Below are positions 1-64,000 of a stretch of DNA of 64,000 nucleotides, piece by piece. The DNA comes from an uncultured Collinsella sp. (GTDB lineage: Bacteria > Actinomycetota > Coriobacteriia > Coriobacteriales > Coriobacteriaceae), in the NCBI GenBank assembly GCA_900547125.1, contig URFU01000001.1:7731-71730 (forward strand). Reading direction: 5' to 3'. A program made the translations under genes and the position numbers. The notes under the pieces are model-generated. The model had not been told where the DNA came from. It made no database searches and saw nothing but the letters and a program-made list of their open reading frames with translations. The stretch's first letter is position 1; the number at the start of each line of letters is the position of its first letter.

Positions 1-873
1 CGCGTCCTCAACGGCCTCAGCCATATCATCGCGAGCCAAGTCAAAGACGGAGACCTTCTGGCCGCGGGCCTCGAGCGCAGATGCGAGCTCCTCAACGGCA
101 GCCTTCAGATGCCCATACACACTCGCATAGGCAATCGTGATGCCCTTGTCCTCGGGCTGATAGCTCGACCAGGTGTTGTAGGTGTCGAGGTAATAGCCCA
201 GGTTCTCGGTAAGCACAGGACCGTGGAGCGGGCAGATGATTTGGATGTCCAGGTCGGCAGCCTTTTTGAGCACGGCCTGCACGAACTTGCCGAACTTACC
301 GACGATGCCAAAGTAGTAACGGCGAGCCTCGCAAGCCCAGCCCTCGGGATCCTCGATGTCGTTGGCGCCAAACTTGCCAAAGCCGTCGGCACTAAAGAGC
401 ACCTTGTCGGTGGACTCGTAGGAGAAGAGCACCTCGGGCCAGTGAACGTTGGGGGCGCCGATAAAGGTCAGGCTGTGGCCGCCCAGATCGAGCACATCGC
501 CCTCTTTGACGACCATTTTGCGCTCGGGGAAGTCGGTGCCAAAGTAGTTGATCATCATGCGGAAGGCGCCCATGCTGGCCACAATTTGTGCCTGGGGATA
601 GCACTCCATAAAGGCGGCGATGCCGGCGGAGTGATCGGGCTCCATGTGATGGACGACCAGGTAGTCAGGCGTACGGCCATCGAGCACGGCCTCGAGGGTG
701 CCGAGCCATTCGTCGACAAAGCCGGCGTCGACCGAATCGGCGACAGCGATTTTATCGCCCAAGATAACATAGCTGTTGTATGCCATGCCGTTCTCGGACA
801 CGTCGTACTGCCCCTCGAACAGGTCGATGTCGTGGTCGTTGACGCCAATGTAGCGGATATCCTTGGTGATCTC
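1..873 (-). CDS. Flavodiiron protein (FprA/flavorubredoxin-like: metallo-beta-lactamase-like domain plus flavodoxin-like domain). The C-terminus is truncated by the window edge.
   Basis: Minus-strand reading from the ATG (cat at 871-873) gives MEITKDIRYIGVNDHDIDLFEGQYDVSENGMAYNSYVIL... with His-rich di-iron motifs (LVVHHMEPDHSAG). The frame is open to position 1. It is absent from the ORF track because no stop lies inside the window; the listed plus ORF 109..897 is its antisense shadow. Confidence 0.75.
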
Positions 874-1005
874 CATCAGGCAAAGCCTCCTAGATAGACA
901 AAAGAACCCGTCTATCATAACACTCGCCTTCATAGCCACGGCTATCCGTCAGCATCCTTACCGATTGTAATTGAGGCGGAATATACTGCCGTTGACCTGC
1001 ACAAA

Positions 1006-2037
1006 CTATGCGCGCGGTATCGCCGTGCTATGTCGAACGATGAGCTGGCCGGGAATACGGATGGCAACGGTTTTGCCCGGCGTACCCGCCTCGGGAACCG
1101 CATGCTCAAACACCTCGCGTCCGCGCTGATGTAAATCGAATCGCACGGTCGAGAGCTCGTTGTGTGCCACAAAATCATCGAGCGAATCGTCGACGCCCAC
1201 CACGCTCACGTCCTCGGGCACACGCAGGCCGCTATCGCGCAGCGCCGCAATTGCGCCGTTTGCCATCTGGTCGTTTGCCGCGTAAATCGCCGTCATGGTG
1301 CGGTCGTGCTCGGCCAGGTACCTGCCGGCCTCGTAGCCGCTGTTGGCAGACCAGTCACCCTCGAGCGGCTCTGCCGGCTCGATGTGCTTACGCTCGAGCG
1401 CATCTTGCCAACCGGCGCGACGGAACTGCTCGTCGACCGAAAAGGACGGGCCGCCAATATAGCGAATCTGCTCGTGCCCCAGCTCAAACAGGTGATCCAT
1501 AAGCAATAGCGAGCAGCCGTAATGATCGGAGTCGACCGTGGTCACCCGCGGGTGCGCGTACATGGTAACGATGACCGTGCCAATGCCCGGCAGTGGATCA
1601 AACGTCTCAAAATCGGGCGCCATGCGGCTCATGCCGATGATGATGCCGTCCACCGGCAATGCGGCCATACGACGCGTGGCCTCGGCAAGCGAAAACTCCT
1701 CGGTCTTGGACATCTCGACCAGCGTAATGGCGCAATTATGCTCGCGAGCAGCGCTGGCGATGCCATCGATCATTGAGAGGTTGCCAAACTTGGTGACATC
1801 GTTGACGCACAGGCCGACCGAATGGTAACGGCCGTCGCGCAGCGAGCGACCGGCATAACTCGGACGAAAGCCGAGCTCCTGCATAGCAGCCTGCACGCGC
1901 TGGCGCGTCTGTTCGTTAACGTTGGGCAAGCCGTTGGCGACGCGCGAAACCGTCTGCTGCGAAACGCCAGCAGCGCGGGCGACGTCGGCCATGGAGACCG
2001 GACGCGTACCTGTATCGTTGGACGGGCGCCTTGCCAC
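1006..2037 (-). CDS. LacI/GalR-family transcriptional repressor, divergent from galK-galT.
   Basis: N-terminal HTH (MADVARAAGVSQQTVSRVANG) followed by a periplasmic-binding-protein-like sugar-binding domain. Possible later start at MADV.... Confidence 0.85.
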   Translation of the reverse strand: MARRPSNDTGTRPVSMADVARAAGVSQQTVSRVANGLPNVNEQTRQRVQAAMQELGFRPSYAGRSLRDGRYHSVGLCVNDVTKFGNLSMIDGIASAAREHNCAITLVEMSKTEEFSLAEATRRMAALPVDGIIIGMSRMAPDFETFDPLPGIGTVIVTMYAHPRVTTVDSDHYGCSLLLMDHLFELGHEQIRYIGGPSFSVDEQFRRAGWQDALERKHIEPAEPLEGDWSANSGYEAGRYLAEHDRTMTAIYAANDQMANGAIAALRDSGLRVPEDVSVVGVDDSLDDFVAHNELSTVRFDLHQRGREVFEHAVPEAGTPGKTVAIRIPGQLIVRHSTAIPRA

Positions 2038-2127
2038 AGGATCACCTCCACCCTTGCGAGATCTGAATAGCGTGAATGACGGCCCGGGCAGAAATACATC
2101 CCGCGCCGAGGCCCGCTATCGTCGGAC

Positions 2128-2343
2128 GCATGTTAACGTACTCTACTTTTTCTATCGGCGGTTCTTTTGCTCCATATGTCCATACAGCCACACCGTTCAC
2201 GGCCGAAAATCTACCGATTACCAGATTCTCAAAAATAGATATGCGTTGTGCTATGAGTACGTTAACATACCCATTAACGTGCGGCACCGCGACCGTCTGG
2301 TTTGTGGTGCTCAAAATTGTTAACGTACTCATTAACGACACGG
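2128..2343. promoter_or_regulatory. Cluster of GTTAACGTAC-type dyad operator candidates in the galR–galK intergenic region.
   Basis: tgttaacgtactc at ~2130 and again at ~2319, and its reverse complement gagtacgttaac at ~2252. LacI-type CG-centred half-sites sit between divergent repressor and operon. Confidence 0.5.
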
Positions 2344-2376
2344 ATCAGTCTCTCCGGTGTCAAGGAAAGGACCCCC

Positions 2377-3582
2377 ATGACCGCCCCCGACAAAAAGACA
2401 CTCGCCACGCTCACCAAGCTGTTTGAGGAGGAGTTTGGCCCCATCGGCGATCGCCAGGTGCTCTATGTGCACGCGCCCGGCCGTTCCGAGATCAGCGGCA
2501 ACCACACCGACCACGAGGGTGGCCACGTTATCGCCGGCTCGCTCGATGTCGCCGTCGATGGCATCGCCGTGGCAACCGACTCCAACAAGATTCGCATCGC
2601 CGACGAGGGCTATCCTACGTTTGAGATCACGCTCGACACGCTGGATGTTCAGGAGTCCGAGAAGGGCACGTCCGCAAGCCTCGTCCGCGGCATGGCGCAC
2701 GAGATTGCAGCCCTTGGCGTTGAGTCCCACGGCTTCGACTTCGCCTTCACCTGCTCCGTCCCCTCGGGTGGCGGCCTTTCCAGCTCTGCCGCCGTCGAGG
2801 CCGCGTACGGTCGTGCCATGGAGACGCTCTGGGGCGCGCCCGCCATTGAGCCCGTCACGCTCGCTCAGATGAGCCAGCGCACCGAGAACAACTACTTCGG
2901 CAAGCCCTGCGGTCTGATGGACCAGGCCGCTGTGTGCCTGGGCGGCCTTGCCTACATGGACTTTGAGGACCAGGCTCAGCCTAAAACCCAGAAGCTCGAG
3001 CTCAACTTTGAGGATCACGGCTATGCGCTCGTGCTCGTTAAGGTCGGCGCCGACCACGTGGCCGCCACCGACGATTACGCCGCCGTTCCGCGCGAGATGC
3101 AGGACGTCGCCGCCGAGTTTGGCAAGGCACGTCTGTGCGAAGTCAACGTTGCCGACTTTGATGCCAAGCTGCCCGAGCTGCGCGCCAAGCTGGGCGACCG
3201 CGCCTGCCTGCGCGCCGTTCACTACTGGTACGAGAACGGCCTGGTCGACAAGCGCTGGGCAGCCCTGAACGCCGGCGACATTGACCAGTTCCTGGTCCTG
3301 ACGCGCGAGTCCGGCGCCAGCTCTGCCATGTACCTGCAGAATGTCGTTGCCAAGCTGGGCTCCGAGCAGCCTTCCATGTATGCCCTGGCACTGGCCGAGC
3401 ACGTGCTCGACGGCCGCGGCGCCGTTCGTATTCACGGTGGCGGCTTTGGTGGCACCATCCAGGCCTTCGTGCCGCTCGACCTGGTCGACACCTTCATTGC
3501 CAAGATGAACGGCTGGCTGGGCGAGGGCTCTGCCCGCCACTACGCAATTTCTGACAAGGGGGCTTACGCGGCATGGCTGTAA
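2377..3582 (+). CDS. galK: Galactokinase (GHMP kinase family).
   Basis: RBS AGGAAAGGA precedes the ATG at 2377. GHMP ATP-binding motif PSGGGLSSSAA. N-terminal GRSEISGNHTDHEGG resembles the galactokinase signature. It overlaps the start of galT. Confidence 0.8.
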   Translation: MTAPDKKTLATLTKLFEEEFGPIGDRQVLYVHAPGRSEISGNHTDHEGGHVIAGSLDVAVDGIAVATDSNKIRIADEGYPTFEITLDTLDVQESEKGTSASLVRGMAHEIAALGVESHGFDFAFTCSVPSGGGLSSSAAVEAAYGRAMETLWGAPAIEPVTLAQMSQRTENNYFGKPCGLMDQAAVCLGGLAYMDFEDQAQPKTQKLELNFEDHGYALVLVKVGADHVAATDDYAAVPREMQDVAAEFGKARLCEVNVADFDAKLPELRAKLGDRACLRAVHYWYENGLVDKRWAALNAGDIDQFLVLTRESGASSAMYLQNVVAKLGSEQPSMYALALAEHVLDGRGAVRIHGGGFGGTIQAFVPLDLVDTFIAKMNGWLGEGSARHYAISDKGAYAAWL

Positions 3583-5201
3583 CGACTGATGTGCGCGAGG
3601 CCGCGCAGGGCCTGATTGAGTATGCCATCCACCGGTCTATGATCGGCCAGGACGATCGCATCTGGGCCTACAACACCATTTTGGAGTGCATCGGCGCCAC
3701 GGGCCCCGCGCTCGACATGGCCTGGGCGCTGCAGACCGAGAAGATTTCGCTTCTGCACCCTGACACACTCCCCTATTTTGACCTGGAGGGCACGCTTGCC
3801 GCGCTTTCCGAGGCCGCCGTTGTCAACGGTGCCGCCGAGGACACGGCATCGGGCCGCGACCGCATCGCCATGCGCATCATGGGCGTGCTGATGCCGAGGC
3901 CTTCGGTTGTAAACGAGGAATTCAACGGCCGCATGGGCGTCAACGAGCCCCGCGCCGCGACCGACTGGTTCTACGGCCTGTGCTGTGACGCCGGTTACGT
4001 GCGCCGCGCCGCCATCGCGCGCAACATCAAATGGAGCACTTCCACCAACTGGGGTGACCTGGAGATCACCATCAACCTGTCAAAGCCCGAAAAGGACCCG
4101 CGCGATATTGCCGCGGCCGGTGCCGCCAAAAACACAGGCGAGAAGTATCCCGCCTGTCAGCTCTGCATCGAAAACGAGGGCTACCCCGGACGCTCCGCCG
4201 CAGCCGACGGCGGTGCTCACCCCGCCCGCCAGAATCTGCGCGTTATCCCCATCCAGCTCGATGGCGAGCGCTGGGGTTTCCAGTACAGCCCGTATGCGTA
4301 TTTTAACGAACACTGCATTGCTATGAGCTCCGAGCATCGCCCGATGCACGTGGACCGCAAGGGCCTGACCTGCCTGCTCGACTTTGTCGACCTGTTCCCG
4401 CACTACTTTATTGGCTCCAACGCCGACCTGCCTATCGTGGGCGGCTCGATCTTGTCGCACGACCACTTCCAGGGCGGCGCGCACGAGTTCCCCATGATGC
4501 ACGCCGCCGAGATCTCGCAGTTTAGCGTGCCCGGATTTGATCAGGTTAGCGGTACCGTGCTGCAGTGGCCGCTCTCGGTGCTGCGCCTGCGCTCGCATGA
4601 CCGCGCTCAGCTGCTCAATGCCGCCGAGAAGATTATCCTCGCCTGGCGCGAGTGGACCGACGAGTCTGTGGGCGTTATCGCACACACGGCTGACGGCGTG
4701 GCCCACAACACCGTGACGCCCGTCATCCGCCGCGTCGACTCCCGCGGCAATGCCGGCGGCGAGATCTACGAGGCCTACCTGGCGCTTCGTTGCAACATCA
4801 CAACCGACGAGCATCCGCTGGGCGTATTCCACCCGCATGCCGAGTACCACCATATTAAAAAGGAGAACATCGGCCTGATTGAGGTTATGGGTCTGGCCAT
4901 TTTGCCGCCGCGTCTGGTTCCCGAGCTTGGCGCTGTCCGCGAGCACTTGCTGGCGGTCAAGGCCGATGCCAGCTACGACCTTGCCGACGCGCTCGAGGGC
5001 GACGACCTTTGCCGCAGCCATGCCGCATGGGCCGAGGACGTCTTTGCCCGCCGTGCCGAGGAGCTTACGGCCGACAACGCCATCGATATCCTGCACGAAG
5101 AAGTCGGCGTGGTGTTTGGCCACGTGCTCGACAACGCCGGCGTCTTTAAGTGGGACGAAGCAGGACGCGCCGCCCAGCAGCGCTTTATCGACTCGCTGTA
5201 G
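3573..5201 (+). CDS. galT: UDP-glucose--hexose-1-phosphate uridylyltransferase, family 2 (GalT type 2).
   Basis: ~540 aa with an SHDHFQGG motif typical of family-2 GalT. It is translationally coupled to galK by a 10-bp overlap. Confidence 0.7.
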   Translation: MAVTTDVREAAQGLIEYAIHRSMIGQDDRIWAYNTILECIGATGPALDMAWALQTEKISLLHPDTLPYFDLEGTLAALSEAAVVNGAAEDTASGRDRIAMRIMGVLMPRPSVVNEEFNGRMGVNEPRAATDWFYGLCCDAGYVRRAAIARNIKWSTSTNWGDLEITINLSKPEKDPRDIAAAGAAKNTGEKYPACQLCIENEGYPGRSAAADGGAHPARQNLRVIPIQLDGERWGFQYSPYAYFNEHCIAMSSEHRPMHVDRKGLTCLLDFVDLFPHYFIGSNADLPIVGGSILSHDHFQGGAHEFPMMHAAEISQFSVPGFDQVSGTVLQWPLSVLRLRSHDRAQLLNAAEKIILAWREWTDESVGVIAHTADGVAHNTVTPVIRRVDSRGNAGGEIYEAYLALRCNITTDEHPLGVFHPHAEYHHIKKENIGLIEVMGLAILPPRLVPELGAVREHLLAVKADASYDLADALEGDDLCRSHAAWAEDVFARRAEELTADNAIDILHEEVGVVFGHVLDNAGVFKWDEAGRAAQQRFIDSL

Positions 5202-5250
5202 CACGCGAGCTCGAACGCACGCACTTAACAAATAGCGCCTACACGACCAC

Positions 5251-5290
5251 GGCGCCCGCCGGCAACATCGCCGACGGGCGCCGTTTTCTG
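5251..5290 (+). terminator. Rho-independent terminator after galT.
   Basis: GC hairpin ggcgcccgccgg…ccgacgggcgcc followed by gttttctg. The same hairpin motif recurs after galM (33868). Confidence 0.5.
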
Positions 5291-5319
5291 ATGCAAGGGT
5301 AACTAATTTGCACCAAAAC

Positions 5320-5358
5320 AAGGAGTATCCCAAACTGCCGGCAGAAAAGGAACGTCCC
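5320..5358. repeat. 39-bp direct repeat, left copy, flanking the ATPase unit.
   Basis: aaggagtatcccaaactgccggcagaaaaggaacgtccc. It is identical to 6831-6869 apart from one a/g mismatch. Confidence 0.85.
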
Positions 5359-5374
5359 CAGGTGCCGACCTAAA

Positions 5375-5466
5375 CCCACACATTATTCGATGGAAAAACG
5401 TGGATGCCTCCCACATTATTCGATGGAAAAACGTGGTTTACTCCCACATTTTTCGATGGAAAGACC
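5375..5466. repeat. Tandem direct repeats (~34 bp, 2.7 copies) immediately upstream of the ATPase gene.
   Basis: cccacattattcgatggaaaaacgtgg[atgcct] / cccacattattcgatggaaaaacgtgg[tttact] / cccacatttttcgatggaaagacc. Confidence 0.8.
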
Positions 5467-5505
5467 AAAACGATCTTATACTAACCATGATAGTTAGGAG
5501 GCAGT

Positions 5506-6807
5506 ATGCAGCGACAGCTAATGGACGAACTCATCGCTTGGAAATCTAGGGCAAACCGCAAGCCCCTCCTGCTTAAGGGGGCCCGCCAGACGGGAAAAAC
5601 CTGGCTTCTCAACGAATTCGCAGGGCGGCAGTATCAAAACGTCATCCGTTTTGACTTTATGCTCGAACCGGGCGCACGCTCGCTGTTCGACGGAAGCCTT
5701 GACCCCAAACGCATCATCTCCCAGATAGAGCTCCTGCGCGGCCAGACCATAACGCCGACAGACACGCTCATCATCTTCGACGAAATCCAAGAGGCACCGC
5801 GTGGCATCACCTCGCTCAAATACTTCAACGAGCTGGCGCCGGAATACCATATCGTGGCAGCCGGCTCCTATATGGGGCTCGCGCTCCGACGCGAAAACGA
5901 GTCGTTCCCCGTCGGCAAGATCGACCAGCTCACCATGCGCCCCATGGGGTTTGTCGAGTTCGTTCGTGCCGTCGATGGCGATCCGCTCGCAGATGCCATC
6001 CTTGCCGCAGACATGGACCTGCTCGCAAACGTTTCCGAAAAGCTCGAGCGCCTGCTCAAGGAATACCTCGTTGTCGGTGGCATGCCAGAAGTTGTCTCCG
6101 CTTTCGCCGCCTCCCACGATTTCATCGAGGCCCGCAGGCTTCAGCAGCAAATCATCGAAGCTTATGAATCCGATTTTGGCAAGCATGCGCCAGCCCGCAT
6201 CGTCGAGCGCATGAGGCTGGTTTGGAAATCCCTTCCCGGCCAGCTCGCAAAGGAAAACAAGAAGTTCGTCTACGGCGCGCTTCGTCCCGGGGCGCGCGCA
6301 CGCGATTTTGAGGAAAGCCTCCAGTGGCTCATGGACTATGGAATCGTTCATAAGGTACCACGTGTTTCCGCCCTAAGAGCACCGCTCACAAGCTACGAGG
6401 ATCTCTCGGGCTTCAAGCTGTTCTGCATCGACACCGGCATCCTCGGAGCACTCTCCGGCCTCACGCCAGCCATTGTTCTGAACGGGCCCGCTGTTTTTAC
6501 GGAGTTCAAAGGCTCGCTGACCGAGCAATACGTCGCACAGGAGCTTTTGCTCCAAGGCAAAACTCCCGCGTATTGGTCATCCTCCTCCGGCAATGCAGAG
6601 ACTGACTTTGCCATCGACCATGCGGGGACCGTGCTTCCGCTCGAAGTCAAGGCGGCAGAGAACCTCAAAGCAAAGAGCCTGAGGATTGCCTGCGAGAAGT
6701 TCAAGCTCGAGCGCTGCGTGAGAACATCGTTAGCGGCATATAGAGACGAGGGCACGCTCGTCAACATTCCGCTCTGGGAGATTGGGCAAATCGACAAGCT
6801 GGCGTAG
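5506..6807 (+). CDS. AAA+ ATPase with C-terminal DUF4143 (AAA_14 family, COG1373-like).
   Basis: Walker A LKGARQTGKTW and Walker B LIIFDEIQ. The size and C-terminal domain are typical of the 'ATP-binding protein' family often found in accessory contexts. RBS AGGAGG. Confidence 0.8.
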   Translation: MQRQLMDELIAWKSRANRKPLLLKGARQTGKTWLLNEFAGRQYQNVIRFDFMLEPGARSLFDGSLDPKRIISQIELLRGQTITPTDTLIIFDEIQEAPRGITSLKYFNELAPEYHIVAAGSYMGLALRRENESFPVGKIDQLTMRPMGFVEFVRAVDGDPLADAILAADMDLLANVSEKLERLLKEYLVVGGMPEVVSAFAASHDFIEARRLQQQIIEAYESDFGKHAPARIVERMRLVWKSLPGQLAKENKKFVYGALRPGARARDFEESLQWLMDYGIVHKVPRVSALRAPLTSYEDLSGFKLFCIDTGILGALSGLTPAIVLNGPAVFTEFKGSLTEQYVAQELLLQGKTPAYWSSSSGNAETDFAIDHAGTVLPLEVKAAENLKAKSLRIACEKFKLERCVRTSLAAYRDEGTLVNIPLWEIGQIDKLA

Positions 6808-6830
6808 GCGCTGTGGAGGGGGTGCCCCGT

Positions 6831-6869
6831 AAGGAGTGTCCCAAACTGCCGGCAGAAAAGGAACGTCCC
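6831..6869. repeat. 39-bp direct repeat, right copy.
   Basis: aaggagtgtcccaaactgccggcagaaaaggaacgtccc, lying 1511 bp from the left copy. Confidence 0.85.
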
Positions 6870-7064
6870 TATCTGCCGCATTCCCGAAGCAAGGCAACGC
6901 CGATGTTTTGGCAACGGCAGCGAGCGGGCCGCACTTTAGACAAGGTGACATGAAACGAAAGGGCGCTGACCTTCTGGTCGCGCCCTTGAAGTTGAACGTC
7001 AGATTGTACAGGTGCGGCCCGCTCAGCGTCGGCCGGTTACGGCGTTTGGTAAAACCGCGTAACT

Positions 7065-8000
7065 CTAAAGCTCCGTTACTTCAACGCTGTTGTAGACCTC
7101 GTCCCAGCGATCCATGACCAGGTGGCCGGTCTTGGGATCCATGGCGTTGAGCTTGCCGCAGGTATTGGCGGTCTTGAGCACGGTGACGTCGTCGGCACCA
7201 GCAGCAATGGCATGCGCAAAGCCGGCGATGGTCGAGTCGCCGGAACCCGTCGCGTTCACAGCTTCAATCGCGGGAGTCTTGGCGCGGAACGCACGGCCCT
7301 CATGGAAGCCCACCGAACCGGCGGCGCCCATCGAGACGACAACCCAGGGAATACCGGCAAAGCGGCCATCGGCGGCAAGCGCCTCGCGCAGGGCATCGAC
7401 ATCATCGGTCGTAAAGGACGTACCCAGCAGGCCGTTAATCTCGGTCAGGTTGGGCTTTACGAGCTCAGGCTTAGCGTCAGACTCCAGCGCGGCCTCCAGC
7501 GATGCACCCGAGGTGTCAAGCAGCACCTTGGTGCCCGCCTCCTCGGCGATCTTGATGAGCTCGGCATAGTAGCCGGCATCGACGCCACGCGGCAGCGAGC
7601 CCGAAAGCGTCACAACGTCCGCCTTCGCTGCAAGCTCGGCAAACTTGGCCGTAAAGGCCTCGAGCTCGGCTGGGACGATCTGTGGGCCGCTCTCCAGCAG
7701 CTCGGTCTGATTACCCTCGTGCAGAATATTCAGGCAAATGCGCGTCTCACCGGCGATGGGCACAAAGTCATTCTTGACGCCATCGGCATCCATGAGCTCG
7801 GCCATATAGGCACCCATGTGACCGCCAAGCAGGCCGGTCGCAAGCACATCGTCGCCCAACTGCAGCAGCACACGACTCACGTTGAGACCCTTGCCACCAG
7901 CGGTCTTTTCGGGCGTTACGCGGTTAACATCGTCGATGACCAGCTTGTCGAGCTGATAGCGCGTATCAATCGACGGGTTCATGGTAACGGTCAGAATCAT
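7065..8000 (-). CDS. lacC: Tagatose-6-phosphate kinase (PfkB family).
   Basis: MILTVTMNPSIDTRYQLDKLVIDDVNRV… is the classic LacC N-terminus. The start is placed at the ATG (cat 7998-8000), preceded by an AGGAG RBS. The upstream in-frame extension in the ORF track is unlikely. Confidence 0.9.
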   Translation of the reverse strand: MILTVTMNPSIDTRYQLDKLVIDDVNRVTPEKTAGGKGLNVSRVLLQLGDDVLATGLLGGHMGAYMAELMDADGVKNDFVPIAGETRICLNILHEGNQTELLESGPQIVPAELEAFTAKFAELAAKADVVTLSGSLPRGVDAGYYAELIKIAEEAGTKVLLDTSGASLEAALESDAKPELVKPNLTEINGLLGTSFTTDDVDALREALAADGRFAGIPWVVVSMGAAGSVGFHEGRAFRAKTPAIEAVNATGSGDSTIAGFAHAIAAGADDVTVLKTANTCGKLNAMDPKTGHLVMDRWDEVYNSVEVTEL

Positions 8001-8085
8001 ATTGAACTCCTGTTTAGAAAACCGGCCCGCGCCCCTCACAGAAACGCGAGCCGTCAACGGACTAGTTAATTACGCCGGAACCCCA

Positions 8086-8610
8086 CTAGTCGTGGTATTC
8101 GCCGCGGTCCCACTTCTCCAGGAACTCGTCAAAGAAGTGCGGGTCAGCCTGAGCCTCGGCGTCGGCCTTATTGCAGGCATCGATCTTGGCGATCAAGGCA
8201 TCGTGCTCGGGAGTCTTGTCGTAGGGCTCCTCCAGGAAGGCAAGCATGATGTCGGCCATCAGGAACTCGCCGGTGATCTTGCCGCCAAAGCCCACGATGT
8301 TGGCGTTGAGCTCGCGACGGGCATACAGGGCAGAGGTCATGTCGCGAACCAGGGCGCAGCGGGCGCCGGGAACCTTGTTGACGGCGTTGGTGATGCCGAT
8401 GCCGGTGCCGCACAGGGCCACGCCAAAGTCGGCCTTGCCGCTGGCAACGGCCTCGCCCACGGCCTTACCGTAGATGGGATAGTGCGTACGGGTGTGGCTG
8501 TAGGTGCCGCAGTCAAGCACCTTGTAGCCAGCCTGCTCCAGGCGGTCGGCCAGATAGATCTTCTCGTCCGTAACGATATGGTCGCAACCGATTGCGATGG
8601 TCTTCTTCAT
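8086..8610 (-). CDS. lacB: Galactose-6-phosphate isomerase subunit LacB (RpiB/LacA/LacB family).
   Basis: 174 aa, [17 protein letters not shown]…[16 protein letters not shown]. This is near-canonical LacB. Confidence 0.9.
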
Positions 8611-8673
8611 CAGAACGTCCTTTCGTCCGAATTCACAAGTTGAGATAGAAGTTCGAGTTCTCGGTGGCTCTCG

Positions 8674-9102
8674 TTAGGCCATCTTATTGAGCATGTCGAC
8701 ACGGATCTGGTGACGGCCGCCGGCGTACTGGGCGCGCAGGAACTCGCGGGCGATCTTCTTGGCGACCTCGGTGCCCACAACGCCCGGGCCCATGGTGACC
8801 ATGCGCGAGCCGTTGTGCTCGCGGGTCATGTAAGCGGAACGCTCATCGGAAATGTTGGCGACGACCATGCCCTTGATCTTGACGGCGGCCATATAGGAGC
8901 CGACGCCGTACTTATCGAATGCGAAGCCCTGGGAATCCTTGTGCTCCAGCAGGTCCTTGGCAACGGCGGTCGCGGAATCGACAAAGTCCGCGGCAGGGGT
9001 CTCGGAATAGTCGACGACCTCGTGACCGTCGGCGATGAGCATCTCCTTGATGGACTCCTTCATCGACATACCGTCGGCATCGGAAGCGATTACAACCCTC
9101 AT
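8674..9102 (-). CDS. lacA: Galactose-6-phosphate isomerase subunit LacA.
   Basis: 142 aa RpiB-family protein, first gene of the lacABC operon. Confidence 0.9.
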   Translation of the reverse strand: MRVVIASDADGMSMKESIKEMLIADGHEVVDYSETPAADFVDSATAVAKDLLEHKDSQGFAFDKYGVGSYMAAVKIKGMVVANISDERSAYMTREHNGSRMVTMGPGVVGTEVAKKIAREFLRAQYAGGRHQIRVDMLNKMA

Positions 9103-9199
9103 GACATCCTCCTTGAGAGATACGCAGGTGCGCAGTTTCTGTTTGGAAGTGTTGAATCGCGTTCAGGTCCGGGCATCTGAATGTGCGGTTCTTCACTGT

Positions 9200-9290
9200 T
9201 CATGTTTATTTGAACACATTCGAACAGAGACTGCAACAATAATTTGTTTGTCTTTGTTCTTTTTTGAACAAATACCGTTCACAGATGATT
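9200..9290. promoter_or_regulatory. AT-rich promoter region of lacABC with TTTGAACA / ACCGTTCAC motifs.
   Basis: tttgaacacattcgaacag and tttgaacaaataccgttcacag. The ACCGTTCAC half-site matches the GGTGAACGGT dyads at 29661 and 45570. Confidence 0.4.
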
Positions 9291-9337
9291 GATGACCGTT
9301 TGGTCTCAGGAAAAGCCCGGCTTACCACGTATTCAAC

Positions 9338-9378
9338 AAACAAAAAGGCGGCCGAGAACGCATCTCGGCCGCCTTTCA
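9338..9378 (-). terminator. Rho-independent terminator (minus strand) after the membrane protein gene.
   Basis: Minus strand reads aggcggccgagatgcgttctcggccgcct followed by ttttgtttgtt. Confidence 0.6.
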
Positions 9379-9410
9379 GCAGTATGCCCCGGTATATACA
9401 GCTGTTTTAG

Positions 9411-10424
9411 TTACTCGGACTGCCCGCCCTTCTTGGCATGCTTGGACGGAGCACCCAGAAAGCGGCCCGTCAAATAGTTCGCCGGCCCGGAAATATCAAT
9501 CCCCAGCAGTGTGTGCCCCAGCCACAAAAACGCCGCGAGCACCAGCAATGGGATCACGCATGAGGTCACGATCATCACGATGACGCCTTCGATGAGATCG
9601 GTCACTTGCCGCACAATTTCATCGGTCATCTGCTTGGCGCCGCTGGTCACCGACGTGACGAGACCCGAGGCACCGTCGGCAAGCTGCTCAAGCACGTTCT
9701 TGGACTCTGTGGACTCGGTCTTTTTCTTGCTTGTTTTGGAGCTATCGCTATCTGCCGCGCTCGCAGCGTCGGTCGCCTTTTGCTCGGCCGCCTCGATGCT
9801 AACGCGATACGTTTCGTCGACCTTTTGCGACACCCATACGCTTGCAGGCACCAACGCCATGCCAATTATGGCGACCACCAGCACACGCGTTGCCACGCGG
9901 CGAATGACCGTGCTCGTACTCCAGCGCCCGTGAATGCCGAGCGACACCGCAAAGAGTACCAACGCAAACGGGATTAAGATGCCCAAGCCAACCGACCACA
10001 AAATCGTGAGCAAATATTTCTCTAGGTAGAGCACGGCAAGCACGATACCAAGGTTGCCTGAAAGCTGCGCGAGCTGCTCGGCAACTGGCGTTCCCGTATC
10101 GCCCGGCAGCGCAGTGATACCCGCAGATAGGGCGACGCACGAGGTCGTGAGCGCCAAAACATTGCCCTTCTTTTGATCGATGACCTCGATGGTGGAGTCC
10201 CAGGTCTTGGTATCGGCAAAATGCGGACGAGCTACAAAGCCCGACAACAGCGCCAGTACCACGAGCGCAACGATAAAGCCAATCTGCAGTTTTTTGTTTG
10301 CGCACACGACATCGGACAGGCTGGGCTGCAGCTCGGTTACCGTCGTGTGCTCGGTTATCTGGACAGGACGCCCATGAGTCATCTCGTGCGCGTCTCCCTT
10401 TTGAATCAATCCGTTGCCCGGCAT
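9411..10424 (-). CDS. Hypothetical polytopic membrane protein.
   Basis: Several hydrophobic helices and a K/S/T-rich loop. No recognisable family. Start uncertain. Confidence 0.55.
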   Translation of the reverse strand: MPGNGLIQKGDAHEMTHGRPVQITEHTTVTELQPSLSDVVCANKKLQIGFIVALVVLALLSGFVARPHFADTKTWDSTIEVIDQKKGNVLALTTSCVALSAGITALPGDTGTPVAEQLAQLSGNLGIVLAVLYLEKYLLTILWSVGLGILIPFALVLFAVSLGIHGRWSTSTVIRRVATRVLVVAIIGMALVPASVWVSQKVDETYRVSIEAAEQKATDAASAADSDSSKTSKKKTESTESKNVLEQLADGASGLVTSVTSGAKQMTDEIVRQVTDLIEGVIVMIVTSCVIPLLVLAAFLWLGHTLLGIDISGPANYLTGRFLGAPSKHAKKGGQSE

Positions 10425-10541
10425 TTGGATACCTCCTTATTCCGGCCTGTATTGCGGATGGAAGTATACCCACCCAGCGATAAACCGAACGGCACGACGA
10501 ACGGAGCGCGCCAAGACTGTCCCCAATGACTGTCTCGGGAT

Positions 10542-10612
10542 GAGTTGCGGTGGAATAGGGATTGTTTTGCGCCCGCCGGCCCCTATTCAGCCCCTATTTC
10601 ACCGCAACTTGG
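10542..10612. repeat. Palindromic element, family B (AGTTGCGGTG[G/A]AATAGGGA … TCCCTATTTCACCGCAACT).
   Basis: Arms gagttgcggtggaatagggattg and cccctatttcaccgcaacttgg with a ~25-nt spacer. Two more copies lie at 60801 and 61939. Confidence 0.7.
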
Positions 10613-10619
10613 AGGAGAA

Positions 10620-10660
10620 CAGAAAAAGCCCTGTCGCGGGTAGCGGCAGGGCTTTTGGAA
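10620..10660 (-). terminator. Rho-independent terminator for lacF.
   Basis: Minus-strand hairpin aaagccctgccgctacccgcgacagggcttt followed by ttctgttctc. Confidence 0.6.
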
Positions 10661-10683
10661 GGGGACTTGATTGTGCGGACTCG

Positions 10684-11022
10684 TTAGGCGAGCTTGGCCT
10701 CGAGCTCGGCGATGCGCTTGTAGGCATCGATGGTAAAGCGGGTCTGCTTCTCCAGGATCATAGTGGTCATGAGAGTGTCCTGAGCGTGAGCCATGATGAA
10801 GGTCATCTCCATCTCGCCACCGCCGGCCTCCTGCGAAAGCAGCTTGGTCTGCGTGTCGTGGGCACCGATGAGCGCATCGCTGGCATCCTTGTGCAGCTGC
10901 TCGGCCTTCTCAAAATCACCCTCGCGAGCAGCATCGAGCGCTGCAAGCAGATCGGTCTGGGCGTCACCTGCGTATGCGACGATCTCGAATCCAACCATCG
11001 AGATTTCTTCTTTGGTTGCCAT
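10684..11022 (-). CDS. lacF: PTS lactose/cellobiose-family IIA component.
   Basis: 112 aa, all-helical LacF/CelC-like: MATKEEISMVGFEIVAYAGDA…HAQDTLMTTM. Confidence 0.85.
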   Translation of the reverse strand: MATKEEISMVGFEIVAYAGDAQTDLLAALDAAREGDFEKAEQLHKDASDALIGAHDTQTKLLSQEAGGGEMEMTFIMAHAQDTLMTTMILEKQTRFTIDAYKRIAELEAKLA

Positions 11023-11236
11023 ATTGCGTTCCTTTCACATATGAACCAATGGAGAGCATCGCGTCCGGGCATACGCGCTGCGTTCTGTATGGCAGAAACA
11101 TTAACATTCAAACAAAAAAGAACAGCGCAAAACGTGATTTCGAGCTATGAACGGTCGCTTTTCGCCCGTGAACGGTTTTTAAACCAATCTGAACAATATC
11201 AAACACAATTATCGGCAACCCAAACAGGACCGCACC

Positions 11237-12241
11237 CTAACACAAATCGCGCACCGTATCGCCCTCGACGAGCACGCCCGGAAACAGCATGTGCTCCACA
11301 CCGGGTTCAACGCCCTCGGCGCCAGCAATCTTGTCCACCGCCCACATGCCGACGCGCTTGTTGTCAAAGCGCACCGTGGTCAGGCGACAATCGGGCACGA
11401 TATCACCCAGGCTATCGTCAACACCCACCACGCTCACGTCCTGGGGTACGCACTTCCCGCGCGACTCGAGCCCACGGATGCAGCCGTAGGCCATGGCATC
11501 GTTGGAGGCATAAATGGCCGTGCAGGTCGGATCATCCGCAAGCACCTGGCCGGCAGCATATCCACTCTGCGCCGTCCAGTCGCCGCGTACGAGCTGCGGC
11601 GGCTCAATGCCATGCGCACGCAATGTCTCGCGCCAACCTTCCTCGCGCCGCATGCCCGAAAGCGAGCGCTCGGGGCACGAGATAAAGTGCACGGTTTTGT
11701 GCCCCTGCTCCAGCAAGTACTCGACCACCTGGCGCGAGCAATCGAACTGGTCGTTATCGACCGTCGAGCACAGCGGGTGCTCCAACATCGTAACGAGCAC
11801 CGTCTGCATGCCGGGCAGCGGCTCGAAGGTTCCAAAGTCCGCCGGCATGCGGTTCATAATCACAACCATGCCATCCACCGGCAGTGCGCTCATGCGCGAC
11901 GATGCGCTCTCGAGGGTATACGGATGCCCGTCTACTTTAGTGAGGGTGATGGCATAGCCATGTTTGTCGGCGGCGGCGGCAAAGCCCTCCATACGGTCGA
12001 GATTGCCGGTGCCGGTAATGTTGAACATGGCGACGCCGACGGTCTTAAACTTACCGCGGCGCAGCGATCGACCGGCAAAATTGGGGCGATACCCCAGCTC
12101 GCGCATGGCGGCACGCACGCGTTCCTTGGTCTCGGGGCGCACGCTGGGCGAATCGTGCACCGTACGCGAGACTGTCTGCTCCGAGACGCCCGCGAGGCGC
12201 GCTACGTCTTTGACGGATACCGATTTTTTAACAGCGGCCAT
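11237..12241 (-). CDS. LacI-family repressor, module 1.
   Basis: HTH VKDVARLAGVSEQTVSRTV plus a sugar-binding domain. Divergent from the lacE1-lacG1 operon. Confidence 0.85.
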   Translation of the reverse strand: MAAVKKSVSVKDVARLAGVSEQTVSRTVHDSPSVRPETKERVRAAMRELGYRPNFAGRSLRRGKFKTVGVAMFNITGTGNLDRMEGFAAAADKHGYAITLTKVDGHPYTLESASSRMSALPVDGMVVIMNRMPADFGTFEPLPGMQTVLVTMLEHPLCSTVDNDQFDCSRQVVEYLLEQGHKTVHFISCPERSLSGMRREEGWRETLRAHGIEPPQLVRGDWTAQSGYAAGQVLADDPTCTAIYASNDAMAYGCIRGLESRGKCVPQDVSVVGVDDSLGDIVPDCRLTTVRFDNKRVGMWAVDKIAGAEGVEPGVEHMLFPGVLVEGDTVRDLC

Positions 12242-12397
12242 AGGTCGATCTTTCTATGTCAACGATGCCATTGGTGGCACCCTGCGCAGTCATTTTTAAC
12301 GCCTTCAAGTATATCCAACGCCTCCCCCACCATACGCTCACCACCCAAAACCTACCGTTCACCGACATTTTTGCTTCCCCGAACGGCTTTTGGCACC

Positions 12398-12540
12398 CAA
12401 ATGTTAACGTTGCCATTGTGCAAACACAGAGCCACCGGGCGGCTCAAACGTTTACGCATAAGGAATCGACGGTTCGCAGGCACAGGAACCACCGGTTCGC
12501 GTCTTTTTTTGTGTCGCAAAATGGCAACGTCAACATTTTG
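12398..12540. promoter_or_regulatory. Two inverted copies of the LacI-type operator ATGTTAACGTTGCCAT.
   Basis: 12400-12417 aatgttaacgttgccatt and 12519-12538 aatggcaacgtcaacatt. TGnnAACGTTnnCA symmetry. Confidence 0.55.
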
Positions 12541-12598
12541 GCAACCGAACGCCAAAAGTTACCATCGTTGCTAACCCACCGACTCTTAGGAGCATTGC

Positions 12599-14374
12599 AT
12601 GGAGCAACTCATCGCCACCATCGAAAAGGGCCAGCCCTTTTTCAACGCGATCGCCCGCAACAAGTACCTCAAGGCGATCCGCGACGGCTTTATCTCCGTC
12701 ATCCCCATCATCATCTTCTCGTCCATCTTCTGCCTGGTAGCCTCGGTCCCCAACATCTGGGGTTTCTACTGGCCCGACGACATCAATAACGCCCTGTGGA
12801 AGTGCTACAACTACTCCATGGGCATCCTGGCCATCGCCTGCGCCGCCACCACGGCCAAGCACTTCGCCGACGCTCAGAACCGCGATCTGCCCAAGAACAA
12901 CCAGATCAACTTCATCTCGTGCATGTGCGCGGCCATCATTGGCTTCTTGCTCCTTTCGAGCGACACGATCGCCACGGACGCCGCCAGCGGCTTCAACACC
13001 ACCTACCTTGGTTCCAAGGGCCTGCTGACCGCCTTCATCGCTGCGTTTGTGACCGGCATCATCTACAAGTTCTTCATTAAGCGCAACATCACCGTCAAGA
13101 TGCCCGAGCAGGTTCCGCCCAACATCTCGCAAACCTTTAAGGACATCATCCCCTTCTCCGTCTGCATCACCGTCTTTTGGGTCTTTGACATCGTCTTCCG
13201 CGCTGCCTTTGGCTTCTGCTTTGCCCAGGGCGTCATCCAGGTGTTCCAGCCCCTGTTCACCGCTGCCGACGGCTACATCGGCCTTGCTGTGATCTACGGC
13301 GCCATGAGCCTCTTCTGGTTCGTGGGCGTCCACGGCCCCTCGATCGTCGAGCCCGCCATCGCCGCCGCCCTCGTTGCCAACATGACCGACAACCTGGCTG
13401 CGTTCCAGGCTGGTCAGCACGCTTCCGCTGTCCTGACCCAGGGTGCCCAGTACTTCGTCGTCTGCATGGGCGGTACCGGCGCCACACTCGTCCTGGTCTT
13501 TATGTTCTGCTTCCTGGCCAAGTCTCAGGAGATGCGCGCCGTCGGTAAGGCCGCCATCGTCCCGGTCTGCTTTGCCGTCAACGAGCCGCTGCTGTTCGCC
13601 GCACCCATCGTGCTCAACCCCGTCTTCTTTGTCCCGTTTGTCTTTGCCCCGATCGCCAACATCTGGATCCTCAAGATCTTTATCGACTTCTTGGGCATGA
13701 ACGGCTTTATGTACACCCTGCCTTGGACCGTCCCCGGCCCCATCGGCACCATCATGGGTCTGGGCTTCCAGCCGCTCGCCTTTGTGATGCTCGCCCTTAT
13801 CCTGATCGTCGACTTCGTCCTGTACTATCCGTTCTTCCGTGCCTATGACGCCCAGAAGTGCGCCGAGGAGGCCGAGATTTCCCAGGAGGAGCTCGCCGCC
13901 AAGAACGCCGAGAAGGCTGCCAAGCTCAACGATGCCTTCCAGGGCAAGGCCGATGCCAAGAGCGTTGCCGCCGGCGCTGCTGCCGAGGCCGTGAAGGCCG
14001 ACTCCCCCGCCGCTTCTGCAGCACCCGCTGCCGAGGCAACGACCGCCAGCGACCTCAACGGCAAGCGCGTGCTCGTGCTCTGCCAGGGTGGCGGTACCTC
14101 GGGCCTGCTCGCTAACGCGCTGGCCAAGGCCGCCAAGGAGCGCGGCATCAATCTTGAGACCGCTGCCGAGGCCTATGGCAACCACGTGGACATGCTCCCC
14201 GACTTTGACCTGGTCGTCCTGGCCCCGCAAGCCGCCAGCTACCTGGCCGATTTGCAAAAGGACTGCGAGCGCGTGGGCAACAAGTGCGTCGCCTGCCGTG
14301 GTAAGCAGTACATCGAGCTCTCCCAGAACGGCGACAAGTCTCTCGCCTTCGTAAGCGAGCAACTTTCGAAGTAA
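12599..14374 (+). CDS. lacE: PTS lactose-family IICB (fused IIC and IIB), LacE-like.
   Basis: ~440-aa polytopic IIC followed by an acidic linker and a C-terminal IIB domain (VLVLCQGGGTSGLLA). RBS AGGAG. Confidence 0.9.
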   Translation: MEQLIATIEKGQPFFNAIARNKYLKAIRDGFISVIPIIIFSSIFCLVASVPNIWGFYWPDDINNALWKCYNYSMGILAIACAATTAKHFADAQNRDLPKNNQINFISCMCAAIIGFLLLSSDTIATDAASGFNTTYLGSKGLLTAFIAAFVTGIIYKFFIKRNITVKMPEQVPPNISQTFKDIIPFSVCITVFWVFDIVFRAAFGFCFAQGVIQVFQPLFTAADGYIGLAVIYGAMSLFWFVGVHGPSIVEPAIAAALVANMTDNLAAFQAGQHASAVLTQGAQYFVVCMGGTGATLVLVFMFCFLAKSQEMRAVGKAAIVPVCFAVNEPLLFAAPIVLNPVFFVPFVFAPIANIWILKIFIDFLGMNGFMYTLPWTVPGPIGTIMGLGFQPLAFVMLALILIVDFVLYYPFFRAYDAQKCAEEAEISQEELAAKNAEKAAKLNDAFQGKADAKSVAAGAAAEAVKADSPAASAAPAAEATTASDLNGKRVLVLCQGGGTSGLLANALAKAAKERGINLETAAEAYGNHVDMLPDFDLVVLAPQAASYLADLQKDCERVGNKCVACRGKQYIELSQNGDKSLAFVSEQLSK

Positions 14375-14383
14375 GTAACGCCC

Positions 14384-14420
14384 AGGGCCAGCCGACCATC
14401 CAAGACCGGCTGGCCCTTCG
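14384..14420 (+). other. Intercistronic stem-loop between lacE1 and lacG1.
   Basis: gggccagccgaccatccaagaccggctggccc without a strong U-tract. Possibly an mRNA processing or stability element. Confidence 0.4.
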
Positions 14421-14440
14421 ATTTAGACGATTGGATCATC

Positions 14441-15880
14441 ATGTCCGTTAATCCTGCTAGCGTCACCAACCCGCCCGCGCAGTTTCCCGAGGACTTTGTC
14501 TTTGGCGGCGCCACCGCTGGCTACCAGGTAGAGGGCGAGACCCGCACTCACGGTAAGGGCAAGGTTGCCTGGGACGACTTTCTGGAGGCCCAGGGGCGCT
14601 TCTCCCCCGATCCCGCTTCGGACTTCTACAACCAGTACCCCGTCGACCTGGAGCTGTGCGAGGAGTTCGGCATCAACGGCATTCGCCTCTCCATTGCCTG
14701 GAGCCGCATCTTCCCCAACGGCACCGGCGAAATCAACCCCGAGGGCGTGCAGTTCTACCACGATCTCTTCGCCGAGTGCCACAAGCACCACGTTGAGCCG
14801 TTTGTCACGCTGCATCACTTCGATACGCCGCTTGCCCTCTTTGAGAAGGGCGACTTCCTCAACCGCGAGACCATCGATGCCTTTGTGGACTTTGCCACCT
14901 TCTGCTTTAAGGAGTACGCCGACCAGGTAACCTACTGGTTCACCTTTAACGAGATCTGGGCCGACGCCTCCAACACCTACATCGAGGGCACCTTCCCCGG
15001 CGGTGTTAAGGCACATCTGGCAGAGGCCTTCCAGTGCGAGCACAACATGATGCTCGCCCACGCCAAGGCAGTACTGGCCTTCCACAACGGCGGTTTTAAG
15101 GGCAAGATCGGCGTCATCCAGTCGTTGGAGTTTAAGTATCCGCTCAACGAGAACGACCCCGCCGACATCAAGGCCGCCAACAACGAGCACGTGCTGCAGA
15201 ACCAGTTCTTGCTCGACGCCACCTTCCGCGGCGACTACGCGCCCGACACCCTCGAGTGCGCCAACCGCCTGGCTGCCGTCTCGGGCGGCACCATCGAGAT
15301 CCTGGACGAGGACCTCGAGATTATGCGCGAGGCAGCGCTCTACAACGACTACCTGGGCGTTAACAACTATCAGTGCCGTTTTTTGAAGGCTTACGATGGC
15401 GAGAACGACCTGCACCACAACGGTACGGGCGAGAAGGGCACCGGTCGCTGGCGCGTCAAGGGCATTGGCGAGCATGTGAACAAGCCCGGCATCCCCACCA
15501 CCGACTGGGACTGGATCATCTATCCCGAGGGTCTGTTCGATCTGCTCGTCTACATTAAGCAGCGCTACCCCAACTACAAGCAGGTCTTCATCACCGAGAA
15601 CGGCATGGGCTACAAGGACCCCTACAAGAACGGTTTTGTGGACGACCAGCCGCGCATCGACTACATCGAGCAGCACCTGCGTTGGCTGCTCAAGGCCATG
15701 GAGGTGGGCGTCAACGTGGGCGGCTACTTCCTGTGGAGCCTGCAGGATCAGTTCTCCTGGACCAATGGCTACAACAAGCGTTACGGCTTCTTTTACGTTG
15801 ACTTTGAAACCCAGAAGCGCACGCCCAAGGCAAGCGCCTACTGGTACAAGCACGTGGCGCAGACCCGTCGTCTGGACTAG
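14441..15880 (+). CDS. lacG: 6-phospho-beta-galactosidase (GH1).
   Basis: Strong resemblance to LacG: FVFGGATAGYQVEGE…, TLHHFDTP, FITENG and SWTNGY motifs. Confidence 0.85.
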   Translation: MSVNPASVTNPPAQFPEDFVFGGATAGYQVEGETRTHGKGKVAWDDFLEAQGRFSPDPASDFYNQYPVDLELCEEFGINGIRLSIAWSRIFPNGTGEINPEGVQFYHDLFAECHKHHVEPFVTLHHFDTPLALFEKGDFLNRETIDAFVDFATFCFKEYADQVTYWFTFNEIWADASNTYIEGTFPGGVKAHLAEAFQCEHNMMLAHAKAVLAFHNGGFKGKIGVIQSLEFKYPLNENDPADIKAANNEHVLQNQFLLDATFRGDYAPDTLECANRLAAVSGGTIEILDEDLEIMREAALYNDYLGVNNYQCRFLKAYDGENDLHHNGTGEKGTGRWRVKGIGEHVNKPGIPTTDWDWIIYPEGLFDLLVYIKQRYPNYKQVFITENGMGYKDPYKNGFVDDQPRIDYIEQHLRWLLKAMEVGVNVGGYFLWSLQDQFSWTNGYNKRYGFFYVDFETQKRTPKASAYWYKHVAQTRRLD

Positions 15881-15926
15881 TGGCTGGCGGGGTTGCCCGC
15901 TCACACAACCTGTCCCCATTTCTCAG

Positions 15927-15975
15927 CCGGGGGCGGCACGTCACACGGCGCGCCGCCCCCGGTCTTTTTGTTTTT
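15927..15975 (+). terminator. Rho-independent terminator after lacG1.
   Basis: ccgggggcggc…gccgcccccgg followed by tctttttgttttt. Confidence 0.65.
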
Positions 15976-15990
15976 GGGCTGGTCGGGAGC

Positions 15991-16140
15991 CGTTTGTCTC
16001 GATCTGTAACATCTAGCCGAGTTTTTTGGTCCTAGCTGTTACAGATTGAGACGAACAGGATTGCTCTTTCCGAAGAATCTAAATCTGTAACACGTAGCCC
16101 GCTTTTGACCGTCTACCTGTTACAAATCGAGACAAACGGA
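15991..16140. repeat. Palindromic hairpin element family A, two tandem units (A-loop and B-loop types).
   Basis: Unit 1 is cgtttgtctcgatctgtaaca[tctagccgagttttttggtcctagc]tgttacagattgagacgaacag. Unit 2 is aatctgtaaca[cgtagcccgcttttgaccgtctacc]tgttacaaatcgagacaaacg. Confidence 0.85.
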
Positions 16141-16147
16141 GTAGGAC

Positions 16148-17176
16148 CTAACCCCGTATGTCCCTAACAGTCGAGCGTTCGACCAGCGTACTCGGCACAT
16201 GAATCGCCTCGATAGACGAGCTCTCTCCAATCGCCGCCTCAAACGCAAGCTTACCGACACCGCGCAAATCAAATCGCAGCGTCGTCAGCCGATTGTGAGG
16301 AACAAGTCCCTCGAGTGCGTCGTCGATACCAACCACGCTCACGTCGTCGGGCACGGACAGGCCCGCGTTCTCGAGCGCGGCGATAACACCCAGCGCCATC
16401 TGGTCATTTGCCGCAAGCACGGCAGTCGGCGCCTGCGACCCGCCGGCAAGCACCTCGGCCGCAATCCGCTCGCCCATGGCGTACCCACTGTCCGCACTCC
16501 AATCGCCACGCAGCATCGGAGCGGCATCGACATGAGCACGACCCAGCGTATCGCGCCAACCGGCCTCACGAAAACGCGAGGAAATCGAGTTTTCCGGACC
16601 CGCCACAAACCGCATATTCGAGTGGCCATGTTCCAGCAGATAATTGGTCAACAGCTCGCACGAACCATACTGGTCGGAGTCGATCGTCGTGCAGCGCGGA
16701 TGCGCATACATGGACAGGATGACCGTTCGCACTCCCGGCTGGGGAACAAACTCCTCAAAATCGGGAGCCATGCGGTTCATGTTGAGAATCATGCCGTCGA
16801 CGGGTCGCTCGACCATGCGGCGCGAGGCATCGGCAAGTGCATAGGGCTTGTCGCCGCCCATCTCGATCATAGTGACGGCAAAATCGTGCTCGCGCGCCGC
16901 TTGCATGATACCCTCGAGCGTCGCCAGGTTACCGACACGTGTGATGTTGTACATGCACAGGCCAATAGAACGATACGACCCGCCGCGCAACGCCGTTCCA
17001 GCAAAATTGGGACGAAAGCCCAGCTCTTCCATGGCGGCCAGCACACGCTTGCGCGTCTTTTCCGTCACGTTGGGCATACCGTTGACCACGCGAGACACAG
17101 TCTGGCGGCTCACGCCAGCGAGCGCCGCAACCTCTGCCGCGCTCGCCGAACGACCATTCCTTGTCTGCTGAGCCAT
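16148..17176 (-). CDS. LacI-family repressor, module 2.
   Basis: HTH AAEVAALAGVSRQTVSRVVNG. Probable start at MAQQTRNG (cat 17174-17176, GGAAGG RBS). The ORF track extends to 17233. Confidence 0.8.
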   Translation of the reverse strand: MAQQTRNGRSASAAEVAALAGVSRQTVSRVVNGMPNVTEKTRKRVLAAMEELGFRPNFAGTALRGGSYRSIGLCMYNITRVGNLATLEGIMQAAREHDFAVTMIEMGGDKPYALADASRRMVERPVDGMILNMNRMAPDFEEFVPQPGVRTVILSMYAHPRCTTIDSDQYGSCELLTNYLLEHGHSNMRFVAGPENSISSRFREAGWRDTLGRAHVDAAPMLRGDWSADSGYAMGERIAAEVLAGGSQAPTAVLAANDQMALGVIAALENAGLSVPDDVSVVGIDDALEGLVPHNRLTTLRFDLRGVGKLAFEAAIGESSSIEAIHVPSTLVERSTVRDIRG

Positions 17177-17235
17177 GCCTTCCACGCCAACCTGCTTCCC
17201 AACTATTCCCCGCGCCCATGGCGCATCGTACATAC

Positions 17236-17410
17236 ATTGATAACGTGCTCATGATACCCGAGCCATATACCACAACATGAAAACTTCTGTCAATCAAAAC
17301 CGCTTACCGAACAAATACAACCGTTCGCGGCTGTTTGAAGTTGTTTTGTTTCTATACATCCCAGCCGGATGTTAACGTGCTCATTGTCAAATGTTCACGT
17401 GCTCATTTTG
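17236..17410. promoter_or_regulatory. Three TGTTAACGTGCTCAT-type operator candidates.
   Basis: tgataacgtgctcatga (17240), gatgttaacgtgctcattg (17368) and aaatgttcacgtgctcatt (17389). Confidence 0.5.
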
Positions 17411-17520
17411 GTTCTAATCATTTTAAGATAGTGTTTATCGGGCTTTTTCACCGCTAAACGCTAACCAGGGAGCCTCCTGAGCGCAAACGCACAATATCGA
17501 ACAGCGAGACGAGAGGGTGT

Positions 17521-18969
17521 ATGCATATGTCTTTGCTAAACCGCGTACAGCAGCTGCCGAAGGGCTTTGTTTGGGGCGCCGCAACCGCCGCGTACCAAAC
17601 GGAAGGTTCCACGAAGGTGGCAGGCAAGGGTAAGACCATGTGGGACGATTACCTTGTCGCCCAGGGTCGCTTTTTGCCCGACCCGGCCAGTGATTTCTAC
17701 AACCGCTACGAGGAGGATATCCGCCTATCAGCCGAGCATGGACTCAACGCCATCCGTGTGTCCATCGCCTGGACCCGCATCTTCCCTAACGGCGACGATG
17801 CCGCGCCCCTCGCCGAGGGCGTTAAGCACTACCACGAGTTGTTCGCCTGCTGCAAAAAGTATGGCGTCGAGCCCTATGTGTCCCTGCATCACTTTGACTC
17901 CCCCGCCGCCCTGTTCAACCAGGGCGACTGGCTCAACCGCAAGACCGTCGACGCCTATGTGCGCTATGCCGAGTTCTGCTTCCGTGAGTTCCGCGAGGTC
18001 AAGAATTGGTTCACCATCAACGAGCTCATCAGCCTCTCGCACTCCCAATACATCCAAGGCAACTTCCCGCCCAACCATCACTTTGATGTGACGAGCGGCA
18101 TCCAGAGCCAGCACAACGAGCTCGTTGCCCACGCCCGCGCCGTCAACCTGTATAAGGATCTGGACGAGACCGAGCACCTGGGCGGCCGCATTGGCATGGT
18201 CAACGTCCTGACGCCGGCATATCCTGCCACCGACTCGCCCGCCGACCAGCACGCCGCCGACCTGTACAACGCCTTCTACACCGACTTCATCATGGACGGC
18301 GCCTTCCTGGGTCACTACTCCGCGCACACCCTCTCACTCATCAACGAGATTCTGCGCGCCAACAACGCCACACTTACGGTTGAGGACGGCGACATGGAGG
18401 AGCTCGCCAAGGCGGCGCCCCGCAACGATATGTTCGGCCTCAACTACTATCAGTCGGCGTTTATCGCCGCCTACGATGGCGAGTCCACCAACAGCTTTAA
18501 CGGCACCGGTGACAAGGGCACCTCGTGCTTTAAGTTTAAGGGCGTCGGGCAGCAGGTCGATATGCCGGGTATCCCCACCACCGACTGGGATTGGCTCATC
18601 TACCCGCAAGGCCTCTACGACACGCTCAAGCACATCAGCGCCACCTATCCCAACCTCCCCGTCATCTATATCACCGAAAACGGCCTGGGCCACAAGGACC
18701 CCGAGCCCGACGCAAACGGCATCGTCGCCGATCCCGAGCGCATCGACTTTGTCGACCAGCACATGGAGAAGGTGCTCCAGGCGCGCGCCGAGGGCGTCGA
18801 CGTCCAGGGCTACTTTATCTGGAGCCTGCAGGACCAGTTCTCGTGGGCCAATGGCTATAACAAGCGCTACGGCCTGTTCTACATCGACTTCGACACGCAA
18901 AAACGCTACATCAAGCAGTCGGCACTCTGGTACAAGGAGCTCGCCGACACTATGGCGGACGCGCAGTAG
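17521..18969 (+). CDS. GH1 6-phospho-beta-galactosidase/glucosidase, module 2.
   Basis: GH1 motifs FVWGAATAAYQTEG, SLHHFDSP, YITENG and SWANGY. Alternative start at 17527. Confidence 0.85.
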   Translation: MHMSLLNRVQQLPKGFVWGAATAAYQTEGSTKVAGKGKTMWDDYLVAQGRFLPDPASDFYNRYEEDIRLSAEHGLNAIRVSIAWTRIFPNGDDAAPLAEGVKHYHELFACCKKYGVEPYVSLHHFDSPAALFNQGDWLNRKTVDAYVRYAEFCFREFREVKNWFTINELISLSHSQYIQGNFPPNHHFDVTSGIQSQHNELVAHARAVNLYKDLDETEHLGGRIGMVNVLTPAYPATDSPADQHAADLYNAFYTDFIMDGAFLGHYSAHTLSLINEILRANNATLTVEDGDMEELAKAAPRNDMFGLNYYQSAFIAAYDGESTNSFNGTGDKGTSCFKFKGVGQQVDMPGIPTTDWDWLIYPQGLYDTLKHISATYPNLPVIYITENGLGHKDPEPDANGIVADPERIDFVDQHMEKVLQARAEGVDVQGYFIWSLQDQFSWANGYNKRYGLFYIDFDTQKRYIKQSALWYKELADTMADAQ

Positions 18970-18983
18970 CGCATCGCCTCGCT

Positions 18984-19040
18984 TTCCCCCGAGAGGGGAG
19001 CGGCCCTATGCGATACAAACCCAGCCGCTCCCCTCTCTCT
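18984..19040 (+). other. Intercistronic inverted repeat between bgl2 and IICB2.
   Basis: cccgagaggggagcggc … gccgctcccctctctctggg. Confidence 0.4.
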
Positions 19041-19141
19041 GGGACCGACCCCGCCTGCACCCGGGCTTTTAGCAAGCGGGAGACCATATAGGTTTTCAAC
19101 GTCCATGCCATTAAGATTTCATGCAAAGAGGAGCGTGAACT

Positions 19142-20902
19142 ATGGAATCGATCGTTAAGTTCTTGGAGAAAGGTCAGCCGTACTTCGACAAGGTCTCTAA
19201 GAACATCTACCTTCAGGCCATTAAAGACGGCTTTTTGGCAGCAATGCCCATCATCCTGTCTTCTTCTGTCTTCCTGCTTATTTCGACCCTGCCGGGCGTT
19301 GTCGCCACGGTCGGCGGCTTTACGCTGCCCGACTGGTGGAACGTCGACGTCGTGAACTTCTGCAACAAGGTTTACAACTTCACGATGGGCGTCGTGGGCA
19401 TCATGGTCGCCGGCACCACCGCAAGCGCGCTGACCGGCTCCAAGAACCGCCGCATGCCTGCCGGCAAGGCCATCAACGCCACGAGCACCATGGTCGCCGC
19501 CATGTGCGCTATGCTCATCTTGGCCGTTACCCAGACGAGTGCCAAGATCGACGGCGCCGATGTCTCGGTGTTCTTTACCGACAACATGGGCACCAAGGGC
19601 CTGCTGAGCTCCTTTGTCGCCGCATTTGCCACGGTCAACATCTATGCCTTCTGCATTAAGCGCGACATCACCATCAAGCTGCCCAAAGAAGTCCCCGGCG
19701 CCATCGCCCAGAACTTCCGCGACATCTTCGCCTTCAGCTTCTCCATCCTGTTTGTCGCCGTCATCGACGTTATCTGCCGCACCTGCTTGGCCGTCCCGTT
19801 TGCCAACGTCATCTCCACGCTGGTGAGCCCGCTGTTCGCCGCCGCCGATTCCTACGCCGGCCTCGCCCTCATCTGGTTCATGATCCCGCTGTTCTGGTTC
19901 ATGGGCATCCACGGCCCCTCGGTCGTTAAGCCTGCCCTCAACGCTGCGCTGTTTGGCAACATCACCACCAACCTCGCCACGCTGCAGGCCGGCGGTCACC
20001 CCGCCCTCGCCCTGACCGAGAACTTCGGTAACTACATCGGCGAACTCGGCGGCACCGGCGCCACGTTCATTGTCCCGATCATTTTCCTGCTCTTTATGCG
20101 CTCCAAGCAGCTCAAGGCCGTCGGCAAAGCCTCTGTCGTACCCGTGATGTTCGCCGTCAACGAGCCGCTGCTGTTCGCCGCGCCCATCATCCTCAACCCG
20201 TACTTCCTGATCCCGTTCCTGTTTGCCCCCGTGGCCAACGTCCTCATTGGTAAGTTCTTCATCGACTTTTTGGGCATGAACGGCTTTATCTATGCCATGC
20301 CGTGGGCACTCCCCGGACCGATCGGCACCTTCATCGACACCAACTTCCAGCCGATTTCTCTGGTCCTGGTTGTCGTCCTGCTGGTCGTTGACTTCTTGAT
20401 CTACTACCCGTTCTGCAAGGCCTACGACAACGTCCTGTGCAAGCAGGAGGCCGAGACCCTGGCCGAAGAAGAGGCCGAGGAGACCAAGGCCGTCAAGACC
20501 GCTGCCGCCCCCGCCGTTGAGGCTCCCGTTGTCGAGACCGCTTCTGCCACTGAGGCCTCCGCAGCTCCGTCCGCCCTTAAGGGCAAGGATCTGAGGGTTC
20601 TGGTTCTGTGCGCTGGCGCCGGCACCTCTGCACTGCTCGCCAACGCGCTTAAGGAAGGCGCCGACGAGCTGGGCATCGACATTACCGCCAACGCCGGTGC
20701 CTACGGCAGCCACTACGCCATCATGGACCAGTACAACGTCATCGTCCTGGCTCCGCAGGTTCGCACCTATTACAACGAGATGAAGGCCGACACCGACCGC
20801 CTGGGCATCACGCTGCTGTCGCCCAAGGGCAAACAGTACATCGACCTCACTAAGGATCCCAAGGGTGCCGTCGCCTGGATCGAGGAAAACCTCGAGGCAT
20901 AA
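19142..20902 (+). CDS. PTS lactose-family IICB, module 2.
   Basis: Paralog of 12599..14374 (MESIVKFLEKGQPYFDKVSKNIYLQAIKDGF…) with a C-terminal IIB domain (RVLVLCAGAGTSALLA). RBS AGGAG. Confidence 0.9.
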   Translation: MESIVKFLEKGQPYFDKVSKNIYLQAIKDGFLAAMPIILSSSVFLLISTLPGVVATVGGFTLPDWWNVDVVNFCNKVYNFTMGVVGIMVAGTTASALTGSKNRRMPAGKAINATSTMVAAMCAMLILAVTQTSAKIDGADVSVFFTDNMGTKGLLSSFVAAFATVNIYAFCIKRDITIKLPKEVPGAIAQNFRDIFAFSFSILFVAVIDVICRTCLAVPFANVISTLVSPLFAAADSYAGLALIWFMIPLFWFMGIHGPSVVKPALNAALFGNITTNLATLQAGGHPALALTENFGNYIGELGGTGATFIVPIIFLLFMRSKQLKAVGKASVVPVMFAVNEPLLFAAPIILNPYFLIPFLFAPVANVLIGKFFIDFLGMNGFIYAMPWALPGPIGTFIDTNFQPISLVLVVVLLVVDFLIYYPFCKAYDNVLCKQEAETLAEEEAEETKAVKTAAAPAVEAPVVETASATEASAAPSALKGKDLRVLVLCAGAGTSALLANALKEGADELGIDITANAGAYGSHYAIMDQYNVIVLAPQVRTYYNEMKADTDRLGITLLSPKGKQYIDLTKDPKGAVAWIEENLEA

Positions 20903-20937
20903 TACGCTGACGCCACCTGCCGCTCGCAGAAAATAAT

Positions 20938-20978
20938 GGCCCGCGCATCGATGTGTGATGCGCGGGCCATTTTGTTTA
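20938..20978 (+). terminator. Rho-independent terminator after IICB2.
   Basis: ggcccgcgcatc gatgtgt gatgcgcgggcc followed by attttgttt. Confidence 0.65.
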
Positions 20979-20993
20979 GACCGCACCCGTCCT

Positions 20994-21064
20994 CCTGTTC
21001 ATCTCAATCTGTAACATCTAGCCGAGTTTTCGGGTCCCACCTGTTACAGATTGAGATGAACAGG
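20994..21064. repeat. Palindromic hairpin element family A, single unit.
   Basis: cctgttcatctcaatctgtaaca[tctagccgagttttcgggtcccacc]tgttacagattgagatgaacagg. The arms are perfect over 23 bp. Confidence 0.85.
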
Positions 21065-21074
21065 CCGAGCACGT

Positions 21075-22076
21075 CTACACCCGCAGGTCCTTTACGCTGG
21101 AACGCTCGACCAACACACCCGAGACAAGCGTACGGCTTCTGGAGCTCGGGGCTTCCAGACCTGCGACGACCTCGTTAAGCGCACGGATGCCCAGCTCGCG
21201 GTGGCGAAACTTCACCGACGTCAGAATCGAGTTGGGAATCGTCTTGTAGAGCTCATCGTCGAAGCCGATCACGGACACGTCGTCGGGCACACTCAGACCC
21301 TTGTCACGTAGAGCCATCATCACGCCGTTTGCCATGCAGTCGTTAGCAGCGAGGACCGCCGTACAATCGGGTTTATCGGCAAGCACAAGGCCCGCGGCAT
21401 AGCCACTATCCGCATTCCAATCGCCTTGCAGAGGCTCGGGCGGCTCAATGCCACGCGCCTCGAGTGCCGCACGCCAACCTTTCATACGACACTGGCTCGA
21501 CAGCGACTCTTTCTTACCAGAGACGAAGTATACGTTCTTGTGCCCACGATTTAAGAAGTACTCGCACGCCATGCGCGCACCACCCTCTTGATCGTCACTA
21601 ACGGTAGAGCAGGTAGGATGCTCCATCGGCGTGATAATCACCGTCTTGAGGCCCTTCGGTGCCTCAAAGGTATCAAAGTCATCGACCATCTGACGCAGGT
21701 TGAAGATCATGCCATCAACAGGCAGTTGCGACATCCTACGCGCCGCTTCGGCAAGGGTCATCTTCTCCCCCGCGCGCTTCTTAATCATCGTAAGCGCAAA
21801 ACCGCGTTCTTCGGCGGCATCGGCGATACCGTCAATCATGTCCACGGCACCGCCCGACAAGTGGAACAGCACCACGCCGATGCACCCGTAACGACCCAAT
21901 TTGAGCGAACGCGCGGCAAAGTTGGTTCGAAACCCGAGCGCCTCCATTGCGGAATGAACCTTATCGCGTGTCGACTCTCGCACGCTATCGGGCTCGTTGA
22001 TCACACGCGAAACCGTCTTGAGAGAAACACCCGCAGCAATCGCCACGTCGTTCATTGAGACATTTTTCTTGTCCAT
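21075..22076 (-). CDS. LacI-family repressor, module 3.
   Basis: HTH MNDVAIAAGVSLKTVSRVINE. Likely start at MDKKNVS (cat 22074-22076). The ORF track extends to 22154. Confidence 0.8.
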   Translation of the reverse strand: MDKKNVSMNDVAIAAGVSLKTVSRVINEPDSVRESTRDKVHSAMEALGFRTNFAARSLKLGRYGCIGVVLFHLSGGAVDMIDGIADAAEERGFALTMIKKRAGEKMTLAEAARRMSQLPVDGMIFNLRQMVDDFDTFEAPKGLKTVIITPMEHPTCSTVSDDQEGGARMACEYFLNRGHKNVYFVSGKKESLSSQCRMKGWRAALEARGIEPPEPLQGDWNADSGYAAGLVLADKPDCTAVLAANDCMANGVMMALRDKGLSVPDDVSVIGFDDELYKTIPNSILTSVKFRHRELGIRALNEVVAGLEAPSSRSRTLVSGVLVERSSVKDLRV

Positions 22077-22215
22077 CGTTGCCACTACTTCTCCAGTCGG
22101 TTTTGCATCGCTTGCTTTTTGCGTTCTAGCATACACTACCTGCCCGACTGACAAATCAGCCGTTTATCGGACGATATCGACCGTTCACCTGTAAATCCTT
22201 GTTGCTCTTCCAAAA

Positions 22216-22262
22216 ATGTCTTACGTTGTCATTAACGAAATGACAACGTTGTCATTTCGCAA
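22216..22262. promoter_or_regulatory. Perfect palindromic operator TGACAACGTTGTCA plus a flanking half-site.
   Basis: tgacaacgttgtca at 22241-22254, and ttacgttgtca at 22221-22231. Confidence 0.6.
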
Positions 22263-22360
22263 TGCCTTCCTTAATCAGGAAGGTTTCCGGGCAGTCCTGA
22301 CCATCCATCGACGACCAGTTCCATCCACATGCATCGCGCATCAAGTAGCAAAGGAGCTTT

Positions 22361-24139
22361 ATGGACGCCATCGTAAAGATGCTCGAAAAGCATCAGCCGT
22401 TCTTTGAGAAGATCTCGAGGAACATCTACCTCCAGGCTATTAAGGACGGATTCCTTGGGTGCATGCCCATCGTCCTCACCTCTTCGATCTTTCTGCTGAT
22501 CGCCACGCTTCCCGGCGTGGTCGGCATCACGCTGCCCCAGCCGCTCATCGACTGGTGCAACAAGCTGTACAACTTCACCATGGGCGTCATGGGCATCATG
22601 GTTGCCGGCACCACCGCCAAGAACTTTACGGCTTCCATGAACCGTCGCATGCCCGCCGGCAAGGTGCTCAACGACGGCTCCACCATGGTTGCCGCCCAGT
22701 GCAGCATGCTGCTGCTCGCCGTTACGCAGTTCACCACCAAGTTCAACGGCTCCGAGCTTTCTGTCTTCGATTGCACCAGCATGGGTACGCGCGGTCTGTT
22801 CTCGGCCTATATCGCCGCGTTCATTACCGTGTGGGTCTATAAGTACTGCGTCTCGCGCGATCTGACCATTAAGCTGCCCAAGGAGGTTCCGGGCGCCATC
22901 GCACAGAACTTCCGCGACATCATCCCCTTCGGTGGCGCTGTCATCATTTGCGGCATCATCGATGTGGTTGTGCGCAACCTCATGGGCGTTCCGTTCTCCG
23001 AGCTGCTTATCAAACTGCTCTCCCCGCTCTTCACTGCGGCAGAGACCTACCCCGGACTCATCCTTATTCAGGCGGCCACCGCGTTCTTCTGGTTCATCGG
23101 CGTCCACGGCCCCTCGATTGTCCAGCCGGGCATCGACCCCATCCGTCTTGCCAACCAGGCCGAGAACCTGCAGGTTCTGCTGGCAGGCGGCCACCCCGCA
23201 CACTCCCTCACCTTTAACATGTCGCTCGTGGGTGAGTTCGGCGGCACCGGCGCCACGTTCATCGTGCCGCTTCTGCTGATTCTCTTTATGAAGTCCAAGC
23301 AGCTCAAAGCCGTCGGTAAGGCCTCGATTGTTCCTGTTGCCTTCGCCGTCAACGAACCGCTGCTCTTTGGCGCGCCGATGATCCTTAACCCTTACATGCT
23401 CATCCCCTTTGTTGCCGCCGGCTGCGTCAACGTAAGCGTTGCCAAGTTCTTTATCGACAATGTGGGCATGAACGGCTTCTCCTTCGTGGTGCCTTGGGCC
23501 ACCCCTGCCCCCATCGGCATCTTCATCACCACGAACTTCCAGCTTATCGCCCTGGTATTTGTTGCAATCATCATCTTGCTGGACGCCATCATCTACCTGC
23601 CGTTCTTGAAGGCATACGATAAGCTGCTCTGCGACCAGGAGGCCGAGCGCGCCGCCGAGCTGGGTCTCGAGTCCGATGGTGCCGCTGCCATCGCCGCCAA
23701 CGCCCCTGCGCCCGCTGTCGAGCAGACCACCGCTTCCGTCGAGACGACCGCTGCCGCCGCCGGCAGCGAGCCTGTCGCCGATCAGCCCGAGCCCGCTGCC
23801 GATGCATCCGCCAAGAAGGATGTCGACGGCCTGAAGGTCCTCGTCCTGTGCGCCGGCGCCGGCACCTCTGCCATGCTTGCCAATGCCATCAAGGAAGGTG
23901 CCGCGCAGACCGGAGAGAACATCGCTTCCTCCGCAGGCGCCTATGGCCAGCACACTGCCATCATGGATCAGTACGATGTCATCGTGCTCGCCCCGCAGGT
24001 TCGTAGCTACTACAACGACATGAAGGCCGACACCGATCGTCTGGGCATTAAGCTGCTCGCTCCGCGCGGCAAGGAATATATCGACCTTACTCGCGACCCC
24101 GCTGGCGCCATCAAGTGGCTCCGCGAGAACCTCGACTAG
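22361..24139 (+). CDS. PTS lactose-family IICB, module 3.
   Basis: MDAIVKMLEKHQPFFEKISRNIYLQAIKDGF…, C-terminal IIB (LKVLVLCAGAGTSAMLA). RBS AAGGAG. Confidence 0.9.
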   Translation: MDAIVKMLEKHQPFFEKISRNIYLQAIKDGFLGCMPIVLTSSIFLLIATLPGVVGITLPQPLIDWCNKLYNFTMGVMGIMVAGTTAKNFTASMNRRMPAGKVLNDGSTMVAAQCSMLLLAVTQFTTKFNGSELSVFDCTSMGTRGLFSAYIAAFITVWVYKYCVSRDLTIKLPKEVPGAIAQNFRDIIPFGGAVIICGIIDVVVRNLMGVPFSELLIKLLSPLFTAAETYPGLILIQAATAFFWFIGVHGPSIVQPGIDPIRLANQAENLQVLLAGGHPAHSLTFNMSLVGEFGGTGATFIVPLLLILFMKSKQLKAVGKASIVPVAFAVNEPLLFGAPMILNPYMLIPFVAAGCVNVSVAKFFIDNVGMNGFSFVVPWATPAPIGIFITTNFQLIALVFVAIIILLDAIIYLPFLKAYDKLLCDQEAERAAELGLESDGAAAIAANAPAPAVEQTTASVETTAAAAGSEPVADQPEPAADASAKKDVDGLKVLVLCAGAGTSAMLANAIKEGAAQTGENIASSAGAYGQHTAIMDQYDVIVLAPQVRSYYNDMKADTDRLGIKLLAPRGKEYIDLTRDPAGAIKWLRENLD

Positions 24140-24214
24140 TTCCTCCCTCTGTTGGTGCCCGGATCCCCAGTTCGGGCACCTCTCCCTATTCGTATCCCAC
24201 AGAAAGGATGACTC

Positions 24215-25636
24215 ATGACCAACCCCATGCAGTTCCCCGACGGCTTTGTGTTTGGCGGCGCCACCGCCGCTTACCAGGTTGAGGGCGAGACCCGCACGCA
24301 CGGCAAGGGCAAAGTGCCCTGGGACGATTTCCTGGCTGCTCAGGGTCGCTTCTCCCCCGACCCCGCAAGCGATTTCTACAACAAGTATCCGGTCGATATC
24401 GACTTGTGCCAGCGCTTTGGCATCAACGGTATTCGCGTCTCCATCGCTTGGAGCCGTATCTTCCCCAGTGGCACCGGCGAGATTAACCCCGAGGGCGTCG
24501 CTTTCTATCACGAGCTTTTCGCCACCTGCAACAAAGCTGGCGTTATCCCCTATGTCACGCTCGATCACTTTGACACGCCCGAGGCCTTCTACCAGGACGG
24601 CGGCGAGGGCTTCCTGACGCGCACGACCATCGACGCCTTCGTCGAGTACGCCAAGTTCTGCTTTGCCGAGTTCACCGAGGTCAAGCACTGGTTTACCTTT
24701 AACGAGATTCCCGCAACCGCCGAGGGCAGCTTTATCGTCGGCAACTGGCCGCACGGCGAGAAGTACCGCCTGGACAAGGCCTTCCAGCTCATGCACAACA
24801 TGATGGTGGCCCACGCCAAGGCTGTCGTCGCCTTCCATGAGGGCGGCTTTGAGGGCGAGATCGGCATTGTCCAGAACCTGGAGCCCAAGTATCCCCTCGA
24901 CCCCAACAACGCCGCCGACTGCGAGGCAGCTCGCATGGCCGACGTCATCAACAACCGCTGGGTACTCGACGCCACCTTCCGCGGCCACTATGCAGCCGAC
25001 ACCATGGAGGCTGCGACCAAGCTGGCCCATATCGCCGGCGGCGAGCTCGACGTCCGCGACGAGGACATCGCCGCGCTGACCGCCGCGCTCCCCTACAACG
25101 ATTGCCTGGGCGTCAACACCTACAAGTGCCAGTTCCTGCGTGCCGCCGAGGGCGAAAACGACATCAACCACAATGGCACCGGCGACAAGGGCTCCTCGCG
25201 CTGGTTCCTCAAGGGCGTGGGCGAGTCATGCGTGCGCGAAGGCGTACCCACCACCGATTGGGACTGGATCATCTATCCCGAGGGCCTCTACGACCTGCTG
25301 CTCCGCATTAAGAACGATTACCCCAACTACAAGAAGATCTACATCACCGAGAACGGCATGGGCTATAAGGACGACTTCGAGGATGGCTTTATCGACGACG
25401 CCCCTCGCATCGACTACATGCGTCAGCATCTCGCATGGATCCTCAAGGCAATCGACGGCGGCGTAAACGTCGACGGTTACTTTGTGTGGTCGCTGCAGGA
25501 CCAGTTCTCCTGGACCAACGGCTATAACAAGCGTTACGGCCTGTTCTACATCGACTTTGAGACCCAGAAGCGCTACCCCAAGGCGAGCGCGTACTGGTAC
25601 AAGAACGTCGCGGAGACCGGCCTGCTTATGGCCTAA
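24215..25636 (+). CDS. GH1 6-phospho-beta-galactosidase, module 3.
   Basis: Very close to lacG1: FVFGGATAAYQVEGETRTHGKGKV, YITENGMGYKDD, SWTNGYNKRYGLFYIDFETQKRYPK. Confidence 0.85.
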   Translation: MTNPMQFPDGFVFGGATAAYQVEGETRTHGKGKVPWDDFLAAQGRFSPDPASDFYNKYPVDIDLCQRFGINGIRVSIAWSRIFPSGTGEINPEGVAFYHELFATCNKAGVIPYVTLDHFDTPEAFYQDGGEGFLTRTTIDAFVEYAKFCFAEFTEVKHWFTFNEIPATAEGSFIVGNWPHGEKYRLDKAFQLMHNMMVAHAKAVVAFHEGGFEGEIGIVQNLEPKYPLDPNNAADCEAARMADVINNRWVLDATFRGHYAADTMEAATKLAHIAGGELDVRDEDIAALTAALPYNDCLGVNTYKCQFLRAAEGENDINHNGTGDKGSSRWFLKGVGESCVREGVPTTDWDWIIYPEGLYDLLLRIKNDYPNYKKIYITENGMGYKDDFEDGFIDDAPRIDYMRQHLAWILKAIDGGVNVDGYFVWSLQDQFSWTNGYNKRYGLFYIDFETQKRYPKASAYWYKNVAETGLLMA

Positions 25637-25658
25637 CTTTTGCCGCATACCCCCTGTC

Positions 25659-25708
25659 GGCCGCATGCGAATCCCTCCACGGGTTCGTATGCGGCCTTTT
25701 TTGTTTTT
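25659..25708 (+). terminator. Rho-independent terminator after bgl3.
   Basis: ggccgcatgcgaa…ttcgtatgcggcc followed by ttttttgttttt. Confidence 0.65.
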
Positions 25709-25725
25709 GGTGAGCCCGTGCGGGC

Positions 25726-25870
25726 CGTTTGTCTCGATCTGTAACATCTAGCCAAGTATTTCGGCCCTAGCTGTTACAGATCAAGACAAACAGAGCGCCC
25801 GAGCAGAAATATCTCAATCTGTAACACGTAGCCCACTTTTAACCGTCTACCTGTTACAGATCAAGACAAT
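25726..25870. repeat. Palindromic hairpin element family A, two tandem units.
   Basis: ccgtttgtctcgatctgtaaca[tctagccaagtatttcggccctagc]tgttacagatcaagacaaacag, then atctcaatctgtaaca[cgtagcccacttttaaccgtctacc]tgttacagatcaagacaat. Confidence 0.85.
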
Positions 25871-25921
25871 AAGATAGTCAAATCCAAACTTTCCAAGCAG
25901 TTATGAAGCATGGTTTCTAGT

Positions 25922-25996
25922 TTTCGGTATCACGAACATGCTTTCGGTGTCATTTAATGGTATTATGATATCGAAAGTATGTTCGTGATACCGAAA
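25922..25996. promoter_or_regulatory. Dyad-symmetric promoter/operator of the Fic gene.
   Basis: 18-bp perfect inverted repeat tttcggtatcacgaacat / atgttcgtgataccgaaa. It brackets a nested imperfect inverted repeat and a TATTAT(GAT) -10-like box. GAAAGGAG RBS follows. Confidence 0.55.
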
Positions 25997-26004
25997 GGAG
26001 CCGC

Positions 26005-27237
26005 ATGCGCCAGTTCGATTACACCACAGTCCCAGCGGAACTCGAGGCAACTCCAATCACCAACCTCCTCCTCTCGATACGCGAGCATAAAGGCCGACAG
26101 CTTGCTCTGAGTCAAGTTAAACCCGAACTTCTATCGTCACTTATGGAGGAAGCTAAGATCCAAAGCACCCAATCCTCCAACGGACTTGAAGGAATTGTTA
26201 CCACCCAAAAAAGACTCAAAGCAATCATGGCGTATTCCGCCAAGCCAAGCTCCCGCGCAGAGGAAGAAATCGCTGGATACCGAGATGTGCTGTCGCTTAT
26301 TCACGAGCAACACGATTCCATTCCCGTAACGCCATCGGTCATTTTGCAGTTGCATCGTGACCTCATGGCGCACACGGCAATCTCGTATGGGGGCCATTGG
26401 AAAGATAGCGATAACGAAATCATCTCCATCGACAATCAAGGCAATCGATTTGTGCGCTTTAGGCCGCCTTCGGCCCTAGCAACCCCCGGACTTATCGAAG
26501 AAGCCTGTCGGTCCCTCAACGACGCCTTATCTCGTCAAGTTTGCGACCCCCTCCTTATATCATTCCGCTTCATCTTCGATTTTGTCAGCATTCATCCCTT
26601 CAACGATGGCAATGGCAGGATGAGCCGGCTCCTTACAACGCTGCTACTCGAAAAGACTGGATACGACGTTGCGCGTTACATCAGCATCGAACGACTTATT
26701 GAAGACAACAAGGCGCTCTACTACAACGCCCTCGCTGCAAGCTCCACTGGATGGAATGAAAATCAAAACACCGAAGTACCCTTTATCCGTTTCATGCTCG
26801 GAACAACCCTGGCCGCCTACCGACAGCTCGAGCAGCGTACCTTAATTGAATCAAGCACTCGTCCCATGTCGAAGCAAGCGCGCATCGCTGTTCTATTTCA
26901 ACAGAGACCCGGCGTCATTAAGAAATCCGACATCCGATCCAACTGCCCCGATATCAGCGAGGTTACCGTTAAACGAACCCTCGGTCAGCTTGTTAGTTGC
27001 AGCGCAATCGAAAAAACAGGAGCGGGTCGTTCGACGGGCTACATACTCAAAGACGTCCATGCTCTAGAACTATTCTTGCAATCCACAATACCCGATAGCG
27101 AGGCCGCAATAACAAAAGAGGCTCCAAAGGATAAGCTCCTTGAACGTGTAAACCACGCCGAGGATGAAAGCAGAGAGGGGCTCTATGAAGACTACGATTC
27201 ATTCTCAAGGGACATAAAGACGAAATACGGAGTCTAG
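26005..27237 (+). CDS. Fic-family protein (class II, with N-terminal inhibitory helix), putative AMPylase, with a C-terminal winged-helix-like domain.
   Basis: Fic motif HPFNDGNGRMSRLL. Upstream inhibitory motif S-x-x-x-E-G (SSNGLEGI). GC is visibly lower than in neighbouring genes. Confidence 0.85.
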   Translation: MRQFDYTTVPAELEATPITNLLLSIREHKGRQLALSQVKPELLSSLMEEAKIQSTQSSNGLEGIVTTQKRLKAIMAYSAKPSSRAEEEIAGYRDVLSLIHEQHDSIPVTPSVILQLHRDLMAHTAISYGGHWKDSDNEIISIDNQGNRFVRFRPPSALATPGLIEEACRSLNDALSRQVCDPLLISFRFIFDFVSIHPFNDGNGRMSRLLTTLLLEKTGYDVARYISIERLIEDNKALYYNALAASSTGWNENQNTEVPFIRFMLGTTLAAYRQLEQRTLIESSTRPMSKQARIAVLFQQRPGVIKKSDIRSNCPDISEVTVKRTLGQLVSCSAIEKTGAGRSTGYILKDVHALELFLQSTIPDSEAAITKEAPKDKLLERVNHAEDESREGLYEDYDSFSRDIKTKYGV

Positions 27238-27278
27238 TCATATCCCAGAATAGCCTCATCCTTGTTGCCCAAAGTTAT

Positions 27279-27686
27279 TTACGCGTCATTGTGAAGCGAT
27301 AACCCCTGCGCCGGCAGGGGGGGGCAGAAGTATCGCCTGCCGATCTTGCTGGAGTCGGCGATGAGGTAGCGCGTATCGGCCTTGCTAAAGGCGAGCTGCT
27401 GGATGCGGCCCTCGTCCATATTGGACGTAGATACGTCACCGTCCAAGATGCCGTTGGCACCGATAAACGCCGCGTCAATGCCCAGCGCACGCAGGGTATC
27501 CTCGGCCGTGGGTCCCACAAAGGCGGCGGTGCGGCGACGGTACATGCCGCCTACCAGGCACAGGTCGCAGTCTTCGCGCGTCTCGAGCAGGTTAATCACC
27601 GAGAGCGAATTGGTCACATAGATGGAAGTCAGCTTGTCGGTGACTCGGAGAGAGCGCCAATGCGATCTCACGTCGGTTGCGCTCAT
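27279..27686 (-). pseudogene. Truncated duplicate of the DeoR-family regulator 31818..32609 (C-terminal sugar-binding domain only; no HTH).
   Basis: Protein VTNSLSVINLLETREDCDLCLVGGMYRRRTAAFVGPTAEDTLRALGIDAAFIGANGILDGDVSTSNMDEGRIQQLAFSKADTRYLIADSSKIG is nearly identical to the 31818 regulator. By eye, ~90% nucleotide identity over ~270 bp (27361-27625 vs 31951-32215). Confidence 0.7.
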
Positions 27687-27781
27687 TGTCTCAACTTGAT
27701 ACTCAACGAAATACGGCCCCGCAGCTCAATAAGCTGCGGGGCCCTACTATACACCGACGAATCAACGACGGAGTGCATCCA

Positions 27782-29476
27782 CTATTTGGCCAGCTCCTGA
27801 ACGATCCAGTCAATTGCGCCTTCGGGATCGTTGGTAAGGTCGATATACTCCTTGCCCCTTGTGGTGAGCAGTTTAATTCCAAGGCGATCGGTATCGGCCT
27901 TCATAGCGTCATAGTACATGCGTGCCTGGGGTGCCAGAACAATCACGTTGTACTGATCCATCGTCTCATAGTGGCTTCCGTACGCACCGGACTGAGAAAC
28001 CAGATCGATACCCTTAGCAGCGGCACCTTCGCGAAGAGCATTTGCCAAGAGAGTCGAAGTGCCAGCACCCTGGCAAAGCACAAGCACGCGGATCTGCTCC
28101 GCCTTGTCCTTTACCGCCTCGAGAGCTTTTGCGACATTTTCCTGTGCGGCAATAGCATCTGCATCCGAGGTTCCTGCAGTCTCCTTTGCAGACTCTTCCA
28201 AACAAAGCTGATGGTCATACGCCTTGCAGAACGGATAGTAAATCACAAAGTCAACGACCAACAGCACTGCCATCAATACGAGAGAACGCAGATCGAGACC
28301 CGTGGTGAGGAATGCACCGATTGGGCCGGGAAGCGCCCACGGCATGGTATACATGGGGGCGTTCATTCCAATGACGTCAATGAAAAATTTACCGATAATG
28401 GCGTTGACCATAGGAGCCACTAGGAAGGGCACGAACATATAGGGATTGAGAACAATCGGCATACCGAAGATAACGGGCTCGTTAACTCCAAAAATCACCG
28501 GGATAATCGATGCCTTGCCCATGGCTTTAAGCTGCTTGGAGCGCATAAACATGATCAGGATAATAGGAACGATGAACGTGCAGCCAGAACCGCCCAGACC
28601 GCCGATGAAGCTTGTAAAGTCCTGCGTGAGAGCAATTGACGGGTGTCCACCTGCTTGGAAAACCTCAAGATTGGTAACGGTATTGCCGTAGAGCGCAGCA
28701 TTGATCGGACTCATGACAACCGAAGCACCGTGGATACCCATAAATTGGAAAAGCGCGACCGCGCCTTCGATAAGCGCCATGCCAGGATAGGTATCGACCG
28801 CGGAGAACAGCGGCGAGATGAGAGCGGATACCAAATTGGCGAACGGCACAGCAAGCAGCTTGCGGCTCGCAAGATCGATAAAAGCGCACGCAAGGATCGA
28901 AAACCCAAATGCAAAGATATCGCGAAAACTCTGCGCAATAGAGCCAGGGACCTCTTTGGGAAGCTTGATCGTCACATTATGGCTAATGCACACCTTATAG
29001 ATATTAACGGTCAAGAATGCGGCTACGAACGCAGCGAGAAAACCCTTGGTTCCCATATAGCCGGTTTCAAAAACAGATGTATCTGCTCCGACAATCGAGA
29101 CAACATCGTTCGTCACCGATAGCAAGAGCATGCCGCACATGGCACAAACCATGCACGAGGTGGGGTTGAGAGATTTACCCGAAGGCATGCGACGGTTCAT
29201 CGACATGGCAAGTGAGCTCGCCGTGGTGCCGGCCACCATAATGCCAAGAAGTCCCATGGTATATGCATAGATTTTATTGAAGAAATCCAGCACCTCAGAC
29301 GGAAGCGTGATGCCTACATAGGCAGGGAGCGTCGAAAGAAGAAGGAACAGGCTCGAGAACAGCACAATTGGCATATTCGAGAGAAAGCCATCCTTAATCG
29401 CCACCAGATAAATGTTCCTCGAGATTTTGTCGAAGAGGGGCTGGTGTTTTTCAAGGAATTTGACGATAGCGTCCAT
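27782..29476 (-). CDS. PTS lactose-family IICB, fourth and more divergent paralog.
   Basis: MDAIVKFLEKHQPLFDKISRNIYLVAIKDGF…, C-terminal IIB (RVLVLCQGAGTSTLLA). Start at cat 29474-29476 with an AAAGGA RBS. Lower GC than modules 1-3. Confidence 0.85.
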   Translation of the reverse strand: MDAIVKFLEKHQPLFDKISRNIYLVAIKDGFLSNMPIVLFSSLFLLLSTLPAYVGITLPSEVLDFFNKIYAYTMGLLGIMVAGTTASSLAMSMNRRMPSGKSLNPTSCMVCAMCGMLLLSVTNDVVSIVGADTSVFETGYMGTKGFLAAFVAAFLTVNIYKVCISHNVTIKLPKEVPGSIAQSFRDIFAFGFSILACAFIDLASRKLLAVPFANLVSALISPLFSAVDTYPGMALIEGAVALFQFMGIHGASVVMSPINAALYGNTVTNLEVFQAGGHPSIALTQDFTSFIGGLGGSGCTFIVPIILIMFMRSKQLKAMGKASIIPVIFGVNEPVIFGMPIVLNPYMFVPFLVAPMVNAIIGKFFIDVIGMNAPMYTMPWALPGPIGAFLTTGLDLRSLVLMAVLLVVDFVIYYPFCKAYDHQLCLEESAKETAGTSDADAIAAQENVAKALEAVKDKAEQIRVLVLCQGAGTSTLLANALREGAAAKGIDLVSQSGAYGSHYETMDQYNVIVLAPQARMYYDAMKADTDRLGIKLLTTRGKEYIDLTNDPEGAIDWIVQELAK

Positions 29477-29655
29477 AACACATCCTTTCATGATTCCCGG
29501 GCACACAACGATTTATCCGGACTCAACCGTCGTCGTCCCCGTTTGTATCCACTTATGTAAGTGAATACGTTCTTGTGCGAAATGTAATATCATTTGCGCG
29601 ATTTGTCATAACCAATTCTTTTTCCGCTTTGTCGATATGTCAAGAATTCAAATAC

Positions 29656-29752
29656 TTATTCGGTGAACGGTAGTTGATTAATATAATGTTTTCCCAGCTA
29701 AAGGCTATTTTTTCCGAGCAATACAATAAGCTTGCAACCGTTCACCGATTGG
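29656..29752. promoter_or_regulatory. Inverted pair of the GGTGAACGGTAGTT motif in the divergent promoter region.
   Basis: cggtgaacggtagtt at 29661-29675 and aaccgttcaccg at 29736-29747. The region is AT-rich. Confidence 0.55.
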
Positions 29753-29832
29753 ATATAACATATTGAATATATTGTTGTAACAATATTAGAGACAATGTCA
29801 CAAGCCTGTCGTTCTAGTCAAAGGAAGTAACA

Positions 29833-30753
29833 ATGCCCAAACGATTACTGAACATGTCCGCATCCGATTTTGCCGCCACGTCATCCATGGATCTAAAACA
29901 GGCAATTCTGGCTTCCGAGGGACGTACCATCATGGCGGAAAACGTACCCTCTTCCCAATTTCTCGGCGGCGTTACTAATGCAGAAATCGAACGTGCCGCA
30001 GGTGCCGACCTGCTTCTGTTTAACGCGCTCGATGTGTTCGATCCAGTTATTGCCGGTATTCCAGATGATCTCAATGAAAACCCGGTCACTTGGGTGAAGC
30101 GAGCATGCGGAAGGCCCATTGGCGTCAATCTGGAGCCAGTTGATAACGAGGCAGAGATGTCTGAATCCCGAACGGAAATCCCCATGGGTCGTCGCGTCTC
30201 TCCCAAGACCTTAGAAAAGGCTAACGAACTCGGATTTGATTTTATCTGCCTGACGGGCAACCCTGGAACCGGCGTCTCCAACGATGCAATCGCCCATTCG
30301 ATTAAACTCTCCAAAGAGCATTTCAATGGCCTGGTCATAGCCGGAAAAATGCATGGAGCGGGCGTTGCGGAACCTGTCATGACGCTCGAAATTGCGCGCA
30401 AGTTTGTTGACCTCGGCGTCGATATCCTTCTCGTGCCAGCCCCCTACACCGTCCCTTGCTTCCAAGAAGCAGACCTGCGCGCCATCGTAGACTTTGTACG
30501 ATCCCACAACGTAGGCAAGTCAATTGAAGAGAAGGTTCTCGTCATGGCGGCGAACGGGACGAGTCAAGACTCCTGCGACAGCGAGACCATTAAGAAAATA
30601 GGCCTTGCAGCAAAAGCAGCCGGCGCTGACCTCCAACATATCGGGGACTCCATGAACGGTATTTGCCTGCCCCAGAATATCTTCACGCTCGGACAAGCCC
30701 TTCGTGGATACAGGCATCAGATCGTCATGCTGAGCCGCTCTGTGATACGTTAA
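29833..30753 (+). CDS. Hypothetical protein, possibly a TIM-barrel sugar-phosphate enzyme. No confident family assignment.
   Basis: 306-aa ORF with good coding periodicity. Gly-rich phosphate-binding-like loops (LTGNPGTGVS, IAGKMHGAG). Sits divergent from IICB4 and upstream of a GntR regulator. Confidence 0.5.
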   Translation: MPKRLLNMSASDFAATSSMDLKQAILASEGRTIMAENVPSSQFLGGVTNAEIERAAGADLLLFNALDVFDPVIAGIPDDLNENPVTWVKRACGRPIGVNLEPVDNEAEMSESRTEIPMGRRVSPKTLEKANELGFDFICLTGNPGTGVSNDAIAHSIKLSKEHFNGLVIAGKMHGAGVAEPVMTLEIARKFVDLGVDILLVPAPYTVPCFQEADLRAIVDFVRSHNVGKSIEEKVLVMAANGTSQDSCDSETIKKIGLAAKAAGADLQHIGDSMNGICLPQNIFTLGQALRGYRHQIVMLSRSVIR

Positions 30754-30807
30754 GGTTACCTTGCCCACGTTACATCCCGACTGAGGCAACCATCAGGTAT
30801 AACCAAC

Positions 30808-31545
30808 ATGCAAACTGAGGCTCTAATGCTCGATACACACGAAAAACGGCCACTCTATTTACAGCTCACCGACGCGCTGCTCAAGCAGATCGTCGATGAA
30901 TATCAAGCAGACGATAAACTTCCAACAGAAATGGAACTCTGCGACGAATACGCCGTAAGCAGAACAACCGTCCGACTTGCCATGAGTGAGCTGGAGCGTC
31001 GTGGAAGTATCTATCGAATCCAAGGTAAGGGGTCGTTTGTTGCACCGAAACGCGTTAGCGAGCTCAATTCACTTTTAGACTTTGACTTTGCAAGCCATTG
31101 CGATGGCGTTGATCCAGATGCCATTACCAAACATTTCGGCGGCCTCACATCAGGTCGTCCAATTTCCGTAATGATGCTCCAACAATTTGGATGTCAAAGT
31201 CGCGACAAAATTCAGCGTCTTGAATTGACCTACGAACTTGAAGGCAGCTTCATAGGCGCTGATACGTTCTTCATTTCAAAGTCGCGCGTTCCAAATAACC
31301 AGTTAGATTTTCAGGCATTTAGCAGAATCATGGACGACTTGTCCAAGTCTATCCAATCTGTTAGGGAAAGCTATAGAGCACGTCAGCTTAGCGATTCCGA
31401 AGCCAGTAATTATGGTGTTGCAAAACTTCCGGTCATCGAACTGACTCATTATGCTTACGACTCCGGAGGCAAACTAATCTCAATTGTCTGCCGCACCGTC
31501 TTAACTGGGCGAATCCCTTATCAAAACTTTATTTTCAAGTCCTAA
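30808..31545 (+). CDS. GntR/HutC-family transcriptional regulator (UTRA effector domain).
   Basis: N-terminal winged [43 protein letters not shown]. Possible start at 30826. Confidence 0.8.
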
Positions 31546-31556
31546 TGTTCTTTTTC

Positions 31557-31700
31557 TTTTGTCTCGATCTGTAACACGTAGCCGAGTTTTTAAGTCCTAA
31601 CCGTTACAGATCGAGACAAACAAGGTAGGCCCCGCCGAATTGTCTCAATCTGTAACATCTGGTTGGTGGTTTCACCCCTACCTGTTACAGGTTGAGACGA
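31557..31700. repeat. Palindromic hairpin element family A, two tandem units.
   Basis: ttttgtctcgatctgtaaca[cgtagccgagtttttaagtcctaacc]gttacagatcgagacaaac, then ttgtctcaatctgtaaca[tctggttggtggtttcacccctacc]tgttacaggttgagacga. Confidence 0.85.
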
Positions 31701-31817
31701 TTTGATAGTGGAGTCCTTATTTGCGCGTCATATCGCGTAGCGCTGACGCGCTGGTTTCCACAATGACAGGAGGTAAAAGTCCTCCCGCATCACCCGTTGG
31801 CAATCCCGTAGCGATAA

Positions 31818-32609
31818 CTAGCAAATAACCTGCGTGTGTTCCTCGATGGCGGCACGATCCTCGGCGGCGATGCCCGGCTCGCACACCACGGCGTCCAAAT
31901 TGTCCAGGCGGCAGAAGGTGTAGAAGTCGCGCTTGCCGATCTTGCTGGAGTCGGCGATCAGATAGCGCGAGTCGGCCTTGCTAAAGGCGAGCTGCTGGAT
32001 GCGGCCCTCTTCCATATTGGATGTAGACACGTCGCCGTCCAGAATGCCGTTGGCACCGATAAACGCCGCGTCGATGCCCAGCGCACGCAGGGTATCCTCG
32101 GCCGTTGGTCCCACAAAAGCGGCGGTGCGGCGACGGTACATGCCGCCCACCAGGCACAGGTCGCAGTCTTCGCGCGCCTCGAGCAGGTTAAACACCGAAA
32201 GCGAATTGGTCACAATGCGCAGGCGAAACGCCGGCAGCATCGAGGCCATCTGCTCAACCGTGGTGCCCGTGCCCAAAAAGATGGTCGAGCCTTCCTCGAT
32301 AAGCTCCACAGAACGGCGCGCAATCTGCAACTTTTCCTCGGCATGCTTCGTGCGCTTTTCGCTGTGCGAATACTCATGGCGCAGCATAGCGTGTGGACGG
32401 CCCTGCGCACTGCGGGCTCCGCCGTGCACGCGCTCGATCTCGCCCAGGCTCGCAAGCTCCTCAAGGTCACGGCGGATCGTCATATCCGAGACACCTAACG
32501 CATCCGAAATCTCCTTGACCGAGACCGTTCCCTGTTCCTCGAGCAGCTGCCGAACCTTATCCTGTCGCTCCGCTTTAATCACGATGAGTCCTCGCTGTTC
32601 CACGCTCAC
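31818..32609 (-). CDS. DeoR-family transcriptional regulator (LacR/AgaR-like).
   Basis: N-terminal DeoR HTH (VSVKEISDALGVSDMTIRRDLEEL) plus a C-terminal DeoR sugar-phosphate-binding domain. It is the parent copy of the 27279 fragment. Confidence 0.85.
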   Translation of the reverse strand: MSVEQRGLIVIKAERQDKVRQLLEEQGTVSVKEISDALGVSDMTIRRDLEELASLGEIERVHGGARSAQGRPHAMLRHEYSHSEKRTKHAEEKLQIARRSVELIEEGSTIFLGTGTTVEQMASMLPAFRLRIVTNSLSVFNLLEAREDCDLCLVGGMYRRRTAAFVGPTAEDTLRALGIDAAFIGANGILDGDVSTSNMEEGRIQQLAFSKADSRYLIADSSKIGKRDFYTFCRLDNLDAVVCEPGIAAEDRAAIEEHTQVIC

Positions 32610-32787
32610 GTCAATTCAAACAATAACGAACAAATTGTATCAGACTCGCGCGCGTCAGAAATGAACGCCCGCACAGCTCCAATCATCACTTTTTTGAGAA
32701 AAATACCCCCTGCTTTAGTGGGGTGTAGTGATAATCTCGCCTGTTCGCGCTACAGTTTGTCCGAAATACCTCGATGTTAGGAACCAA

Positions 32788-33840
32788 ATGATCACTTCCG
32801 AGCTTTTCGGCACCGCGCCGTGCGGTACCCCCGTTCATTGTTACACCCTCAACGGGCCCGAGATCTGCGTTCGCATTATGGACTATGGCGCCACCGTGTT
32901 GGGCATCGACGTGCCCGACATCCCCGGCAACGCGCGCGATGTGGTGCTGGGCTTCGATAAGCTCGAGGATTACTTTGACAACCCCGCCTGCTTTGGCGCG
33001 ACCATCGGACCTGTGGCCAACCGCACTGCAGGTGCCACGATCACCATCGCCGGCACGGACTGGCATATGCCCGCCAACGAGGGCACCAACAACCTGCACA
33101 GCGATCTTGAGCATGGTCTGCACAAGCGCGTATGGGACGTTGAGCTCGACGAGGTCCACAATGCCGTGCGCATGACCACCTCGCTTGAGGACGGTGAGCT
33201 GGGCCTTCCCGGCAACCGCACCTTTACGGCCGTGTTTACCGTGACGCGCACCGGCTGCTTCCGTATCGAATATGGCTGTGAGAGCGACCGCGCCACGTAC
33301 GTGTCCATGACCAACCACACGTACTTTAACCTTGCCGGTCACAACGCCGGCATGGACTGTGAGCACTTCTTTGTTGCTAACGCTGCCCACTACCTGCCCA
33401 TCAACGAGCAGAATATCCCCACCGGAGAGATCGCTCCGGTCGAGGGCACGCCGTTTGACTTCCGTGAGCTGCGCCCCGTCGCGCCCGGCATGGAAGCCGA
33501 CGACCCGCAGATTAAGCAGGCCCGTGGCTACGACCACTGCCTGTGCATCGATGACTATCAATACGGTCGCAACCTGCGCCGCGCCCTGCATGTCGAGGAG
33601 ATGTGGACCGGCCGCGAGCTGGACTACTACACCACCGCCCCGGGCGTGCAGCTCTACACTGGCAATTGGCTGGGCGACGAGCACGCCAAGGACGATGCCA
33701 ACTATAGCTGGGGCGCCGGCTTTGCCCTCGAGGCAGAGATGTACCCCGACACGCCGCACCAGCCGCTGTTCCCGCAGGGCATTGTGGGCCCCGGTCATCC
33801 CTACAGCAATGTGATCGAATACCACTTTATGAGGCACTAG
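32788..33840 (+). CDS. galM: Aldose 1-epimerase (galactose mutarotase).
   Basis: ~350 aa mutarotase-fold protein (…NRTAGATITIAGTDWHMPANEGTNNLHSDLEHGL…). ATG at 32788 preferred over the GTG at 32728 used by the ORF track. Confidence 0.75.
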   Translation: MITSELFGTAPCGTPVHCYTLNGPEICVRIMDYGATVLGIDVPDIPGNARDVVLGFDKLEDYFDNPACFGATIGPVANRTAGATITIAGTDWHMPANEGTNNLHSDLEHGLHKRVWDVELDEVHNAVRMTTSLEDGELGLPGNRTFTAVFTVTRTGCFRIEYGCESDRATYVSMTNHTYFNLAGHNAGMDCEHFFVANAAHYLPINEQNIPTGEIAPVEGTPFDFRELRPVAPGMEADDPQIKQARGYDHCLCIDDYQYGRNLRRALHVEEMWTGRELDYYTTAPGVQLYTGNWLGDEHAKDDANYSWGAGFALEAEMYPDTPHQPLFPQGIVGPGHPYSNVIEYHFMRH

Positions 33841-33867
33841 GCCCACAACGCGACATATTGCACAGCA

Positions 33868-33903
33868 ACGCCCGCCGGCACCACCGCCGACGGGCGTTTT
33901 TTC
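33868..33903 (+). terminator. Rho-independent terminator after galM. Same motif as 5251.
   Basis: aacgcccgccggcaccaccgccgacgggcg followed by ttttttcat. Confidence 0.55.
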
Positions 33904-33954
33904 ATCTTTTGGGCTCAATTTCGCTGAGACTGTATGAGTGACATATCAAAACTA

Positions 33955-34092
33955 TGCCCATTTACTACGTTTAGCCCGGGATGCTCGACCATGCACCGGT
34001 TTTTGCTAAATTCGCGAGCCGCCTACCTGCGGTTTTGTTTTTCTCAAATTCGACATGCTCGGCGATAGCCGATCAAACGTAGTAAATGGGCA
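33955..34092. repeat. 138-bp element bounded by 18-bp perfect inverted repeats.
   Basis: tgcccatttactacgttt (33955-33972) and aaacgtagtaaatgggca (34075-34092). Contains ctacctgcggttttg, which is also found at 45394. Confidence 0.7.
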
Positions 34093-34166
34093 TTGTTTTT
34101 GACAGGCAGCATCGCACGCGTCCCTCGCAAGGGCAAAATGATTCGTTTTTCTCCGTCCCCAAGGGA

Positions 34167-34649
34167 TCAGTTGAACAGATTGCCGATGGGGTCGGGGTTG
34201 GAGCTGGGGAGGTAGCGGATCTCCAGCTCTACTCCGAGCTTTTGCAGTTCTCTGAGAGCAGCGACATCTGCGTCGTCTACGGCAACTGCGGGCGTTGCAG
34301 GACGCTTGCCCTCCCCTGCCTGCATATGGCCAATGCTGATCTTGGTAATCGGCACACCACCCTTAACCAGCGCGAGTGCATCGGCGGGTGAGGCCACCAT
34401 GATCAGAATCCATTGACGCGGCGTTGCGGTATGGATGATGTCGATGGTCCTTTGCACCGAGAAAAACCGTGTCCACACGCCCTCGGGCGCCGCGACCCTC
34501 ATAGGCGCCCATTGGCGCGAATCCGCCGCAATCTCGTCGTTAACGATCAGGACAAGATTGGAACCAATCGCCTCGTTCCACAGCTCAACGTCTTGCCCGT
34601 AAATAAACCGGTCATCGATACGTGTAAGAAGGATCCTGGGTTGAGCCAT
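34167..34649 (-). CDS. PTS mannose/sorbose-family IIB component (orphan copy).
   Basis: MAQPRILLTRIDDRFIYGQ… with the conserved phospho-His region. Paralog of 43903..44385. No adjacent IIA/IIC/IID. Confidence 0.8.
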   Translation of the reverse strand: MAQPRILLTRIDDRFIYGQDVELWNEAIGSNLVLIVNDEIAADSRQWAPMRVAAPEGVWTRFFSVQRTIDIIHTATPRQWILIMVASPADALALVKGGVPITKISIGHMQAGEGKRPATPAVAVDDADVAALRELQKLGVELEIRYLPSSNPDPIGNLFN

Positions 34650-34806
34650 GGCAGCCCCATTCTGTTTGAGACCCATAAGAGCAAGACTTCGCGTTTCCAA
34701 TATTAGTGCATTTAAAGTGAGAAAAGCCGTCAGAACACTTGCGCGGATGTGCGATGTCCCGTATCATAGACAGCCGTTGACGCCTCAGTTGCGTCATCAC
34801 ATGGCC

Positions 34807-34882
34807 GCCAGCGTAGCTCAGTTGGTAGAGCACCGCTCTCGTAAAGCGGGGGTCACCGGTTCGAGCCCGGTCGCTGGCTCCA
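34807..34882 (+). tRNA. tRNA-Thr (anticodon CGT).
   Basis: Cloverleaf GCCAGCG-TA-GCTCAGTTGGTAGAGC-A-CCGCT-CTCGTAA-AGCGG-GGGTC-ACCGG-TTCGAGC-CCGGT-CGCTGGC-T-CCA, with the 7-bp acceptor stem paired and CCA encoded. Confidence 0.85.
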
Positions 34883-34894
34883 TTGCACAAGATA

Positions 34895-34917
34895 GCCGCC
34901 CTCGGGCGGCTTTTTTG
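34895..34917 (+). terminator. Terminator after tRNA-Thr.
   Basis: agccgccctcgggcggct followed by tttttg. Confidence 0.7.
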
Positions 34918-35089
34918 TTGCTGATTTCGGGCGCGCTTCCGCCAATCCAAGCACAACGCCGCCGGAAACTCTCCTACTCAACAAAAGCCCCGCCAACCGC
35001 AATCCCCAAGGGAACCGCGATTAACGGGGCTCAAGCGCGCTCCTCAATGGAATCACGTCATCAGACGAGCAGCTCAGCCGAGCAGTGCG

Positions 35090-35563
35090 TTACTCCTCCC
35101 AGTAAGCGTCTGCAAGCAGCTTAAAGCAGATCTTCTTGACCGGCTGTGCGCCATCGCCCGGGAACTCGAGCGTGGGCATGTGAGGCTCGCCGGCAACAAA
35201 CAGCGCGAACTTGTCGTCGGCAAGATCGCCGGCGATCGAAGCGTCGGAATCGACCAGATCGTAGTCGTCCTTCTCGTCAAACTCCTGAACCAGCGTCAGG
35301 CTGCCCGTGGCAACCTTAAAGGCCTCGCGACCCTCGACGTCGATCTGCAGGTCGTGATAGCGCTGATGCGTCTCATAGTGAGCCTCGGCTTCGGGACGCG
35401 TCGTGGGAGCCATGACGTTCGCAAAGACCTTGTCGCCCAGAATCGGATGGCTGCCGACCTCGAGCTTCGCCGGATCGTTCTCCTCGAGCCAGTCGATCAG
35501 CACGTCGAGGCCCTTGAGCATTCCACGGTACTCCTCGATATCGCCCAATGCACCGTAAATCAT
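35090..35563 (-). CDS. YhcH/YjgK/YiaL-family protein (DUF386, sugar-metabolism associated).
   Basis: 157 aa cupin-like protein, MIYGALGDIEEYRGMLKGLDVLIDWLEEND…. Assignment is from family memory. Confidence 0.6.
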   Translation of the reverse strand: MIYGALGDIEEYRGMLKGLDVLIDWLEENDPAKLEVGSHPILGDKVFANVMAPTTRPEAEAHYETHQRYHDLQIDVEGREAFKVATGSLTLVQEFDEKDDYDLVDSDASIAGDLADDKFALFVAGEPHMPTLEFPGDGAQPVKKICFKLLADAYWEE

Positions 35564-35760
35564 CTAAATCCCCTCTCGGATCGTTTCTTTGGCGGCTACT
35601 CGGCAAACGCATTACCGACGCTGTTGCCACCCACATGCGTCTCGACCAGGGTAAGGTCGGGATTGAACACGACAACGTCGGCGTCGCGCCCCGACATAAT
35701 GCTATCGCACTTGTCGTCGACATGAGCTAGCAACCGATGCCGGGGCCGCAGCACAAGCTC

Positions 35761-36696
35761 CTACAGCTCGGTCACGACAACGCCGTTGTAAACCTCGTCC
35801 CAACGATCCATAACCAAGTGGCCAGTCATGGGATCCATGGCATTGAGCTTGCCGCAGGTGTTGGCGGTACGCAGCACCGTCTCGTCGTCGGCGCCGGCAG
35901 CAATCGCATGTGCGAAACCGGCAATGGTCGAATCGCCAGAGCCCGTAGCGTTAACGGCGGGGATATCGGGGGTCTTGGCGCGGAACGCACGGCCGTTATG
36001 GAAACCAACGGAGCCGGCAGCGCCCATGGATACGACGACCCAGGGGATATCGGAGAAGCGGGCGTCAGAGGCGAGCGCGGAACGGAGCTCGTCCACATCG
36101 TCGGTGGTAAAGCTCGTGCCCAGAAGGCCGTTAATTTCGGTCAGGTTAGGCTTAACCAGCTCAGGCTTGACCTTGGACTTGAGCGCAGCCTCGAGCGAGG
36201 CGCCCGAGGTATCGAGCAGCACCTTGGCGCCGGCGTTCTCGGCAATGCCCGTGATCTTGGCATAGTAGTCTGCCTCGACACCGCGGGGCAGAGAACCCGA
36301 AATGGTGACAACGTCGGCCTTGCCCGCAAGCTCAGTAAATTTGGCGGTAAAGGCATCGAGCTCCTCGGGGGCAATTGTCGGGCCGCTCTCGAGCAGCTCG
36401 GTCTGGTTGCCGGCGTGGAGAATGTTGAGGCAAATTCGAGTCTCGCCCTTGATGGGCACAAAGTCGTTGTTAATACCGTTGGCGTCCATGAGCTCAGCCA
36501 TGTAGGCGCCCATGTGGCCGCCGAGTAGACCGGTTGCCACAACGTCGTCGCCCAGCTGACCCAGCACACGGGCCACGTTGAGGCCCTTGCCGCCGGCGGT
36601 CTTTTCGGGCGTCACGCGGTTGACGTCGTCGATAATGAGCTCATCGAGCTGATAGCGCGTATCGACAGACGGGTTCATCGTAACGGTGAGGATCAT
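35761..36696 (-). CDS. lacC: Tagatose-6-phosphate kinase, second paralog.
   Basis: 311 aa, ~85% identical to 7065..8000 (MILTVTMNPSVDTRYQLDELIIDDVNRV…). Confidence 0.9.
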   Translation of the reverse strand: MILTVTMNPSVDTRYQLDELIIDDVNRVTPEKTAGGKGLNVARVLGQLGDDVVATGLLGGHMGAYMAELMDANGINNDFVPIKGETRICLNILHAGNQTELLESGPTIAPEELDAFTAKFTELAGKADVVTISGSLPRGVEADYYAKITGIAENAGAKVLLDTSGASLEAALKSKVKPELVKPNLTEINGLLGTSFTTDDVDELRSALASDARFSDIPWVVVSMGAAGSVGFHNGRAFRAKTPDIPAVNATGSGDSTIAGFAHAIAAGADDETVLRTANTCGKLNAMDPMTGHLVMDRWDEVYNGVVVTEL

Positions 36697-36755
36697 TTTT
36701 AGCTCCTTATCTCGCAGGCTCCTTGTGCCTCGCGATACGAGTCGACAAAACGGAA

Positions 36756-37637
36756 TTACAGAATCTCAATCGTGAACGAGCGTACGATGGTCTCCTTGGG
36801 CTTGGCGACAAGGCAGCCGCGCTTATGCTCAAGTACGTCGTCCTCATCGGAGCAGGTCGAGAGGCCGCCCCAGGGTTCAACTGCAACAAAATCGCCCTCG
36901 GGCTTACTCCACACAATGAGATACGGGAAGCCCTCAAAGCTCAGGCGGACGCCCTTGTCCTCCCCCTTCTTAGAAAGCGTAACCTGACGGCTCTCGAGCA
37001 CGTCAAAGATGGTCTCCGCAAAATCGAAGAGCTCGTGCGACAGGGGCAGCGTCTTTCCCACCATGGGGTTCTTGGAGCGGTTTGCCACGTCAATCAAGCC
37101 AGTCGAGGGAACGGCGGTGCAGAGCTCCGCAGCCTCGTCTTTCTCAAAGCGCAACTCGTAGTCCGTATAGGCCTCGCCCTCATCGAGCGGACACCTAAAG
37201 CCGGGATGACCGCCGATAAAGAACGGCATGTCCTCGGTCCCCTCGTTGGTCACCTCATAGGAGACGCGCACGGCGGTATCCTCGAGCGTATAACGAGCGA
37301 CAAGCTTAAACGGGTACGGATAATCGCTCAGCAGCGCGGCGTTATCCTCCGAAGCCAGGCACATCGCCAGCTCGTTCTCGCCTTGGCTCAGCAGCTTCCA
37401 CTCCTGTTTGCGCGCAAACCCGTGGCGAGCGAGCTTTACATGATGCCCGGCAAACGTCATGGCGCTGTTGTCCCGCAAGCCTGCGCAAATCGGGAAGCAA
37501 ATCGGTGCCTGGCCAGACCACACGGCGGGATCGCCCTGCCACAGATACTCGCGACCTCCGGCCTCAATCGAGGTAAACGAACCGCCAGCCGTGGACACCT
37601 TAATAGAAATCGAATCGTTGGAGAGAGCGTATTCCAT
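36756..37637 (-). CDS. Aldose 1-epimerase-family protein (LacX-like).
   Basis: MEYALSNDSISIKVSTAGGSFTSIEAGGREYLWQGDPAVW… is typical of the LacX/YihR family. Start at cat 37635-37637 with an AAAGGA RBS. The long N-terminal extension in the ORF track is rejected. Confidence 0.75.
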   Translation of the reverse strand: MEYALSNDSISIKVSTAGGSFTSIEAGGREYLWQGDPAVWSGQAPICFPICAGLRDNSAMTFAGHHVKLARHGFARKQEWKLLSQGENELAMCLASEDNAALLSDYPYPFKLVARYTLEDTAVRVSYEVTNEGTEDMPFFIGGHPGFRCPLDEGEAYTDYELRFEKDEAAELCTAVPSTGLIDVANRSKNPMVGKTLPLSHELFDFAETIFDVLESRQVTLSKKGEDKGVRLSFEGFPYLIVWSKPEGDFVAVEPWGGLSTCSDEDDVLEHKRGCLVAKPKETIVRSFTIEIL

Positions 37638-37794
37638 TGCCCATCCTTTCGAACAACTGCTTTTTTGCTCGCAAGAACCCGTCTCGGCCCTGACCAAAGG
37701 ACAAACCCGCACGTTCATCGACGCGTCCGGTATCCCAGCCATGTAACGGGGTACCATACAGACATTGATGCAATTACAGCTGAAAGGCCTTCTT

Positions 37795-38379
37795 ATGCGA
37801 ACCATCATCCTCTACGCCTCGCGCCATCACGGCAATACGAAAAAGCTCGTGGACGCCATCGTCGAGGCACACCCCGAGATCGATACCCTCGACGTCAAGG
37901 CGCTTGGCAAAAACGAGTATCCCAACCTGCACGAATATCATCTGATCGGTGTCGCCACGGGAATCTATTACTCCGAGATCGACAAGGACATGGCACGCGT
38001 GCTCACGAACGTGCTGCAGCCGCAGGACAAGGTGTTTGGCCTTATGACCTACGGTGGCAAAAACAAGTGGTACGGCAAGGATATCGATGGCATCTGCCGC
38101 ATGAGGCAGGCCATCTTTATGGGTGTCTACGGCTGCCCCGGCTTTGATACGTGGGGGCCGTTCAAGCTCGCCGGCGGTGTCCAAAAGGGACACCCGACCG
38201 CCGAGGAAATTAAGGGCGCCGTCGACTTCTTCGACAAGATCGAAGACGAGTATGGCGACATCATCGTCGAAGAGTACGCCAAGCGTGAGAAGCGTCTAGC
38301 CTACGAAAAGGAGCATCCTGCGGGAGGTCTTGTGGCCGGCGTCAAGCGCACGGCAAAGAAGATCGCTAACAAGCTGTAA
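37795..38379 (+). CDS. Flavodoxin-family protein.
   Basis: MRTIILYASRHHGNTKKLVDAIVE…. Short-chain flavodoxin-like fold; ~195 aa. Confidence 0.65.
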   Translation: MRTIILYASRHHGNTKKLVDAIVEAHPEIDTLDVKALGKNEYPNLHEYHLIGVATGIYYSEIDKDMARVLTNVLQPQDKVFGLMTYGGKNKWYGKDIDGICRMRQAIFMGVYGCPGFDTWGPFKLAGGVQKGHPTAEEIKGAVDFFDKIEDEYGDIIVEEYAKREKRLAYEKEHPAGGLVAGVKRTAKKIANKL

Positions 38380-38412
38380 CTGTGAAGGTGCTTTTGAGCG
38401 TTTAACCCATAC

Positions 38413-38448
38413 GGCGGGTCCGAGCAGATTCGGGCCCGCCGTCTTTTT
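38413..38448 (+). terminator. Bidirectional-type terminator between the flavodoxin gene and nagA.
   Basis: acggcgggtccgagcagattcgggcccgccgt followed by ctttttct. Confidence 0.6.
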
Positions 38449-38454
38449 CTATCG

Positions 38455-39630
38455 TTACTCGGTAAAGGCGTTGCCGACGCTCTGGCCGCCAACATACGTC
38501 TCGACGAGGGTGAGCTCATGGTCGAACACGACAAAGTCGGCGTCGCGACCCGGCATGATGCTGCCGCACTTATCCTCGATGTGCGCGGAGCGTGCCGGCA
38601 CCTCGGTTGCCATGCGAATGGCGATATCGGCGCTGGCGATGCCCCAGTCGACGATGTTCTTGACGCCCTGGGCAAGCGTGAGCACCGAGCCGGCAATGCT
38701 CTTGCCGTCAGCGAGCCAGCACAGGTTGTCCTTCATGATGACGTCCATGCCACCACTGGTGTAGCTGCCCTCGGGCATGCCGCCGCAACCCAGGCAGTCG
38801 GTGATGAGCACCGTGTGCTGCCAGCCCTTTGCCTGCAGCAGTGCCTTGATGGCGGCAGGGTTTACGTGCTTGCCGTCACAGATGATCTCGGCGTAGGTCT
38901 CGGGCGTGGACATGGCAGCGCCCACGACACCGGGCTCACGGTGATGCAGCCCGCGCTGACCGTTATAGGTATGCGTAAAGCAGCTGGCACCGGCGTTGAT
39001 GGCGGCGATGCACTCATCGTAGGTGGCGTCGGAGTGACCGATGCTGGTCACCACACCCTTGGCGTTCAGAGCAGCCGCATAAGCAGCGGCACCGTCGCGC
39101 TCGGCCGCCATGGCGCGCTTAACGATGCGACCACCCGCAGCCTCCTGCCACTGATCGAAGACCTCCTCGGAGGGATCGATAAGATAAGCGGGGTTCTGCG
39201 CACCCACGTGCTTCATGGTAAAGAAGGGGCCCTCCAGGTAGATGCCCTGAATGCGAGCACCGCAGAAGTCGGGGCCGCGACCCTCGTCCGCCTGAGCGAT
39301 GGCGGCGCAGGCGTCCTTGATCTGCTCGACGCCATCGGTGAACGTCGTGGGCAGCCAGCTGGTGGTGCCGCGACGGGCGAGCTCGGTCGAGCTGATATCG
39401 ATGCCCTCGGGATCGTTATCGGTAGTTGAGTGGTTGTAGAAGCCATGGATGTGAGTATCGACCATACCCGGCGCGATCCACGATCCCGTGTAGTCCTTAA
39501 TCTCGCAAGAGGGCTCGTCGGCCTGCCAGGCGCCAAAGACGCCATCCTCGACCATAAGATAGCCGCCCAGTTGCGGGCCTGCCGGCAAGAAGAACTTGTC
39601 AGCCTTAATTGCGTACGTGCTCATATGCAC
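38455..39630 (-). CDS. nagA: N-acetylglucosamine/galactosamine-6-phosphate deacetylase.
   Basis: Amidohydrolase with metal ligands MVDTHIHG. ~390 aa; NagA/AgaA family. Confidence 0.85.
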   Translation of the reverse strand: MHMSTYAIKADKFFLPAGPQLGGYLMVEDGVFGAWQADEPSCEIKDYTGSWIAPGMVDTHIHGFYNHSTTDNDPEGIDISSTELARRGTTSWLPTTFTDGVEQIKDACAAIAQADEGRGPDFCGARIQGIYLEGPFFTMKHVGAQNPAYLIDPSEEVFDQWQEAAGGRIVKRAMAAERDGAAAYAAALNAKGVVTSIGHSDATYDECIAAINAGASCFTHTYNGQRGLHHREPGVVGAAMSTPETYAEIICDGKHVNPAAIKALLQAKGWQHTVLITDCLGCGGMPEGSYTSGGMDVIMKDNLCWLADGKSIAGSVLTLAQGVKNIVDWGIASADIAIRMATEVPARSAHIEDKCGSIMPGRDADFVVFDHELTLVETYVGGQSVGNAFTE

Positions 39631-39741
39631 TCCTTGCTTCTAAAGCAGTTGACTGTAGTGATGCTTATACCCAGCTCACGGAAAACAAAAAGCGCCCGCC
39701 CGCCGTTATGAGCGGACGGGCGCCCTTACAGGGGGACGCGA

Positions 39742-40908
39742 TTAAGCGGTGAAGGGGTGAATCGTCACGCCCTTAACCACGCGGTTGACCGTGCCGGTGG
39801 GGCTCGGCGTATCGGGCGTGTTGCCCACGCGCACGGAGTTGAGCAGGCTGATAGCCTGGGCAAACATCACGAACGGCAGAGCAAGGTAGCCCTCGGGAAG
39901 TGCCTCGTAGCCCTTAAAGGTGAAGGACTCACCCTCATAGACGGTGGCACCTTCCTGCTGAACGGCGATGGTGTGCTGAGCGATTTCGTCGCCACCGATC
40001 TCGTTGAGGATGTCGATGTCGTACTGACGGGTGTAGGCGTCGTTGTTGACGAACACGAAGACGAGCGTCTTATCGTCGACGAAGGACTTAGGTCCGTGAC
40101 GATAGCCCATGGAGGTGTCGTAGGAAGTAGCGACCAGACCGTGAGCGAGCTCGAGGATCTTGAGCTGGCTCTCCTGGGCAAGGCCACCGAAGGAGCCAGA
40201 ACCCAAGTAGGTCACGCGGTTGAAGTCGCCAGCCAGGTAATCGGCGATCTCGGGCTCACGGGAGATGACCTCCTCGCCCATCTTGGCAATCGTCTCGACC
40301 CACTCGGCCTTCTGCTCGTCAGAGGCAGTGTCGAAAATAAGGGTAGAGAGCAGGGTCATGCAGGAATAAGAACCGGTCATGGCGAAGCCCTTGTCGTTGG
40401 CGCGCGGAATGAGCAGCGTCAGCGCGTTGGGATCATCGGCAGATTCGACGGCGAGCTTGCCCTCGGGAGCGCAGGTGATGTTGAGGAACTTGACGTTGTG
40501 GACGAGCTCCTTGGCAACGGCAACGGCGGCAAGGCTCTCGGGGCTGTTGCCAGAGCGGGCGAAGGAAACCACGAGCGTGGGATCCTCGGCGCGCAGGAAG
40601 TCGCGCGGGGCGCTCACGATGTCGGTCGTGGCGATGGGCTTAAAGTCGTAGAGATCAGTGTTGCCAGCGTGACGCAGGTACGGGGCGCAGGTATCGCCAA
40701 CGTAGTCGGACGTACCGGCACCGGTGAAGACAACGGACAGACGACCCTCGCCCATAGCGCGAGCCTCGGCCAGGAAGGCCTCGATGGCCTCCTTGTTCTC
40801 GCGATAGATGTTGAGCGTATCACGCCAAAGCTCGGGCTGCTGAGCAATCTCGGCCGTGGTGATCTGGGCGCCGAGCTCGGTGAGCTCCTCGACACTCTTC
40901 TCGAACAT
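39742..40908 (-). CDS. agaS: SIS-domain sugar isomerase/deaminase AgaS (galactosamine-6-phosphate deaminase-type).
   Basis: 388 aa, two SIS domains. The N-terminus MFEKSVEELTELGAQITTAEIAQQPELW is characteristic of AgaS. Confidence 0.8.
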   Translation of the reverse strand: MFEKSVEELTELGAQITTAEIAQQPELWRDTLNIYRENKEAIEAFLAEARAMGEGRLSVVFTGAGTSDYVGDTCAPYLRHAGNTDLYDFKPIATTDIVSAPRDFLRAEDPTLVVSFARSGNSPESLAAVAVAKELVHNVKFLNITCAPEGKLAVESADDPNALTLLIPRANDKGFAMTGSYSCMTLLSTLIFDTASDEQKAEWVETIAKMGEEVISREPEIADYLAGDFNRVTYLGSGSFGGLAQESQLKILELAHGLVATSYDTSMGYRHGPKSFVDDKTLVFVFVNNDAYTRQYDIDILNEIGGDEIAQHTIAVQQEGATVYEGESFTFKGYEALPEGYLALPFVMFAQAISLLNSVRVGNTPDTPSPTGTVNRVVKGVTIHPFTA

Positions 40909-41022
40909 TTTTAATACCTCTCTCTAGAAGTAATCCTCTGACGTGCAATTATACACTTCGGTTGGTTATCTGGTAGTAACCAGTTAAATGCAAAGAATCA
41001 TCATATGGAAACGATGCGGACA

Positions 41023-41754
41023 CTAATCGCTACGCTGGTGGTAAACCTTGTATTTAAACTGATCGGCACGAGCAACCGAGAGTGTGTACTCCACAACCTC
41101 GTTTGACTCGTTATACGTAGTCCTGACCAAATCGAGCACAGGCGAGCCCTCGACAATTCCCAAAAGGTGGGCGTCGGTGGGACGGGCTATGCTCGCATAG
41201 AACTCCTCTTCGGCCACGCGTATCTTTTGCTGAAAGTCTTGCTCAATCACATCGTAAAGCGGCTTACGCTCCAGCAGCGGTCGCTTTAGGGACAGAAATT
41301 GACGAACTGGTAGATAGCTGCGTTCGACCATCATGGGCATGTTGTCGGCAGAACGAAGGCGCTTAAGCTTAAAAATGCGATCACCGATACGCAATCCCAT
41401 ATGCTCGGCCAGATTTTTATCGGCCTCCATCTCGCAAAACTCGAGAATCGTGGTCTCGGGGTCGCGACCCATCGCGCGCATCTGCTCGGTAAAGCTGTAG
41501 GACTGCATAAGATTGGTTGCTTTTGCCGAACGGTCGGTCACAAAGGTACCGCGACCGTGCTGCCGAACCACCAGTCCTAAACGCTCCAGTTCCTGCAAAG
41601 CCAGGCGCACCGTGGTGCGCGAGAGACCATAGCGCTCCGAAAGTTCGCGCTCGGAAGGAATCATGTCACCGGCGCGATATTCATGGTCGATCTTTTCGGT
41701 CAGAATATCGACCAGCTGATCGTACAGCGGTTGCTTACGCGCTCCGATCGCCAT
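41023..41754 (-). CDS. GntR/HutC-family regulator (AgaR/NagR-like) of the amino-sugar cluster.
   Basis: [33 protein letters not shown] plus a UTRA domain. Confidence 0.85.
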   Translation of the reverse strand: MAIGARKQPLYDQLVDILTEKIDHEYRAGDMIPSERELSERYGLSRTTVRLALQELERLGLVVRQHGRGTFVTDRSAKATNLMQSYSFTEQMRAMGRDPETTILEFCEMEADKNLAEHMGLRIGDRIFKLKRLRSADNMPMMVERSYLPVRQFLSLKRPLLERKPLYDVIEQDFQQKIRVAEEEFYASIARPTDAHLLGIVEGSPVLDLVRTTYNESNEVVEYTLSVARADQFKYKVYHQRSD

Positions 41755-41839
41755 CCTATCCTCCCTTTTGCTCGAATTCGGCTAACTACCTAGGGTGTTT
41801 AGCATTATCTGTCTGCCACACCCGAATCATCAAGAAAAC

Positions 41840-41880
41840 AAAAGCCGCGCGCTCTTTCGAGCACGCGGCTTTTAACATAC
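41840..41880 (-). terminator. Terminator after the PTS IID gene.
   Basis: Minus strand reads aaaagccgcgtgctcgaaagagcgcgcggctttt followed by gttttc. Confidence 0.6.
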
Positions 41881-41939
41881 ACATGGCTTAAGGGGTCGGG
41901 GTGTGAGCCGCGTAGGGACACACCCCTCAAGCTAGAGCC

Positions 41940-43022
41940 TTACCAGATGCTCGGCCAGAGACCAAGCGGGCCGGCGCCCAGGATGCCAAGGACGAAGAGC
42001 AGGAGAATGCCCTTGGTCGGGGTCCAGCTGTGCTTAGCGAACATGTAGTAAAGCAGCAGCGTAAGCATAAGCGGGACGAGCTTCGGGACGATGGTGTTGA
42101 GGGTGTCGGCAACAGAGAAGTTGACCGGATCCTCGGTAACGGTAGCGTAGGTCACGGACTCCATGCCGTTGCCCAGATCGGCGACGCCGCACTTGACCTC
42201 GTTGCCGTCGGCATCGGTGGCGGTGAGGGCGTTGCCGTCCTCATCGGTCATGGCGATGGTACCGGCCTCAGCGGTCTCGGTATCGATGCCCTCCATACCG
42301 GTGAAGTTCTCGGCCTCCTTCTCGGAGACGATCACGGTAGTAGGGGCAAGGCCACGGGTGGTGCCGTTGGGGATCTGGAGGTTGATCTGGGTGCCACCCA
42401 TGGTGACGACCAGGCAACCGACGACGAAGACGCCCATGATGGAAGCGGCACGCGTGAAGGCCTGCATGTTGGCGGGCAGAGCGTCAATAGCGCTGGTGCC
42501 AAGCTTGTAGGACCAGTTCATGAGCCAGAAGCGCAGAGCGAACTGGACGGCGTTGAAGATCACCAGGAAGATGATCGGCGCAGCGGCGTTGCCGTTGATG
42601 GCCATGTTGGAGGTGATGCCGGCCGTGATAGGCACGAGCGTCAGCCAGAACAGGGCGTCACCGATACCACCGAGCGGGCCCATTGCGGCGACGCGGACGG
42701 CGCGGATCGTGGGGATGTCAACCTTGTTCTGCTCGAGCGAAAGCACGATGCCCATAACAAAGGTGACGAGGAACGGGTGGGTGTTGAAGAACTCCAGGTT
42801 GTGGCTCATGGAAGCCGCGAGGTCGTTCTTGTTGGTGTGGATCTTCTCCAGACCGGGGATGATGGAGTAGAGCCAGCCAGCGGCCTGCATACGCTCGTAG
42901 TTGAACGAGGCCTGCAGGAAGCAGGAGCGCCAAGCCATCTTGTTGAGGGTCTTCTGGTCGAGCTGCGGAGCAGGAGTGAGATCCTCGTAGTGCTCCGGGA
43001 TCACATACTCATTAGATGCCAT
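41940..43022 (-). CDS. PTS mannose-family IID component, with an unusual ~80-90 aa acidic/Thr-rich insertion.
   Basis: ManZ/AgaD-like (WRSCFLQASFNYERMQAAGW…). Start at cat 43020-43022 with a GGAGGTG RBS; 10-bp overlap with IIC. Insertion at roughly 42077-42347 (GTTRGLAPTTVIVSEKEAENFTGMEGIDTETAEAGT…). Confidence 0.85.
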   Translation of the reverse strand: MASNEYVIPEHYEDLTPAPQLDQKTLNKMAWRSCFLQASFNYERMQAAGWLYSIIPGLEKIHTNKNDLAASMSHNLEFFNTHPFLVTFVMGIVLSLEQNKVDIPTIRAVRVAAMGPLGGIGDALFWLTLVPITAGITSNMAINGNAAAPIIFLVIFNAVQFALRFWLMNWSYKLGTSAIDALPANMQAFTRAASIMGVFVVGCLVVTMGGTQINLQIPNGTTRGLAPTTVIVSEKEAENFTGMEGIDTETAEAGTIAMTDEDGNALTATDADGNEVKCGVADLGNGMESVTYATVTEDPVNFSVADTLNTIVPKLVPLMLTLLLYYMFAKHSWTPTKGILLLFVLGILGAGPLGLWPSIW

Positions 43023-43812
43023 CTTCGAAGTCACCTCCGTCAGAAACAGCTGCACCCTTCAGCTCGGTCTGCTGCTGGAAGTCCCAGAAAGCGATGCCGA
43101 AGCCGATGAGAGCGAGGATGAGCAGAGCAGGGGTTGCCAGCGAATCGTTGGCAACGGTGATGAGCGCGAGGCCGAAGCCCATGAGGAAGAAGCCCCACAT
43201 ATCGCGGTTCATCATAACCTTGAGCAGGACGGCGAAGCCGACGAAGCGCATCATGCCGCCTGCAGCGGACAGACCGGTCTGCAGCCACGTCGGGATGGCA
43301 GAAGCGATGGTCTGACCGATGGTAGCGCCAGCGATGAAGAACAGTGTGACGACGACAGCGAAGATCAGGCCGAGCAGAGCCATGGCGAAGTAGTTCAGGC
43401 GCTCGATGCCCTTGGTGTCCGCGTTGTGAGCCATGTTATCGGCCGTGGACATAAGCGGGGACATAAGCGTGAAGACCAGGGTAACGCCAAGCTGGCCAAG
43501 CAGAGCGAACGGAATGGCGAGGCCGACTGCCGCGTTGGGCTCGAGGCCCGTGGCGATAGCGAGAATGGCTGCCATGATGCCGCCGATGACGGCGTTAGGC
43601 GGCTGAGCGCCTCCGATCGGCATGTTGCCGATCGTCATGAGCTGATAGGTACCACCCACGAGAAGACCGGTGTTGAGGTCGCCAAGGATAAGACCGATGA
43701 CGGCGCCGGTGACGATGGGCTGATAGAGAGACTCGAGGAAGTCAAACTGGTCGATTGCCGCGATGAACGTGACAACGAAGACCAGAGCGATCTGGATGAT
43801 CGAGTATTCCAT
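43012..43812 (-). CDS. PTS mannose-family IIC component.
   Basis: 266 aa polytopic ManY/AgaC-like protein. Confidence 0.85.
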   Translation of the reverse strand: MEYSIIQIALVFVVTFIAAIDQFDFLESLYQPIVTGAVIGLILGDLNTGLLVGGTYQLMTIGNMPIGGAQPPNAVIGGIMAAILAIATGLEPNAAVGLAIPFALLGQLGVTLVFTLMSPLMSTADNMAHNADTKGIERLNYFAMALLGLIFAVVVTLFFIAGATIGQTIASAIPTWLQTGLSAAGGMMRFVGFAVLLKVMMNRDMWGFFLMGFGLALITVANDSLATPALLILALIGFGIAFWDFQQQTELKGAAVSDGGDFEDGI

Positions 43813-43902
43813 CTTGCTCCTCCTTTCAAAATGTATGTACGCACTTTGGATATCACGTACAGAACGTCAGGGTTTCACTCCTGACAACGTGGATCACGAG
43901 GA

Positions 43903-44385
43903 TTACGAGAAGAGCTTGCTCGTGTCCTCAACAGGCGTGCTCGGAACGCGCCTGATCTCCAACTCCACCCCCAATTCCTGCAGCTCTTTAAACGCAGCGA
44001 CATCCTCGTCGTTAACTGCGACGGAGGTGGCGACTTGGCGCTTTCCTTCCGACATGTGCATGTTGCCGATGTTTACCTTCTTTATAGGCACACCGCCCTT
44101 GACGAGCGTAAGCACGTCTTCCGGTGTTTCGGCCACGATGAAGATCTTCTGGCGCGGGCTCGCCTTGCCAATGACGTCGATGGTCTTCTGCAGGGAGAAG
44201 AAACGCGTAGCGACGCCGGCGGGAGCGGCCATCTTCATGAGGTTCTGGCGCATGGTGTTGGACGCCACGTCGTCGTTGGCGACGAGGATGAGGTTGGAGC
44301 CCAGAGTGGAGTTCCACTGGGTGGCAACCTGACCATGAACCAGTCGGTTATCGATGCGGGTAAGAAGAATGTTGGGTTCTGCCAT
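43903..44385 (-). CDS. PTS mannose-family IIB component.
   Basis: MAEPNILLTRIDNRLVHGQVATQW…. Confidence 0.85.
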   Translation of the reverse strand: MAEPNILLTRIDNRLVHGQVATQWNSTLGSNLILVANDDVASNTMRQNLMKMAAPAGVATRFFSLQKTIDVIGKASPRQKIFIVAETPEDVLTLVKGGVPIKKVNIGNMHMSEGKRQVATSVAVNDEDVAAFKELQELGVELEIRRVPSTPVEDTSKLFS

Positions 44386-44421
44386 GTTGATCAGCTTCCT
44401 TTCGATATTTGCTGACGACAG

Positions 44422-44703
44422 TTACTTGATCTCCTGAATCGCGTAACGCGAAACATCTACGACGGCTCCGGATCGGACTTTGATCTGGACCTTCTCGCCT
44501 TCGAAGCCTTTGACGGTTCCGTAGATACCGCCGGCGAAAAGAACCTCCTGACCCGGCTTGAGCTCGGTGTGCAGCTCCTTGAAGTACTTCTGCTTCTTCT
44601 TCATGTTGATTTGCGACCAGATGGTGTAAATCAAGCCCATGATGACAAGCAGGCCTAAAAGAGCGACCGAGGAGCTCAGGACGTTGGCTCCGAAATCGGC
44701 CAT
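44422..44703 (-). CDS. YajC-like small membrane protein (preprotein translocase YajC family) embedded in the PTS operon.
   Basis: 93 aa with a single N-terminal TM helix, then KPGQEVLFAGGIYGTVKGFEGEKVQIKV. YajC-like genes occur in GalNAc/mannose-type PTS operons. Confidence 0.65.
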   Translation of the reverse strand: MADFGANVLSSSVALLGLLVIMGLIYTIWSQINMKKKQKYFKELHTELKPGQEVLFAGGIYGTVKGFEGEKVQIKVRSGAVVDVSRYAIQEIK

Positions 44704-45146
44704 TAGATGCCGTCCTCGTCGCCGAAGATATCCTCTTCCTCGGAGTCGGCAACGGATGCGACCGTCTGGGCGGTGACGCCCGTCTGGCCAACGGTCACGG
44801 CCTGCTCGCCAAGCTCGGCGAGCGTGGCATTGCCGCGGAGGAACAGAAGCTCAATAACCATGGGAAGGTTGGTGCCAGTCAGAACCTCGACGTTATCGAC
44901 ATCCTGGGCAATCATCATCGACTGGTTGAACGGGGTGCCGCCAAGCAGGTCGGTAAAGACGAGCACGCCATCGCACTCCTCGCGCATAGCGGTAATAGCG
45001 GCGCGGAGATCCTCACCGTAGGATGCAGCCTGGTCGCCCTCAAAAGGAACGACGGTAAAAGCAGGCTGGTCGCCAGCAACCATAGCGATAGCGCTTGCAA
45101 GGCCGGGTGCGAACTGTCCATGACCGGTAAGAATAAAGCCAACCAT
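44703..45146 (-). CDS. PTS mannose-family IIA component.
   Basis: 147 aa, MVGFILTGHGQFAPGLASAIAMVAG…. First gene of the operon, with a 1-nt overlap onto yajC. Confidence 0.85.
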   Translation of the reverse strand: MVGFILTGHGQFAPGLASAIAMVAGDQPAFTVVPFEGDQAASYGEDLRAAITAMREECDGVLVFTDLLGGTPFNQSMMIAQDVDNVEVLTGTNLPMVIELLFLRGNATLAELGEQAVTVGQTGVTAQTVASVADSEEEDIFGDEDGI

Positions 45147-45339
45147 TCAAATTTCCCTTCCGAAGGTGTGTACAATCTGAGTCCGATGATTTTCGGAAGC
45201 CAGCGGGCGCTCGCCCTTAAAGCTTCTTGGAAAGCGTTCTTTGAAGACCAGTGGTTTCTAAACTGGTAGTAACCACGTGACGTGTTGTTGTCACTATATC
45301 ACCCCAGAAGAGGTCGCTTTCGTTGATTCATACGGTAAA

Positions 45340-45603
45340 ACGTTTTTGCACCGCTCACGGTGATAAATCGACCGTTTACCGCTCGTTAATACTTCTACCT
45401 GCGGTTTTGAAACCGTTTCGAAATGCTTTGGAAAAAGATCAGAACTTTTATTGTGTCTAAACAACGCAGGGCGGCTATAAATAGCGTAAAGAAAAATTGC
45501 AGGTCATTGTGAAGATATGTGAATTGGTCTTTTTGTCTTAATACCAGTTAGAACCAGTTTTGAGATTATCGGTGAACGGTAGTTTTCGACCGTTCACCGG
45601 TTA
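45340..45603. promoter_or_regulatory. Regulatory region of the mannose-type PTS operon containing the perfect dyad CGGTGAACGGTAGTTTTCGACCGTTCACCG.
   Basis: The dyad lies at 45570-45600. A weaker variant lies at 45349-45380. ctacctgcggttttg lies at 45394-45408. Confidence 0.55.
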
Positions 45604-45810
45604 CTTGTAATCGTTTGCAGCTGTTTTCCCAGATGAATTAGGGAAGCGCGATGGAGCGCTTGCGCGATCACGGGAAGTTTTTGGCATTTGTCCTCATCCC
45701 CCGAACGCCAAACTCCGGCATCCAAAATGAGCTAATAGCTCACGCTAATCGTTTTCAATCATTACTTACACAGTATACGTAATTATTTATCGTTTATCGT
45801 TAATTTTGAT

Positions 45811-46488
45811 ATGATACAAGTATCATCCAAAACGCCGATTGGAGGGGTTATGGTCCACCGAAACGCATCTATATCGAATGAAACCATCAGCCGCGAACAG
45901 ACGATAGCCAAACTGAGGAAGCTCGCTCGCATCTGCAAATGGGCCACAATCTGCATTACCACAGCGCTCGCTCTGGGACTCCTCGCAGTCATTGCGATTG
46001 ACCTTCTACTTATATTGCCCGGCCTCTCCCAAGGGTCGTGCCTCCAATCCGTAGAACTTCAAGCCGGCGAAGGGCCGTGCCTGGCTATTGTCGGTACCGA
46101 TGCGCAGGCCCCACTTATGCTCGTCGCACACGATGGTCACACTGCCATAGGAAGCCTCTTGATGACATGTCTCGCGCTTACCATCGCGATAAGCGTGCGC
46201 AGGCTTTTCTTCAACATTGAAAAGGAAGGCAGACCCTTTGACCTTGAATGCAACCAGACGCTTCGTCGAGTAGGACATTTATTCCTTATCGGCGGCGTTG
46301 CCGTGAGGCTTCTTGGTGCCGTAATCACGGGAATAATACTCTCAGGATTTGGCGGCAGCTTTACGGATGCGTTCGTCGGCCAGTTATTCGAGCCCTCCAT
46401 GCTCTTTGCAGGCCTGATTATTTGCCTGATTGCCAGCATCTTCCGCTACGGGTATATCCTGCAAAAACAAGATGACGAGTTGCTCTAG
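45811..46488 (+). CDS. DUF2975-like membrane protein.
   Basis: Four predicted TM helices. It pairs with a small XRE HTH gene, as is typical for this family. AT-rich context. Confidence 0.6.
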   Translation: MIQVSSKTPIGGVMVHRNASISNETISREQTIAKLRKLARICKWATICITTALALGLLAVIAIDLLLILPGLSQGSCLQSVELQAGEGPCLAIVGTDAQAPLMLVAHDGHTAIGSLLMTCLALTIAISVRRLFFNIEKEGRPFDLECNQTLRRVGHLFLIGGVAVRLLGAVITGIILSGFGGSFTDAFVGQLFEPSMLFAGLIICLIASIFRYGYILQKQDDELL

Positions 46489-46497
46489 GGGGAATCC

Positions 46498-46737
46498 ATG
46501 ATTATTCTGCGGCTTGACCGCATGCTCGCCGAACGCAAGATCTCATCCAAAGAGCTTGCAGAACGCGTGGGCATCTCCCAGGTCAATATGTCACGCATTA
46601 AGACGGGCAAGGTTTCTGCCATACGTTTTTCAACTCTTGACGCGATATGCCGGGCACTCGACTGCCAACCGGGCGATGTGCTGGAATATATGCCTGACGA
46701 TGAAGCCGATAATCTTTTTGGACTTAAAGATTCATAG
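46498..46737 (+). CDS. XRE-family (YozG-like) HTH transcriptional regulator.
   Basis: 79 aa, MIILRLDRMLAERKISSKELAERVGISQVNMSRIKTGKVSAIRFSTLDAICRALDCQPGDVLEY. Confidence 0.8.
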   Translation: MIILRLDRMLAERKISSKELAERVGISQVNMSRIKTGKVSAIRFSTLDAICRALDCQPGDVLEYMPDDEADNLFGLKDS

Positions 46738-46845
46738 GCATAATTTAGCCACCAGCGCCTAAACGCAAATAGCCCGCTAGAACAACATCCGTTCTAGCGG
46801 GCTATTCAGATATTTCAGCTACGCGCTCGGCGGCTCGGGCAGCCC

Positions 46846-47931
46846 TTACGCAAACAGACCGTAAATGCTGATGTTGGCCTTGGCGTAGAGGCCGTTGGCG
46901 TACTCGGTCCACTTGGAGCTGGCGCTCGAAGCCTGCGAGGAATACTGCTGATAAGCAGTGTAGTAGGCGGTCATGGCCTGCTTATAGGTAGCGCTATCGG
47001 CCGTAAAGGCATCGTCGGCAAAGGCCTTGGCGTAGGTGCTGTCGGCGTCCTTCCAGGTGCCCTTCTCGCTATCCCACTCGTCACCGGCAAGGTTGATGAT
47101 GTAATCGGCGTAGTCCTTGCTCGCGGTCTCCTCGTTGCCGTCAGCAGGCTCGGTCGGGGCGGTCGGCATGCTTGCGGAGCTGTCTCCGACCTTCTTCTTG
47201 TAGAGCTTCTGCAGCGTCGCGGACTGACGGACGATCTGCTTGGCCTGGTCCTTGGACACGCCGTACTGCGTGGCCATGGTCTTGTAGTCGGAGGTGCCGA
47301 TGGAATCCTCGGCGTACTTCTTCATCTCCTTGGAAGAGACGGTGATGCCCTCGTCCTCGGCAGCATCGAGCAGAATCTTGTTGCGCACGTAGGACAGGAT
47401 GACGTCGGCAGAAGGAGCGGTGTAGTTGCCATCGCTATCCTTGACGGTATCAAGGCTGTACTGGCTCTCGATGGCCTCGCGCGCGGTGATGTCGCTCTTC
47501 TTGCCGTTGTAGCTGTAGCTTGCCACGGTCGAATCGAGCTGGTCCTCGGTGAGGGTCGCCGAGCCGACGCCCTTGCCGCCAAAGCCGCCATTGCCGATAA
47601 AGAAGCCGACCACGGCAGCGATCACGACTGCAACCACAAAGGCGGCAATCATCGTCTTCTTGTGCTTGGATGCGCGGTCGTCCACGTCGGAGTCGTCGTC
47701 CTCGTCTTGCTCCTCGGGCATCAGATTCTCGTCAGCGGCATCCGCGGCAATCTGAGCCTCCAGGCGGGCGTCCTCCTCCTCGGCGGTCGTGCCGGCAGCA
47801 ATGTGCTCGGCAGACGTGCCGGCGACCAGGTCGATCTTCTCGTCCTCGTCACCGTCGGGGCCTTCGCCGCGCTCGATGATCTGGATGCCGTCGATCTCGT
47901 CCTTCTCGTCCTTCTTTTGAATCAGACCCAT
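46846..47931 (-). CDS. Hypothetical membrane-anchored protein with an acidic N-terminal region.
   Basis: Asp/Glu-rich N-terminus, one TM helix (MIAAFVVAVVIAAVVGFFIG), then a ~250-aa extracytoplasmic domain. No confident family. Confidence 0.5.
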   Translation of the reverse strand: MGLIQKKDEKDEIDGIQIIERGEGPDGDEDEKIDLVAGTSAEHIAAGTTAEEEDARLEAQIAADAADENLMPEEQDEDDDSDVDDRASKHKKTMIAAFVVAVVIAAVVGFFIGNGGFGGKGVGSATLTEDQLDSTVASYSYNGKKSDITAREAIESQYSLDTVKDSDGNYTAPSADVILSYVRNKILLDAAEDEGITVSSKEMKKYAEDSIGTSDYKTMATQYGVSKDQAKQIVRQSATLQKLYKKKVGDSSASMPTAPTEPADGNEETASKDYADYIINLAGDEWDSEKGTWKDADSTYAKAFADDAFTADSATYKQAMTAYYTAYQQYSSQASSASSKWTEYANGLYAKANISIYGLFA

Positions 47932-48057
47932 ATCAGTTACTCCTTGTTAGGAAACATAGTCCGCAATAGAATACGCCCGACAGAGCGCCGGGCGTATTGA
48001 TTCTTAGGTTATACGCAAACACTTAAGTACTATTTAGGCATTTGCAGCGTGCATTCC

Positions 48058-49143
48058 TTAGGCCAGGTGCGCGATAACGGCATCGGCAAAGGCCTGAGTG
48101 CCCACAGCGCCCTCGACGGAGCCGGTCTGGGCACGACGCACGTCACCGGTAACCTGCTCGCCCTCGTCGAGCGTGGCAGATACCGCAGCGCGGATACGAT
48201 TGGCCGCATCGTTCTCGCCCAGGTGATCGAGCATCATCGCAGCAGAGAGGATCTCGGCCGTGGGGTTGGCGATATCCTGGCCGGCGATATCGGGCGCGGA
48301 GCCGTGCGTTGCCTCGAAGATTGCGCAGTCGGCACCGATGTTGGAGCCGGGGGCCATCCCTAAGCCGCCCACCAGGCCGGCGCACAAGTCACTCACGATG
48401 TCGCCGTACAGGTTGGGCAGCACCAGGACATCGAAGTCGTTGGGGTTCTGGACCAGGCCCATGCAGGTGGCGTCGACGATCTTGTCGTTGAACTCGATAT
48501 CAGGATAGTTGGCGGCCACCTCGCGCGCCACGCGCAGGAACAGGCCGTCGGTCGCCTTCATGATGTTGGCCTTGTGCACGGCCGTCACCTTTTTGCGGCC
48601 GCAGCGGCGGGCATACTCAAAGGCATACTCCACAATGCGGCGGCTCTTGGCGATAGAGATCGGCTTGATCGAGATCGCGGAATCGACGGCGAAGGTCTTT
48701 TGGCCCGAGCGCTCGACAAGCTGCGAGAGCTCCTCGACCTCGACAGCACCCTCATCGAACTCGATGCCGGCGTAGAGGTCTTCAGTGTTCTCGCGCACGA
48801 TGACCAGGTCGACGTCACGGAAGCGCGAGCCGTCGCCCGGCTGCGACAGGCAGGGGCGCACGCAGGCGTACAGGTCGAAGTGCTTGCGCAGGGCCACGTT
48901 GACGCTGCGGAAACCCGTGCCGACCGGCGTGGTGATGGGACCCTTGATGGCGACCTTGGTCTCGGCGACCGCATCGAGCACGTGCTGGGGCAGCGGCGTG
49001 CCAAACTCGTCCATGACGCCGGCACCGGCCTCCTGGACATTCCAATTGATCTGGACACCGGTGGCCTCGACCACGCGGCGCATGGCCTGCGTAATCTCGG
49101 GACCAATACCGTCACCGGGAATCAGGACTACATCGTGCGCCAT
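48058..49143 (-). CDS. Isocitrate/isopropylmalate dehydrogenase-family enzyme (NAD-dependent isocitrate dehydrogenase-like).
   Basis: [18 protein letters not shown]…, [10 protein letters not shown], ~360 aa. Confidence 0.8.
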
Positions 49144-49149
49144 AATCTG

Positions 49150-49848
49150 TTACTCCTCGTTTTCGGCGTCGTCAGATTTTTTAACGCTAGCACGCTTCTT
49201 CTTTTTGGAGAGATCCAGGCCAAAACGTTTAACAAGCATTTCGCAAATCTCGCTCGAACGGGCCTTGAGATAGCTGCCCTTGCCGTTCTCGGCGTCGAAC
49301 TTAAGGCGCAGCGCGAGCTTCTCGGCGACCTCGGCGTCAATCTCGCCCTGGCCAAACTCGTACAGGCAACCGAGCATGTCACGATACTCGAGGTCGCCGT
49401 GGTAGCACTGGATGGCCTCGTCCAGGATGGGCCAAGCCTCGCGCGAACGCTCGACGCCCGTGGCGCCCCACACGCACAGCAGGCGGAAGGCGGCATAGCG
49501 CAGCGTGGAGGAAATCTCGTCGAACAGCGCGGTCTCGGCGCCCTCAAAGGCATCGCCCAGCTGCTCGGGGCAGGTGGTGGCGAGCGCCGTCAGGGCATCG
49601 AGGGCCTCCCAGCGGGTCTGCGCCTCGGGGCGGTCGAGCGCCTCGATCAGCGCGGGCACGCAGGGCACGACGCGCTGCGGATCGCGCTCGGCGAGCAGGT
49701 GCAGCACGCGGGCGGCAAACTGGCGGATGCGGCGCGTGGGGCAGCCGAGCTCCTGGACCAGACGGTCGACGGCGTTCTCGTTCTCCTCTGCCAGCTGAAG
49801 CTGTGCCAGCTCCTCGTCGGTGAGCTGTTCGTCTTTGTTTTCTGCCAT
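49150..49848 (-). CDS. Hypothetical protein, possibly HEAT-repeat-like.
   Basis: All-helical, acidic. No confident family. Confidence 0.45.
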   Translation of the reverse strand: MAENKDEQLTDEELAQLQLAEENENAVDRLVQELGCPTRRIRQFAARVLHLLAERDPQRVVPCVPALIEALDRPEAQTRWEALDALTALATTCPEQLGDAFEGAETALFDEISSTLRYAAFRLLCVWGATGVERSREAWPILDEAIQCYHGDLEYRDMLGCLYEFGQGEIDAEVAEKLALRLKFDAENGKGSYLKARSSEICEMLVKRFGLDLSKKKKRASVKKSDDAENEE

Positions 49849-49863
49849 AATTACCTCTTCTTA

Positions 49864-50292
49864 CTATTTCTTAGCGTGCTTGCCAGCACCCTTGCTGTCA
49901 TCGGTGACCGAGATGAGCTGTCGGTCGGCAGCGCCATTACGACGCGCACGGCGGCGTTCCTCGGCATCGCCCGCGTCGGCGGCTGCGCGGTGTGCCTTGT
50001 TGACGTTAAAGACCTCGTCGTGCTTGCGCCACGGACCGACGGACTCGCCAAAGCTCATCTTAAGGCCGGCGATAAAGCCGCCGAGCCAGCCGATCGGCGC
50101 AAACTGCACCAGCGGGAACAGCGAGAACACCCAGGTCAGCAGGACGACTGCCGCAGCTCCCGCAAAGTTGGCAATCCAGTAGTCGCGCTTGGTGATGACG
50201 CGCTTTTCGCACGCCCACTGGCCGCACAAAAAGCCGATGTAGATCGCGAAGAGAAAGAGCGCCAGCGCAAGCACCACGAACGTCCAGCTCAT
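49864..50292 (-). CDS. Small hypothetical membrane protein.
   Basis: Three hydrophobic helices. Start placed at MSWTF (cat 50290-50292), just after the upstream stop. Confidence 0.45.
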   Translation of the reverse strand: MSWTFVVLALALFLFAIYIGFLCGQWACEKRVITKRDYWIANFAGAAAVVLLTWVFSLFPLVQFAPIGWLGGFIAGLKMSFGESVGPWRKHDEVFNVNKAHRAAADAGDAEERRRARRNGAADRQLISVTDDSKGAGKHAKK

Positions 50293-50297
50293 GGGCG

Positions 50298-51377
50298 CTA
50301 CTCCCCGTGATGGTGGCCGCAGCAGCACTCGTGGCCGTCGTCATGACCGTGACCGCCGCAGCACTCGTGGTCCTCGCCATGGTGGTGTCCACAACCGCAC
50401 TCGTGGTCGTCGCCATGCTCGCCGCAACCGCAGCCTTCCTCGTGAGCACCGTGCTCCTCGGGACGATACTGCGACCAGTCCAGACCGGCGGCGATGGCAT
50501 CGGCCTCCTCCTTATAGAGGACCGTGACGGCCTGGGTGCCCAGCTTGGCGCCACCGATGGCATCGAGCATGTCGTAAAGCGTAAAGGCCACGTCGGCGCC
50601 GGGCAGCGCAAGCTCGCGGTCGTCGGCATAGGCGAGCGCCAAGCGCAGGTCCTTAATGAAGTGCTCGACCATAAAGCCGGGCTTGTAGTCGCCGTCGAGC
50701 GCCTTGGGCGCCAGGCTCTCCATGGCACCGGACTTGCCGGTACCGCCCAGAATCATCTGACGGGTCTTCTCAAGATCAAGGCCGCTCAGCTCGGCAAATG
50801 CCATGGCGTCTGCCATGCCGACCATGCAGGCGCCCAGCGACACCTGGTTGGCGAGCTTGGCAGCCTGGCCCTTGCCGGCGCCGTCGAAGCAGCAGATGGT
50901 TGCCGCAAAGGTGGAAAGGATGTCGCGGACCGGCGCGATGTCGTTCTCGGTGGCGCCCACGATAGCCGTGAGCGTGCCGGCGATGGCACCCGACTCGCCG
51001 CCGGTGACGGGACAGTCAAACGCCATGCGGCCGGAAACCTGGGCGGCCTCGGCAATGTCGCGCGCCAGCTCAGGCGAGCTCGTGGTGAGGTCGATCAAGA
51101 CCGCGCCGGGCTTAGTGCACGCGAGCAGGCCGTCGCCTGCCAGGTAGAGCTCCTCGACCTCGGAGGGATAACCCACCATGGTAAAGACGACGTCGGCGTT
51201 CGCCGCGGCATCTGCCGGCGTATCGGCCCAGACGGCACCGCGCTCGATAAGCGCGGCAGCCTTGGACTTGGTGCGGTTGTTGACCGTGACGGGATAGCCA
51301 GCGTCCAGAATGTGGCCGGCAATGGGGGCACCCATAATTCCGGTGCCGATAAATGCGACAGAGAGCTTGTTTGCCAT
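50298..51377 (-). CDS. NAD(P)-binding beta-hydroxyacid dehydrogenase (3-hydroxyisobutyrate dehydrogenase family) with a His/Cys-rich C-terminal tail.
   Basis: Rossmann AFIGTGIMGAPIA. Start at cat 51375-51377 with an AAAGGAAAGG RBS. The C-terminal ~50 aa read HEEGCGCGEHGDDHECGCGHHHGEDHECCGGHGHDDGHECCCGHHHGE. Confidence 0.8.
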   Translation of the reverse strand: MANKLSVAFIGTGIMGAPIAGHILDAGYPVTVNNRTKSKAAALIERGAVWADTPADAAANADVVFTMVGYPSEVEELYLAGDGLLACTKPGAVLIDLTTSSPELARDIAEAAQVSGRMAFDCPVTGGESGAIAGTLTAIVGATENDIAPVRDILSTFAATICCFDGAGKGQAAKLANQVSLGACMVGMADAMAFAELSGLDLEKTRQMILGGTGKSGAMESLAPKALDGDYKPGFMVEHFIKDLRLALAYADDRELALPGADVAFTLYDMLDAIGGAKLGTQAVTVLYKEEADAIAAGLDWSQYRPEEHGAHEEGCGCGEHGDDHECGCGHHHGEDHECCGGHGHDDGHECCCGHHHGE

Positions 51378-51475
51378 GAAACCTTTCCTTTTGGGTTGGG
51401 TGTTATTACCAGGTTGAATACTCGGTGCCAGCGTTTGGGCTGTGAGTCGAGGGCGATTACGGACGCATCGCTTGC

Positions 51476-52432
51476 CTACTGCCCGCGCACGCGGCGAGCG
51501 ATGCGGTCGGAAAGCGAGGCTTTCTCGGCGCGGTTCTTGCCCCAAAACGCGCAGGCCACCATGCCGGGGCCCACGTGCGAGCCGATGGTGGGGCCCACGG
51601 AGCCGCGAATGATCGTGACGTCGGCGCAGCCCTCCTCCTTGCGGATGGCGGCTTCGAGCCAGTCGCCGTCCTTTTCGGCATCGGCCGTCATGATGGCGAT
51701 GGGCATGGTGCGGTCGGGCACGTAGTTCTCGCGGAACGACTTGAGGATGGACTTGAGCGCCTTCTTGCGGCCGCGGTTGACGCCGATCAGCGACAGCGAG
51801 CCGGCCAGGTCGTAGGAGAGCTCGGGCTTGACATCGAGCTTTGCCGTGAGCTGCGCCGCCGCGGGCGGAATGCGGCCGCCAGCAGCCAGTGCGTCGAAGC
51901 TCTCGAGCGTAAAGTAGCCGTGGACGTAGGTCTTTGCCTCGTTTGCCCAATCGACCAGCTGCTTGGCGGTCAGTCCCGCCGAACGCTGGCGCACGGCCTC
52001 GAGCGCCAAGAGCGCGCCAGTCGCGCAGGGCAGAGCGTTGTCGACCACGTACAGCTCAAAGTTGGGATACTCGGCGCGCACGGCATCTGCCGCCTGGCAC
52101 GCGGAGTTGTAGCTCGACGACAGCGCCGAGGTAAAGCACAGGTAGACCGTGGGCGTGCCCTCTTTGGCGCACTCGGTAAAGAACTCGATATAGCGACCGA
52201 GCGACACAGCCGAGGTGGACACGCGGGCGCCGGCGCGCATGCGGTCGTAGAACTCCTTAGGGCTCATGCTCGACCAGATATCGTCCGTGCGCTCCTCGCC
52301 ATCGATAATGAAGGGGAAACCCAGGATATCGACATCGAGGTTCGCGGCGACCTCGGGGCTAAAGTCGCAGCAGGTATCGACGACGTTGCTGCATCTGTTC
52401 GAATGACCGGTAGATGCGGCCTTGTCCATCAA
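51476..52432 (-). CDS. DegV-family fatty-acid-binding protein.
   Basis: Typical DegV N-terminal domain; ~318 aa. Confidence 0.75.
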   Translation of the reverse strand: MMDKAASTGHSNRCSNVVDTCCDFSPEVAANLDVDILGFPFIIDGEERTDDIWSSMSPKEFYDRMRAGARVSTSAVSLGRYIEFFTECAKEGTPTVYLCFTSALSSSYNSACQAADAVRAEYPNFELYVVDNALPCATGALLALEAVRQRSAGLTAKQLVDWANEAKTYVHGYFTLESFDALAAGGRIPPAAAQLTAKLDVKPELSYDLAGSLSLIGVNRGRKKALKSILKSFRENYVPDRTMPIAIMTADAEKDGDWLEAAIRKEEGCADVTIIRGSVGPTIGSHVGPGMVACAFWGKNRAEKASLSDRIARRVRGQ

Positions 52433-52508
52433 AGCGACTCCTTACGTAAAAAGGCGGCCACCCGCATGGGATGGCCGCCAACCGTTAACTCATGCAAGTT
52501 AACGTATT

Positions 52509-53093
52509 TTACTCGTCAAGTGTTTCGATGCGGGGCTTGATGATGCCATATCCACCATTCTTACGGTGATACACCACATTGATGAGGCCAGTCGTCGCGT
52601 TCTCGAACACGTAGAAGTCGTGGCCGAGCAGATCGGTCTGCACCAGCGCCTGCTCCTCAGTCATCGGGGTGACGTCGATAACCTTCTCGCGGACAAGCAG
52701 GTCGTCCTCTTCCTCGGGCAGCAGCAGGTCGGCCAGATCCTCGACGCGCTCGACCGGTGCGACATCCGCCGCGCTGGCACCGCCCTGGCGGTTGTCCACG
52801 ACCTTGGTCTTGAACTTACGCAGCTGGCGGGTGACCTTATCGGCGGAGAGGTCGATGGCAGCGTACATATCTGCACCGTGCTCGGCAACGCGAATCACCG
52901 AACCGCGGGCACGACCCGTAACCTCGACGATTGCCGGGTTGGGGTTCGAGGGGTTCTTCTCATAGCGAAGTACAACGTCGACCGTCATGGGCTCGATATC
53001 GAAAACCTTGAGCGCCTCGCCGATCTTCTCATCCACATGCGCACGCAGAGCATCGGTTACCGTCGTCTTGCGTCCAGAAACCTTGATATCCAT
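52509..53093 (-). CDS. hpf: Ribosome hibernation-promoting factor, long form.
   Basis: MDIKVSGRKTTVTDALRAHVDEKIG… plus the C-terminal dimerisation domain. Start at cat 53091-53093. Confidence 0.85.
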   Translation of the reverse strand: MDIKVSGRKTTVTDALRAHVDEKIGEALKVFDIEPMTVDVVLRYEKNPSNPNPAIVEVTGRARGSVIRVAEHGADMYAAIDLSADKVTRQLRKFKTKVVDNRQGGASAADVAPVERVEDLADLLLPEEEDDLLVREKVIDVTPMTEEQALVQTDLLGHDFYVFENATTGLINVVYHRKNGGYGIIKPRIETLDE

Positions 53094-53315
53094 ACGTGGC
53101 TCCAATCTGCCTCGGGGACTTACTGTACTGGCTATGTACCCATTGCCGTGCATTTAATCACGCGGATTCCTAAAGACCCGAATAACGATTGCTTGATACC
53201 GCATACCGAAGTCTCGCACTTTTCCATGGCAAAGTGCGCTATAGGAGGGAGCCCACAGATTTGTATTTGGTCTCGAAAATTGGCTTTGACCTGCTGGTTT
53301 TATAGGGATGAAAAA

Positions 53316-53352
53316 GCCGGGCTCCCCTATTGGGGAAACCCGGCAGTGCGTG
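53316..53352 (-). terminator. Terminator after the SBP lipoprotein gene.
   Basis: Minus strand reads gccgggtttccccaataggggagcccggc followed by tttttcat. Confidence 0.6.
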
Positions 53353-53410
53353 TTGAAACCGTGAAGAGGTGTCCTTTTCAACGTATAGGAGACACCACCC
53401 CTAGCAATAA

Positions 53411-54418
53411 CTAGCTATTGAGTTTGTTAATGTCGTCGTCGGTGATGGCGCCTTCCTGGCTGGACGATTTGTCCTCGGAGGATGCGGTCTCATTGCCGGA
53501 ATCGGAGGACTCGCTGCCGGAGGACGTGGTCTCACTGGACTCAGAGTCGCCCGGCTGCACGATAGCGCCCGAAACCGTCTTAGTGGTGAGGTCGTAGGGC
53601 ATCGTGCCATACCAGACAGAGTGGACCGCCTCGAGCGTACCGTCGACCGTGATGTCGTCGAGGGCATCGCTCACAGCACGACACAGTTCGTCATTGGACG
53701 AGAGGCCCGCAACACCAAGCGTCGAGGGCGCCTCGAGCGAACCGACATAGGAGACCTCGCTCATCAGGCGTGCAAGGTAGCCGCCGGCCGTGGAGTCGCA
53801 GATCACATAGTCGACCTCGCCGGACTCAAGCGCCTCAAAGCACTCGTTGATGTTGGAGTAGGTCTTTTGATTGGCGGTGATGCTCTGCTTAGCAAGCGCC
53901 TCCTGCGAGGCCGAGGACATTTGGACACCCAGAGTAGACGCGTTAAGGGTATCGGTGGAAACGCTTAGCGACCCACCATCGCTAGTTTTACCGAACACGG
54001 AAGTGGCATCGTACAGGCAGGTGCCGAGCGAGCTAATGTCCCCGTCCGTGGAGTTAATCTCGCCGATAAAGATATCGGCCTTTTTGTCGCCGAGCGCGGA
54101 ATCTGCCGAAGACGCATCGACAAAGGCGACCTTAAGGCCCATGCGGCTTGCGAGGGCGCGGGCGGCGTCAACCGCATACCCCGTGAGCTCGCCGTCGGCG
54201 TCCTGCATGGCCTGCGGCGCATCGGAAGTATCGAGGGCGACCGTCAGGGTTCCGGAAGTGACCAGGGCATCGTCCGACACCGCCGGCGTGACGGTCTCGT
54301 ACTCGATCTGGTCGATCGTGGGAGTCGTGAACGTAGACAGCGGGTTGAACGCGCATCCGCTCAGGCCCAAAACGGCGATGACCGCTGCGGTCCCAGCACC
54401 TAACCGAGCCGCGTGCAT
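53411..54418 (-). CDS. Lipoprotein, amino-acid ABC transporter substrate-binding-protein family, with a Ser-rich C-terminal tail.
   Basis: Signal peptide plus lipobox MHAARLGAGTAAVIAVLGLSGC. SBP_bac_3-like core. Alternative start 54439. Confidence 0.7.
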   Translation of the reverse strand: MHAARLGAGTAAVIAVLGLSGCAFNPLSTFTTPTIDQIEYETVTPAVSDDALVTSGTLTVALDTSDAPQAMQDADGELTGYAVDAARALASRMGLKVAFVDASSADSALGDKKADIFIGEINSTDGDISSLGTCLYDATSVFGKTSDGGSLSVSTDTLNASTLGVQMSSASQEALAKQSITANQKTYSNINECFEALESGEVDYVICDSTAGGYLARLMSEVSYVGSLEAPSTLGVAGLSSNDELCRAVSDALDDITVDGTLEAVHSVWYGTMPYDLTTKTVSGAIVQPGDSESSETTSSGSESSDSGNETASSEDKSSSQEGAITDDDINKLNS

Positions 54419-54770
54419 CAAGCTGCCCCTCACCATGTCCACTACCCTGCCTTCTGTGTCGTATACAATCCGTGCGTTGCGCGGAATATCAGGTTGTTCC
54501 CACCAGCTGACCTGGTATTTGACCCCACACTTGCGCACCGGGGTGTTTGCTCGGGAGGCCGCAGCCACCTTCACGACTGACCCGCTCGCCCGCGAGGCGG
54601 TATTGCCCCAAAGAAAGTAGAACGGACGGTGCGGCTTACATCTAGGACGCGCCATGATCGCGCCGCGCGCACGCGGTCGCTTACGTGGATCCCTTTGACC
54701 GCGTCTGTCTTGGACTAGGACGGGCATTTCGTCCGTCCGCAACCACAGCCTGGTAGGAACGAAGCGCATT
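54419..54770 (-). promoter_or_regulatory. Long (~340 nt) structured 5' leader of the SBP gene with a TATAAT -10 box and several stable hairpins.
   Basis: Minus-strand TATAAT at ~54763-54768. Hairpins ggacggacgaaatgcccgtcc and ggcgcgtcctagatg…. A T-box-like GAAGGUGGCUGCGGCC sits ~120 nt upstream of the start. Confidence 0.4.
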
Positions 54771-54917
54771 ATAGCTAAGTTCAAGCTAAAGTTTAAGGTT
54801 AGGGGCGTCATTCGCATCGCGAGTACAGATTTTGCGGGTCGGAGCGGACCATTCGTGCCCCTATGAAGCCCGGAGCTTCCCTACGGGGAGCTCCGGGGCA
54901 CCCGTCTCAGGGTGCCG

Positions 54918-55134
54918 TGTGCAAAAAACGGCAAATATGAGTACTGTTACCAATTTAGTAGCAGCGTATTACCGCCTCACGAGCCCTTTTTGAGTTCCGC
55001 ACAGCCTGCTTGGCGCCAAGATATTCCACATTCGTTTATTATCTCTTCGCTGAATCCAGATTATCGGCCCAAGTTTCTTTGTTTTTGCTGTCACTAATCT
55101 AGTAACAGTACTCATATTTGCCGTTTTTTGCACA
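54918..55134. repeat. 217-bp element with 33-bp perfect terminal inverted repeats (MITE-like).
   Basis: tgtgcaaaaaacggcaaatatgagtactgttac (54918-54950) and gtaacagtactcatatttgccgttttttgcaca (55102-55134). The interior is AT-richer, with a second imperfect inverted repeat (tagtagcagc / gctgtcactaatcta). Confidence 0.75.
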
Positions 55135-55169
55135 GAGCATATAAACAGACCCCCTATAAAGCCATAGTT

Positions 55170-56195
55170 TTACGCTGGTTTGAGCCCAAAGCACGCTCGG
55201 AGCGTATTCAGCAGAGCATCTTGCCTCTTTCGACGAGCCTCTACGCGATTCTGATATCGCTTACCCATACGCTGGTGGATGCGCCATGCGAGTGCTTCCA
55301 TCGCTTCCATGTCACAGAGCATTTCGTTGTTGACCGTCGCGACCTCGATTCCCATAGTAATCAAGCCCGTGTTGCGCTTTTCATCATGGATACGTCCCCT
55401 CCGAGAGGAATGGCCCAGCTCACCGTTGTATTCCAAGTCAAACCGGGCTGCTTCCTGAAAGGCATCGCAAACCGCATGCGGCATCCCCGAGATCGCCTGT
55501 GCACGGTCGTTGAACTCGATCTTGTAGTCGGTCTTAAAGGGACCACAGGCAAATCCGCCATAGGAAAACGGAAGCGAAAACATGGCAAGCATGATGCACT
55601 CCATGGGTGAACGCAGGTTTTCCGACAGATAGGGACACAGCCGCCGCAGCTGCTTGGCCGCGCTCCCCTTGCATGCCGCGAGGTAATCTACCAGGCAATC
55701 GGGTGTCAGCACGGACTCGACCTCAAAGTAACCGACATCTGGCGGCTGGTCTTTGTCCTTTGCCAATTTGTTCACGACAGGCGAGGTGTAGGGAGGCAGA
55801 TACTTCCCGCGGTCACTCAGTGAAATCTTAGAGCACAGCTCCTGGGCCAGGGCAAATGCCTGGATGCAGCCGACCTCGCGCGCAACGGCTACGCAGAGGG
55901 CCTCGGGAGACAAGCTGTACACCCCCGGCTCCACCTCCAGAATCGAACCAACCGGCAGTCCTGCAGAACAAACGGACCAGCTTGCACTAGGCATGCGGCG
56001 ACGCTGCTTCGCCGACCCCACCAGCAGGCACAGGTCCTCTTGAACCTCGCCACTCACGGCCCCGATCCTCACCAAATCGGGAAGATAGATGTCCTCGGCC
56101 GAGGGCGACGATGCGTGCAGCACACGGCGCGCTTCATCGGGATCGAGGTCTCTCCAACTGATGTAACCCATTTGTCGACGCTCGGCGCGCATCAT
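55170..56195 (-). CDS. Hypothetical protein.
   Basis: Good coding periodicity. No recognisable motifs. Start chosen downstream of the comF stop; the ORF-track extension overlaps comF. Confidence 0.45.
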   Translation of the reverse strand: MMRAERRQMGYISWRDLDPDEARRVLHASSPSAEDIYLPDLVRIGAVSGEVQEDLCLLVGSAKQRRRMPSASWSVCSAGLPVGSILEVEPGVYSLSPEALCVAVAREVGCIQAFALAQELCSKISLSDRGKYLPPYTSPVVNKLAKDKDQPPDVGYFEVESVLTPDCLVDYLAACKGSAAKQLRRLCPYLSENLRSPMECIMLAMFSLPFSYGGFACGPFKTDYKIEFNDRAQAISGMPHAVCDAFQEAARFDLEYNGELGHSSRRGRIHDEKRNTGLITMGIEVATVNNEMLCDMEAMEALAWRIHQRMGKRYQNRVEARRKRQDALLNTLRACFGLKPA

Positions 56196-56292
56196 GCGCA
56201 GTGCCGAGGCGCCAGTCAGGATTACGGAGGCCGCCAGTTGCTCGCTTGTCGGCTCGGTGCGTCGCGCAATCTTCACTGCCACAAAACCACCC

Positions 56293-57099
56293 CTACCAAA
56301 CGCGTGCGATAGCGAGACCATCGACTGCCGCGGCGCCGGCACGCTTGAGCTCCGCCGAGGCCGCTGCCATGGTCGCGCCCGTGGTAATGACATCATCGAT
56401 GAGCAGCAGACGGCAGCCGCGCACATCCTCGACCGTCTCATACATGCCCCGGGCATGTTCCCGGCGCTCATCGCGACCGAGCTCTCGCTGGTCACCGTGA
56501 CCGTACTTAACGAGGGCGTCGAGCAGCGGAACACCCGACAGCTCGCAAAACGAGCGCGCGATTGCTTCCATGTGATCGAACCCACGCCGCCGAAACGCCG
56601 CCGCAGTCGCGGGCACAAACACCACCGCATCGGCACCGGACAACACGCCGCCATAGCGATTGGGAGCTGCGACTTGAGCGTTTAAGGCGGTGTCATAGAG
56701 CAGCTCCGCCAGATACGAAGCCAGGCGTCGCTCGCCCGCGTCCTTGTACGCCTTAATGATGCGCGGCAGCGGATGCGCGTAGACGGCGCACGCCAAACAG
56801 CGATCGAGCGCCTCGGCCATTGCCGAGGACTCCCCCTCGACCGAGCACTCGGTGCACAGCAAATCCCCATACGGAGCACCACACCGGGTGCAGCTATGGC
56901 ACGGGTCGATGAGCGCGAGCGAGGCCAGACAATCCTGGCAAATCAGTGCACCGGCGCGTTCGCAGCCGGCACAGCGCGTGGGCGACAACGCCTCAAGCGC
57001 CTCGTATGTCGCGCGCTCGGCAAGCGGTAGCAATTCGTCCGCAAACGGTAGGACTCCTGCGCCCCGCAAGCGAGTCAATACGTTCAGATGTCTCTTCAT
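56293..57099 (-). CDS. comF: ComF-family protein (phosphoribosyltransferase domain, N-terminal Zn-ribbon).
   Basis: CxxC pairs, then the PRTase motif LLIDDVITTGAT. Start at cat 57097-57099 with a GGGAGGG RBS. Confidence 0.75.
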   Translation of the reverse strand: MKRHLNVLTRLRGAGVLPFADELLPLAERATYEALEALSPTRCAGCERAGALICQDCLASLALIDPCHSCTRCGAPYGDLLCTECSVEGESSAMAEALDRCLACAVYAHPLPRIIKAYKDAGERRLASYLAELLYDTALNAQVAAPNRYGGVLSGADAVVFVPATAAAFRRRGFDHMEAIARSFCELSGVPLLDALVKYGHGDQRELGRDERREHARGMYETVEDVRGCRLLLIDDVITTGATMAAASAELKRAGAAAVDGLAIARVW

Positions 57100-57200
57100 G
57101 ACACAACCCTCCCTACGCAAAGGCGAAGGGAGGGTTGTCGGTGTAGAGCCATGATACCCAGAGGTGCTGGGGTCAGGCGGGTTACATCCGCTTACGGACG

Positions 57201-58895
57201 TTATTCGCCGGCAGGCGGTTGCGGTGCGGACGAGGTGTGGGTCGAGCCTTCACCACCGTCCTGGCGCGGCTTGCGGGAGCGACGGCGACGGCGGCGCTTT
57301 TGACCCTGGTCGGTCGAGCCCTCGCCACCGCGATCCTCACGCGGTTCGCGCTCGTCGCGAGTACCGCCGCGCGAAGCCTTGGCGGCAGCTCCTCCACCAT
57401 CGCCGGGGCGACGGCGCGTGACCTTGACTTCTTCATCCGAAACCTGATCGGCCACAGAAGGAACCGAGGGCTTCTGCTGCGTGCCCGAGGAATGGCGACG
57501 GCGCGGACGCGGCGCGCGCTCCTCCTCGCCACGCGGCTTGCCGCCCTTGTCGGCAGGCGCGTCGGAGGCCGAGGCGCCCTTGGGAGCGGCACCGGCCTCG
57601 CGAGCAGCTGCGGCGCGGAAGGCGTCCTCGCGCTCCTCGCTCGACAGGTGACGGCGACGACGGCGCGTGGGGTTCATGCCACCGCCACGGTTTTGCAGCT
57701 GGGGCTGCTGAGCCTCGCGCTCGCGGGAAGCGTTCTTACCCGCGGCCTCGCCATTGTCGACGGACGCCGCGCGCTTGCGGCGGCGACGACCACCGGCTGC
57801 CTCCTCGGCCTCGGGTGCCTCGGTCTTGCCGCGGCCCTTTCCGCGGCCACGGCCCTCGGCCTGGCCCTGAGCGGCGCGAGCATCGGATTCGGCATCGCGA
57901 CGGCGGCGCTTGGACATCGACGTGCCGGCCAGACGGTCGGCACTCGACAGGCCATCGCCCACGTCGACGCCGTTCTCGCGATCGAGCTCCATGAGCGCCA
58001 GGCGCATCTCGGGCGACTCGATGCGTTCGAGCACATCGCGCGTCACGCAGTCGGGGCGGCAGTTGCAGCCCTGCTCGGCGGCCTTCTTTTTGCAGCCCTC
58101 CGAGCACGTCATATCGGCCAGGTTGACCTTAAAGACTTTGCCGTTCTCCAGGCGCAGCACCAGCTGCTCACGCGGCGTATCATATTCCTGAATACGCGCC
58201 TTGCCAAGCGGCGTATCGATGAGCGTCTTCTTTTTGGGCGCGCGGCTCTTAAAGTCCTTGTACGCCTCGAACTCATAGCGCAGGCAGCACATCAGGCGGC
58301 CGCATACGCCGCTGATCTTGGACGAGTTGAGCGGCAGGTCTTGCTCTTTTGCCATGCGAATCGAGACGGGCTCAAACTGTCCGCCAAAGCGTGTGCAGCA
58401 GAGCTCCTGTCCGCACTGGGCATAGCCGCCCACCAGGCGGGTCTCGTCGCGCACGCCAATCTGGCGCATGTCGACGCGAATGTGCAGCGTCGAGGACAGA
58501 TCCTTGACGAGCTGACGAAAATCGACGCGCTCCTCGGCCGCAAAGTAGAACACGGCCTTCTCGCCGCCAAACAGGTACTCGACGCCGACCGGCTTCATCT
58601 CGAGGTCGAGCTCTTTGACCAGACGGCGGAAATCGACCATCGCCTCGTCGCCCTGGATGGCCAGGTCGTCGGCAAGCTGCAGGTCGATGTCGCTCGCCAC
58701 GCGCAGCACGGGCTTGAGCGGCTGGCCGATCTCGTCTTGCGGCACCTCGAAGGGATCGGCCGTGACCAGGCCGATCTCGGTTCCGCGCTCGGTGGAGCAG
58801 ATAGCGTAATCTGCCTCGAGGATATCCAGATCCTGCGGGTCGAACCACAGGTCGCGCGAGGCGTAGGTAAACTTAACGGGTACGACTAACGGCAT
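57201..58895 (-). CDS. PSP1/RicT (YaaT)-domain protein with a long Arg/Gly/Glu-rich low-complexity C-terminal extension.
   Basis: PSP1 domain over the N-terminal ~280 aa (Cys-rich …GVCGRLMCCLRYE…), then ~280 aa of disordered RG-rich sequence. Conserved holB-yaaT adjacency. Confidence 0.8.
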   Translation of the reverse strand: MPLVVPVKFTYASRDLWFDPQDLDILEADYAICSTERGTEIGLVTADPFEVPQDEIGQPLKPVLRVASDIDLQLADDLAIQGDEAMVDFRRLVKELDLEMKPVGVEYLFGGEKAVFYFAAEERVDFRQLVKDLSSTLHIRVDMRQIGVRDETRLVGGYAQCGQELCCTRFGGQFEPVSIRMAKEQDLPLNSSKISGVCGRLMCCLRYEFEAYKDFKSRAPKKKTLIDTPLGKARIQEYDTPREQLVLRLENGKVFKVNLADMTCSEGCKKKAAEQGCNCRPDCVTRDVLERIESPEMRLALMELDRENGVDVGDGLSSADRLAGTSMSKRRRRDAESDARAAQGQAEGRGRGKGRGKTEAPEAEEAAGGRRRRKRAASVDNGEAAGKNASREREAQQPQLQNRGGGMNPTRRRRRHLSSEEREDAFRAAAAREAGAAPKGASASDAPADKGGKPRGEEERAPRPRRRHSSGTQQKPSVPSVADQVSDEEVKVTRRRPGDGGGAAAKASRGGTRDEREPREDRGGEGSTDQGQKRRRRRRSRKPRQDGGEGSTHTSSAPQPPAGE

Positions 58896-60013
58896 TTCAG
58901 TGCCTTCCTGATATCGAACAGCATGACCTCGATGGCCAGCTGGGGAGTAACGTTTCTGGCGATGTTGCGCTCGGCGGTCGCGACTGCCTCGAGCGCCCGG
59001 GTGGCACCCGCAACATTCGTCGCGGCGGCAAGCCGCCCGATCGTGTCGCGCACGTCTTCGTTCACTACGTCGGCTGCCTCGTCCTGAAGCGTCAGCAGCA
59101 CGTCGCGCATGAGCGTCCGCGCACTCGCCAGCGCTTCCATGATACCCGAACGCTCGCGCGCGTTGAGTTCGCGCTTGTTGCGGTCCTCAAGCTGCTTCAA
59201 TGCTCCACGCGACAGGTAGTCGGCGTTTTGCTCGAGCACCTTTTCCTGTGTGGACTTGACCTCGGCGAGCGGCGCCTTAACGGCGACGATGAGCGACTTG
59301 GCGCGGCTGAGCACATCAGCCTCGTCGGCAGCGATGAGCGAATCGATGGCGCGGACCATCTGGCGGCGAGCATCCTGGCGCTCGGCGCTCTTAAGGAACT
59401 CGATGCCGCGCGTGGGACTCCCCGCCACGGCGACCGCCATGCAGCAGCGTGCGAGATCCTGACCCGTCGCGCGACTCACGGCCTGCGCGGCAACGGCGGG
59501 CGACACCAGCCGAAACGGCACGCACTGGCAGCGGCTCACGATGGTAGGCAGCATCACGTCTGCCGAGGTGCCCAGCAAGATGAACATAACGCCCTCGGGC
59601 GGCTCCTCGAGTGTCTTGAGCAGTGCGTTGGCGGTGTTAGCACGCAGCTGCTCGGCACGGTCGATGATGTAGACCTTGGCCTTGGCACGGATGGGCGCCA
59701 GCGGCACGTCATCGAGCAGCTCGCGGGTCTGGGCAATGAGGTAGCCCGTGGCGCTCACGGGCGTGTAATAGTGCACGTCGGGATGCGTATGCCGAGCAAC
59801 GCGTACGCAGCTGTCGCATGCTCCGCAGCCGTCCTGCTCGCACAGGAAGGCCTGGGCGAGCGCCCATGCGGCATCGAGCTTGCCGGCACCGGGAGCGCCC
59901 AAAAACAGGTAGGCGTGCGATGCGCGGCCGCTGGCGACGGCGTTGGTCAAAAAATCGCGCACGCGCTGTTGGGTGTCGAGCTTGGCCAGCAGGCTTGTCT
60001 GAGCGGGGGCCAT
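58886..60013 (-). CDS. holB: DNA polymerase III subunit delta'.
   Basis: AAA+ YLFLGAPGAGKLDAA, zinc module CEQDGCGACDSC, SRCQ sensor. Start at cat 60011-60013 with a GGAGG RBS, abutting the tmk stop. Confidence 0.85.
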   Translation of the reverse strand: MAPAQTSLLAKLDTQQRVRDFLTNAVASGRASHAYLFLGAPGAGKLDAAWALAQAFLCEQDGCGACDSCVRVARHTHPDVHYYTPVSATGYLIAQTRELLDDVPLAPIRAKAKVYIIDRAEQLRANTANALLKTLEEPPEGVMFILLGTSADVMLPTIVSRCQCVPFRLVSPAVAAQAVSRATGQDLARCCMAVAVAGSPTRGIEFLKSAERQDARRQMVRAIDSLIAADEADVLSRAKSLIVAVKAPLAEVKSTQEKVLEQNADYLSRGALKQLEDRNKRELNARERSGIMEALASARTLMRDVLLTLQDEAADVVNEDVRDTIGRLAAATNVAGATRALEAVATAERNIARNVTPQLAIEVMLFDIRKALKCR

Positions 60014-60014
60014 G

Positions 60015-60698
60015 TTACTCGGCCTCCTTAGCAAGCGCGCCGACGACGGCGTCTTGCGGAATGTCGAGACCGTACGCGCGAATCTGCTCGACCGTCTTCT
60101 CGAAGACTTCCTCGATGGTCGCGGTAGCGTCGATGAGCTTTACGCGGGCGGGTTCCTCGGCAGCAATGGCGCAAAAGCCCTGGTAGACACGCTCTTGGAA
60201 TGCCACTCCCTTCGCCTCCATGCGGTCCGCCGCGCCACGGGCTGCCATGCGCAGCGCCGCCTGCTCGGGTGTGATGTGGTAGACGAGCGTGAGCGCCGGA
60301 TGCGTACCGGCGACAGCCAGGTTGTTGGCATCGCGTACCATCTGACGGTCGAGGCCATCGGCAAACGCCTGGTAGCAGGTCGTGGAATCGTAGAAGCGAT
60401 CGCACAGGACTACCTCGCCGGCCGCGAGGGCGGGAGCTATGACCTCGTGCACCAACTGGGCGCGCGCCGCCTCGTAGAGCAGCAACTCGCAGGTGTCTCC
60501 CATCGCCGTATTGGCGGGGTCGAGCAGCAGAGCACGGATCTTTTCGCTGATGGCGGTGCCGCCCGGCTCGCGCAGGCTCACAACCTGGTAGCCAGCGAGT
60601 TCGAGCGCGCGGGCAAGCAGACGCGCCTGCGTGGACTTGCCGGCACCATCGACGCCCTCGAGCGTGATAAAGCTATGTTGAGCGGGCTCAAAAGCCAT
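60015..60698 (-). CDS. tmk: Thymidylate kinase.
   Basis: P-loop EGVDGAGKSTQ, DRF motif. Confidence 0.9.
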   Translation of the reverse strand: MAFEPAQHSFITLEGVDGAGKSTQARLLARALELAGYQVVSLREPGGTAISEKIRALLLDPANTAMGDTCELLLYEAARAQLVHEVIAPALAAGEVVLCDRFYDSTTCYQAFADGLDRQMVRDANNLAVAGTHPALTLVYHITPEQAALRMAARGAADRMEAKGVAFQERVYQGFCAIAAEEPARVKLIDATATIEEVFEKTVEQIRAYGLDIPQDAVVGALAKEAE

Positions 60699-60800
60699 GA
60701 GCGCAGCCCCTTCCTACAAGGCGCGTAAATGCAGATATACCAACCAAGCCATGATACCCCAGTGCTCGGCGCGTCCCCAATGGCTAAAGGTGTCTTTCCA

Positions 60801-60869
60801 AAGTTGCGGTGAAATAGGGACTGATTGAAGCTCTGAGACCGCCAAACAGTCCCTATTTCACCGCAACTT
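60801..60869. repeat. Palindromic element family B, copy 2.
   Basis: aagttgcggtgaaatagggactg[attgaagctctgagaccgccaaa]cagtccctatttcaccgcaactt. The arms are perfect over 23 bp. Confidence 0.85.
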
Positions 60870-60937
60870 ATGATGGGGACTTTTGGACGCTGGGTATAAT
60901 CGTCGTATTGATTTGAAATGTGGCGAAAGGAGTGGCA

Positions 60938-61921
60938 ATGTCTCGGTATTGCGCCTCGTGCGGCAAGCTTCTTGCAGATGATGCCAAGTTCTGCACCTCG
61001 TGCGGTGCACCCGTTGAGCAGACAACCGCAAGCAATGGCCAACCCACGTTTGAGAAGACCGGCTCCCTCGATACGCCGCAAGCTAAGCCGGACGACCCCC
61101 TCGCCTATCGCCCCGACCCCGCCGCCGGCCCTGCAGCGGTCGAAACGACGCAGCGCATACCCGTCGCGGACACCCCGCCCCAACAGCAACCGGCGTCTAC
61201 ATACGCGTCTGGTTCACCGCAGGCCCCCGCCGCAAAAAAGAGCGCTACCAGGGCGCTTGTCGCCGTTATCGTTGTGCTGTTGGCAATCATCATCGCCTTG
61301 GTCATCTTTTTTGTGATCAAGCCGTTCGACAACTCCGCTACGCAGACGACTGCCGAGGTAGCTAAGCTGCACCATGACGTCGACGACGATGATCTAAAGC
61401 CTCTCGGCAATCCCAACAGCCTGTACGACGATGATGACGATGACGACGAGGATGGCGGCGAAGCAAGCCTCTCCGAACAGAACCTCTACCGTCGCCTGAG
61501 TGAATACTACGACCTGCTGGAAGATCTCGATAGCCAGGTCCGTGCCTGCGCAGAGACGTTTAATGGCAGCTATCTGGAAGAGGATCGTACCACCCGTCAA
61601 AATCTCGCTGACGTCGCCGAGCGCACGGAGGACACCATCGAGCAGTATTACGACATCGTCGAGGACCTGGACGTCCCGACGAGCTCCAAGAACTACAGCT
61701 CCTGGAAAGACATCGTTGCCCTGTATGACGACCTGGACCACCGCATTGACGCGATCTGCGATGCCTGGGAGATCAGCCTGAAGTACGCAAAGCCCGCGGA
61801 CCACAAGAATGAGATCGTGGCGCCGCTGTCACGCGACAACGTGGCGGGCACCAATGACAATAAGTACCGCCTAGACTTTGAGGACCGTTATCCCGGCGCC
61901 AAGCCCGTCGAGGTGAACTAA
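60938..61921 (+). CDS. Zinc-ribbon-domain membrane-anchored protein (hypothetical).
   Basis: N-terminal CASCGK…CTSCGA zinc ribbon, a Pro/Gln-rich linker, a TM helix, then an acidic (D-run) extracytoplasmic domain. ATG at 60938 with an AAAGGAG RBS; the ORF track uses an upstream GTG. Confidence 0.6.
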   Translation: MSRYCASCGKLLADDAKFCTSCGAPVEQTTASNGQPTFEKTGSLDTPQAKPDDPLAYRPDPAAGPAAVETTQRIPVADTPPQQQPASTYASGSPQAPAAKKSATRALVAVIVVLLAIIIALVIFFVIKPFDNSATQTTAEVAKLHHDVDDDDLKPLGNPNSLYDDDDDDDEDGGEASLSEQNLYRRLSEYYDLLEDLDSQVRACAETFNGSYLEEDRTTRQNLADVAERTEDTIEQYYDIVEDLDVPTSSKNYSSWKDIVALYDDLDHRIDAICDAWEISLKYAKPADHKNEIVAPLSRDNVAGTNDNKYRLDFEDRYPGAKPVEVN

Positions 61922-61938
61922 TCCCAACAACTGATCAA

Positions 61939-62007
61939 AACTTGCGGTGAAATAGGGATTAGTTAGGACTTTTGCCAGCAAAAACAGTCCCTATTTCACC
62001 GCAACTT
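61939..62007. repeat. Palindromic element family B, copy 3.
   Basis: aacttgcggtgaaatagggatt[agttaggacttttgccagcaaaaa]cagtccctatttcaccgcaactt. Confidence 0.85.
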
Positions 62008-62072
62008 AGAAGTGGGGCCGGGCTCGCATTTGCATTTGCGCGCCCGGCCCCGCCGTGTCTATATGTGCTCGG

Positions 62073-64000
62073 TTACTTGTCGGCGGCCGCCTTCTTGGTG
62101 GTCGTCTTTTTCGCGGCAGTCTTCTTGGCGGTCGACTTCTTGGCGGTCGAAGTCTTCTTGGCTGCCGTGGTCTTCTTCGTCGTGCTCGCCTTGGTCGCAG
62201 CCTTGCGGCCGCGGGCGGGCTTCTTCTCCTTGGTCGGGCAATCCATGTTGACGCAGATACGCCACGGACCGCGCGCCGTGTTGACCACCACGATGGGGGC
62301 GCCGCACTCGGGGCAGGTCTCGCCCGTCGCCTCGAGCTTGCCGCGCGCCGGCAGCGGATAGCTCACGCCGCAGTCATCGTAGTTGGTGCAGCGGATAAAG
62401 CGCTTGCCGCTCTTCTCGCTCTTGTGTGCAATCAGATCACCATGGCGTCCGGCCTCGGCGCACACCTTGCACTCGCCCACCTTAAGGTCGGGCTCGTAGT
62501 TGGTGGGGCACGTCGGGTTCACGCAGATCTCGAAGGCCTTCTGGCGGAACGGCTGGCACTTAATGCGCGGTGCACCGCATTCGGGGCACACGGCCGCCTC
62601 GCCCTCGAGCGGGCTCACCTTGACGCCGCTCGGCACCGGATAGGTCACGTCGCAGTCGGGCCAGCCCATGCAGCCGATAAAGCTGCCGCGGGTCTTGGCG
62701 CTCGTCTTCATAACCAAGTCCTTGCCGCACTTGGGGCAGGCGCCCACGCGCGCATCGGCCGTGACGGCGTCGCTGATGGCGTCGCCCAGCTCCTGCGTAT
62801 GCTTGAGCAGCTCGTCGAGCACGCCGGCCAGCAGCGCGCGCGAGTGCGTCACGACATGCTCTTCGGTGTCCTCGCCGCGCTCCACACGGGTCATATCGCC
62901 ATCGAGCTCGCTGGTCATATCGGGGCTCGTGATGCGCGGGGCAAACTGCGTCAGTGCGTCGATGATGGCGATGCCCAGCTGACTCGGCTCCACGGGATCA
63001 TTTTTGAGATAGCGCACGGCATACAGGCGCTCGATGATGCTCGCGCGCGTTGACTTGGTACCCAGGCCGCGCTTTTCCATCTCCTGCACGAGCTTGCCCT
63101 GGCTGTAGCGCGCGGGCGGCTCGGTCTGCTTGGCCTCGAGCTTAATGTCGAACACGTCGACCGTATCGCCCTGCTCAAGCGGCGGCATCTGCTCGTCGCG
63201 CTTGAGTCCATACGGGTACGCCTCACGGAAGCCGGGGGTCACGAGCACGTCGCCCGAGGCCACGAACGGCTCGCCGTTCACGTCGAGCTCGAGCTTGGTG
63301 TTCTCGATGGTCGCGGGACCCATGAGCGTTGCCAGGAAGCGACGGGCGATGAGGTCGTAGAGCTTGCGCTGGCCACCGTCGAGCGTGGACGGATCGCCCT
63401 CGCCCGTAGGATAGATAGGCGGGTGGTCGGTGGTCTCGACCTTGCCGCGCGTGGGCTTCATGGGACCGGCGAGCACCTTTTTGCATACGGGCGCCAGCGC
63501 CGGGTTGATCTTTGCCAGGTCGCTCACCACGGCGCCCAGATCGAGCGTCGCAGGGTACACGGTATTGTCGACACGCGGGTAGCTGATGAGACCGGCCATG
63601 TAGAGGGACTCGGCGATGCGCATGGTACGCGCAGGTGAGATGCCCTCGGCTGCGGCGGCAGCCTGCAGCGAGGTGGTCGCAAACGGCGTGGGCGGCTGCT
63701 GCTTGCGCGAACGCTTGGTCACCGCGGCGACGGTTGCCGTCGCAACGCCGTCGACATGGCCGTACGCCGCCTCAGCAGCATCCTTGTCGGTAAAGCGCGC
63801 CGTCTTGTGCGCAATCTTAAAGCGGTCGTCCTCGGCAGCACCCTGTGCGGCGCCCATGCCGCGGATCTGCCAATAGTCCTCGGGCACAAACGCCATGCGC
63901 TCGCGCTCGCGCTCGACCACCAGGGCAAGCGTCGGCGTCTGCACACGGCCGGCAGAGCGCACGTTACCAAAGCCGCCAAACTTGGCGAGCGTCAGGTAGC
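62073..64000 (-). CDS. topA: DNA topoisomerase I. The N-terminus lies beyond the window edge.
   Basis: Topo IA core motifs, C-terminal Zn-ribbon repeats (CPKCG…, CPECG…) and a lysine-rich tail (KKTTAAKKTSTAKK…) typical of actinobacterial TopA. The frame is open past 64000. Confidence 0.9.
   Translation of the reverse strand, partial: YLTLAKFGGFGNVRSAGRVQTPTLALVVERERERMAFVPEDYWQIRGMGAAQGAAEDDRFKIAHKTARFTDKDAAEAAYGHVDGVATATVAAVTKRSRKQQPPTPFATTSLQAAAAAEGISPARTMRIAESLYMAGLISYPRVDNTVYPATLDLGAVVSDLAKINPALAPVCKKVLAGPMKPTRGKVETTDHPPIYPTGEGDPSTLDGGQRKLYDLIARRFLATLMGPATIENTKLELDVNGEPFVASGDVLVTPGFREAYPYGLKRDEQMPPLEQGDTVDVFDIKLEAKQTEPPARYSQGKLVQEMEKRGLGTKSTRASIIERLYAVRYLKNDPVEPSQLGIAIIDALTQFAPRITSPDMTSELDGDMTRVERGEDTEEHVVTHSRALLAGVLDELLKHTQELGDAISDAVTADARVGACPKCGKDLVMKTSAKTRGSFIGCMGWPDCDVTYPVPSGVKVSPLEGEAAVCPECGAPRIKCQPFRQKAFEICVNPTCPTNYEPDLKVGECKVCAEAGRHGDLIAHKSEKSGKRFIRCTNYDDCGVSYPLPARGKLEATGETCPECGAPIVVVNTARGPWRICVNMDCPTKEKKPARGRKAATKASTTKKTTAAKKTSTAKKSTAKKTAAKKTTTKKAAADK

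Follow-up and report, generated by a model that had tools for sequence, protein, structure and literature searches.

Several kinds of short bacterial repeats are close enough to the element described here to serve as a reference. REP sequences, which like BIMEs occur in Enterobacteria, are imperfect palindromes of 20-40 nt with a 5' GTAG/CTAC, and REP/BIME elements are present in hundreds of copies per genome. BIMEs are bound by gyrase, IHF and Pol I, and their linkers belong to a few named motifs; REPINs are found in Pseudomonas and are associated with RAYTs. Integron attC sites, imperfectly palindromic and about 60 bp long, have AAC...GTT in their arms and the consensus boxes R'' (RYYYAAC) and R' (GTTRRRY) at their outer ends, and integrons have in addition an adjacent intI integrase, attI and a cassette promoter. 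MITEs such as Correia/NEMIS, RUP and BOX have terminal inverted repeats and a non-coding core, and sopC of plasmid F consists of 43-bp repeats, each with an inverted repeat. In Collinsella, a common genus of the human gut with large differences between strains in their genes for carbohydrate use and defence, we have found a repeat family of which no description was found in Rfam or in the searchable literature, and which has apparently been undescribed until now. Like REP/BIME and REPIN elements it is extragenic, palindromic, restricted to a lineage and clustered in arrays with fixed-length spacers between inverted copies; its positions are conserved between strains, its arms are conserved while its spacers vary, and a protein partner acting at the DNA level is plausible, again as in REP/BIME. 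We regard the repeat, with somewhat better than even confidence, as a REP/BIME-like and putatively protein-recognised DNA element that is also a recombination junction.

The window, by which we mean the whole stretch of 64,000 nucleotides that was analysed, from a human-gut scaffold of an uncultured Collinsella sp., contains seven units at four loci, and a re-reading of the sequence found all of them where the preliminary description had placed them. Each of the seven is built of RTCTCRATCTGTAACA, a 25-nt core and the inverted arm. A search for the arm GTCTCGATCTGTAACA with up to three mismatches rendered 14 matches in the window versus 0.23 expected from shuffles, all of them arms of the seven units and none elsewhere in the window, and a stricter hairpin pattern rendered four matches versus none expected. 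Repeat detection recovered the identical seven copies, whose successive starts are 81, 4924, 4730, 80, 5750 and 81 bp apart, tandem neighbours following a period of 80-81 bp.

Drawn with 16-nt arms and without assigned strand, unit 1 (15996..16052) opens array 1, with its left arm at 15996-16011, its core at 16012-16036, its right arm at 16037-16052 and a DNA hairpin of -18.3 kcal/mol; unit 2 (16077..16133), the second in the array, starts 81 bp after it and has a degenerate outer arm (ATCTAAATCTG / CAAATCGAGAC). Array 2 is the solitary unit 3 (21001..21057; -27.6 kcal/mol), whose palindrome reaches 23 nt per arm (20995-21063) and whose site carries 2-4 units in other strains. Array 3 is formed by unit 4 (25731..25787), a paralogue of unit 1, and unit 5 (25811..25867), a paralogue of unit 2 whose right arm marks the limit of homology with other strains, and array 4 by unit 6 (31561..31617) and unit 7 (31642..31698), the latter with a core that differs from those of the other units. 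The loops, described before as 25-28 nt long, are cores of exactly 25 nt in all seven cases. Near-perfect arms are found in five of the seven units, with DNA hairpins of -18 to -28 kcal/mol, but not in units 2 and 5, which have several arm mismatches and fold weakly as DNA (-6.4 kcal/mol, with z -1.0, and -9.0 kcal/mol, respectively). Two loop classes are indeed present in the window, but they mirror paralogy: units 1, 3 and 4, on the one hand, and units 2 and 5, on the other, sit within copied LacI-PTS-GH1 cassettes, so that the local triplication of this cassette accounts for the classes, and across the family the cores are hypervariable, 403 of them comprising 334 different sequences.

All four arrays of the window are intergenic and lie 3' of a plus-strand gene, arrays 1 and 2 directly in the path of convergent LacI transcripts. 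Between arrays 1 and 2 lies a segment (cassette B, 16141..21000, no strand assigned) with genes for LacI (16148-17233, minus strand), GH1 (17521-18969, plus strand) and PTS EIICB (19142-20902, plus strand), and between arrays 3 and 4 a segment of lower G+C (island D, 25870..31557, no strand assigned) with a SoFic-like Fic gene, a DeoR fragment, PTS EIICB, DUF7916 and GntR. A canonical terminator, reported before to precede every locus, is present upstream of arrays 1 to 3. That of the GH1 gene at 14441-15880, a GC-rich hairpin plus T-run on the plus strand just upstream of array 1 (15927..15975), was read directly from the sequence, since its loop of more than 8 nt made it escape the terminator scan. 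The scan of both strands rendered a bidirectional terminator-like hairpin (20935..20981, no strand assigned) separating the PTS EIICB gene of cassette B from array 2, and a plus-strand terminator (25659..25706) of the GH1 gene at 24215-25636, upstream of array 3; the scan itself places the two at 20935-20971 and 25659-25696. Array 4, however, stands right behind the GntR stop codon, unit 6 beginning 12-16 nt past it with no intervening terminator. The units themselves, unlike intrinsic terminators, have no T-run, and this, together with the separate terminators before arrays 1-3 and the divergent position of a third of the arrays in the family, bears out the earlier view that they are not plain terminators.

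The repeat is not restricted to this one locus, a point singled out beforehand as decisive, but is a dispersed family with copies in at least 25 conserved loci and in more than 100 Collinsella assemblies. The unit is present in every one of at least 120 genome stretches listed, nearly all titled Collinsella; apart from one bin under the title Acutalibacteraceae, the stretches come from Collinsella or from bins without a label, and among the matches listed the family is known so far only from Collinsella. A total of 147 arrays fell into 25 ortholog groups (Chao1 estimate, 29), and estimates of the conserved intergenic array loci per genome run from about 25-30 to roughly 25-40, orthologous arrays holding 1-8 units, with a mean of 2.6 units per array and about 80-100 units per genome. 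A 2-unit query found 15 BLAST places in a 0.9-Mb replicon of C. aerofaciens and none in another 50 kb. The family is passed on vertically. A second family of the same design, with 18-nt arms and a fixed 29-nt core, is found in the same genomes.

Among 123 arrays with gene calls on both sides, 114 lie between the calls and nine overlap one, several of these at apparently over-extended ORF starts. The association with sugar genes and 3' ends that had been proposed from the window is a consequence of its triplicated LacI/PTS/GH1 cassette and does not extend to the family, whose arrays are about equally distributed among convergent (36), divergent (37) and tandem (41) contexts and have housekeeping neighbours that include gltB, gpmA, prfC, tuf and glmS. 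Stable housekeeping genes flank most arrays, about a third occupy divergent promoter regions, and one is located between two convergent terminators.

The arm consensus, wwtRTCTCRATCTGTAACA, comprises 16-19 bp and is present in two inverted copies per unit. Solo arms are rare: on either side, 395 of 404-405 arms are paired with a second one, and about ten arms in the sampled loci are solo or degenerate; in a few cases unrelated DNA cuts a unit short. Of 376 units, 372 have a core of 25 nt, in which TAG and CTA at its two ends and an A/T tract in the centre are fixed, the remainder being largely free. Units occur singly or follow one another head to tail. Arms alternate in orientation, and the inner spacer of 25 nt and the outer spacer of 23-24 nt result in the 80/81 period; of the 243 tandem pairs less than 100 bp apart, 235 follow it. 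Mismatch rates measured between orthologous units are 0-5% in the arms, with the exception of three transition-prone positions, 0.5-3% in the core centre, 8-17% at the remaining core positions and 20-28% in the linkers, so that the linkers evolve about five times faster than the arms and the central A/T tract. Judged from these rates, the arms and the tract are under strong purifying selection, although concerted evolution by gene conversion among units could mimic such selection on the arms. In cores and linkers the sequence drifts but the length is kept, and arrays grow or shrink by entire units, one duplication of a unit plus linker being visible. The free variation of unit number at a locus makes a dosage-sensitive function unlikely.

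This regular alternation of conserved and variable segments recalls CRISPR. The conserved segments are inverted, however, and the variable ones hold fixed motifs (TAG, T-tract, CTA) and at each locus show conservation from strain to strain; the arrays, of 1-8 units, are found at about 30 loci, and their neighbours are not cas genes, in agreement with the preliminary description. Its interpretation is also supported in that conserved arms with free cores suggest sequence-specific recognition by a protein, whereas its RNA, mini-stem and sugar-gene/3'-end components found no support, nor did its RAYT component at the loci sampled. The arms would thus be half-sites for a putative sequence-specific protein on DNA, most simply double-stranded DNA, and we infer from the fixed spacing that successive half-sites could be placed about four helical turns apart. 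sopC is similar in having tandem units of fixed length and inverted-repeat protein-binding sites about four helical turns apart, but it is a single site beside a partition operon, whereas the Collinsella family occupies about 30 chromosomal loci with no adjoining ParA/ParB-type genes, and the arm sequences are unrelated. The 16-19-bp arm provides a defined DNA bait for the putative DNA-binding protein in a poorly studied phylum.

The element would act as DNA and not as RNA. That the units are instead transcript-level elements, such as mRNA-stabilising hairpins of 3' untranslated regions, terminators lacking a U-tract or a multicopy small RNA, is suggested by the position of all four window arrays behind plus-strand genes, two of them facing LacI transcripts, and by their long stems, which could block exonucleases. 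We consider it highly unlikely, because a third of the arrays lie in divergent promoter regions and one between two convergent terminators, the rigid linker length is needless for an RNA hairpin, and neither orientation, covariation nor Rfam matches point to a structured RNA. Indeed, core orientation in tandem neighbours is random (108 same versus 107 opposite). On 107 non-orthologous units, pairing was found in 79.8% of cells versus 81.4% in shuffles, and the covariation score was 0.113 versus 0.131 in shuffles, that is, there was no compensatory signal; the polymorphic arm pairs -5/51 (Watson-Crick fraction 0.50 versus 0.53 expected) and 0/46 (0.53 versus 0.50) assort independently. The TAG/CTA core ends, formerly read as a nested mini-stem, are conserved but pair no more than base composition predicts. 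In a search of the window with Rfam 15, including the Collinsella-1 motif, only raiA and tRNA passed, and at E values up to 10 the units rendered generic miRNA-hairpin matches of 20-27 bits versus gathering scores of 70-142. Selection would therefore appear, from these comparisons, to keep the DNA sequence of the arms and not RNA folding, and nothing in them supports a selected hairpin. With hardly any variation at 13 of the 16 arm positions, folding would be expected of most units in any case, so that the absence of covariation is weak evidence against a hairpin state, and the inverted arms with their 25-nt gap would equally suit a protein that binds a cruciform or a hairpin of single-stranded DNA. 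For motif searches in general, the case is a caution that a perfect-looking hairpin family can be a DNA motif without a selected pairing signal.

It could also be the case that the repeat is a REPIN/REP in the strict sense, with arms that fold as a single-stranded DNA hairpin recognised and copied by a domesticated HUH RAYT or a similar enzyme, arm conservation then reflecting co-evolution with the copying enzyme. The obligate pairing of arms in inverted orientation, the stable DNA hairpins predicted for five of the seven window units, the extragenic and BIME-like clustering and the presence of the second family of the same design (18-nt arms, 29-nt core) are in favour, as are the cores: those at non-orthologous loci have sub-motifs in common much more often than under a column-shuffle null, with identity of at least 20/25 in 0.38% of non-orthologous pairs versus 0.013% in the null, and such shared ancestry at unrelated loci implies past copying between loci. 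We nevertheless find this possibility rather unlikely. The specific link to RAYT proposed before found no support at the loci sampled: in the array surroundings there is no Y1 transposase, a tblastn search with an approximate IS608 TnpA probe was negative for the window and for 1.17 Mb of array surroundings, and none of the flanking genes looks like a transposase at the 24 array-locus groups, out of 25, that had a representative with both neighbours. In RAYT-associated REP systems the genome carries such a gene, typically with the repeats on its flanks. Moreover, the Collinsella half-site is not a stem-loop itself, the palindrome existing only between arms 25 nt apart; GTAG is missing 5' of the stem, the TAG/CTA being inside the spacer; the units number only about 80-100 per genome, with conserved positions; units 2 and 5 hardly fold; and compensatory changes are absent. 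REP/BIME elements further differ in that the Collinsella arrays are equally frequent in divergent promoter regions and at 3' ends, and BIME linkers in that the Collinsella spacers are hypervariable.

A further alternative is that the units are very small MITE relics whose arms are the terminal inverted repeats of a now rare or lost IS transposase, the arrays having arisen by insertion beside resident copies and tandem duplication. As in MITEs, there are inverted repeats of 16-19 bp at the ends, a free, non-coding interior, dispersed intergenic copies and traces of copying between loci in the form of shared core sub-motifs, and the few units truncated by unrelated DNA could be later insertions. 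The Collinsella unit is much smaller, however (57-63 bp), with tandem arrays of rigid period; no target-site duplication of at least 5 bp was found at offsets of 0-12 bp around 62-63 arrays, nor, in the loci sampled, a parent IS. No arms bracketing a transposase-sized segment were found, the gap between arms being nearly always 25 nt, although an IS with the same ends elsewhere would be missed because the loci were sampled by the hairpin pattern. Finally, the arms are conserved in place at orthologous sites far above the linkers, which is unexpected of decaying relics, so that we judge this origin improbable. For the protein-recognised element that we favour, spread between loci would have occurred long ago, in a REP- or MITE-like manner, and the family would now be essentially sedentary.

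The second property ascribed to the arrays, that of junctions, is based on four resolved cases in which array-bounded segments, among them a sugar cassette of 4.9 kb, an island of defence genes and a gene for an ATPase, are present or absent depending on the strain. Cassette B is absent from L069 and L139, in which the outer flanks meet at one array of three units. Island D is absent from L050, and C. aerofaciens TSDC17.2-1.1 has in its place a 9.3-kb island with ABC-3C, restriction-modification and toxin-antitoxin genes, the boundary being the exact end of the right arm in three haplotypes. An AAA-ATPase gene lies between two arrays in L072 and L064 and is absent from L077, L099 and L107, and L038 and L116 show the same kind of array-bounded presence/absence difference. 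Repeated arms and paralogous units would make the arrays preferred recombination junctions, and recombination at them could insert, delete or swap neighbouring blocks, for example PTS cassettes for sugars or genes for defence.

These cases raise the possibility of a dedicated cassette exchange, attC/pdif-like, in which a site-specific recombinase acting on the arms moves blocks between arrays. It would fit the variation of four array-bounded segments by strain, the single array kept at the empty site, the exact boundary of island D and the accessory nature of the cargo (PTS sugar modules, SoFic, ABC-3C, restriction-modification, toxin-antitoxin and AAA ATPase), and attC sites likewise stand between strain-variable gene blocks that include defence genes. 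We hold it to be very improbable, however. No tyrosine recombinase or intI is found among the genes flanking array loci, the junctions vary in place and are not fixed to one arm position, most arrays stand beside stable housekeeping genes, and in the ATPase case the flanking duplication, of about 270 bp, does not stop at the array but takes in a gene fragment as well as a terminator, and thus resembles the outcome of ordinary, Campbell-type homologous recombination with nothing array-specific. The misfit with attC noted before was also apparent: compared by eye with the commonly given consensus, CTGTAAC and GTTACAG each break the R box at two positions. In attC, AAC/GTT is at the outer end, whereas in Collinsella it is at the inner arm end, with 9-12 conserved bp further out; attC keeps structure, with extrahelical bases, while its sequence varies, and the Collinsella arms do the reverse, being nearly invariant in sequence and without covariation. 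Collinsella units are also in tandem, only about 24 bp apart, and the blocks between arrays, unlike attC cassettes, are multi-gene, of 1-9 kb, with their own regulators. A bolder version, to which we give a small chance, is that the arrays are landing pads of a new chromosomal system, in a gut commensal of the actinobacteria, in which a trans-acting protein reads the phased palindromic arms and at which PTS modules and anti-phage genes (SoFic, ABC-3C, restriction-modification) may be inserted, excised and swapped; such a system may be analogous in function to attC/pdif but unrelated in mechanism.

For the REP/BIME-like element that we favour, a repeat that is under apparent selection genus-wide and edges variable gene blocks would give a handle on the origin of strain diversity in Collinsella, and the variation of unit number at fixed loci makes the arrays a ready marker for strain typing.

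The seven hairpin-like units reported in the preliminary description are present in the window as four arrays, when these loci are read directly: units 1 and 2 form array 1 (15996-16133), unit 3 stands alone as array 2 (21001-21057), units 4 and 5 form array 3 (25731-25867), and units 6 and 7 form array 4 (31561-31698). In each unit, a 16-nt left arm (consensus GTCTCGATCTGTAACA) and the inverted arm enclose a core that is exactly 25 nt long, instead of the loops of 25-28 nt first described. The seven copies were also recovered by a repeat search of the window, the tandem ones lying 81, 80 and 81 bp apart. Allowing up to 3 mismatches, the arm has 14 matches in the 64 kb of the window, where shuffles predict 0.23, all 14 matches being arms of the seven units, and a stricter hairpin pattern rendered 4 matches against 0 expected. 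Folded as single-stranded DNA, five units reach -18 to -28 kcal/mol (z -6.8 to -10), and it is to these that the description of near-perfect inverted arms applies; units 2 and 5, with several arm mismatches, fold weakly (-6.4 and -9.0 kcal/mol). Likewise, a canonical terminator ahead of the repeats is found for arrays 1-3 and not for array 4, which starts 12 nt past the GntR stop codon with no canonical terminator between.

The repeat family is real, beyond chance, and widespread in one genus. An exact-pattern scan of one genome per species matched at least 120 stretches, holding at least 427 units; those listed bear Collinsella titles or belong to unlabelled bins, plus one bin titled Acutalibacteraceae. 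At the Collinsella loci listed together with the window, a 25-nt core is present in 372 units out of 376, the remaining four having one of 26 nt. Among the loci listed, arrays contain 1-8 units (mean 2.6), and 243 pairs of units lie less than 100 bp apart, with a spacing of 80 bp in 139 and of 81 bp in 96. A partner at 25 nt was found for 395 of the 404-405 arms on each side. The position-frequency matrix gives wwt-R-TCTC-R-ATCTGTAACA as the arm consensus, followed in the core by nn-TAG, 5-6 free G+C-rich positions, a T-tract, 5-6 free positions and CTA-nn, after which the inverted arm begins. The cores are hypervariable: 403 of them include 334 different sequences. Ascertainment does not explain the arm conservation, because TCT at -4..-2 and AGA at 48..50, which lie beyond the search pattern, are also 97-100% conserved. 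At three places (L090 7738, L097 7726 and L110 2058, in other stretches of the comparison) units are cut off past the left arm or inside the core and continue into unrelated DNA. Some IS elements target REPs, and these units may have been interrupted by the insertion of other elements.

To measure selection, 550 orthologous unit pairs were compared between genomes. Arm mismatch rates are 0-5%, except at three transition-prone positions (24% at 0/46, ca. 14% at -1/47 and -5/51), and three central A/T positions of the core show 0.5-3%. The rest of the core reaches 8-17% and the linker, the DNA between tandem units, 20-28%; since the pairs were chosen by similarity of their variable parts, these absolute core and linker rates are underestimated, and the contrast between the arms and the rest is therefore conservative. 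The arms and the core centre are constrained in place, while core and linker are free in sequence and fixed in length. Between the two arms of a unit, the polymorphic positions 0/46 assort independently (G:C 100, A:T 81, A:C 81, G:T 78), positions -5/51 show Watson-Crick pairing at 0.50 against 0.53 expected, and the core positions adjacent to the arms are paired less often than expected.

A family of small structured RNAs had also been considered, with covariance across copies as the check. In 107 units, thinned to drop orthologues, 79.8% of cells were paired against 81.4% in shuffles, 500 of 500 shuffles being at least as high, and the covariation score was 0.113 against 0.131; neither pairing nor covariation thus rises above the shuffles. 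From the independent assortment and the lack of covariation it follows that the palindrome is a by-product of two conserved sequence copies, and not of maintained pairing. The covariation test does not disprove a folded state, because 13 of the 16 arm positions hardly vary, but the positive evidence for a selected hairpin is removed. With respect to known RNAs, at the Rfam gathering threshold only a tRNA and a full-length raiA motif (54498-54758, minus strand; RF03072, 149.5 bits against a gathering score of 101.3) pass within the window, and at permissive E-values the units give only sub-threshold generic hairpin matches. The accessible literature on Collinsella REP, MITE, palindromic repeats and Collinsella-1 does not describe the repeat, so that the family appears to be undescribed so far in Rfam and in that literature. 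In the accessible part of a 2021 catalogue of candidate structured RNAs, supplementary file 1 contains HMP2_10134, a 50-nt motif restricted to Collinsella and located near many different unrelated genes (PMC8040213). By its description only, HMP2_10134 may correspond to this family or to a second palindromic family treated below; the arm sequence was not found in the supplementary files of the catalogue, as far as these were accessible.

The proposal that conserved arms with variable cores denote a protein-recognised element agrees with these data. The inner spacer is 25 bp and the outer one 23-24 bp, so that successive half-sites are 41 and 39-40 bp apart, and the central A/T tract is flanked by G+C-rich free positions. 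The conservation of the arm sequence over 16-19 bp, the rigid spacers and the conserved A/T tract together point to a protein that would recognise both arms as DNA and measure the distance between half-sites; its target could be double-stranded DNA or an extruded hairpin. By architecture and genomic behaviour, the family best fits a REP/BIME-like element and not a member of the RAYT-associated REPs. Unlike in the latter, the half-site does not form a hairpin, GTAG lies outside its canonical place, copies are few and a RAYT was not found near the arrays; of the earlier assignment to REP/BIME- or RAYT-type elements, only a likeness to REP/BIME is retained. Two other assignments had been dismissed, and the present data agree. 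The family differs from CRISPR in that its conserved segments are inverted, in that fixed motifs occur within its variable segments, and in lacking cas genes. The fit to integron attC sites is poor: AAC/GTT is found at the inner arm ends, each box departs from the R-box consensus at two positions (compared by eye), it is the sequence and not the structure that is conserved, and the units are tandem.

Placement 3' of sugar genes turned out to be specific to the window. Using a GC3-based gene caller, which matches the deposited calls of the window except for the low-G+C GntR gene, 36 of the intergenic regions with arrays turned out to be convergent, 37 divergent and 41 tandem (background 109, 123 and 352), and it is from these mixed contexts that the association with sugar genes is seen to be a property of the window only. 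Divergent regions with arrays include gltB/gpmA, GntR/prfC and glpA; other neighbours are tuf, glmS, thiD, a DEAD-box helicase and glycogen phosphorylase, and at the SGNH/thiD locus the array lies between two convergent terminators. The asymmetric core (T-run or A-run) is oriented at random between tandem neighbours, being the same in 108 and opposite in 107. A role at the transcript level is unlikely to be the common denominator. Operators of LacI regulators (TGTAAC half-sites by LacI genes) were also considered; this idea was dropped, as the great distance of most arrays from any LacI gene speaks against it.

Among the loci listed, 147 arrays clustered by flanking DNA into 25 ortholog groups (Chao1 estimate 29), and a BLAST query made of two units had matches at 15 places of a C. 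aerofaciens TSDC17.2-1.1 record of 0.9 Mb, one of them with 100% identity to array 1. The family is hence dispersed and not restricted to this locus. That record (NZ_OY725717.1, 899,693 bp), whose first 50 kb (L150, 1-50000) contain no units, is labelled plasmid 6, but the presence of recA, ftsK, lexA, scpAB and rny indicates that it is chromosomal DNA mislabelled as a plasmid. From the ortholog groups and the TSDC17.2-1.1 places, each genome therefore carries ca. 25-40 conserved intergenic sites with ca. 80-100 units, inherited vertically, and the family does not reach hundreds of copies.

In the window, which has a G+C content of ca. 59%, the four arrays separate gene blocks. Three tandem paralogous cassettes (11237-25636), each with a LacI regulator (minus strand), a lactose/cellobiose PTS EIICB and a GH1 6-phospho-beta-glycosidase (both plus strand), are 65-80% identical in DNA, the middle one having a different gene order. 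They are preceded by a lacAB/tagatose-pathway cluster and a PTS IIA gene, and followed by a lower-G+C island with a Fic gene, a DeoR fragment, another PTS EIICB, DUF7916 and GntR. The GH1 protein of 14441-15880 recurs, with shared gene order, on ENA ERZ28656870, a metagenome scaffold from the human gut. The first gene of the island after array 3 encodes a 410-aa Fic-domain protein (26005-27237, plus strand) matching the PADLOC SoFic anti-phage model (E 3e-35); just upstream lies a long inverted repeat (TTTCGGTATCACGAACATGCTTTCGG ..., 25922-25996), unrelated to the family, which may serve as an operator or as a terminator. Two direct copies of a 298-bp repeat are 93% identical; the first (27321-27618) is part of a C-terminal DeoR fragment (27279-27686, minus strand), and the second (31917-32214) falls inside the intact DeoR gene (31818-32609). 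The two copies bracket ca. 4.3 kb with the PTS EIICB, DUF7916, GntR and array 4, a layout expected from insertion by a single crossover.

Several segments bounded by arrays differ between strains. Cassette B (16141-21000; LacI, GH1 and PTS EIICB, between arrays 1 and 2) is missing in L069 and L139, in which the outer flanks of both arrays are only 260-289 bp apart and a single array remains between them, its three units matching units of arrays 1 and 2. Island D (25870-31557, between arrays 3 and 4) is missing in L050, where 0.8 kb of other DNA separates a 3-unit array from the same DeoR gene. In its place, after array 3, the region of TSDC17.2-1.1 syntenic to the window (L149, NZ_OY725717.1 731401-771555) has a different defence island of 9.3 kb, which comprises an ABC-three-component protein and DUF2326 together with two pairs, one of type II restriction-modification and one of Phd/RelE. 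The three island D haplotypes diverge exactly at the end of the right arm of the second unit. An AAA-ATPase gene lies between two 2-unit arrays in L072 and L064, and is missing, with one array kept, in L077, L099 and L107; the duplicated flank of ca. 270 bp takes in a terminator and reaches 75 bp into the neighbouring gene, so that this case looks like homologous, Campbell-type recombination. A similar presence/absence difference was observed between L038 and L116, and four of ca. eight array-bounded segments in the sample are polymorphic. The arrays may act as junctions as a side effect of their repeated homology, or this may be a function to which they are dedicated, the latter being, in our judgement, improbable. 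A global enrichment of breakpoints at arrays (36% of breakpoints in 4.4% of the sequence) was discarded as confounded by intergenic divergence and unit-number changes, and its intergenic control as confounded by paralogues and 8-kb sampling blocks.

Unit number also varies within arrays. The site of array 2, with one unit in the window, has two, three or four in other strains. A 358-374-aa hypothetical protein (the 364-aa ORF; L085 232-1323, minus strand, with orthologues in L041, L048, L070, L083, L101, L105, L117 and L132) lies between two arrays in each of the nine sampled genomes, with 2-5 units upstream and 1-4 downstream. There, single units can be traced between genomes through their cores and linkers, and the differences are whole-unit losses and, in L041, the duplication of one linker plus unit. 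By its position only, the protein is a candidate partner of the arrays, as a nuclease or as a DNA-binding protein; its DUF559 and AbiEi_4 signals are sub-threshold, and its large, uncharacterised family (4665 representatives at E <=0.001) is not Collinsella-specific.

Cores at non-orthologous loci are mostly unrelated, although 0.38% of pairs reach an identity of at least 20/25, against 0.013% in a column-shuffled null, and one shared core, TCTRGGnCCGATTTTGCCGAGTWAC, occurs in six groups. Because core sub-motifs are shared far above the null, this comparison indicates a probable old copying of units between loci. No target-site duplication was detectable around the arrays, no transposase was found among their neighbours, no arm pair brackets a transposase-sized segment at the sampled loci, and an approximate Y1 transposase probe, a weak test, had no match near arrays. 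A phage-borne origin was rejected, the units in viral contigs traced in full being host DNA beside prophages, and the phage database rendered no match to the units. The 11 true matches in viral contigs are of high G+C, whereas the low-G+C ones are due to chance, because they have other core lengths and lack full arms. Six of the true matches were traced to the 3' end of thiD, the integration site of Collinsella prophages in L003, L008, L011, L014 and L017, which encode a tyrosine integrase of 375 or 386 aa, L068 (4330-4700) being the empty site. The integration core lies near CTTAATACTGCCACA, 75 nt beyond a 2-3-unit array, and an attB inside the array was rejected.

The window contains as well a second palindromic family, with arm GTTGCGGTGRAATASGGAC, a core of exactly 29 nt and an inverted arm (10544-10608, 60803-60867 and 61941-62005). 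In the fetched Collinsella loci it has 17 copies, all 17 with the 29-nt core, which are solitary and not tandem. One of them (L132 7534-7598), unlike the units of the first family, shows matching changes in both arms.

Follow-up and report, generated by a model that had tools for sequence, protein, structure and literature searches.

A Fic gene at positions 26005-27237 of the 64-kb stretch of Collinsella DNA analyzed here (the window) probably forms, together with its promoter, a one-gene, self-contained module of the toxin type, akin to CccR and SoFic, in which a promoter carrying four binding boxes is repressed by the gene's own product. Sequence comparison and analogy make the Fic protein itself most likely the ligand of its four-box operator, since the pattern of boxes and recognition-helix residues matches that of the published autorepressors CccR and SoFic. 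We infer the DNA binding, toxicity, target and trigger of the Collinsella protein, as well as the place where its transcription starts; the system type itself is not new, and the locus belongs to a known kind. The gene and its protein comprise the following elements.

26005-27237, + strand: wHTH-Fic gene, 410 aa (Pfam Fic 2.6e-15, PADLOC SoFic model, PDB 8uqu, AF2)
26176-26193, + strand: inhibitory motif S58-N-G-L-E62-G63 (SNGLEG, residues 58-63), class II alpha-inh, by sequence reading
26593-26628, + strand: Fic catalytic motif H197PFNDGNGRMSR208 (HPFNDGNGRMSR, residues 197-208), by sequence reading
26860-27054, + strand: predicted C-terminal winged helix (wHTH; residues 286-350), from AF2 and a weak Pfam DIP2311-like_C match
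27055-27234, + strand: C-terminal tail, aa 351-410, of which aa 369-408 resemble a Phd/ParD-type antitoxin C-terminus

The 410-aa ORF scores 57 bits with Pfam PF02661 (Fic; cut-off 24, E 2.6e-15). Its catalytic motif fits HxFx(D/E)GNGRxxR and is invariant in 30 of 30 homologues (50-95% identity), as are S58, E62 and G63 of the inhibitory motif, which aligns with SNRLEG of 8uqu, lies in the same chain as the Fic core, 135 residues ahead of H197, and is placed by AF2 at the end of a predicted helix (40-61). The preliminary description had read HPFNDGNGR and an upstream SxxxEG in this ORF, and both are there, in the right order. That order, the family-wide invariance and the AF2 and PDB matches support assignment to the class II, cis-autoinhibited Fic enzymes. 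By analogy with the S59/E63-R203 contact of CccR (PMC9755527), Glu62 is predicted to contact the second Arg of the motif and block productive ATP binding, and an E-to-G change should deregulate the enzyme, as E73G of SoFic would lead one to expect (bioRxiv 10.64898/2026.07.09.737422). The AF2 model (pLDDT 84 for the protein, ~87-95 across wHTH residues 290-348) has helices at 290-300, 307-313 and 319-331, and strands at 335-338 and 345-348 that make a two-strand wing. Foldseek matches the model to 8uqu, SoFic (3eqx/3zcn) and CccR (7xux), with full-length alignments to 3eqx and 7xux, which supports a SoFic/CccR architecture of Fic domain plus wHTH at the level of the predicted fold. The gene is under purifying selection (dN/dS 0.14-0.18; 0.10-0.22 in the Fic and wHTH parts).

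The gene occupies a strain-variable slot, whose landmarks are these.

25659-25696, + strand: intrinsic terminator of the upstream GH1 (6-phospho-beta-glucosidase) gene, a 16-pair stem followed by a T-run
25714-25874, no strand: two hairpin repeat units, ~80-nt period, left edge of the variable slot, by repeat analysis
27277-27340, + strand: leftover of an adjacent or alternative cassette, at the right-hand boundary of the Fic slot, by comparison of slot alleles
27331-27616, - strand: internal deoR fragment, left end of a PTS indel, ~92% identical to 31922-32214
27782-31545, both strands: cargo of this second low-GC indel, PTS EIICB (-), DUF7916 (+) and GntR regulator (+), from Pfam and composition
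31818-32609, - strand: full-length DeoR regulator, conserved right anchor of the slot (Pfam)

Against a background of 30 genes with mean GC 0.604, the Fic gene has GC 0.505 (z -3.1), GC3 0.55 (z -2.8) and a codon fit of z -2.5; the DNA upstream of it (25870-26004) is 38.5% GC. The low GC noted earlier by eye for gene and promoter is thereby borne out quantitatively. It extends past 27700, however: PTS-EIICB, DUF7916 and GntR (27782-31545) match the Fic gene in AT-richness (z -2.4 to -4.6), and the sole interruption of the low-GC zone is the deoR fragment, at 61% GC. The 4.47-kb PTS indel (27340-31807) is present or absent independently of Fic, and loci without it join window position 27339 directly to 31808. 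As Fic and the deoR'/PTS block represent two indels independent of each other, 25870-27700 is ruled out as one island; of the two boundaries first proposed for it, the upstream hairpin units stand, and the truncated deoR is instead the edge of the separate PTS indel. The hairpin repeat (14 half-sites in the window, 0.19 expected) occurs at 4 intergenic places, and its copy number at the GH1-side junction ranges from 1 to 5 between strains; the GH1 terminator is conserved in all slot alleles.

Among 52 metagenomic contigs selected by means of the neighbouring DeoR gene as anchor, Fic is present in 31 and absent from 21, where the slot is empty or contains a Phd/ParE toxin-antitoxin pair or an AlbA_2-ATPase-wHTH gene. 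The last of these has also left a trace at the right edge of the slot: the remnant at 27277-27340, common to Fic, toxin-antitoxin and some empty alleles, combines a single box, ATTTACGCGTCAT, with the terminal codons (GRGQKYRL) of an AlbA_2/HATPase_c_4/wHTH gene that is intact, with its own box cluster, at locus L098. Deviant composition combined with presence or absence at a fixed site between GH1 and DeoR marks Fic as an accessory cassette; neither uniform composition nor fixed presence across the genus was seen. The nearest relatives outside Collinsella reach at most ~56% identity in the genome scan and ~60% (a Bifidobacterium protein) in the protein search; they are scattered over many phyla and also occur on plasmids and phages. 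Composition, patchy presence and scattered relatives all agree with the horizontal acquisition that had been proposed, as regards origin but not as regards a recent gain by the source strain: Fic-less alleles retain degenerate operator remnants and so arose by loss, which makes Fic old in the C. aerofaciens complex.

There is a small chance that Fic is mainly a transcription factor, or a reversible housekeeping regulator that AMPylates and de-AMPylates a translation or division factor, and is neither toxin nor defence. CccR does alter the expression of other genes (PMC9755527), SoFic constitutively de-AMPylates EF-Tu and has been proposed as a dual transcriptional and translational regulator (bioRxiv 10.64898/2026.07.09.737422), and the Collinsella gene sits among sugar operons, outside a recognised defence island. 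Against this, the gene is dispensable, as the Fic-less contigs show, its slot alternatively accommodates a ParE toxin-antitoxin pair or a Schlafen/AlbA_2 ATPase, its relatives head type I restriction-modification operons besides traveling on plasmids and phages, and the window holds no box beyond those of the Fic promoter. That promoter contains the following.

25921-25932, + strand: operator box A1, TTTTCGGTATCA, conserved in 37 Collinsella loci
25941-25952, + strand: operator box A2, CTTTCGGTGTCA, over the expected -35 position (GGTATCA in most strains)
25958-25966, + strand: extended -10-like element TGGTATTAT, between A2 and B1, by sequence reading
25966-25977, - strand: operator box B1, TGATATCGAAAG, in inverted orientation, where transcription is expected to start, by box comparison
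25986-25997, - strand: operator box B2, TGATACCGAAAG, in inverted orientation and in overlap with the Shine-Dalgarno sequence, by box comparison

A perfect 18-nt inverted repeat (25922-25939/25979-25996) that brackets a second repeat and a TATTAT (25961-25966) had been described here as a nested palindrome, and the repeats are present as described, within 25922-25996; outer and inner repeat together make 32-nt arms (25922-25953/25965-25996) that are 91% complementary. What the palindrome resolves into, however, is four predicted protein-binding boxes of 12 nt, of the TTTCGGTATCA type, oriented > > < < and spaced 20/25/20. The Shine-Dalgarno sequence AAAGGAG is at 25994-26000. A strict two-hexamer sigma-70 scan finds no promoter at the palindrome, so that the extended -10 reading rests on comparative position: a TGnTAnnAT or TAnnAT element occupies the equivalent place in homologues. 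The transcription start would lie over box B1. The spacers between boxes are also complementary in Collinsella and at the homologous loci L163 and L165, a property that an operator does not need.

All 37 Collinsella loci keep the four boxes, and the DNA directly upstream diverges in 89-91% alleles. Of 43 homologues at 45-56% identity, 23 show at least three boxes with 17-23-nt spacing, a pattern absent from all 215 shuffles and seen once in 215 random windows. Across many phyla, homologues with 45-58% identity are preceded by the four-box layout, and in many homologues the fourth box overlaps the ribosome-binding site. Within the 64-kb window, no further box exists at 0-1 mismatch, and the 17 matches with 2 mismatches are at chance level (11 +/- 3.5); a regulon within the window is rejected on these counts. 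In carrying inverted-repeat boxes over the -35/-10 region of its promoter, the Collinsella gene resembles those of the wHTH-Fic autorepressors.

That the palindrome instead works as an RNA (or single-strand DNA) hairpin exerting translational or attenuation control, with no repressor involved, is improbable. A transcript from upstream of A1 would form a 33-bp stem burying part of the Shine-Dalgarno sequence: the predicted RNA fold of the 96-nt region has -50.6 kcal/mol (z -10 relative to shuffles), the stem extends to the AAAG of AAAGGAG, the spacers are complementary in the loci just mentioned, and two A-to-G changes private to the source strain maintain G-U pairs. In 10 distant four-box loci, however, the boxes are 85% complementary and the spacers 45%, which points to a set of binding sites and not a hairpin as the thing conserved. 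In nearly every homologue the -10-like element also lies within the loop, which leaves the left arm outside the expected transcript; the three boxes or other layouts present at many loci could not make a single hairpin; and a strong terminator stands ~225 nt upstream. A known RNA family was considered and rejected: an Rfam search of 25500-27500 at E <= 1 yielded nothing above threshold, giving only sub-threshold miRNA-precursor models of the sort that match any long hairpin.

The operator model for the Fic promoter runs as follows. The C-terminal winged helix would bind the four 12-nt boxes, A1 and A2 upstream of the extended -10 (A2 over the -35), B1 at the point where transcription begins, and B2 over the ribosome-binding site. 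Because boxes cover the -35, the start and the ribosome-binding site, Fic would repress its own synthesis and keep the protein level low, and Glu62 of the N-terminal alpha-inh helix would additionally block the catalytic site in cis. Some trigger (phage infection or loss of dimer control in relatives) would relieve repression or inhibition, upon which an essential target (in relatives EF-Tu, for SoFic, and FtsZ, for CccR) would be AMPylated and growth arrested. CccR represses its own promoter through its C-terminal HTH at AGATAATCAT-N26-ATGATAATCT (PMC9755527), and SoFic, as a dimer, binds the 100 bp that precede its start and has EF-Tu as a target of AMPylation (bioRxiv 10.64898/2026.07.09.737422). 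EcSofic is toxic (PMC12249575); SoFic-type genes have been reported, in work cited in PMC11514479, as an anti-phage system active against T5, and a SoFic gene in S. thermophilus gave minimal protection (PMC11514479). An anti-phage role for the Collinsella protein would be pure analogy.

What connects box and protein is a putative recognition code. Box class follows one residue of the wHTH recognition helix, that at its T[IV]xR position: proteins with E there have TCTGCxTCA or TCTCCxTCA boxes, those with Q have AATTTAATCA, those with K (K323 in the Collinsella protein) have TTCGGTATCA, and T- and A-type proteins have different boxes again. The K rule was predicted from Collinsella and a 44%-identical Lactiplantibacillus plasmid gene; it held in three K-type homologues chosen as a test (L163, L165 and L166, 56-58% identity), and two closer, Collinsella-like relatives, L174 and L167, follow it as well. 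Both box class and recognition residue track phylogeny, so shared descent could explain part of the covariation; the distant Lactiplantibacillus case makes it unlikely to explain all of it. If the code is true, K323E would abolish binding to TTCGGTATCA and confer affinity for a TCTGCATCA operator, and K323Q would redirect the protein to AATTTAATCA. An operator geometry of the tightly autoregulated toxin type had been suspected at the outset, and the suspicion is strongly supported by the cross-phylum box layout, the box/helix covariation, CccR autorepression and SoFic promoter binding.

This covariation also bears on the idea that the boxes are the operator of a trans-encoded host regulator, the Fic wHTH serving target binding or control of catalysis, which we consider quite improbable. 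[quoted passage not shown] A host regulator does not readily account for a box class that tracks a residue of the Fic recognition helix, for boxes that accompany the gene across phyla, plasmids, phages and unrelated neighbourhoods, for the confinement of the box motif, at 0-1 mismatch, to this one place in the window, or for the CccR and SoFic experiments, which indicate self-binding. Among the distant homologue loci no neighbouring gene recurs in all, and the only recurrent neighbours are hsdM and hsdS (12-13 loci); no separate regulator, therefore, travels with the Fic gene, and a conserved partner antitoxin or regulator gene is ruled out. Nor is this a two-gene type II toxin-antitoxin module: there is a single ORF, and none in the ~100 nt downstream. 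Very improbable, finally, is a palindrome that serves a mobile cassette as its structural end or as a site of recombination and lies before Fic without bearing on its regulation: the slot is indeed a cassette hotspot with flanking hairpin repeats, the L167 Fic ORF lies between direct copies of the right half-operator, and an IS110-family element is inserted nearby in some strains, but start-codon distance, the loop position of the -10 and overlap with the ribosome-binding site are conserved in homologues regardless of genomic context, the alternative cassettes (toxin-antitoxin pair, AlbA_2 gene) lack this palindrome at their edges, and no recombinase is associated with it.

Set beside known systems, the putatively self-repressed Collinsella module is a relative at some distance. 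Like it, CccR (Yersinia pseudotuberculosis, PDB 7XUX; PMC9755527) is a class II Fic protein with S-x-x-x-E-G N-terminal of the core and a C-terminal HTH; CccR represses its own promoter, as a dimer, through inverted 10-nt boxes ending in ..ATCAT over the -35/-10; Foldseek aligns it with the Collinsella model over the full length. The two proteins are ~19-20% identical (phmmer E 1.6e-6), CccR has two boxes with a 26-nt spacer where Collinsella has four (inner spacer 11 nt, outer-to-inner 31 nt), and CccR lacks the antitoxin-like tail. CccR is moreover a T6SS-secreted effector of a Gram-negative organism, whereas Collinsella is a Gram-positive actinobacterium in which T6SS-type export would not be expected. 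SoFic (Shewanella oneidensis, PDB 3EQX/3ZCN) shares the order of dimerisation helix, alpha-inh, Fic core and wHTH and the standalone gene, and binds the 100 bp upstream of that gene, but is ~20% identical, and its inhibitory motif ends in N (SSEIEN) and not in G. The Collinsella protein matches the PADLOC profile of the standalone SoFic gene (PDLC03963, 3.2e-35, residues 18-352 against profile positions 25-355 of 361), phage protection being known from relatives only; its 42.1 bits with the NCBIfam SoFic equivalog NF046030 fall far below the cut-off of 550 and make it a SoFic relative, not an orthologue. EcSofic has a separate downstream 47-aa antidote gene, AS1 (PMC12249575); Collinsella has no room for an AS1-like gene before the next feature and has a fused 60-aa tail instead. 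The closest solved relative is 8UQU (Bordetella bronchiseptica Fic, a structural-genomics entry; E 5e-69, residues 22-347), which shares SNRLEG, HPFPDGNGRMSR and the wHTH sequence, with a TM of 0.9 over the solved N-terminal domain, but has 366 aa and no tail; we found no literature on its function or operator. In VbhT/VbhA and FicT/FicA (class I) and in Phd/Doc, a Fido-fold toxin is likewise restrained by a helix containing an inhibitory Glu and is autoregulated, but inhibitor and DNA binding reside on a separate, operon-encoded antitoxin; in Collinsella the inhibitor and the predicted DNA-binding domain are in the Fic chain, without a partner gene.

The tail is one feature for which we found no description in the literature consulted. 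Its residues 369-408 share 50% identity over 40 aa with the antitoxin encoded in the alternative ParE cassette (E 7e-11); the tail is conserved down to homologues at 74% identity, and has dN/dS of 0.14-0.25 and low AF2 confidence. The tail alone matches no Pfam family, and a PDB sequence search with the related antitoxin gives only weak matches, to Rv2865 (0.18) and ParD (1.1). tblastn finds no ParE toxin or AlbA_2 gene elsewhere in the 64-kb window, and no ParE gene lies downstream of the more divergent tail-bearing homologues, which are located between a gal operon and a LacI-PTS-GH1 operon. With the odds against it, we entertain the notion that the tail functions as an antitoxin-type module joined to a wHTH-Fic, in a slot of competing toxin cassettes and under a four-box unit that is portable. 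It could act in trans to neutralise toxins of the ParE type, and such an anti-addiction function would let the Fic cassette displace the toxin-antitoxin cassette; or it could be a labile degron or sensor, such that proteolysis of the repressor would bring about derepression and activate the Fic toxin. If this is true, toxin-type cassettes would compete and recombine at the slot, and the four-box operator with its one-residue code would be a general portable control unit of this Fic subfamily, the type I restriction-modification operons that it heads included.

The basic picture of how CccR/SoFic-type systems work is unchanged by these findings. Winged helices at the C-terminus are frequent among Fic enzymes (~1800 such proteins in InterPro; bioRxiv 10.64898/2026.07.09.737422), the subfamily of the Collinsella protein has at least 8000 matches in the protein search, and among wHTH-Fic enzymes DNA binding has so far been examined for CccR and SoFic only. 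The comparisons made here suggest that four boxes around the core promoter, and self-repression through them, may be the rule for a large, cross-phylum Fic subfamily, that a single recognition-helix residue may reveal box specificity, and that the same Fic/four-box unit heads type I restriction-modification operons in some Firmicutes. Collinsella aerofaciens is an abundant human gut species, and slots such as this one, which swaps toxin-type cassettes (Fic, ParE/Phd, AlbA_2 ATPase), are useful as markers of strain diversity and possibly of phage resistance.

The wHTH-Fic gene of the window, whose source belongs to the Collinsella aerofaciens complex, specifies a protein matching that of C. aerofaciens DSM 13712 at 100% identity; in a genome scan, 37 GTDB Collinsella species representatives carry it at 91-100% identity. 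Its features and surroundings are:

25714-25874: two hairpin repeat units, preceding Fic
25921-25932: box A1, direct, TTTTCGGTATCA
25941-25952: box A2, direct
25966-25977: box B1, inverted
25986-25997: box B2, inverted
26005-27237, + strand: Fic gene, 410 aa, Pfam Fic domain
Fic residues S58-N-G-L-E62-G63: inhibitory motif, read from the sequence
Fic residues H197PFNDGNGRMSR208: catalytic motif, read from the sequence
27331-27616: internal deoR fragment, 286 bp, after Fic, ~92% identical to the resident deoR

The assignment of an autoinhibited class II Fic ORF in the preliminary description stands: the ORF and both motifs are present, and the motifs do not vary among 30 aligned homologues (50-95% identity). 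The closest solved relative is the Bordetella bronchiseptica Fic protein 8UQU (E 5e-69, residues 22-347). An AlphaFold model (pLDDT 84) comprises an N-terminal helical part, the Fic core, a classic winged helix (290-348) and a poorly predicted tail (351-410). It aligns over its full length (Foldseek) with SoFic of Shewanella oneidensis (3EQX, 3ZCN) and CccR of Yersinia pseudotuberculosis (7XUX), and the PADLOC profile for SoFic, a single-gene anti-phage system, matches residues 18-352 (3.2e-35). The score against the NCBIfam SoFic equivalog model is far under the cut-off; the protein is a SoFic family relative and no orthologue.

The promoter contains the previously noted perfect 18-nt inverted repeat (25922-25939/25979-25996), bracketing a second repeat and TATTAT; the two repeats together build a palindrome whose 32-nt arms are 91% complementary, and TATTAT falls in its 11-nt loop. 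Treating the palindrome as one hairpin was rejected: it is made of a 12-nt box repeated four times, the starts lying 20, 25 and 20 nt apart. Between A2 and B1 there is an extended -10-like element (TGGTATTAT), and B2 overlaps the Shine-Dalgarno AAAGGAG. Alone among 38 strains, that of the window has G for A at both 25940 (spacer) and 25949 (box A2); DSM 13712 (locus L028) has the 25949 G without the 25940 G. The two substitutions weaken the DNA palindrome and preserve G-U pairs if the left arm is transcribed.

All four boxes are kept in 37/37 Collinsella loci; in alleles of 89-91% identity the 40 nt directly upstream are heavily diverged and the boxes undiverged. Among 43 homologues of 45-56% identity (Firmicutes, Bacteroidota, Verrucomicrobiota, Lentisphaerota, Spirochaetota, Desulfobacterota, Actinomycetota), 23 have at least three boxes in the same arrangement, versus 0/215 shuffles and 1/215 random windows. 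The -10-like hexamer likewise lies between boxes 2 and 3, and box 4 on the RBS. Box sequences are lineage-specific, yet their ..TCAT end is constant. At ten clear four-box loci complementarity is 85% in the boxes and only 45% in the inter-box spacers; thus what has been conserved is a group of binding sites for a protein and not an RNA stem. Complete 32-nt complementarity is seen in Collinsella and in a small number of relatives (L163, L165). Translational control by an RNA hairpin is conceivable in Collinsella only; the non-complementary spacers of other lineages and the location of the -10 in the loop speak against it.

Which protein binds the boxes? Neighbourhood comparison found no gene common to all distant loci, and the boxes accompany the Fic-type gene onto plasmids and phages. 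Box class tracks a single recognition-helix residue of the Fic protein, x in T[IV]xR (K323 in the window): E goes with TCTGCxTCA or TCTCCxTCA, Q with AATTTAATCA and K with TTCGGTATCA. The K rule was derived from Collinsella and a 44%-identical Lactiplantibacillus plantarum plasmid gene with the same box; K-type homologues of 56-58% identity were then chosen from a protein search and their contigs fetched, and 3/3 (L163, L165, L166) have TTCGGTATCA-type boxes in the four-box layout, as do the closer Collinsella-like relatives L174 and L167. One T-type and one A-type protein have different boxes again. CccR, a class II Fic protein carrying an HTH at its C-terminus, represses its own promoter via AGATAATCAT-N26-ATGATAATCT (PMC9755527); the SoFic dimer binds the 100-bp stretch that precedes its own start codon, and SoFic AMPylates EF-Tu (bioRxiv 10.64898/2026.07.09.737422). 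The lack of a common neighbour, the portability of the boxes, the residue-box match and the CccR and SoFic experiments together make self-repression by the Fic wHTH the best explanation, and a probable one. If a separate regulator of the host used the boxes as its operator, neither their moving with the gene nor a recognition code in Fic's own helix would be easily explained. The early suggestion of an autoregulated toxin-type gene gains support from the cross-phylum boxes, the recognition-residue match and these precedents; for the window's Fic, we infer DNA binding, transcription start, toxicity, target and trigger.

In Clostridia/Lachnospiraceae, wHTH-Fic is the first gene of an apparent type I restriction-modification operon at 12 loci (L049, L051, L053, L055, L058, L061, L063, L064, L067, L068, L071, L072). 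A ~500-aa hsdM-like gene adjoins or overlaps its stop, followed by an hsdS-like gene (both recognised by eye from sequence); the -35, TTGACA, has boxes upstream of it and one further box downstream. Fic may be the controller of these operons.

Because the 37 genome loci were chosen for having Fic, 80 metagenome contigs were fetched through the neighbouring DeoR gene. In the 52 with both GH1 and DeoR anchors, the slot between them holds:

Fic: 31/52 contigs
no Fic, hairpin units only or nothing: 10/52
no Fic, PTS block only: 4/52
no Fic, Phd-like antitoxin and ParE toxin: 5/52, plus L132, seen separately
no Fic, AlbA_2/HATPase_c_4/wHTH gene: 2/52

This distribution makes Fic an accessory cassette and its slot a hotspot of toxin-type genes. 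That the gene has a regulatory role alone, with no toxicity, is conceivable but sits badly with its dispensability and with the kinds of gene it is associated with; the notion that the palindrome is a mobile-element end is contradicted by its constant placement with respect to the start codon.

Horizontal acquisition, as proposed earlier, agrees with the absence of Fic from 21/52 contigs and with its deviant composition: in the suggested GC and codon-usage profile, with 30 background genes (GC 0.604 +/- 0.031) as reference, Fic has GC 0.505 (z -3.1), GC3 0.55 (z -2.8) and a codon-fit z of -2.5. Neither uniform composition nor constant presence of the gene at this position, the two outcomes that would have spoken against the proposal, was found. 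The proposed downstream limit of the low-GC island, 27700, does not hold, since low GC extends through PTS-EIICB, DUF7916 and GntR genes to 31.5 kb. Hairpin units upstream and a truncated regulator downstream are both present, but the deoR fragment belongs to a second, independent indel (27340-31807, 4.47 kb, low GC) that also contains PTS-EIICB, DUF7916, GntR and two hairpin units. In 12/37 genome loci and many metagenome contigs 27339 is fused directly to 31808, and all four combinations of the Fic and PTS indels are found. This block, which roughly half of the DeoR-anchored contigs carry, has the deoR fragment at its left end, joined at microhomology ..CGCCTGC, and the two hairpin units at its right.

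The hairpin repeat (~80-nt units, arms ..ATCTCGATCTGTAACA/TGTTACAGATCRAGA..) is dispersed over four intergenic junctions between sugar-utilisation modules (15997-16132, 21002-21056, 25732-25866, 31562-31697), with 14 half-sites in the window versus 0.19 expected and 1 to 5 copies at the GH1-Fic junction depending on strain; REP/MITE-like element, terminator and recombination substrate are candidate identities. Upstream of Fic (16148-25636) lie two tandem paralogous LacI/PTS-EIICB/GH1 modules (~68-70% DNA identity), the distal one swapped in some strains for another GH1 paralogue (74% identity).

In the Fic-less alleles L098, L119 and L141 a degenerate Fic operator remains, and thus the ORF was lost. 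In L167, the locus of a 74%-identical Fic homologue in a different Collinsella-like species, a right half-operator copy, CCGAAAACGTGTTCGTGGTACCGAAAG, lies just 3' of the Fic stop (5262-5296 vs 3955-3992), so that the ORF sits between ~30-nt direct repeats, a possible route to deletions that leave an operator remnant. The slot of L132, L133, L135, L136, L109 and L139 holds a Phd/YefM-like antitoxin (88 aa) overlapping a ParE-family toxin (101 aa). L098 and L121 carry the AlbA_2 (Schlafen-like) gene with HATPase_c_4 and a C-terminal wHTH; its own cluster of at least six TTTACGYGTCAT-type boxes precedes it, which suggests that wHTH proteins of another family, with ..GTCAT boxes, also regulate themselves. 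A remnant of this gene, intact in L098, persists at 27277-27340 (27277-27289 and 27310-27340) as one operator box and the last codons. Directly downstream of Fic, at the G-run 27318-27325, the metagenome contigs L081 and L118 have a 1.54-kb insertion encoding an IS110-family-like transposase (recognised by eye).

Non-Collinsella homologues stop at about residue 348; Collinsella Fic is 60 residues longer. In the ParE cassette that takes up the same slot in other strains, the Phd-type antitoxin has a C-terminus to which Fic residues 369-408 are 50% identical (40 aa aligned, E 7e-11). The tail is retained in homologues down to 74% identity, which occupy another junction, between galT and a LacI-PTS-GH1 operon, where the loci examined have no ParE gene. 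Its dN/dS of 0.14-0.25 indicates purifying selection; that it acts as a trans-antitoxin or degron is speculative. No description of such a tail was found in the literature consulted on wHTH-Fic relatives. The window system belongs to the known wHTH-Fic autorepressor kind represented by CccR and SoFic. What the present analysis adds is an operator of four conserved boxes, a simple code for their recognition, an antitoxin-like tail fused to the protein, and a slot that is a hotspot for cassettes.

Follow-up and report, generated by a model that had tools for sequence, protein, structure and literature searches.

The GGTGAACGGT elements in this 64 000-nucleotide Collinsella sequence (the window, i.e. 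the whole stretch that was analysed) probably serve as operators of one global factor for sugar and energy genes in Collinsella and related Coriobacteriales, which would be encoded outside the window and is most likely a LytTR response regulator of the BtsR/LytT type. A motif of this type lies upstream of nearly all of the catabolic units in the window, and the closest resemblance of these sites is to those of pyruvate-sensing LytTR-type regulators. The two sites from which the analysis started, upstream of IICB4 (site 1) and of the aga-like, mannose-type PTS operon (site 2), are atypical variants within this larger set, the typical arrangement being a 21-bp direct repeat and not a dyad. An earlier note on this DNA had limited the shared control to these two PTS units; this scope was too narrow, as the motif is also found at the other catabolic units and at unlinked genes elsewhere.

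The 15-mer CGGTGAACGGTAGTT reported in that note does occur at both positions (29661–29675 and 45570–45584), in upstream regions that are as AT-rich as it had described (GC content of 0.45–0.47 for both, compared with about 0.6 for the window). Taken alone, this exact repeat is unremarkable because the window contains 77 direct-repeat pairs of at least 15 nt, mostly from paralogous genes. What is significant is instead that the short core clusters in intergenic DNA. The 11-mer CGGTGAACGGT is present in five copies in the window for about 0.03 expected, and GGTGAACGGT with at most one mismatch gives 11 matches compared with 3.7 expected, a number that was reached in none of 100 shuffles. All nine copies of the exact 9-mer GTGAACGGT are intergenic, whereas the intergenic share of the window is only about 15%, and the 7-mers GAACGGT and CGGTGAA are among the most enriched in its intergenic DNA (z of about 8).

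The usual site consists of two 9-mers GTRARCGGT (ACCGYTYAC on the reverse complement) in direct orientation, separated by a 12-bp AT-rich spacer and thus repeated with a 21-bp period. A matrix scan of the window separated eight such pairs with the exact period cleanly from the background, all eight intergenic (Table 1); they lie upstream of galK, lacAB, the lactose-type IIA, three LacI/IICB/GH1 units and the aga-like PTS operon. The spacer is 12 nt long in all eight and in all of the Collinsella classes, and near-matches to the core also show 21 bp as their most frequent direct spacing (four pairs, compared with two at most at any other spacing). When 16 independent sites are aligned, the two 9-mers appear equally conserved, the centre of the spacer is W-rich and a conserved C lies two bases before each unit; the unit measures 9 bp, or 13 bp including flanks, which gives a recognition unit of approximately 9–13 bp, (C-S)GTRARCGGT(M-G). 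The 21-bp period places both units on one face of the helix, where they would presumably be bound by a dimer. The ‘weaker versions’ placed at 45349–45380 in the earlier note are real and form one of these pairs (direct repeat ACCGCTCAC-N12-ACCGTTTAC, 45350–45379), and the half-site that it had seen in the lac promoter is the ACCGTTCAC of the lacA upstream region, at 9274–9282 and not at 9273–9281.

Table 1. Sites in the window, with matrix scores for the pairs. Gene identities around 2192–2221 and those of the window regulators are from Pfam annotation of the window.
Feature	Position	Strand	Score	Context
Site 1 left, isolated unit CGGTGAACGGT	29661..29671	+		155 bp upstream of IICB4 start (29506), divergent IICB4/DUF7916 intergenic region
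Site 1 right, isolated inverted unit (ACCGTTCACCG on + strand)	29737..29747	-		
Pair GTAATCGGT-N12-GTGAACGGT	2192..2221	-	26.8	Between LacI gene (1006-2037, minus) and galK (2302, plus)
Pair CCAAACGGT-N12-GTGAACGGT	9274..9303	-	23.5	172 bp upstream of lacA (start 9102); ortholog L113:2381
Pair ATGAACGGT-N12-GTGAACGGT	11147..11176	+	28.7	125 bp upstream of lactose-type PTS IIA (start 11022, minus strand)
Pair GTGAACGGT-N12-GTGAGCGTA	12333..12362	-	21.8	Between LacI gene (11237-12241, minus) and IICB gene (12599, plus)
Pair GCGAACGGT-N12-GTAAGCGGT	17299..17328	-	24.4	Between LacI gene (16148-17233, minus) and GH1 gene (17521, plus)
Pair GTGAACGGT-N12-ATAAACGGC	22159..22188	-	24.0	Between LacI gene (21075-22154, minus) and IICB gene (22361, plus)
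Pair GTAAACGGT-N12-GTGAGCGGT	45350..45379	-	27.6	204 bp upstream of mannose-type IIA start (45146)
Site 2, extra inverted unit CGGTGAACGGT	45570..45580	+		Left arm of 30-bp dyad 45570-45599
Site 2, direct-repeat pair GCAAACGAT-N12-GTGAACGGT (minus-strand reading)	45589..45618	-	22.2	Proximal unit = dyad right arm

At site 1, the two units are both perfect, inverted and separated by 65 bp (74 bp from centre to centre), slightly more than the ~60 bp given previously. The inverted ACCGTTCACCG partners described with the 15-mer are indeed present (29737–29747 and 45589–45599), the first of them starting one base later than reported (29736). The right unit overlaps a putative −35/spacer region, TTGCA-ACCGTTCAC-cgattgga-TATAAC, upstream of the DUF7916 gene. 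Site 2 combines a normal pair with a third, inverted unit 8 bp off; the dyad so formed is perfect, as claimed, but it spans 30 bp (11-nt arms and an 8-nt spacer) instead of 31 bp.

Orthologous sites persist while the flanking DNA diverges, with single letters varying within R/Y. The left unit of site 1 is preserved in the orthologous loci L252 and L249 despite diverged flanks, and the right unit reads ACCGTTTACCG in L252 and is degenerate in L249 and L251. L252 is a 74%-identical ortholog of the DUF7916 locus that has kept both units, although the 62 bp in between are unrelated sequence. For the DUF7916 protein of the window, the assembly collection has over 2000 indexed blocks. Many Collinsella assemblies and gut metagenome contigs retain the site 2 dyad, its arms carrying changes that are not compensated, and the 45589–45618 pair is conserved in L021, L029, L064, L071, L084, L095 and L105. 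The 45350–45379 pair has orthologous sites in at least eight Collinsella genomes (flanks 90–97% identical), and both units are perfect in the ortholog of the 11147–11176 pair (L113:4274). At 22159–22188 the site is kept in other species with letters that vary within the consensus, the weak unit reading GTAAACGGT and the strong unit GTGAGCGGT. The 17299–17328 pair has orthologs in L040 and L070; a TTGACA lies 5 bp beyond its second unit, on the LacI side.

The sites are also spread genome-wide. Species-representative genomes were scanned with GTRARCGGT-N12-GTRARCGGT, for which about 0.001 chance matches are expected per genome; 44 of the 120 resulting rows belong to Collinsella, Coriobacteriaceae or Atopobium, and every one of these 44 sites is intergenic. 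Downstream of them lie arcA/arcB, argG/argH, genes for an FctA-type pilin and a pflA-like activase, and a PTS EIIC/dehydrogenase unit. A dyad form occurs directly upstream of a pyruvate phosphate dikinase (PPDK) gene in lower-GC contigs.

LytTR sites have been described as two direct or inverse repeats of 9–11 nt that are 11–13 nt apart (PMC4847170), or as 8–13 bp repeats about 12 bp apart (PMC4064291). The Collinsella sites agree with these descriptions in repeat length and in spacing or period, and they are related in sequence to a characterized LytTR site: in 14 kb of Escherichia coli DNA around btsT, the top two matches to the Collinsella matrix are the known BtsR site (about 0.07 expected), defined experimentally as CTGAGTGGT-N12-GTAAGCGGT-N11-TTGAGCGGC. 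The catabolic gene lies in the direction of the ACC-reading strand at about 11 of 14 Collinsella sites; the orientation relative to the target is not uniform and is reversed at lacA, the aga operon and the distal arcA pair. Several points count against a LytTR protein, this variable orientation among them. A regulon of at least 15 operons is unusual for the BtsR/LytT subfamily, the characterized members of which control one or a few transporter genes, and the 9-mer corresponds to positions 2–10 of the Firmicute cre consensus. In addition, Pfam annotation found no LytTR or LytS gene in the window, tblastn found no BtsR or BtsS homologs in the Collinsella loci examined (a small part of a genome), no motif-carrying cstA/btsT or lrgAB-type target was seen, and promoter calling gave no convincing promoters. 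Because no LytTR gene was found in the DNA searched, we infer the identity of the regulator, and likewise its protein family, its signal and the sign of regulation. The phosphorylated regulator would bind the sites and bend the DNA, acting on top of the sugar-specific LacI, GntR and DeoR repressors, and would couple many PTS and catabolic operons, arginine deiminase, argGH and a pilus gene to one signal, perhaps pyruvate or carbon overflow by analogy with BtsS/BtsR and LytS/LytT. At most sites the regulator would probably activate from an upstream position, and repression is possible where a unit overlaps the promoter, as at 29737.

A global regulator from another family is a less probable but credible candidate: a CcpA-like LacI-family protein with cre-like half-sites, an AraC-type or SorC-type protein or an undescribed direct-repeat binder, the regulon then being the Collinsella counterpart of Firmicute catabolite repression. 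The cre consensus reads GWAANCGNT at positions 2–10, which GTRARCGGT fits, and the content of the regulon (PTS sugars, arginine deiminase, pfl-related genes and a pilus) resembles that of CcpA regulons. Moreover, a Streptococcus-type ortholog of the DUF7916 promoter carries a cre-like TGACACCGCTTACA at the position of the TTGCAACCGTTCAC of the window, and no LytTR gene was found near the sites in the window or in the Collinsella loci examined. However, the cre site of CcpA is a 14-nt pseudo-palindrome (TGWAANCGNTNWCA) with both halves conserved, whereas the outer positions 1 and 12–14 are at or below chance in both Collinsella units (about 1.0 of 4 matched per unit compared with 1.25 expected), and the units are therefore not pseudo-palindromes. 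A fixed 21-bp direct repeat is not the arrangement of the LacI family either, and both the G conserved at position 8 of the unit and the CG-to-TG change tolerated in L251 (ACCACTCAC) agree with the BtsR motif but not with cre. AraC-type dimers likewise bind direct repeats with a 21-bp period, but their site would show two blocks, whereas the unit here is one continuous block.

That a single regulator is shared, and that its sites are distinct from the LacI operators, had both been proposed in the earlier note and are supported here. Its choice of the DeoR of the window (31818–32609) or of one of the two GntR proteins, binding the dyads and co-controlling IICB4 and the aga-like PTS operon, is in contrast very unlikely, even though these regulator genes are close to both sites, DeoR-family proteins often bind repeated, non-palindromic sites and many of the window targets lead into the tagatose-6-phosphate or galactose routes. 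The motif is not confined to one locus or pathway, since in other loci it precedes unlinked genes (arcA, argGH, pilin, pflA-like and PPDK), which makes a local DeoR or GntR an improbable binder. No motif pair is found upstream of the DeoR gene itself, and a different operator is a better candidate for each of the local regulators: TTGTTGTAACAA (29772–29783) for the GntR/DUF7916 unit, kept even in Firmicute orthologs (Enterococcus and Streptococcus) without GTGAACGGT pairs; TGGTTTCTAAACTGGTA (45252–45268, with a near-copy at 45542–45556), which fits a UTRA-type GntR; and CAAAAAAGAACA, which occurs upstream of lacA and of the IIA gene and also, with two mismatches, next to the DeoR gene. It is scarcely conceivable that the elements are not protein sites at all and represent RNA or DNA hairpins (a terminator, attenuator or processing site) or remnants of small mobile or REP-like repeats. 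The site 2 dyad does fold stably (−22 kcal/mol, z = −4.8), and the window holds two true palindromic repeat families. Yet most of the sites are direct repeats that are unable to fold, the dyad lies between divergent genes and no U-tract follows it, and its arms vary independently across strains without any compensatory pair (GTGAACGGT/ACCGCTCAC, GTGTACGGT/ACCGCTCAC and GTGAACGGT/ACCGCTCAG), so that an intrinsic terminator or structured RNA hairpin was rejected. Only 9–13 nt are conserved; in orthologs, both the flanks and the 62–65 bp that separate the two copies at site 1 are unrelated sequence.

The actinobacterium Collinsella is abundant in the human gut, and no description of its global gene regulation was found in the literature searched. 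Here, one easily recognized operator links lactose/β-glycoside PTS units, galactose and tagatose catabolism and a GalNAc-type PTS with arginine catabolism and synthesis and with a pilus gene, and a horizontally acquired Firmicute-type PTS island bears the host's own sites. This yields a concrete regulon map, a small probe set for finding the regulator and the testable idea that the common signal is pyruvate or overflow. More speculatively, a pyruvate-sensing LytS/LytTR system may have expanded in Collinsella and related Coriobacteriales from a single-transporter switch to a master carbon and energy regulon above the sugar-specific repressors. If so, this regulon would coordinate the tagatose and Leloir routes with the uptake of PTS sugars, in itself a source of pyruvate from PEP, and would also extend to the use of GalNAc-type host sugars, PPDK, the pfl activase, arginine deiminase, argGH and pili. 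Such a regulon would therefore represent a new catabolite-control logic standing in for CcpA or CRP, into which horizontally acquired Firmicute PTS islands would have been wired.

Among known systems, the cre/CcpA system of Firmicutes has a regulon of the same type (secondary PTS sugars, arginine deiminase and pfl), likewise acting above local repressors, and its core overlaps the 9-mer. It differs in that cre is a 14–16 bp pseudo-palindrome bound by a LacI-family dimer, whereas the Collinsella units are asymmetric and arranged as 21-bp direct repeats. AlgR of Pseudomonas aeruginosa, a LytTR-family protein, recognizes a 9-bp core (CCGTTCGTC or CCGTTCATC, compared with CCGTTCACC in Collinsella), and the Collinsella unit matches its rhlI site at eight of nine positions. 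It also acts globally, from sites that occur singly, lie in either orientation and can work at a distance, and it controls pili; its distant sites act together, looping having been proposed (PMC4064291), which resembles the site 1 units 74 bp apart. AlgR is, however, proteobacterial, its targets are alginate, twitching motility and quorum sensing, and its sites are usually not 21-bp pairs.

In a palindromic region, LytT of Bacillus subtilis recognizes two 13-nt boxes with 8 nt between them (PMC5626966). In its geometry, this pftAB site shares the 21-bp register of the pairs and the 8-nt spacer of the 45570–45599 dyad. LytS/LytT is also linked to pyruvate and overflow metabolism, but it has, as does LytSR of staphylococci and streptococci (lrgAB), a single-operon regulon adjoining its own genes. 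Finally, BtsS/BtsR (YehU/YehT) of E. coli is a pyruvate-sensing LytS/LytTR two-component system with its site in the btsT (yjiY) promoter. It is known to control essentially one transporter gene, whereas the Collinsella sites are found at a minimum of 15 operon classes, prefer T at the fifth position (ACCGTTCAC) and include no CstA-type target among those seen. The two systems nevertheless share units of the form ACC(G/A)CT(C/T)A in direct repeats with a 20–21-bp period, T-rich spacers with a common T-run and an ACC strand that faces the regulated gene (btsT in E. coli), and the E. coli unit ACCGCTTAC recurs unchanged among the Collinsella units.

The repeats upstream of IICB4 and of the aga-like, mannose-type PTS operon belong to a set of intergenic sites whose usual form, as seen on extension of each match, is not a dyad: two GTRARCGGT 9-mers run in the same direction at a period of exactly 21 bp, 12 bp of spacer lying between them. 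The 15-mer CGGTGAACGGTAGTT described in the earlier note is indeed present twice (29661-29675 and 45570-45584), and so is its inverted partner ACCGTTCACCG. In the IICB4/DUF7916 divergent region (site 1), this partner starts at 29737 and not at 29736 (29737-29747, 65-bp spacer); in the aga-like intergenic region (site 2), the partner at 45589-45599 follows an 8-bp spacer and completes a dyad that is perfect, as had been claimed, but is 30 bp long and not 31 bp. The ‘weaker versions’ noted at 45349-45380 are real and are recast here as one of eight direct-repeat pairs (45350-45379). A repeated 15-mer is in itself unremarkable, since paralogous genes yield 77 repeats of at least 15 nt in the window. 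A chance origin of the motif was rejected on its counts and intergenic bias: the window contains 11 matches to GGTGAACGGT with at most one mismatch (3.7 expected) and five occurrences of the 11-mer core (about 0.03 expected), and all nine exact copies of the 9-mer GTGAACGGT are intergenic, the intergenic share of the window being roughly 15%. The 7-mers GAACGGT and CGGTGAA are among the most enriched words of this intergenic DNA.

Eight pairs stand out in a matrix scan of the window, all of them intergenic; as these sites also served to train the matrix, independent checks come from the exact-word statistics, the cross-genome conservation and a test on E. coli. A weaker ninth pair (57020-57049) lies within a comFC-like coding sequence and was dropped as a probable chance match. 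The commonest direct spacing among near-matches to the core is again 21 bp. In the logo of 16 independent sites the two 9-mers are equally conserved; the C at the second position ahead of each unit is also conserved, M-G follows the unit, and the spacer is rich in W at its centre. The site 2 dyad corresponds to the proximal unit of the pair at 45589-45618 plus one extra inverted unit, and site 1 to two isolated perfect units, inverted, with their centres 74 bp apart. In the LacI/PTS divergent regions, a TTGACA-like hexamer lies on the LacI side, 2-5 bp downstream of the pair, and the distance from the pair to the PTS start codon is 170-240 bp; the target promoter could be on either the LacI or the PTS side; calling of sigma-70-type promoters around the sites gave too few convincing matches to fix their positions.

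Direct-repeat pairs, candidate operators of local regulators and other repeated elements in the window
Feature	Coordinates	Location	Sequence or remark
Pair	2192-2221	LacI / galK	
Pair	9274-9303	upstream of lacA	
Pair	11147-11176	upstream of lactose-type IIA gene	
Pair	12333-12362	LacI / IICB	
Pair	17299-17328	LacI / GH1	
Pair	22159-22188	LacI / IICB	
Pair	45350-45379	aga-like PTS intergenic region	
Pair	45589-45618	aga-like PTS intergenic region	
Candidate GntR (30808) operator	29769-29786		ATATTGTTGTAACAATAT; conserved in all DUF7916 loci
Candidate GntR/UTRA (41023) operator	45252-45268		TGGTTTCTAAACTGGTA; near-copy at 45542-45556
Candidate DeoR operator	9255-9266, 11113-11124	upstream of lacA and IIA	CAAAAAAGAACA (exact 12-mer)
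Two-mismatch copy of candidate DeoR 12-mer	32621-32632	adjoins DeoR gene	
Small palindromes, LacI/cre type	45405-45421, 45330-45345	aga intergenic region	TTGAAACCGTTTCGAA, GCAAAAACGTTTTACC; central CG
Palindromic element, about 65-75 nt	15990-16139, 20994-21064, 25714-25869, 31558-31660	3' ends of four operons	one or two copies each
Second palindromic family	10545-10612, 60802-60872, 61942-62010		AGTTGCGGTGAAATAGGGA, loop of about 25 nt, TCCCTATTTCACCGCAACTT
31-nt direct repeat	5328-5358, 6839-6869	flanks AAA_14/DUF4143 ATPase gene (5506-6807)	
Inverted repeat, 32-nt arms	25922-25996	just upstream of Fic-domain gene (26005)	TTTCGGTATCACGAACATGCTTTCGGTGTCAT; arms 91% complementary

At orthologous sites, letter drift is confined to the R/Y degeneracy of the unit. 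The weak unit at 22159, for instance, is ATAAACGGC in the window; other species have GTAAACGGT there, and GTGAGCGGT for the strong partner. Site 1 was compared with diverged DUF7916 loci from other genomes. At the locus with 74% protein identity (L252), the two units survive (CGGTGAACGGTAG and ACCGTTTACCG), although the 62 bp between them are unrelated in sequence. At L249 (85%), the left unit persists, the right one is degraded, and a new pair with perfect spacing is found in the adjoining IICB/LacI region; both units are weak at L251.

We then scanned a collection holding one genome per species for GTRARCGGT-N12-GTRARCGGT. Among the matches listed, 44 of 120 come from Collinsella, Coriobacteriaceae or Atopobium, which marks the window as DNA of a Collinsella from the aerofaciens group. 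These 44 sites are all intergenic; most of the other entries examined are tandem arrays or microsatellites. Several single assemblies give two different loci, for an expectation of about 0.001 chance pairs per 2.4-Mb genome. Some of the listed matches correspond to window sites as orthologs, their flanks being 90-97% identical, and the rest are new loci: upstream of arcA/arcB (two pairs about 230 bp apart), of argG/argH, of an FctA-type LPXTG pilin gene and of a pflA-like radical-SAM activase gene, and within a PTS EIIC/dehydrogenase/GntR unit. When metagenomes were scanned for the dyad form, at least 120 matches were listed, mostly the aga-locus dyad from human gut samples; on contigs of lower GC (0.47-0.49) among them, GTGAACGGTCGATATTGACCGCTCAC lies directly upstream of a pyruvate phosphate dikinase (PPDK) gene.

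That the sites extend to unlinked genes for arginine, pilus and pyruvate functions is unlike a local regulator, and argues against the DeoR or GntR proteins of the window, which the earlier note had put forward as binders. Moreover, the DeoR upstream region is devoid of a pair, and each local regulator has a better candidate operator (see table); that of the GntR protein reads TGTTATAACA in the DUF7916 loci of Enterococcus and Streptococcus, which have no pairs. The core matches a LacI operator half-site or a cre site but has no symmetric partner, and both readings were rejected. As regards CcpA, the 9-mer does fit cre positions 2-10, and the promoter of a Streptococcus-type ortholog has a cre-like site at the homologous place; on the other hand, the outer cre positions match no better than chance, and dimers of the LacI family are not known to bind direct repeats with a 21-bp period. 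We know of no motif among those of CRP/GlxR, Rex, GlnR, PhoP, ArgR, CggR and AraC with which the unit and the 21-bp direct repeat would both agree. Two small palindromes of the LacI/cre type (see table) also lie in the aga intergenic region, in a cluster without a LacI gene.

The site 2 dyad could also be read as an RNA hairpin or terminator, as it folds well (-22 kcal/mol). Nevertheless, one arm changes in strain variants without compensation, no U-tract follows and most sites are direct repeats, which led us to discard this possibility. A REP or MITE origin was rejected too, the true palindromic repeats of the window differing from the motif in sequence. One of these, of about 65-75 nt with arms TTTGTCTCGATCTGTAACAyCTAGCC and its reverse complement, provides the most over-represented 7-mers of the intergenic DNA and may be a REP/MITE-like element or a terminator family. 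A second family flanks the zinc-ribbon gene 60920-61921 with two of its copies, and the 31-nt direct repeat around the ATPase gene may be an insertion footprint.

According to Pfam, the window is a carbohydrate island with five LacI, four lactose/cellobiose-type IICB, three GH1 phospho-glycosidase and one lactose-type IIA genes, together with lacA, lacB, a pfkB kinase gene, galK, galT, a DeoR gene with a truncated copy, an IICB-DUF7916-GntR unit and a mannose-type PTS operon including agaS-like, nagA and GntR/UTRA genes. The closest DUF7916 homologs outside the group are from Enterococcus, Streptococcus and Clostridium (about 70-73% identity) and third-position GC is low in the IICB4-DUF7916-GntR island, which is thus probably of Firmicute origin and now bears the sites of its host. 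The truncated DeoR gene (27279-27686) closely repeats the 3' half of the intact one (31818-32609), with exact blocks of 25-38 nt, and the two copies bracket the island; taken with the GC and the Firmicute-like DUF7916, this suggests an insertion that was acquired horizontally and duplicated its target.

Several gene models also deserve mention. A 337-aa membrane protein (9411-10424, minus strand) between the IIA gene and lacA has no Pfam match, nor does a 225-aa multi-pass membrane protein resembling DUF2975 (45811-46488). After the latter comes a 79-aa XRE-type HTH gene (46498-46737) that is absent from the 80-aa ORF listing; a small XRE-type regulator and a membrane protein form a common gene pair. 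The 494-aa ORF 55170-56654 has an implausible N-terminus and overlaps the comFC-like gene (56293-57106, minus strand); these models need revision. A raiA RNA motif (Rfam RF03072, 149.5 bits; 54498-54758, minus strand) overlaps the 5' part of ORF 53411-54817, whose start is therefore probably wrong.

Taken on sequence evidence, the motif copies are very probably protein-binding sites of one shared, non-local regulator. LytTR is the family that fits best among the candidates, and we lean slightly towards a LytTR-type protein. LytTR sites are described as two direct or inverse repeats of 9-11 nt with 11-13 nt between them (PMC4847170; also PMC4064291); those of B. subtilis LytT are two 13-nt boxes 8 nt apart (PMC5626966). 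AlgR targets, CCGTTCGTC or CCGTTCATC, occur singly and in either orientation, at times at long distances from one another. Pfam detected no LytTR, response-regulator or histidine-kinase gene in the window, and the retrieved Collinsella loci, which represent a small part of a genome, gave no LytTR gene; tblastn with BtsR and its partner sensor BtsS against all retrieved loci gave only generic receiver-domain matches from unrelated taxa. The gene of a LytTR-type regulator would lie elsewhere in the genome; its product, once phosphorylated, would bind the pairs as a dimer, on one face of a bent, AT-rich spacer, and modulate many operons atop their sugar-specific repressors. At the DUF7916 promoter, the right unit of site 1 overlaps a putative -35/spacer, which would suit repression, and looping, which has been proposed for AlgR, could let the two units of the site cooperate across the 74 bp between their centres. 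The BtsS/BtsR and LytS/LytT analogy and the PPDK, pfl-activase and PTS targets suggest pyruvate or overflow as the signal; pyruvate itself is a tentative and rather doubtful choice.

Literature searches with the motif strings returned only primers, and those for a Collinsella regulon or LytTR nothing relevant. The type of site is already known; the motif, its Collinsella regulon and its breadth are absent from the literature searched. We put the likeness to LytTR sites to a direct test: the matrix trained on Collinsella units was run over 14 kb around btsT in E. coli K-12. The best two matches form the experimentally defined site of BtsR (YehT), the LytTR regulator of btsT, CTGAGTGGT-N12-GTAAGCGGT-N11-TTGAGCGGC, with about 0.07 matches of that score expected in 14 kb. 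One unit of the E. coli site is identical to a Collinsella unit, and the E. coli spacers contain T-runs. The ACC-reading strand is directed towards btsT in E. coli and, at about 11 of 14 Collinsella sites, towards the catabolic gene; lacA, the aga operon and the distal arcA pair depart from this orientation.
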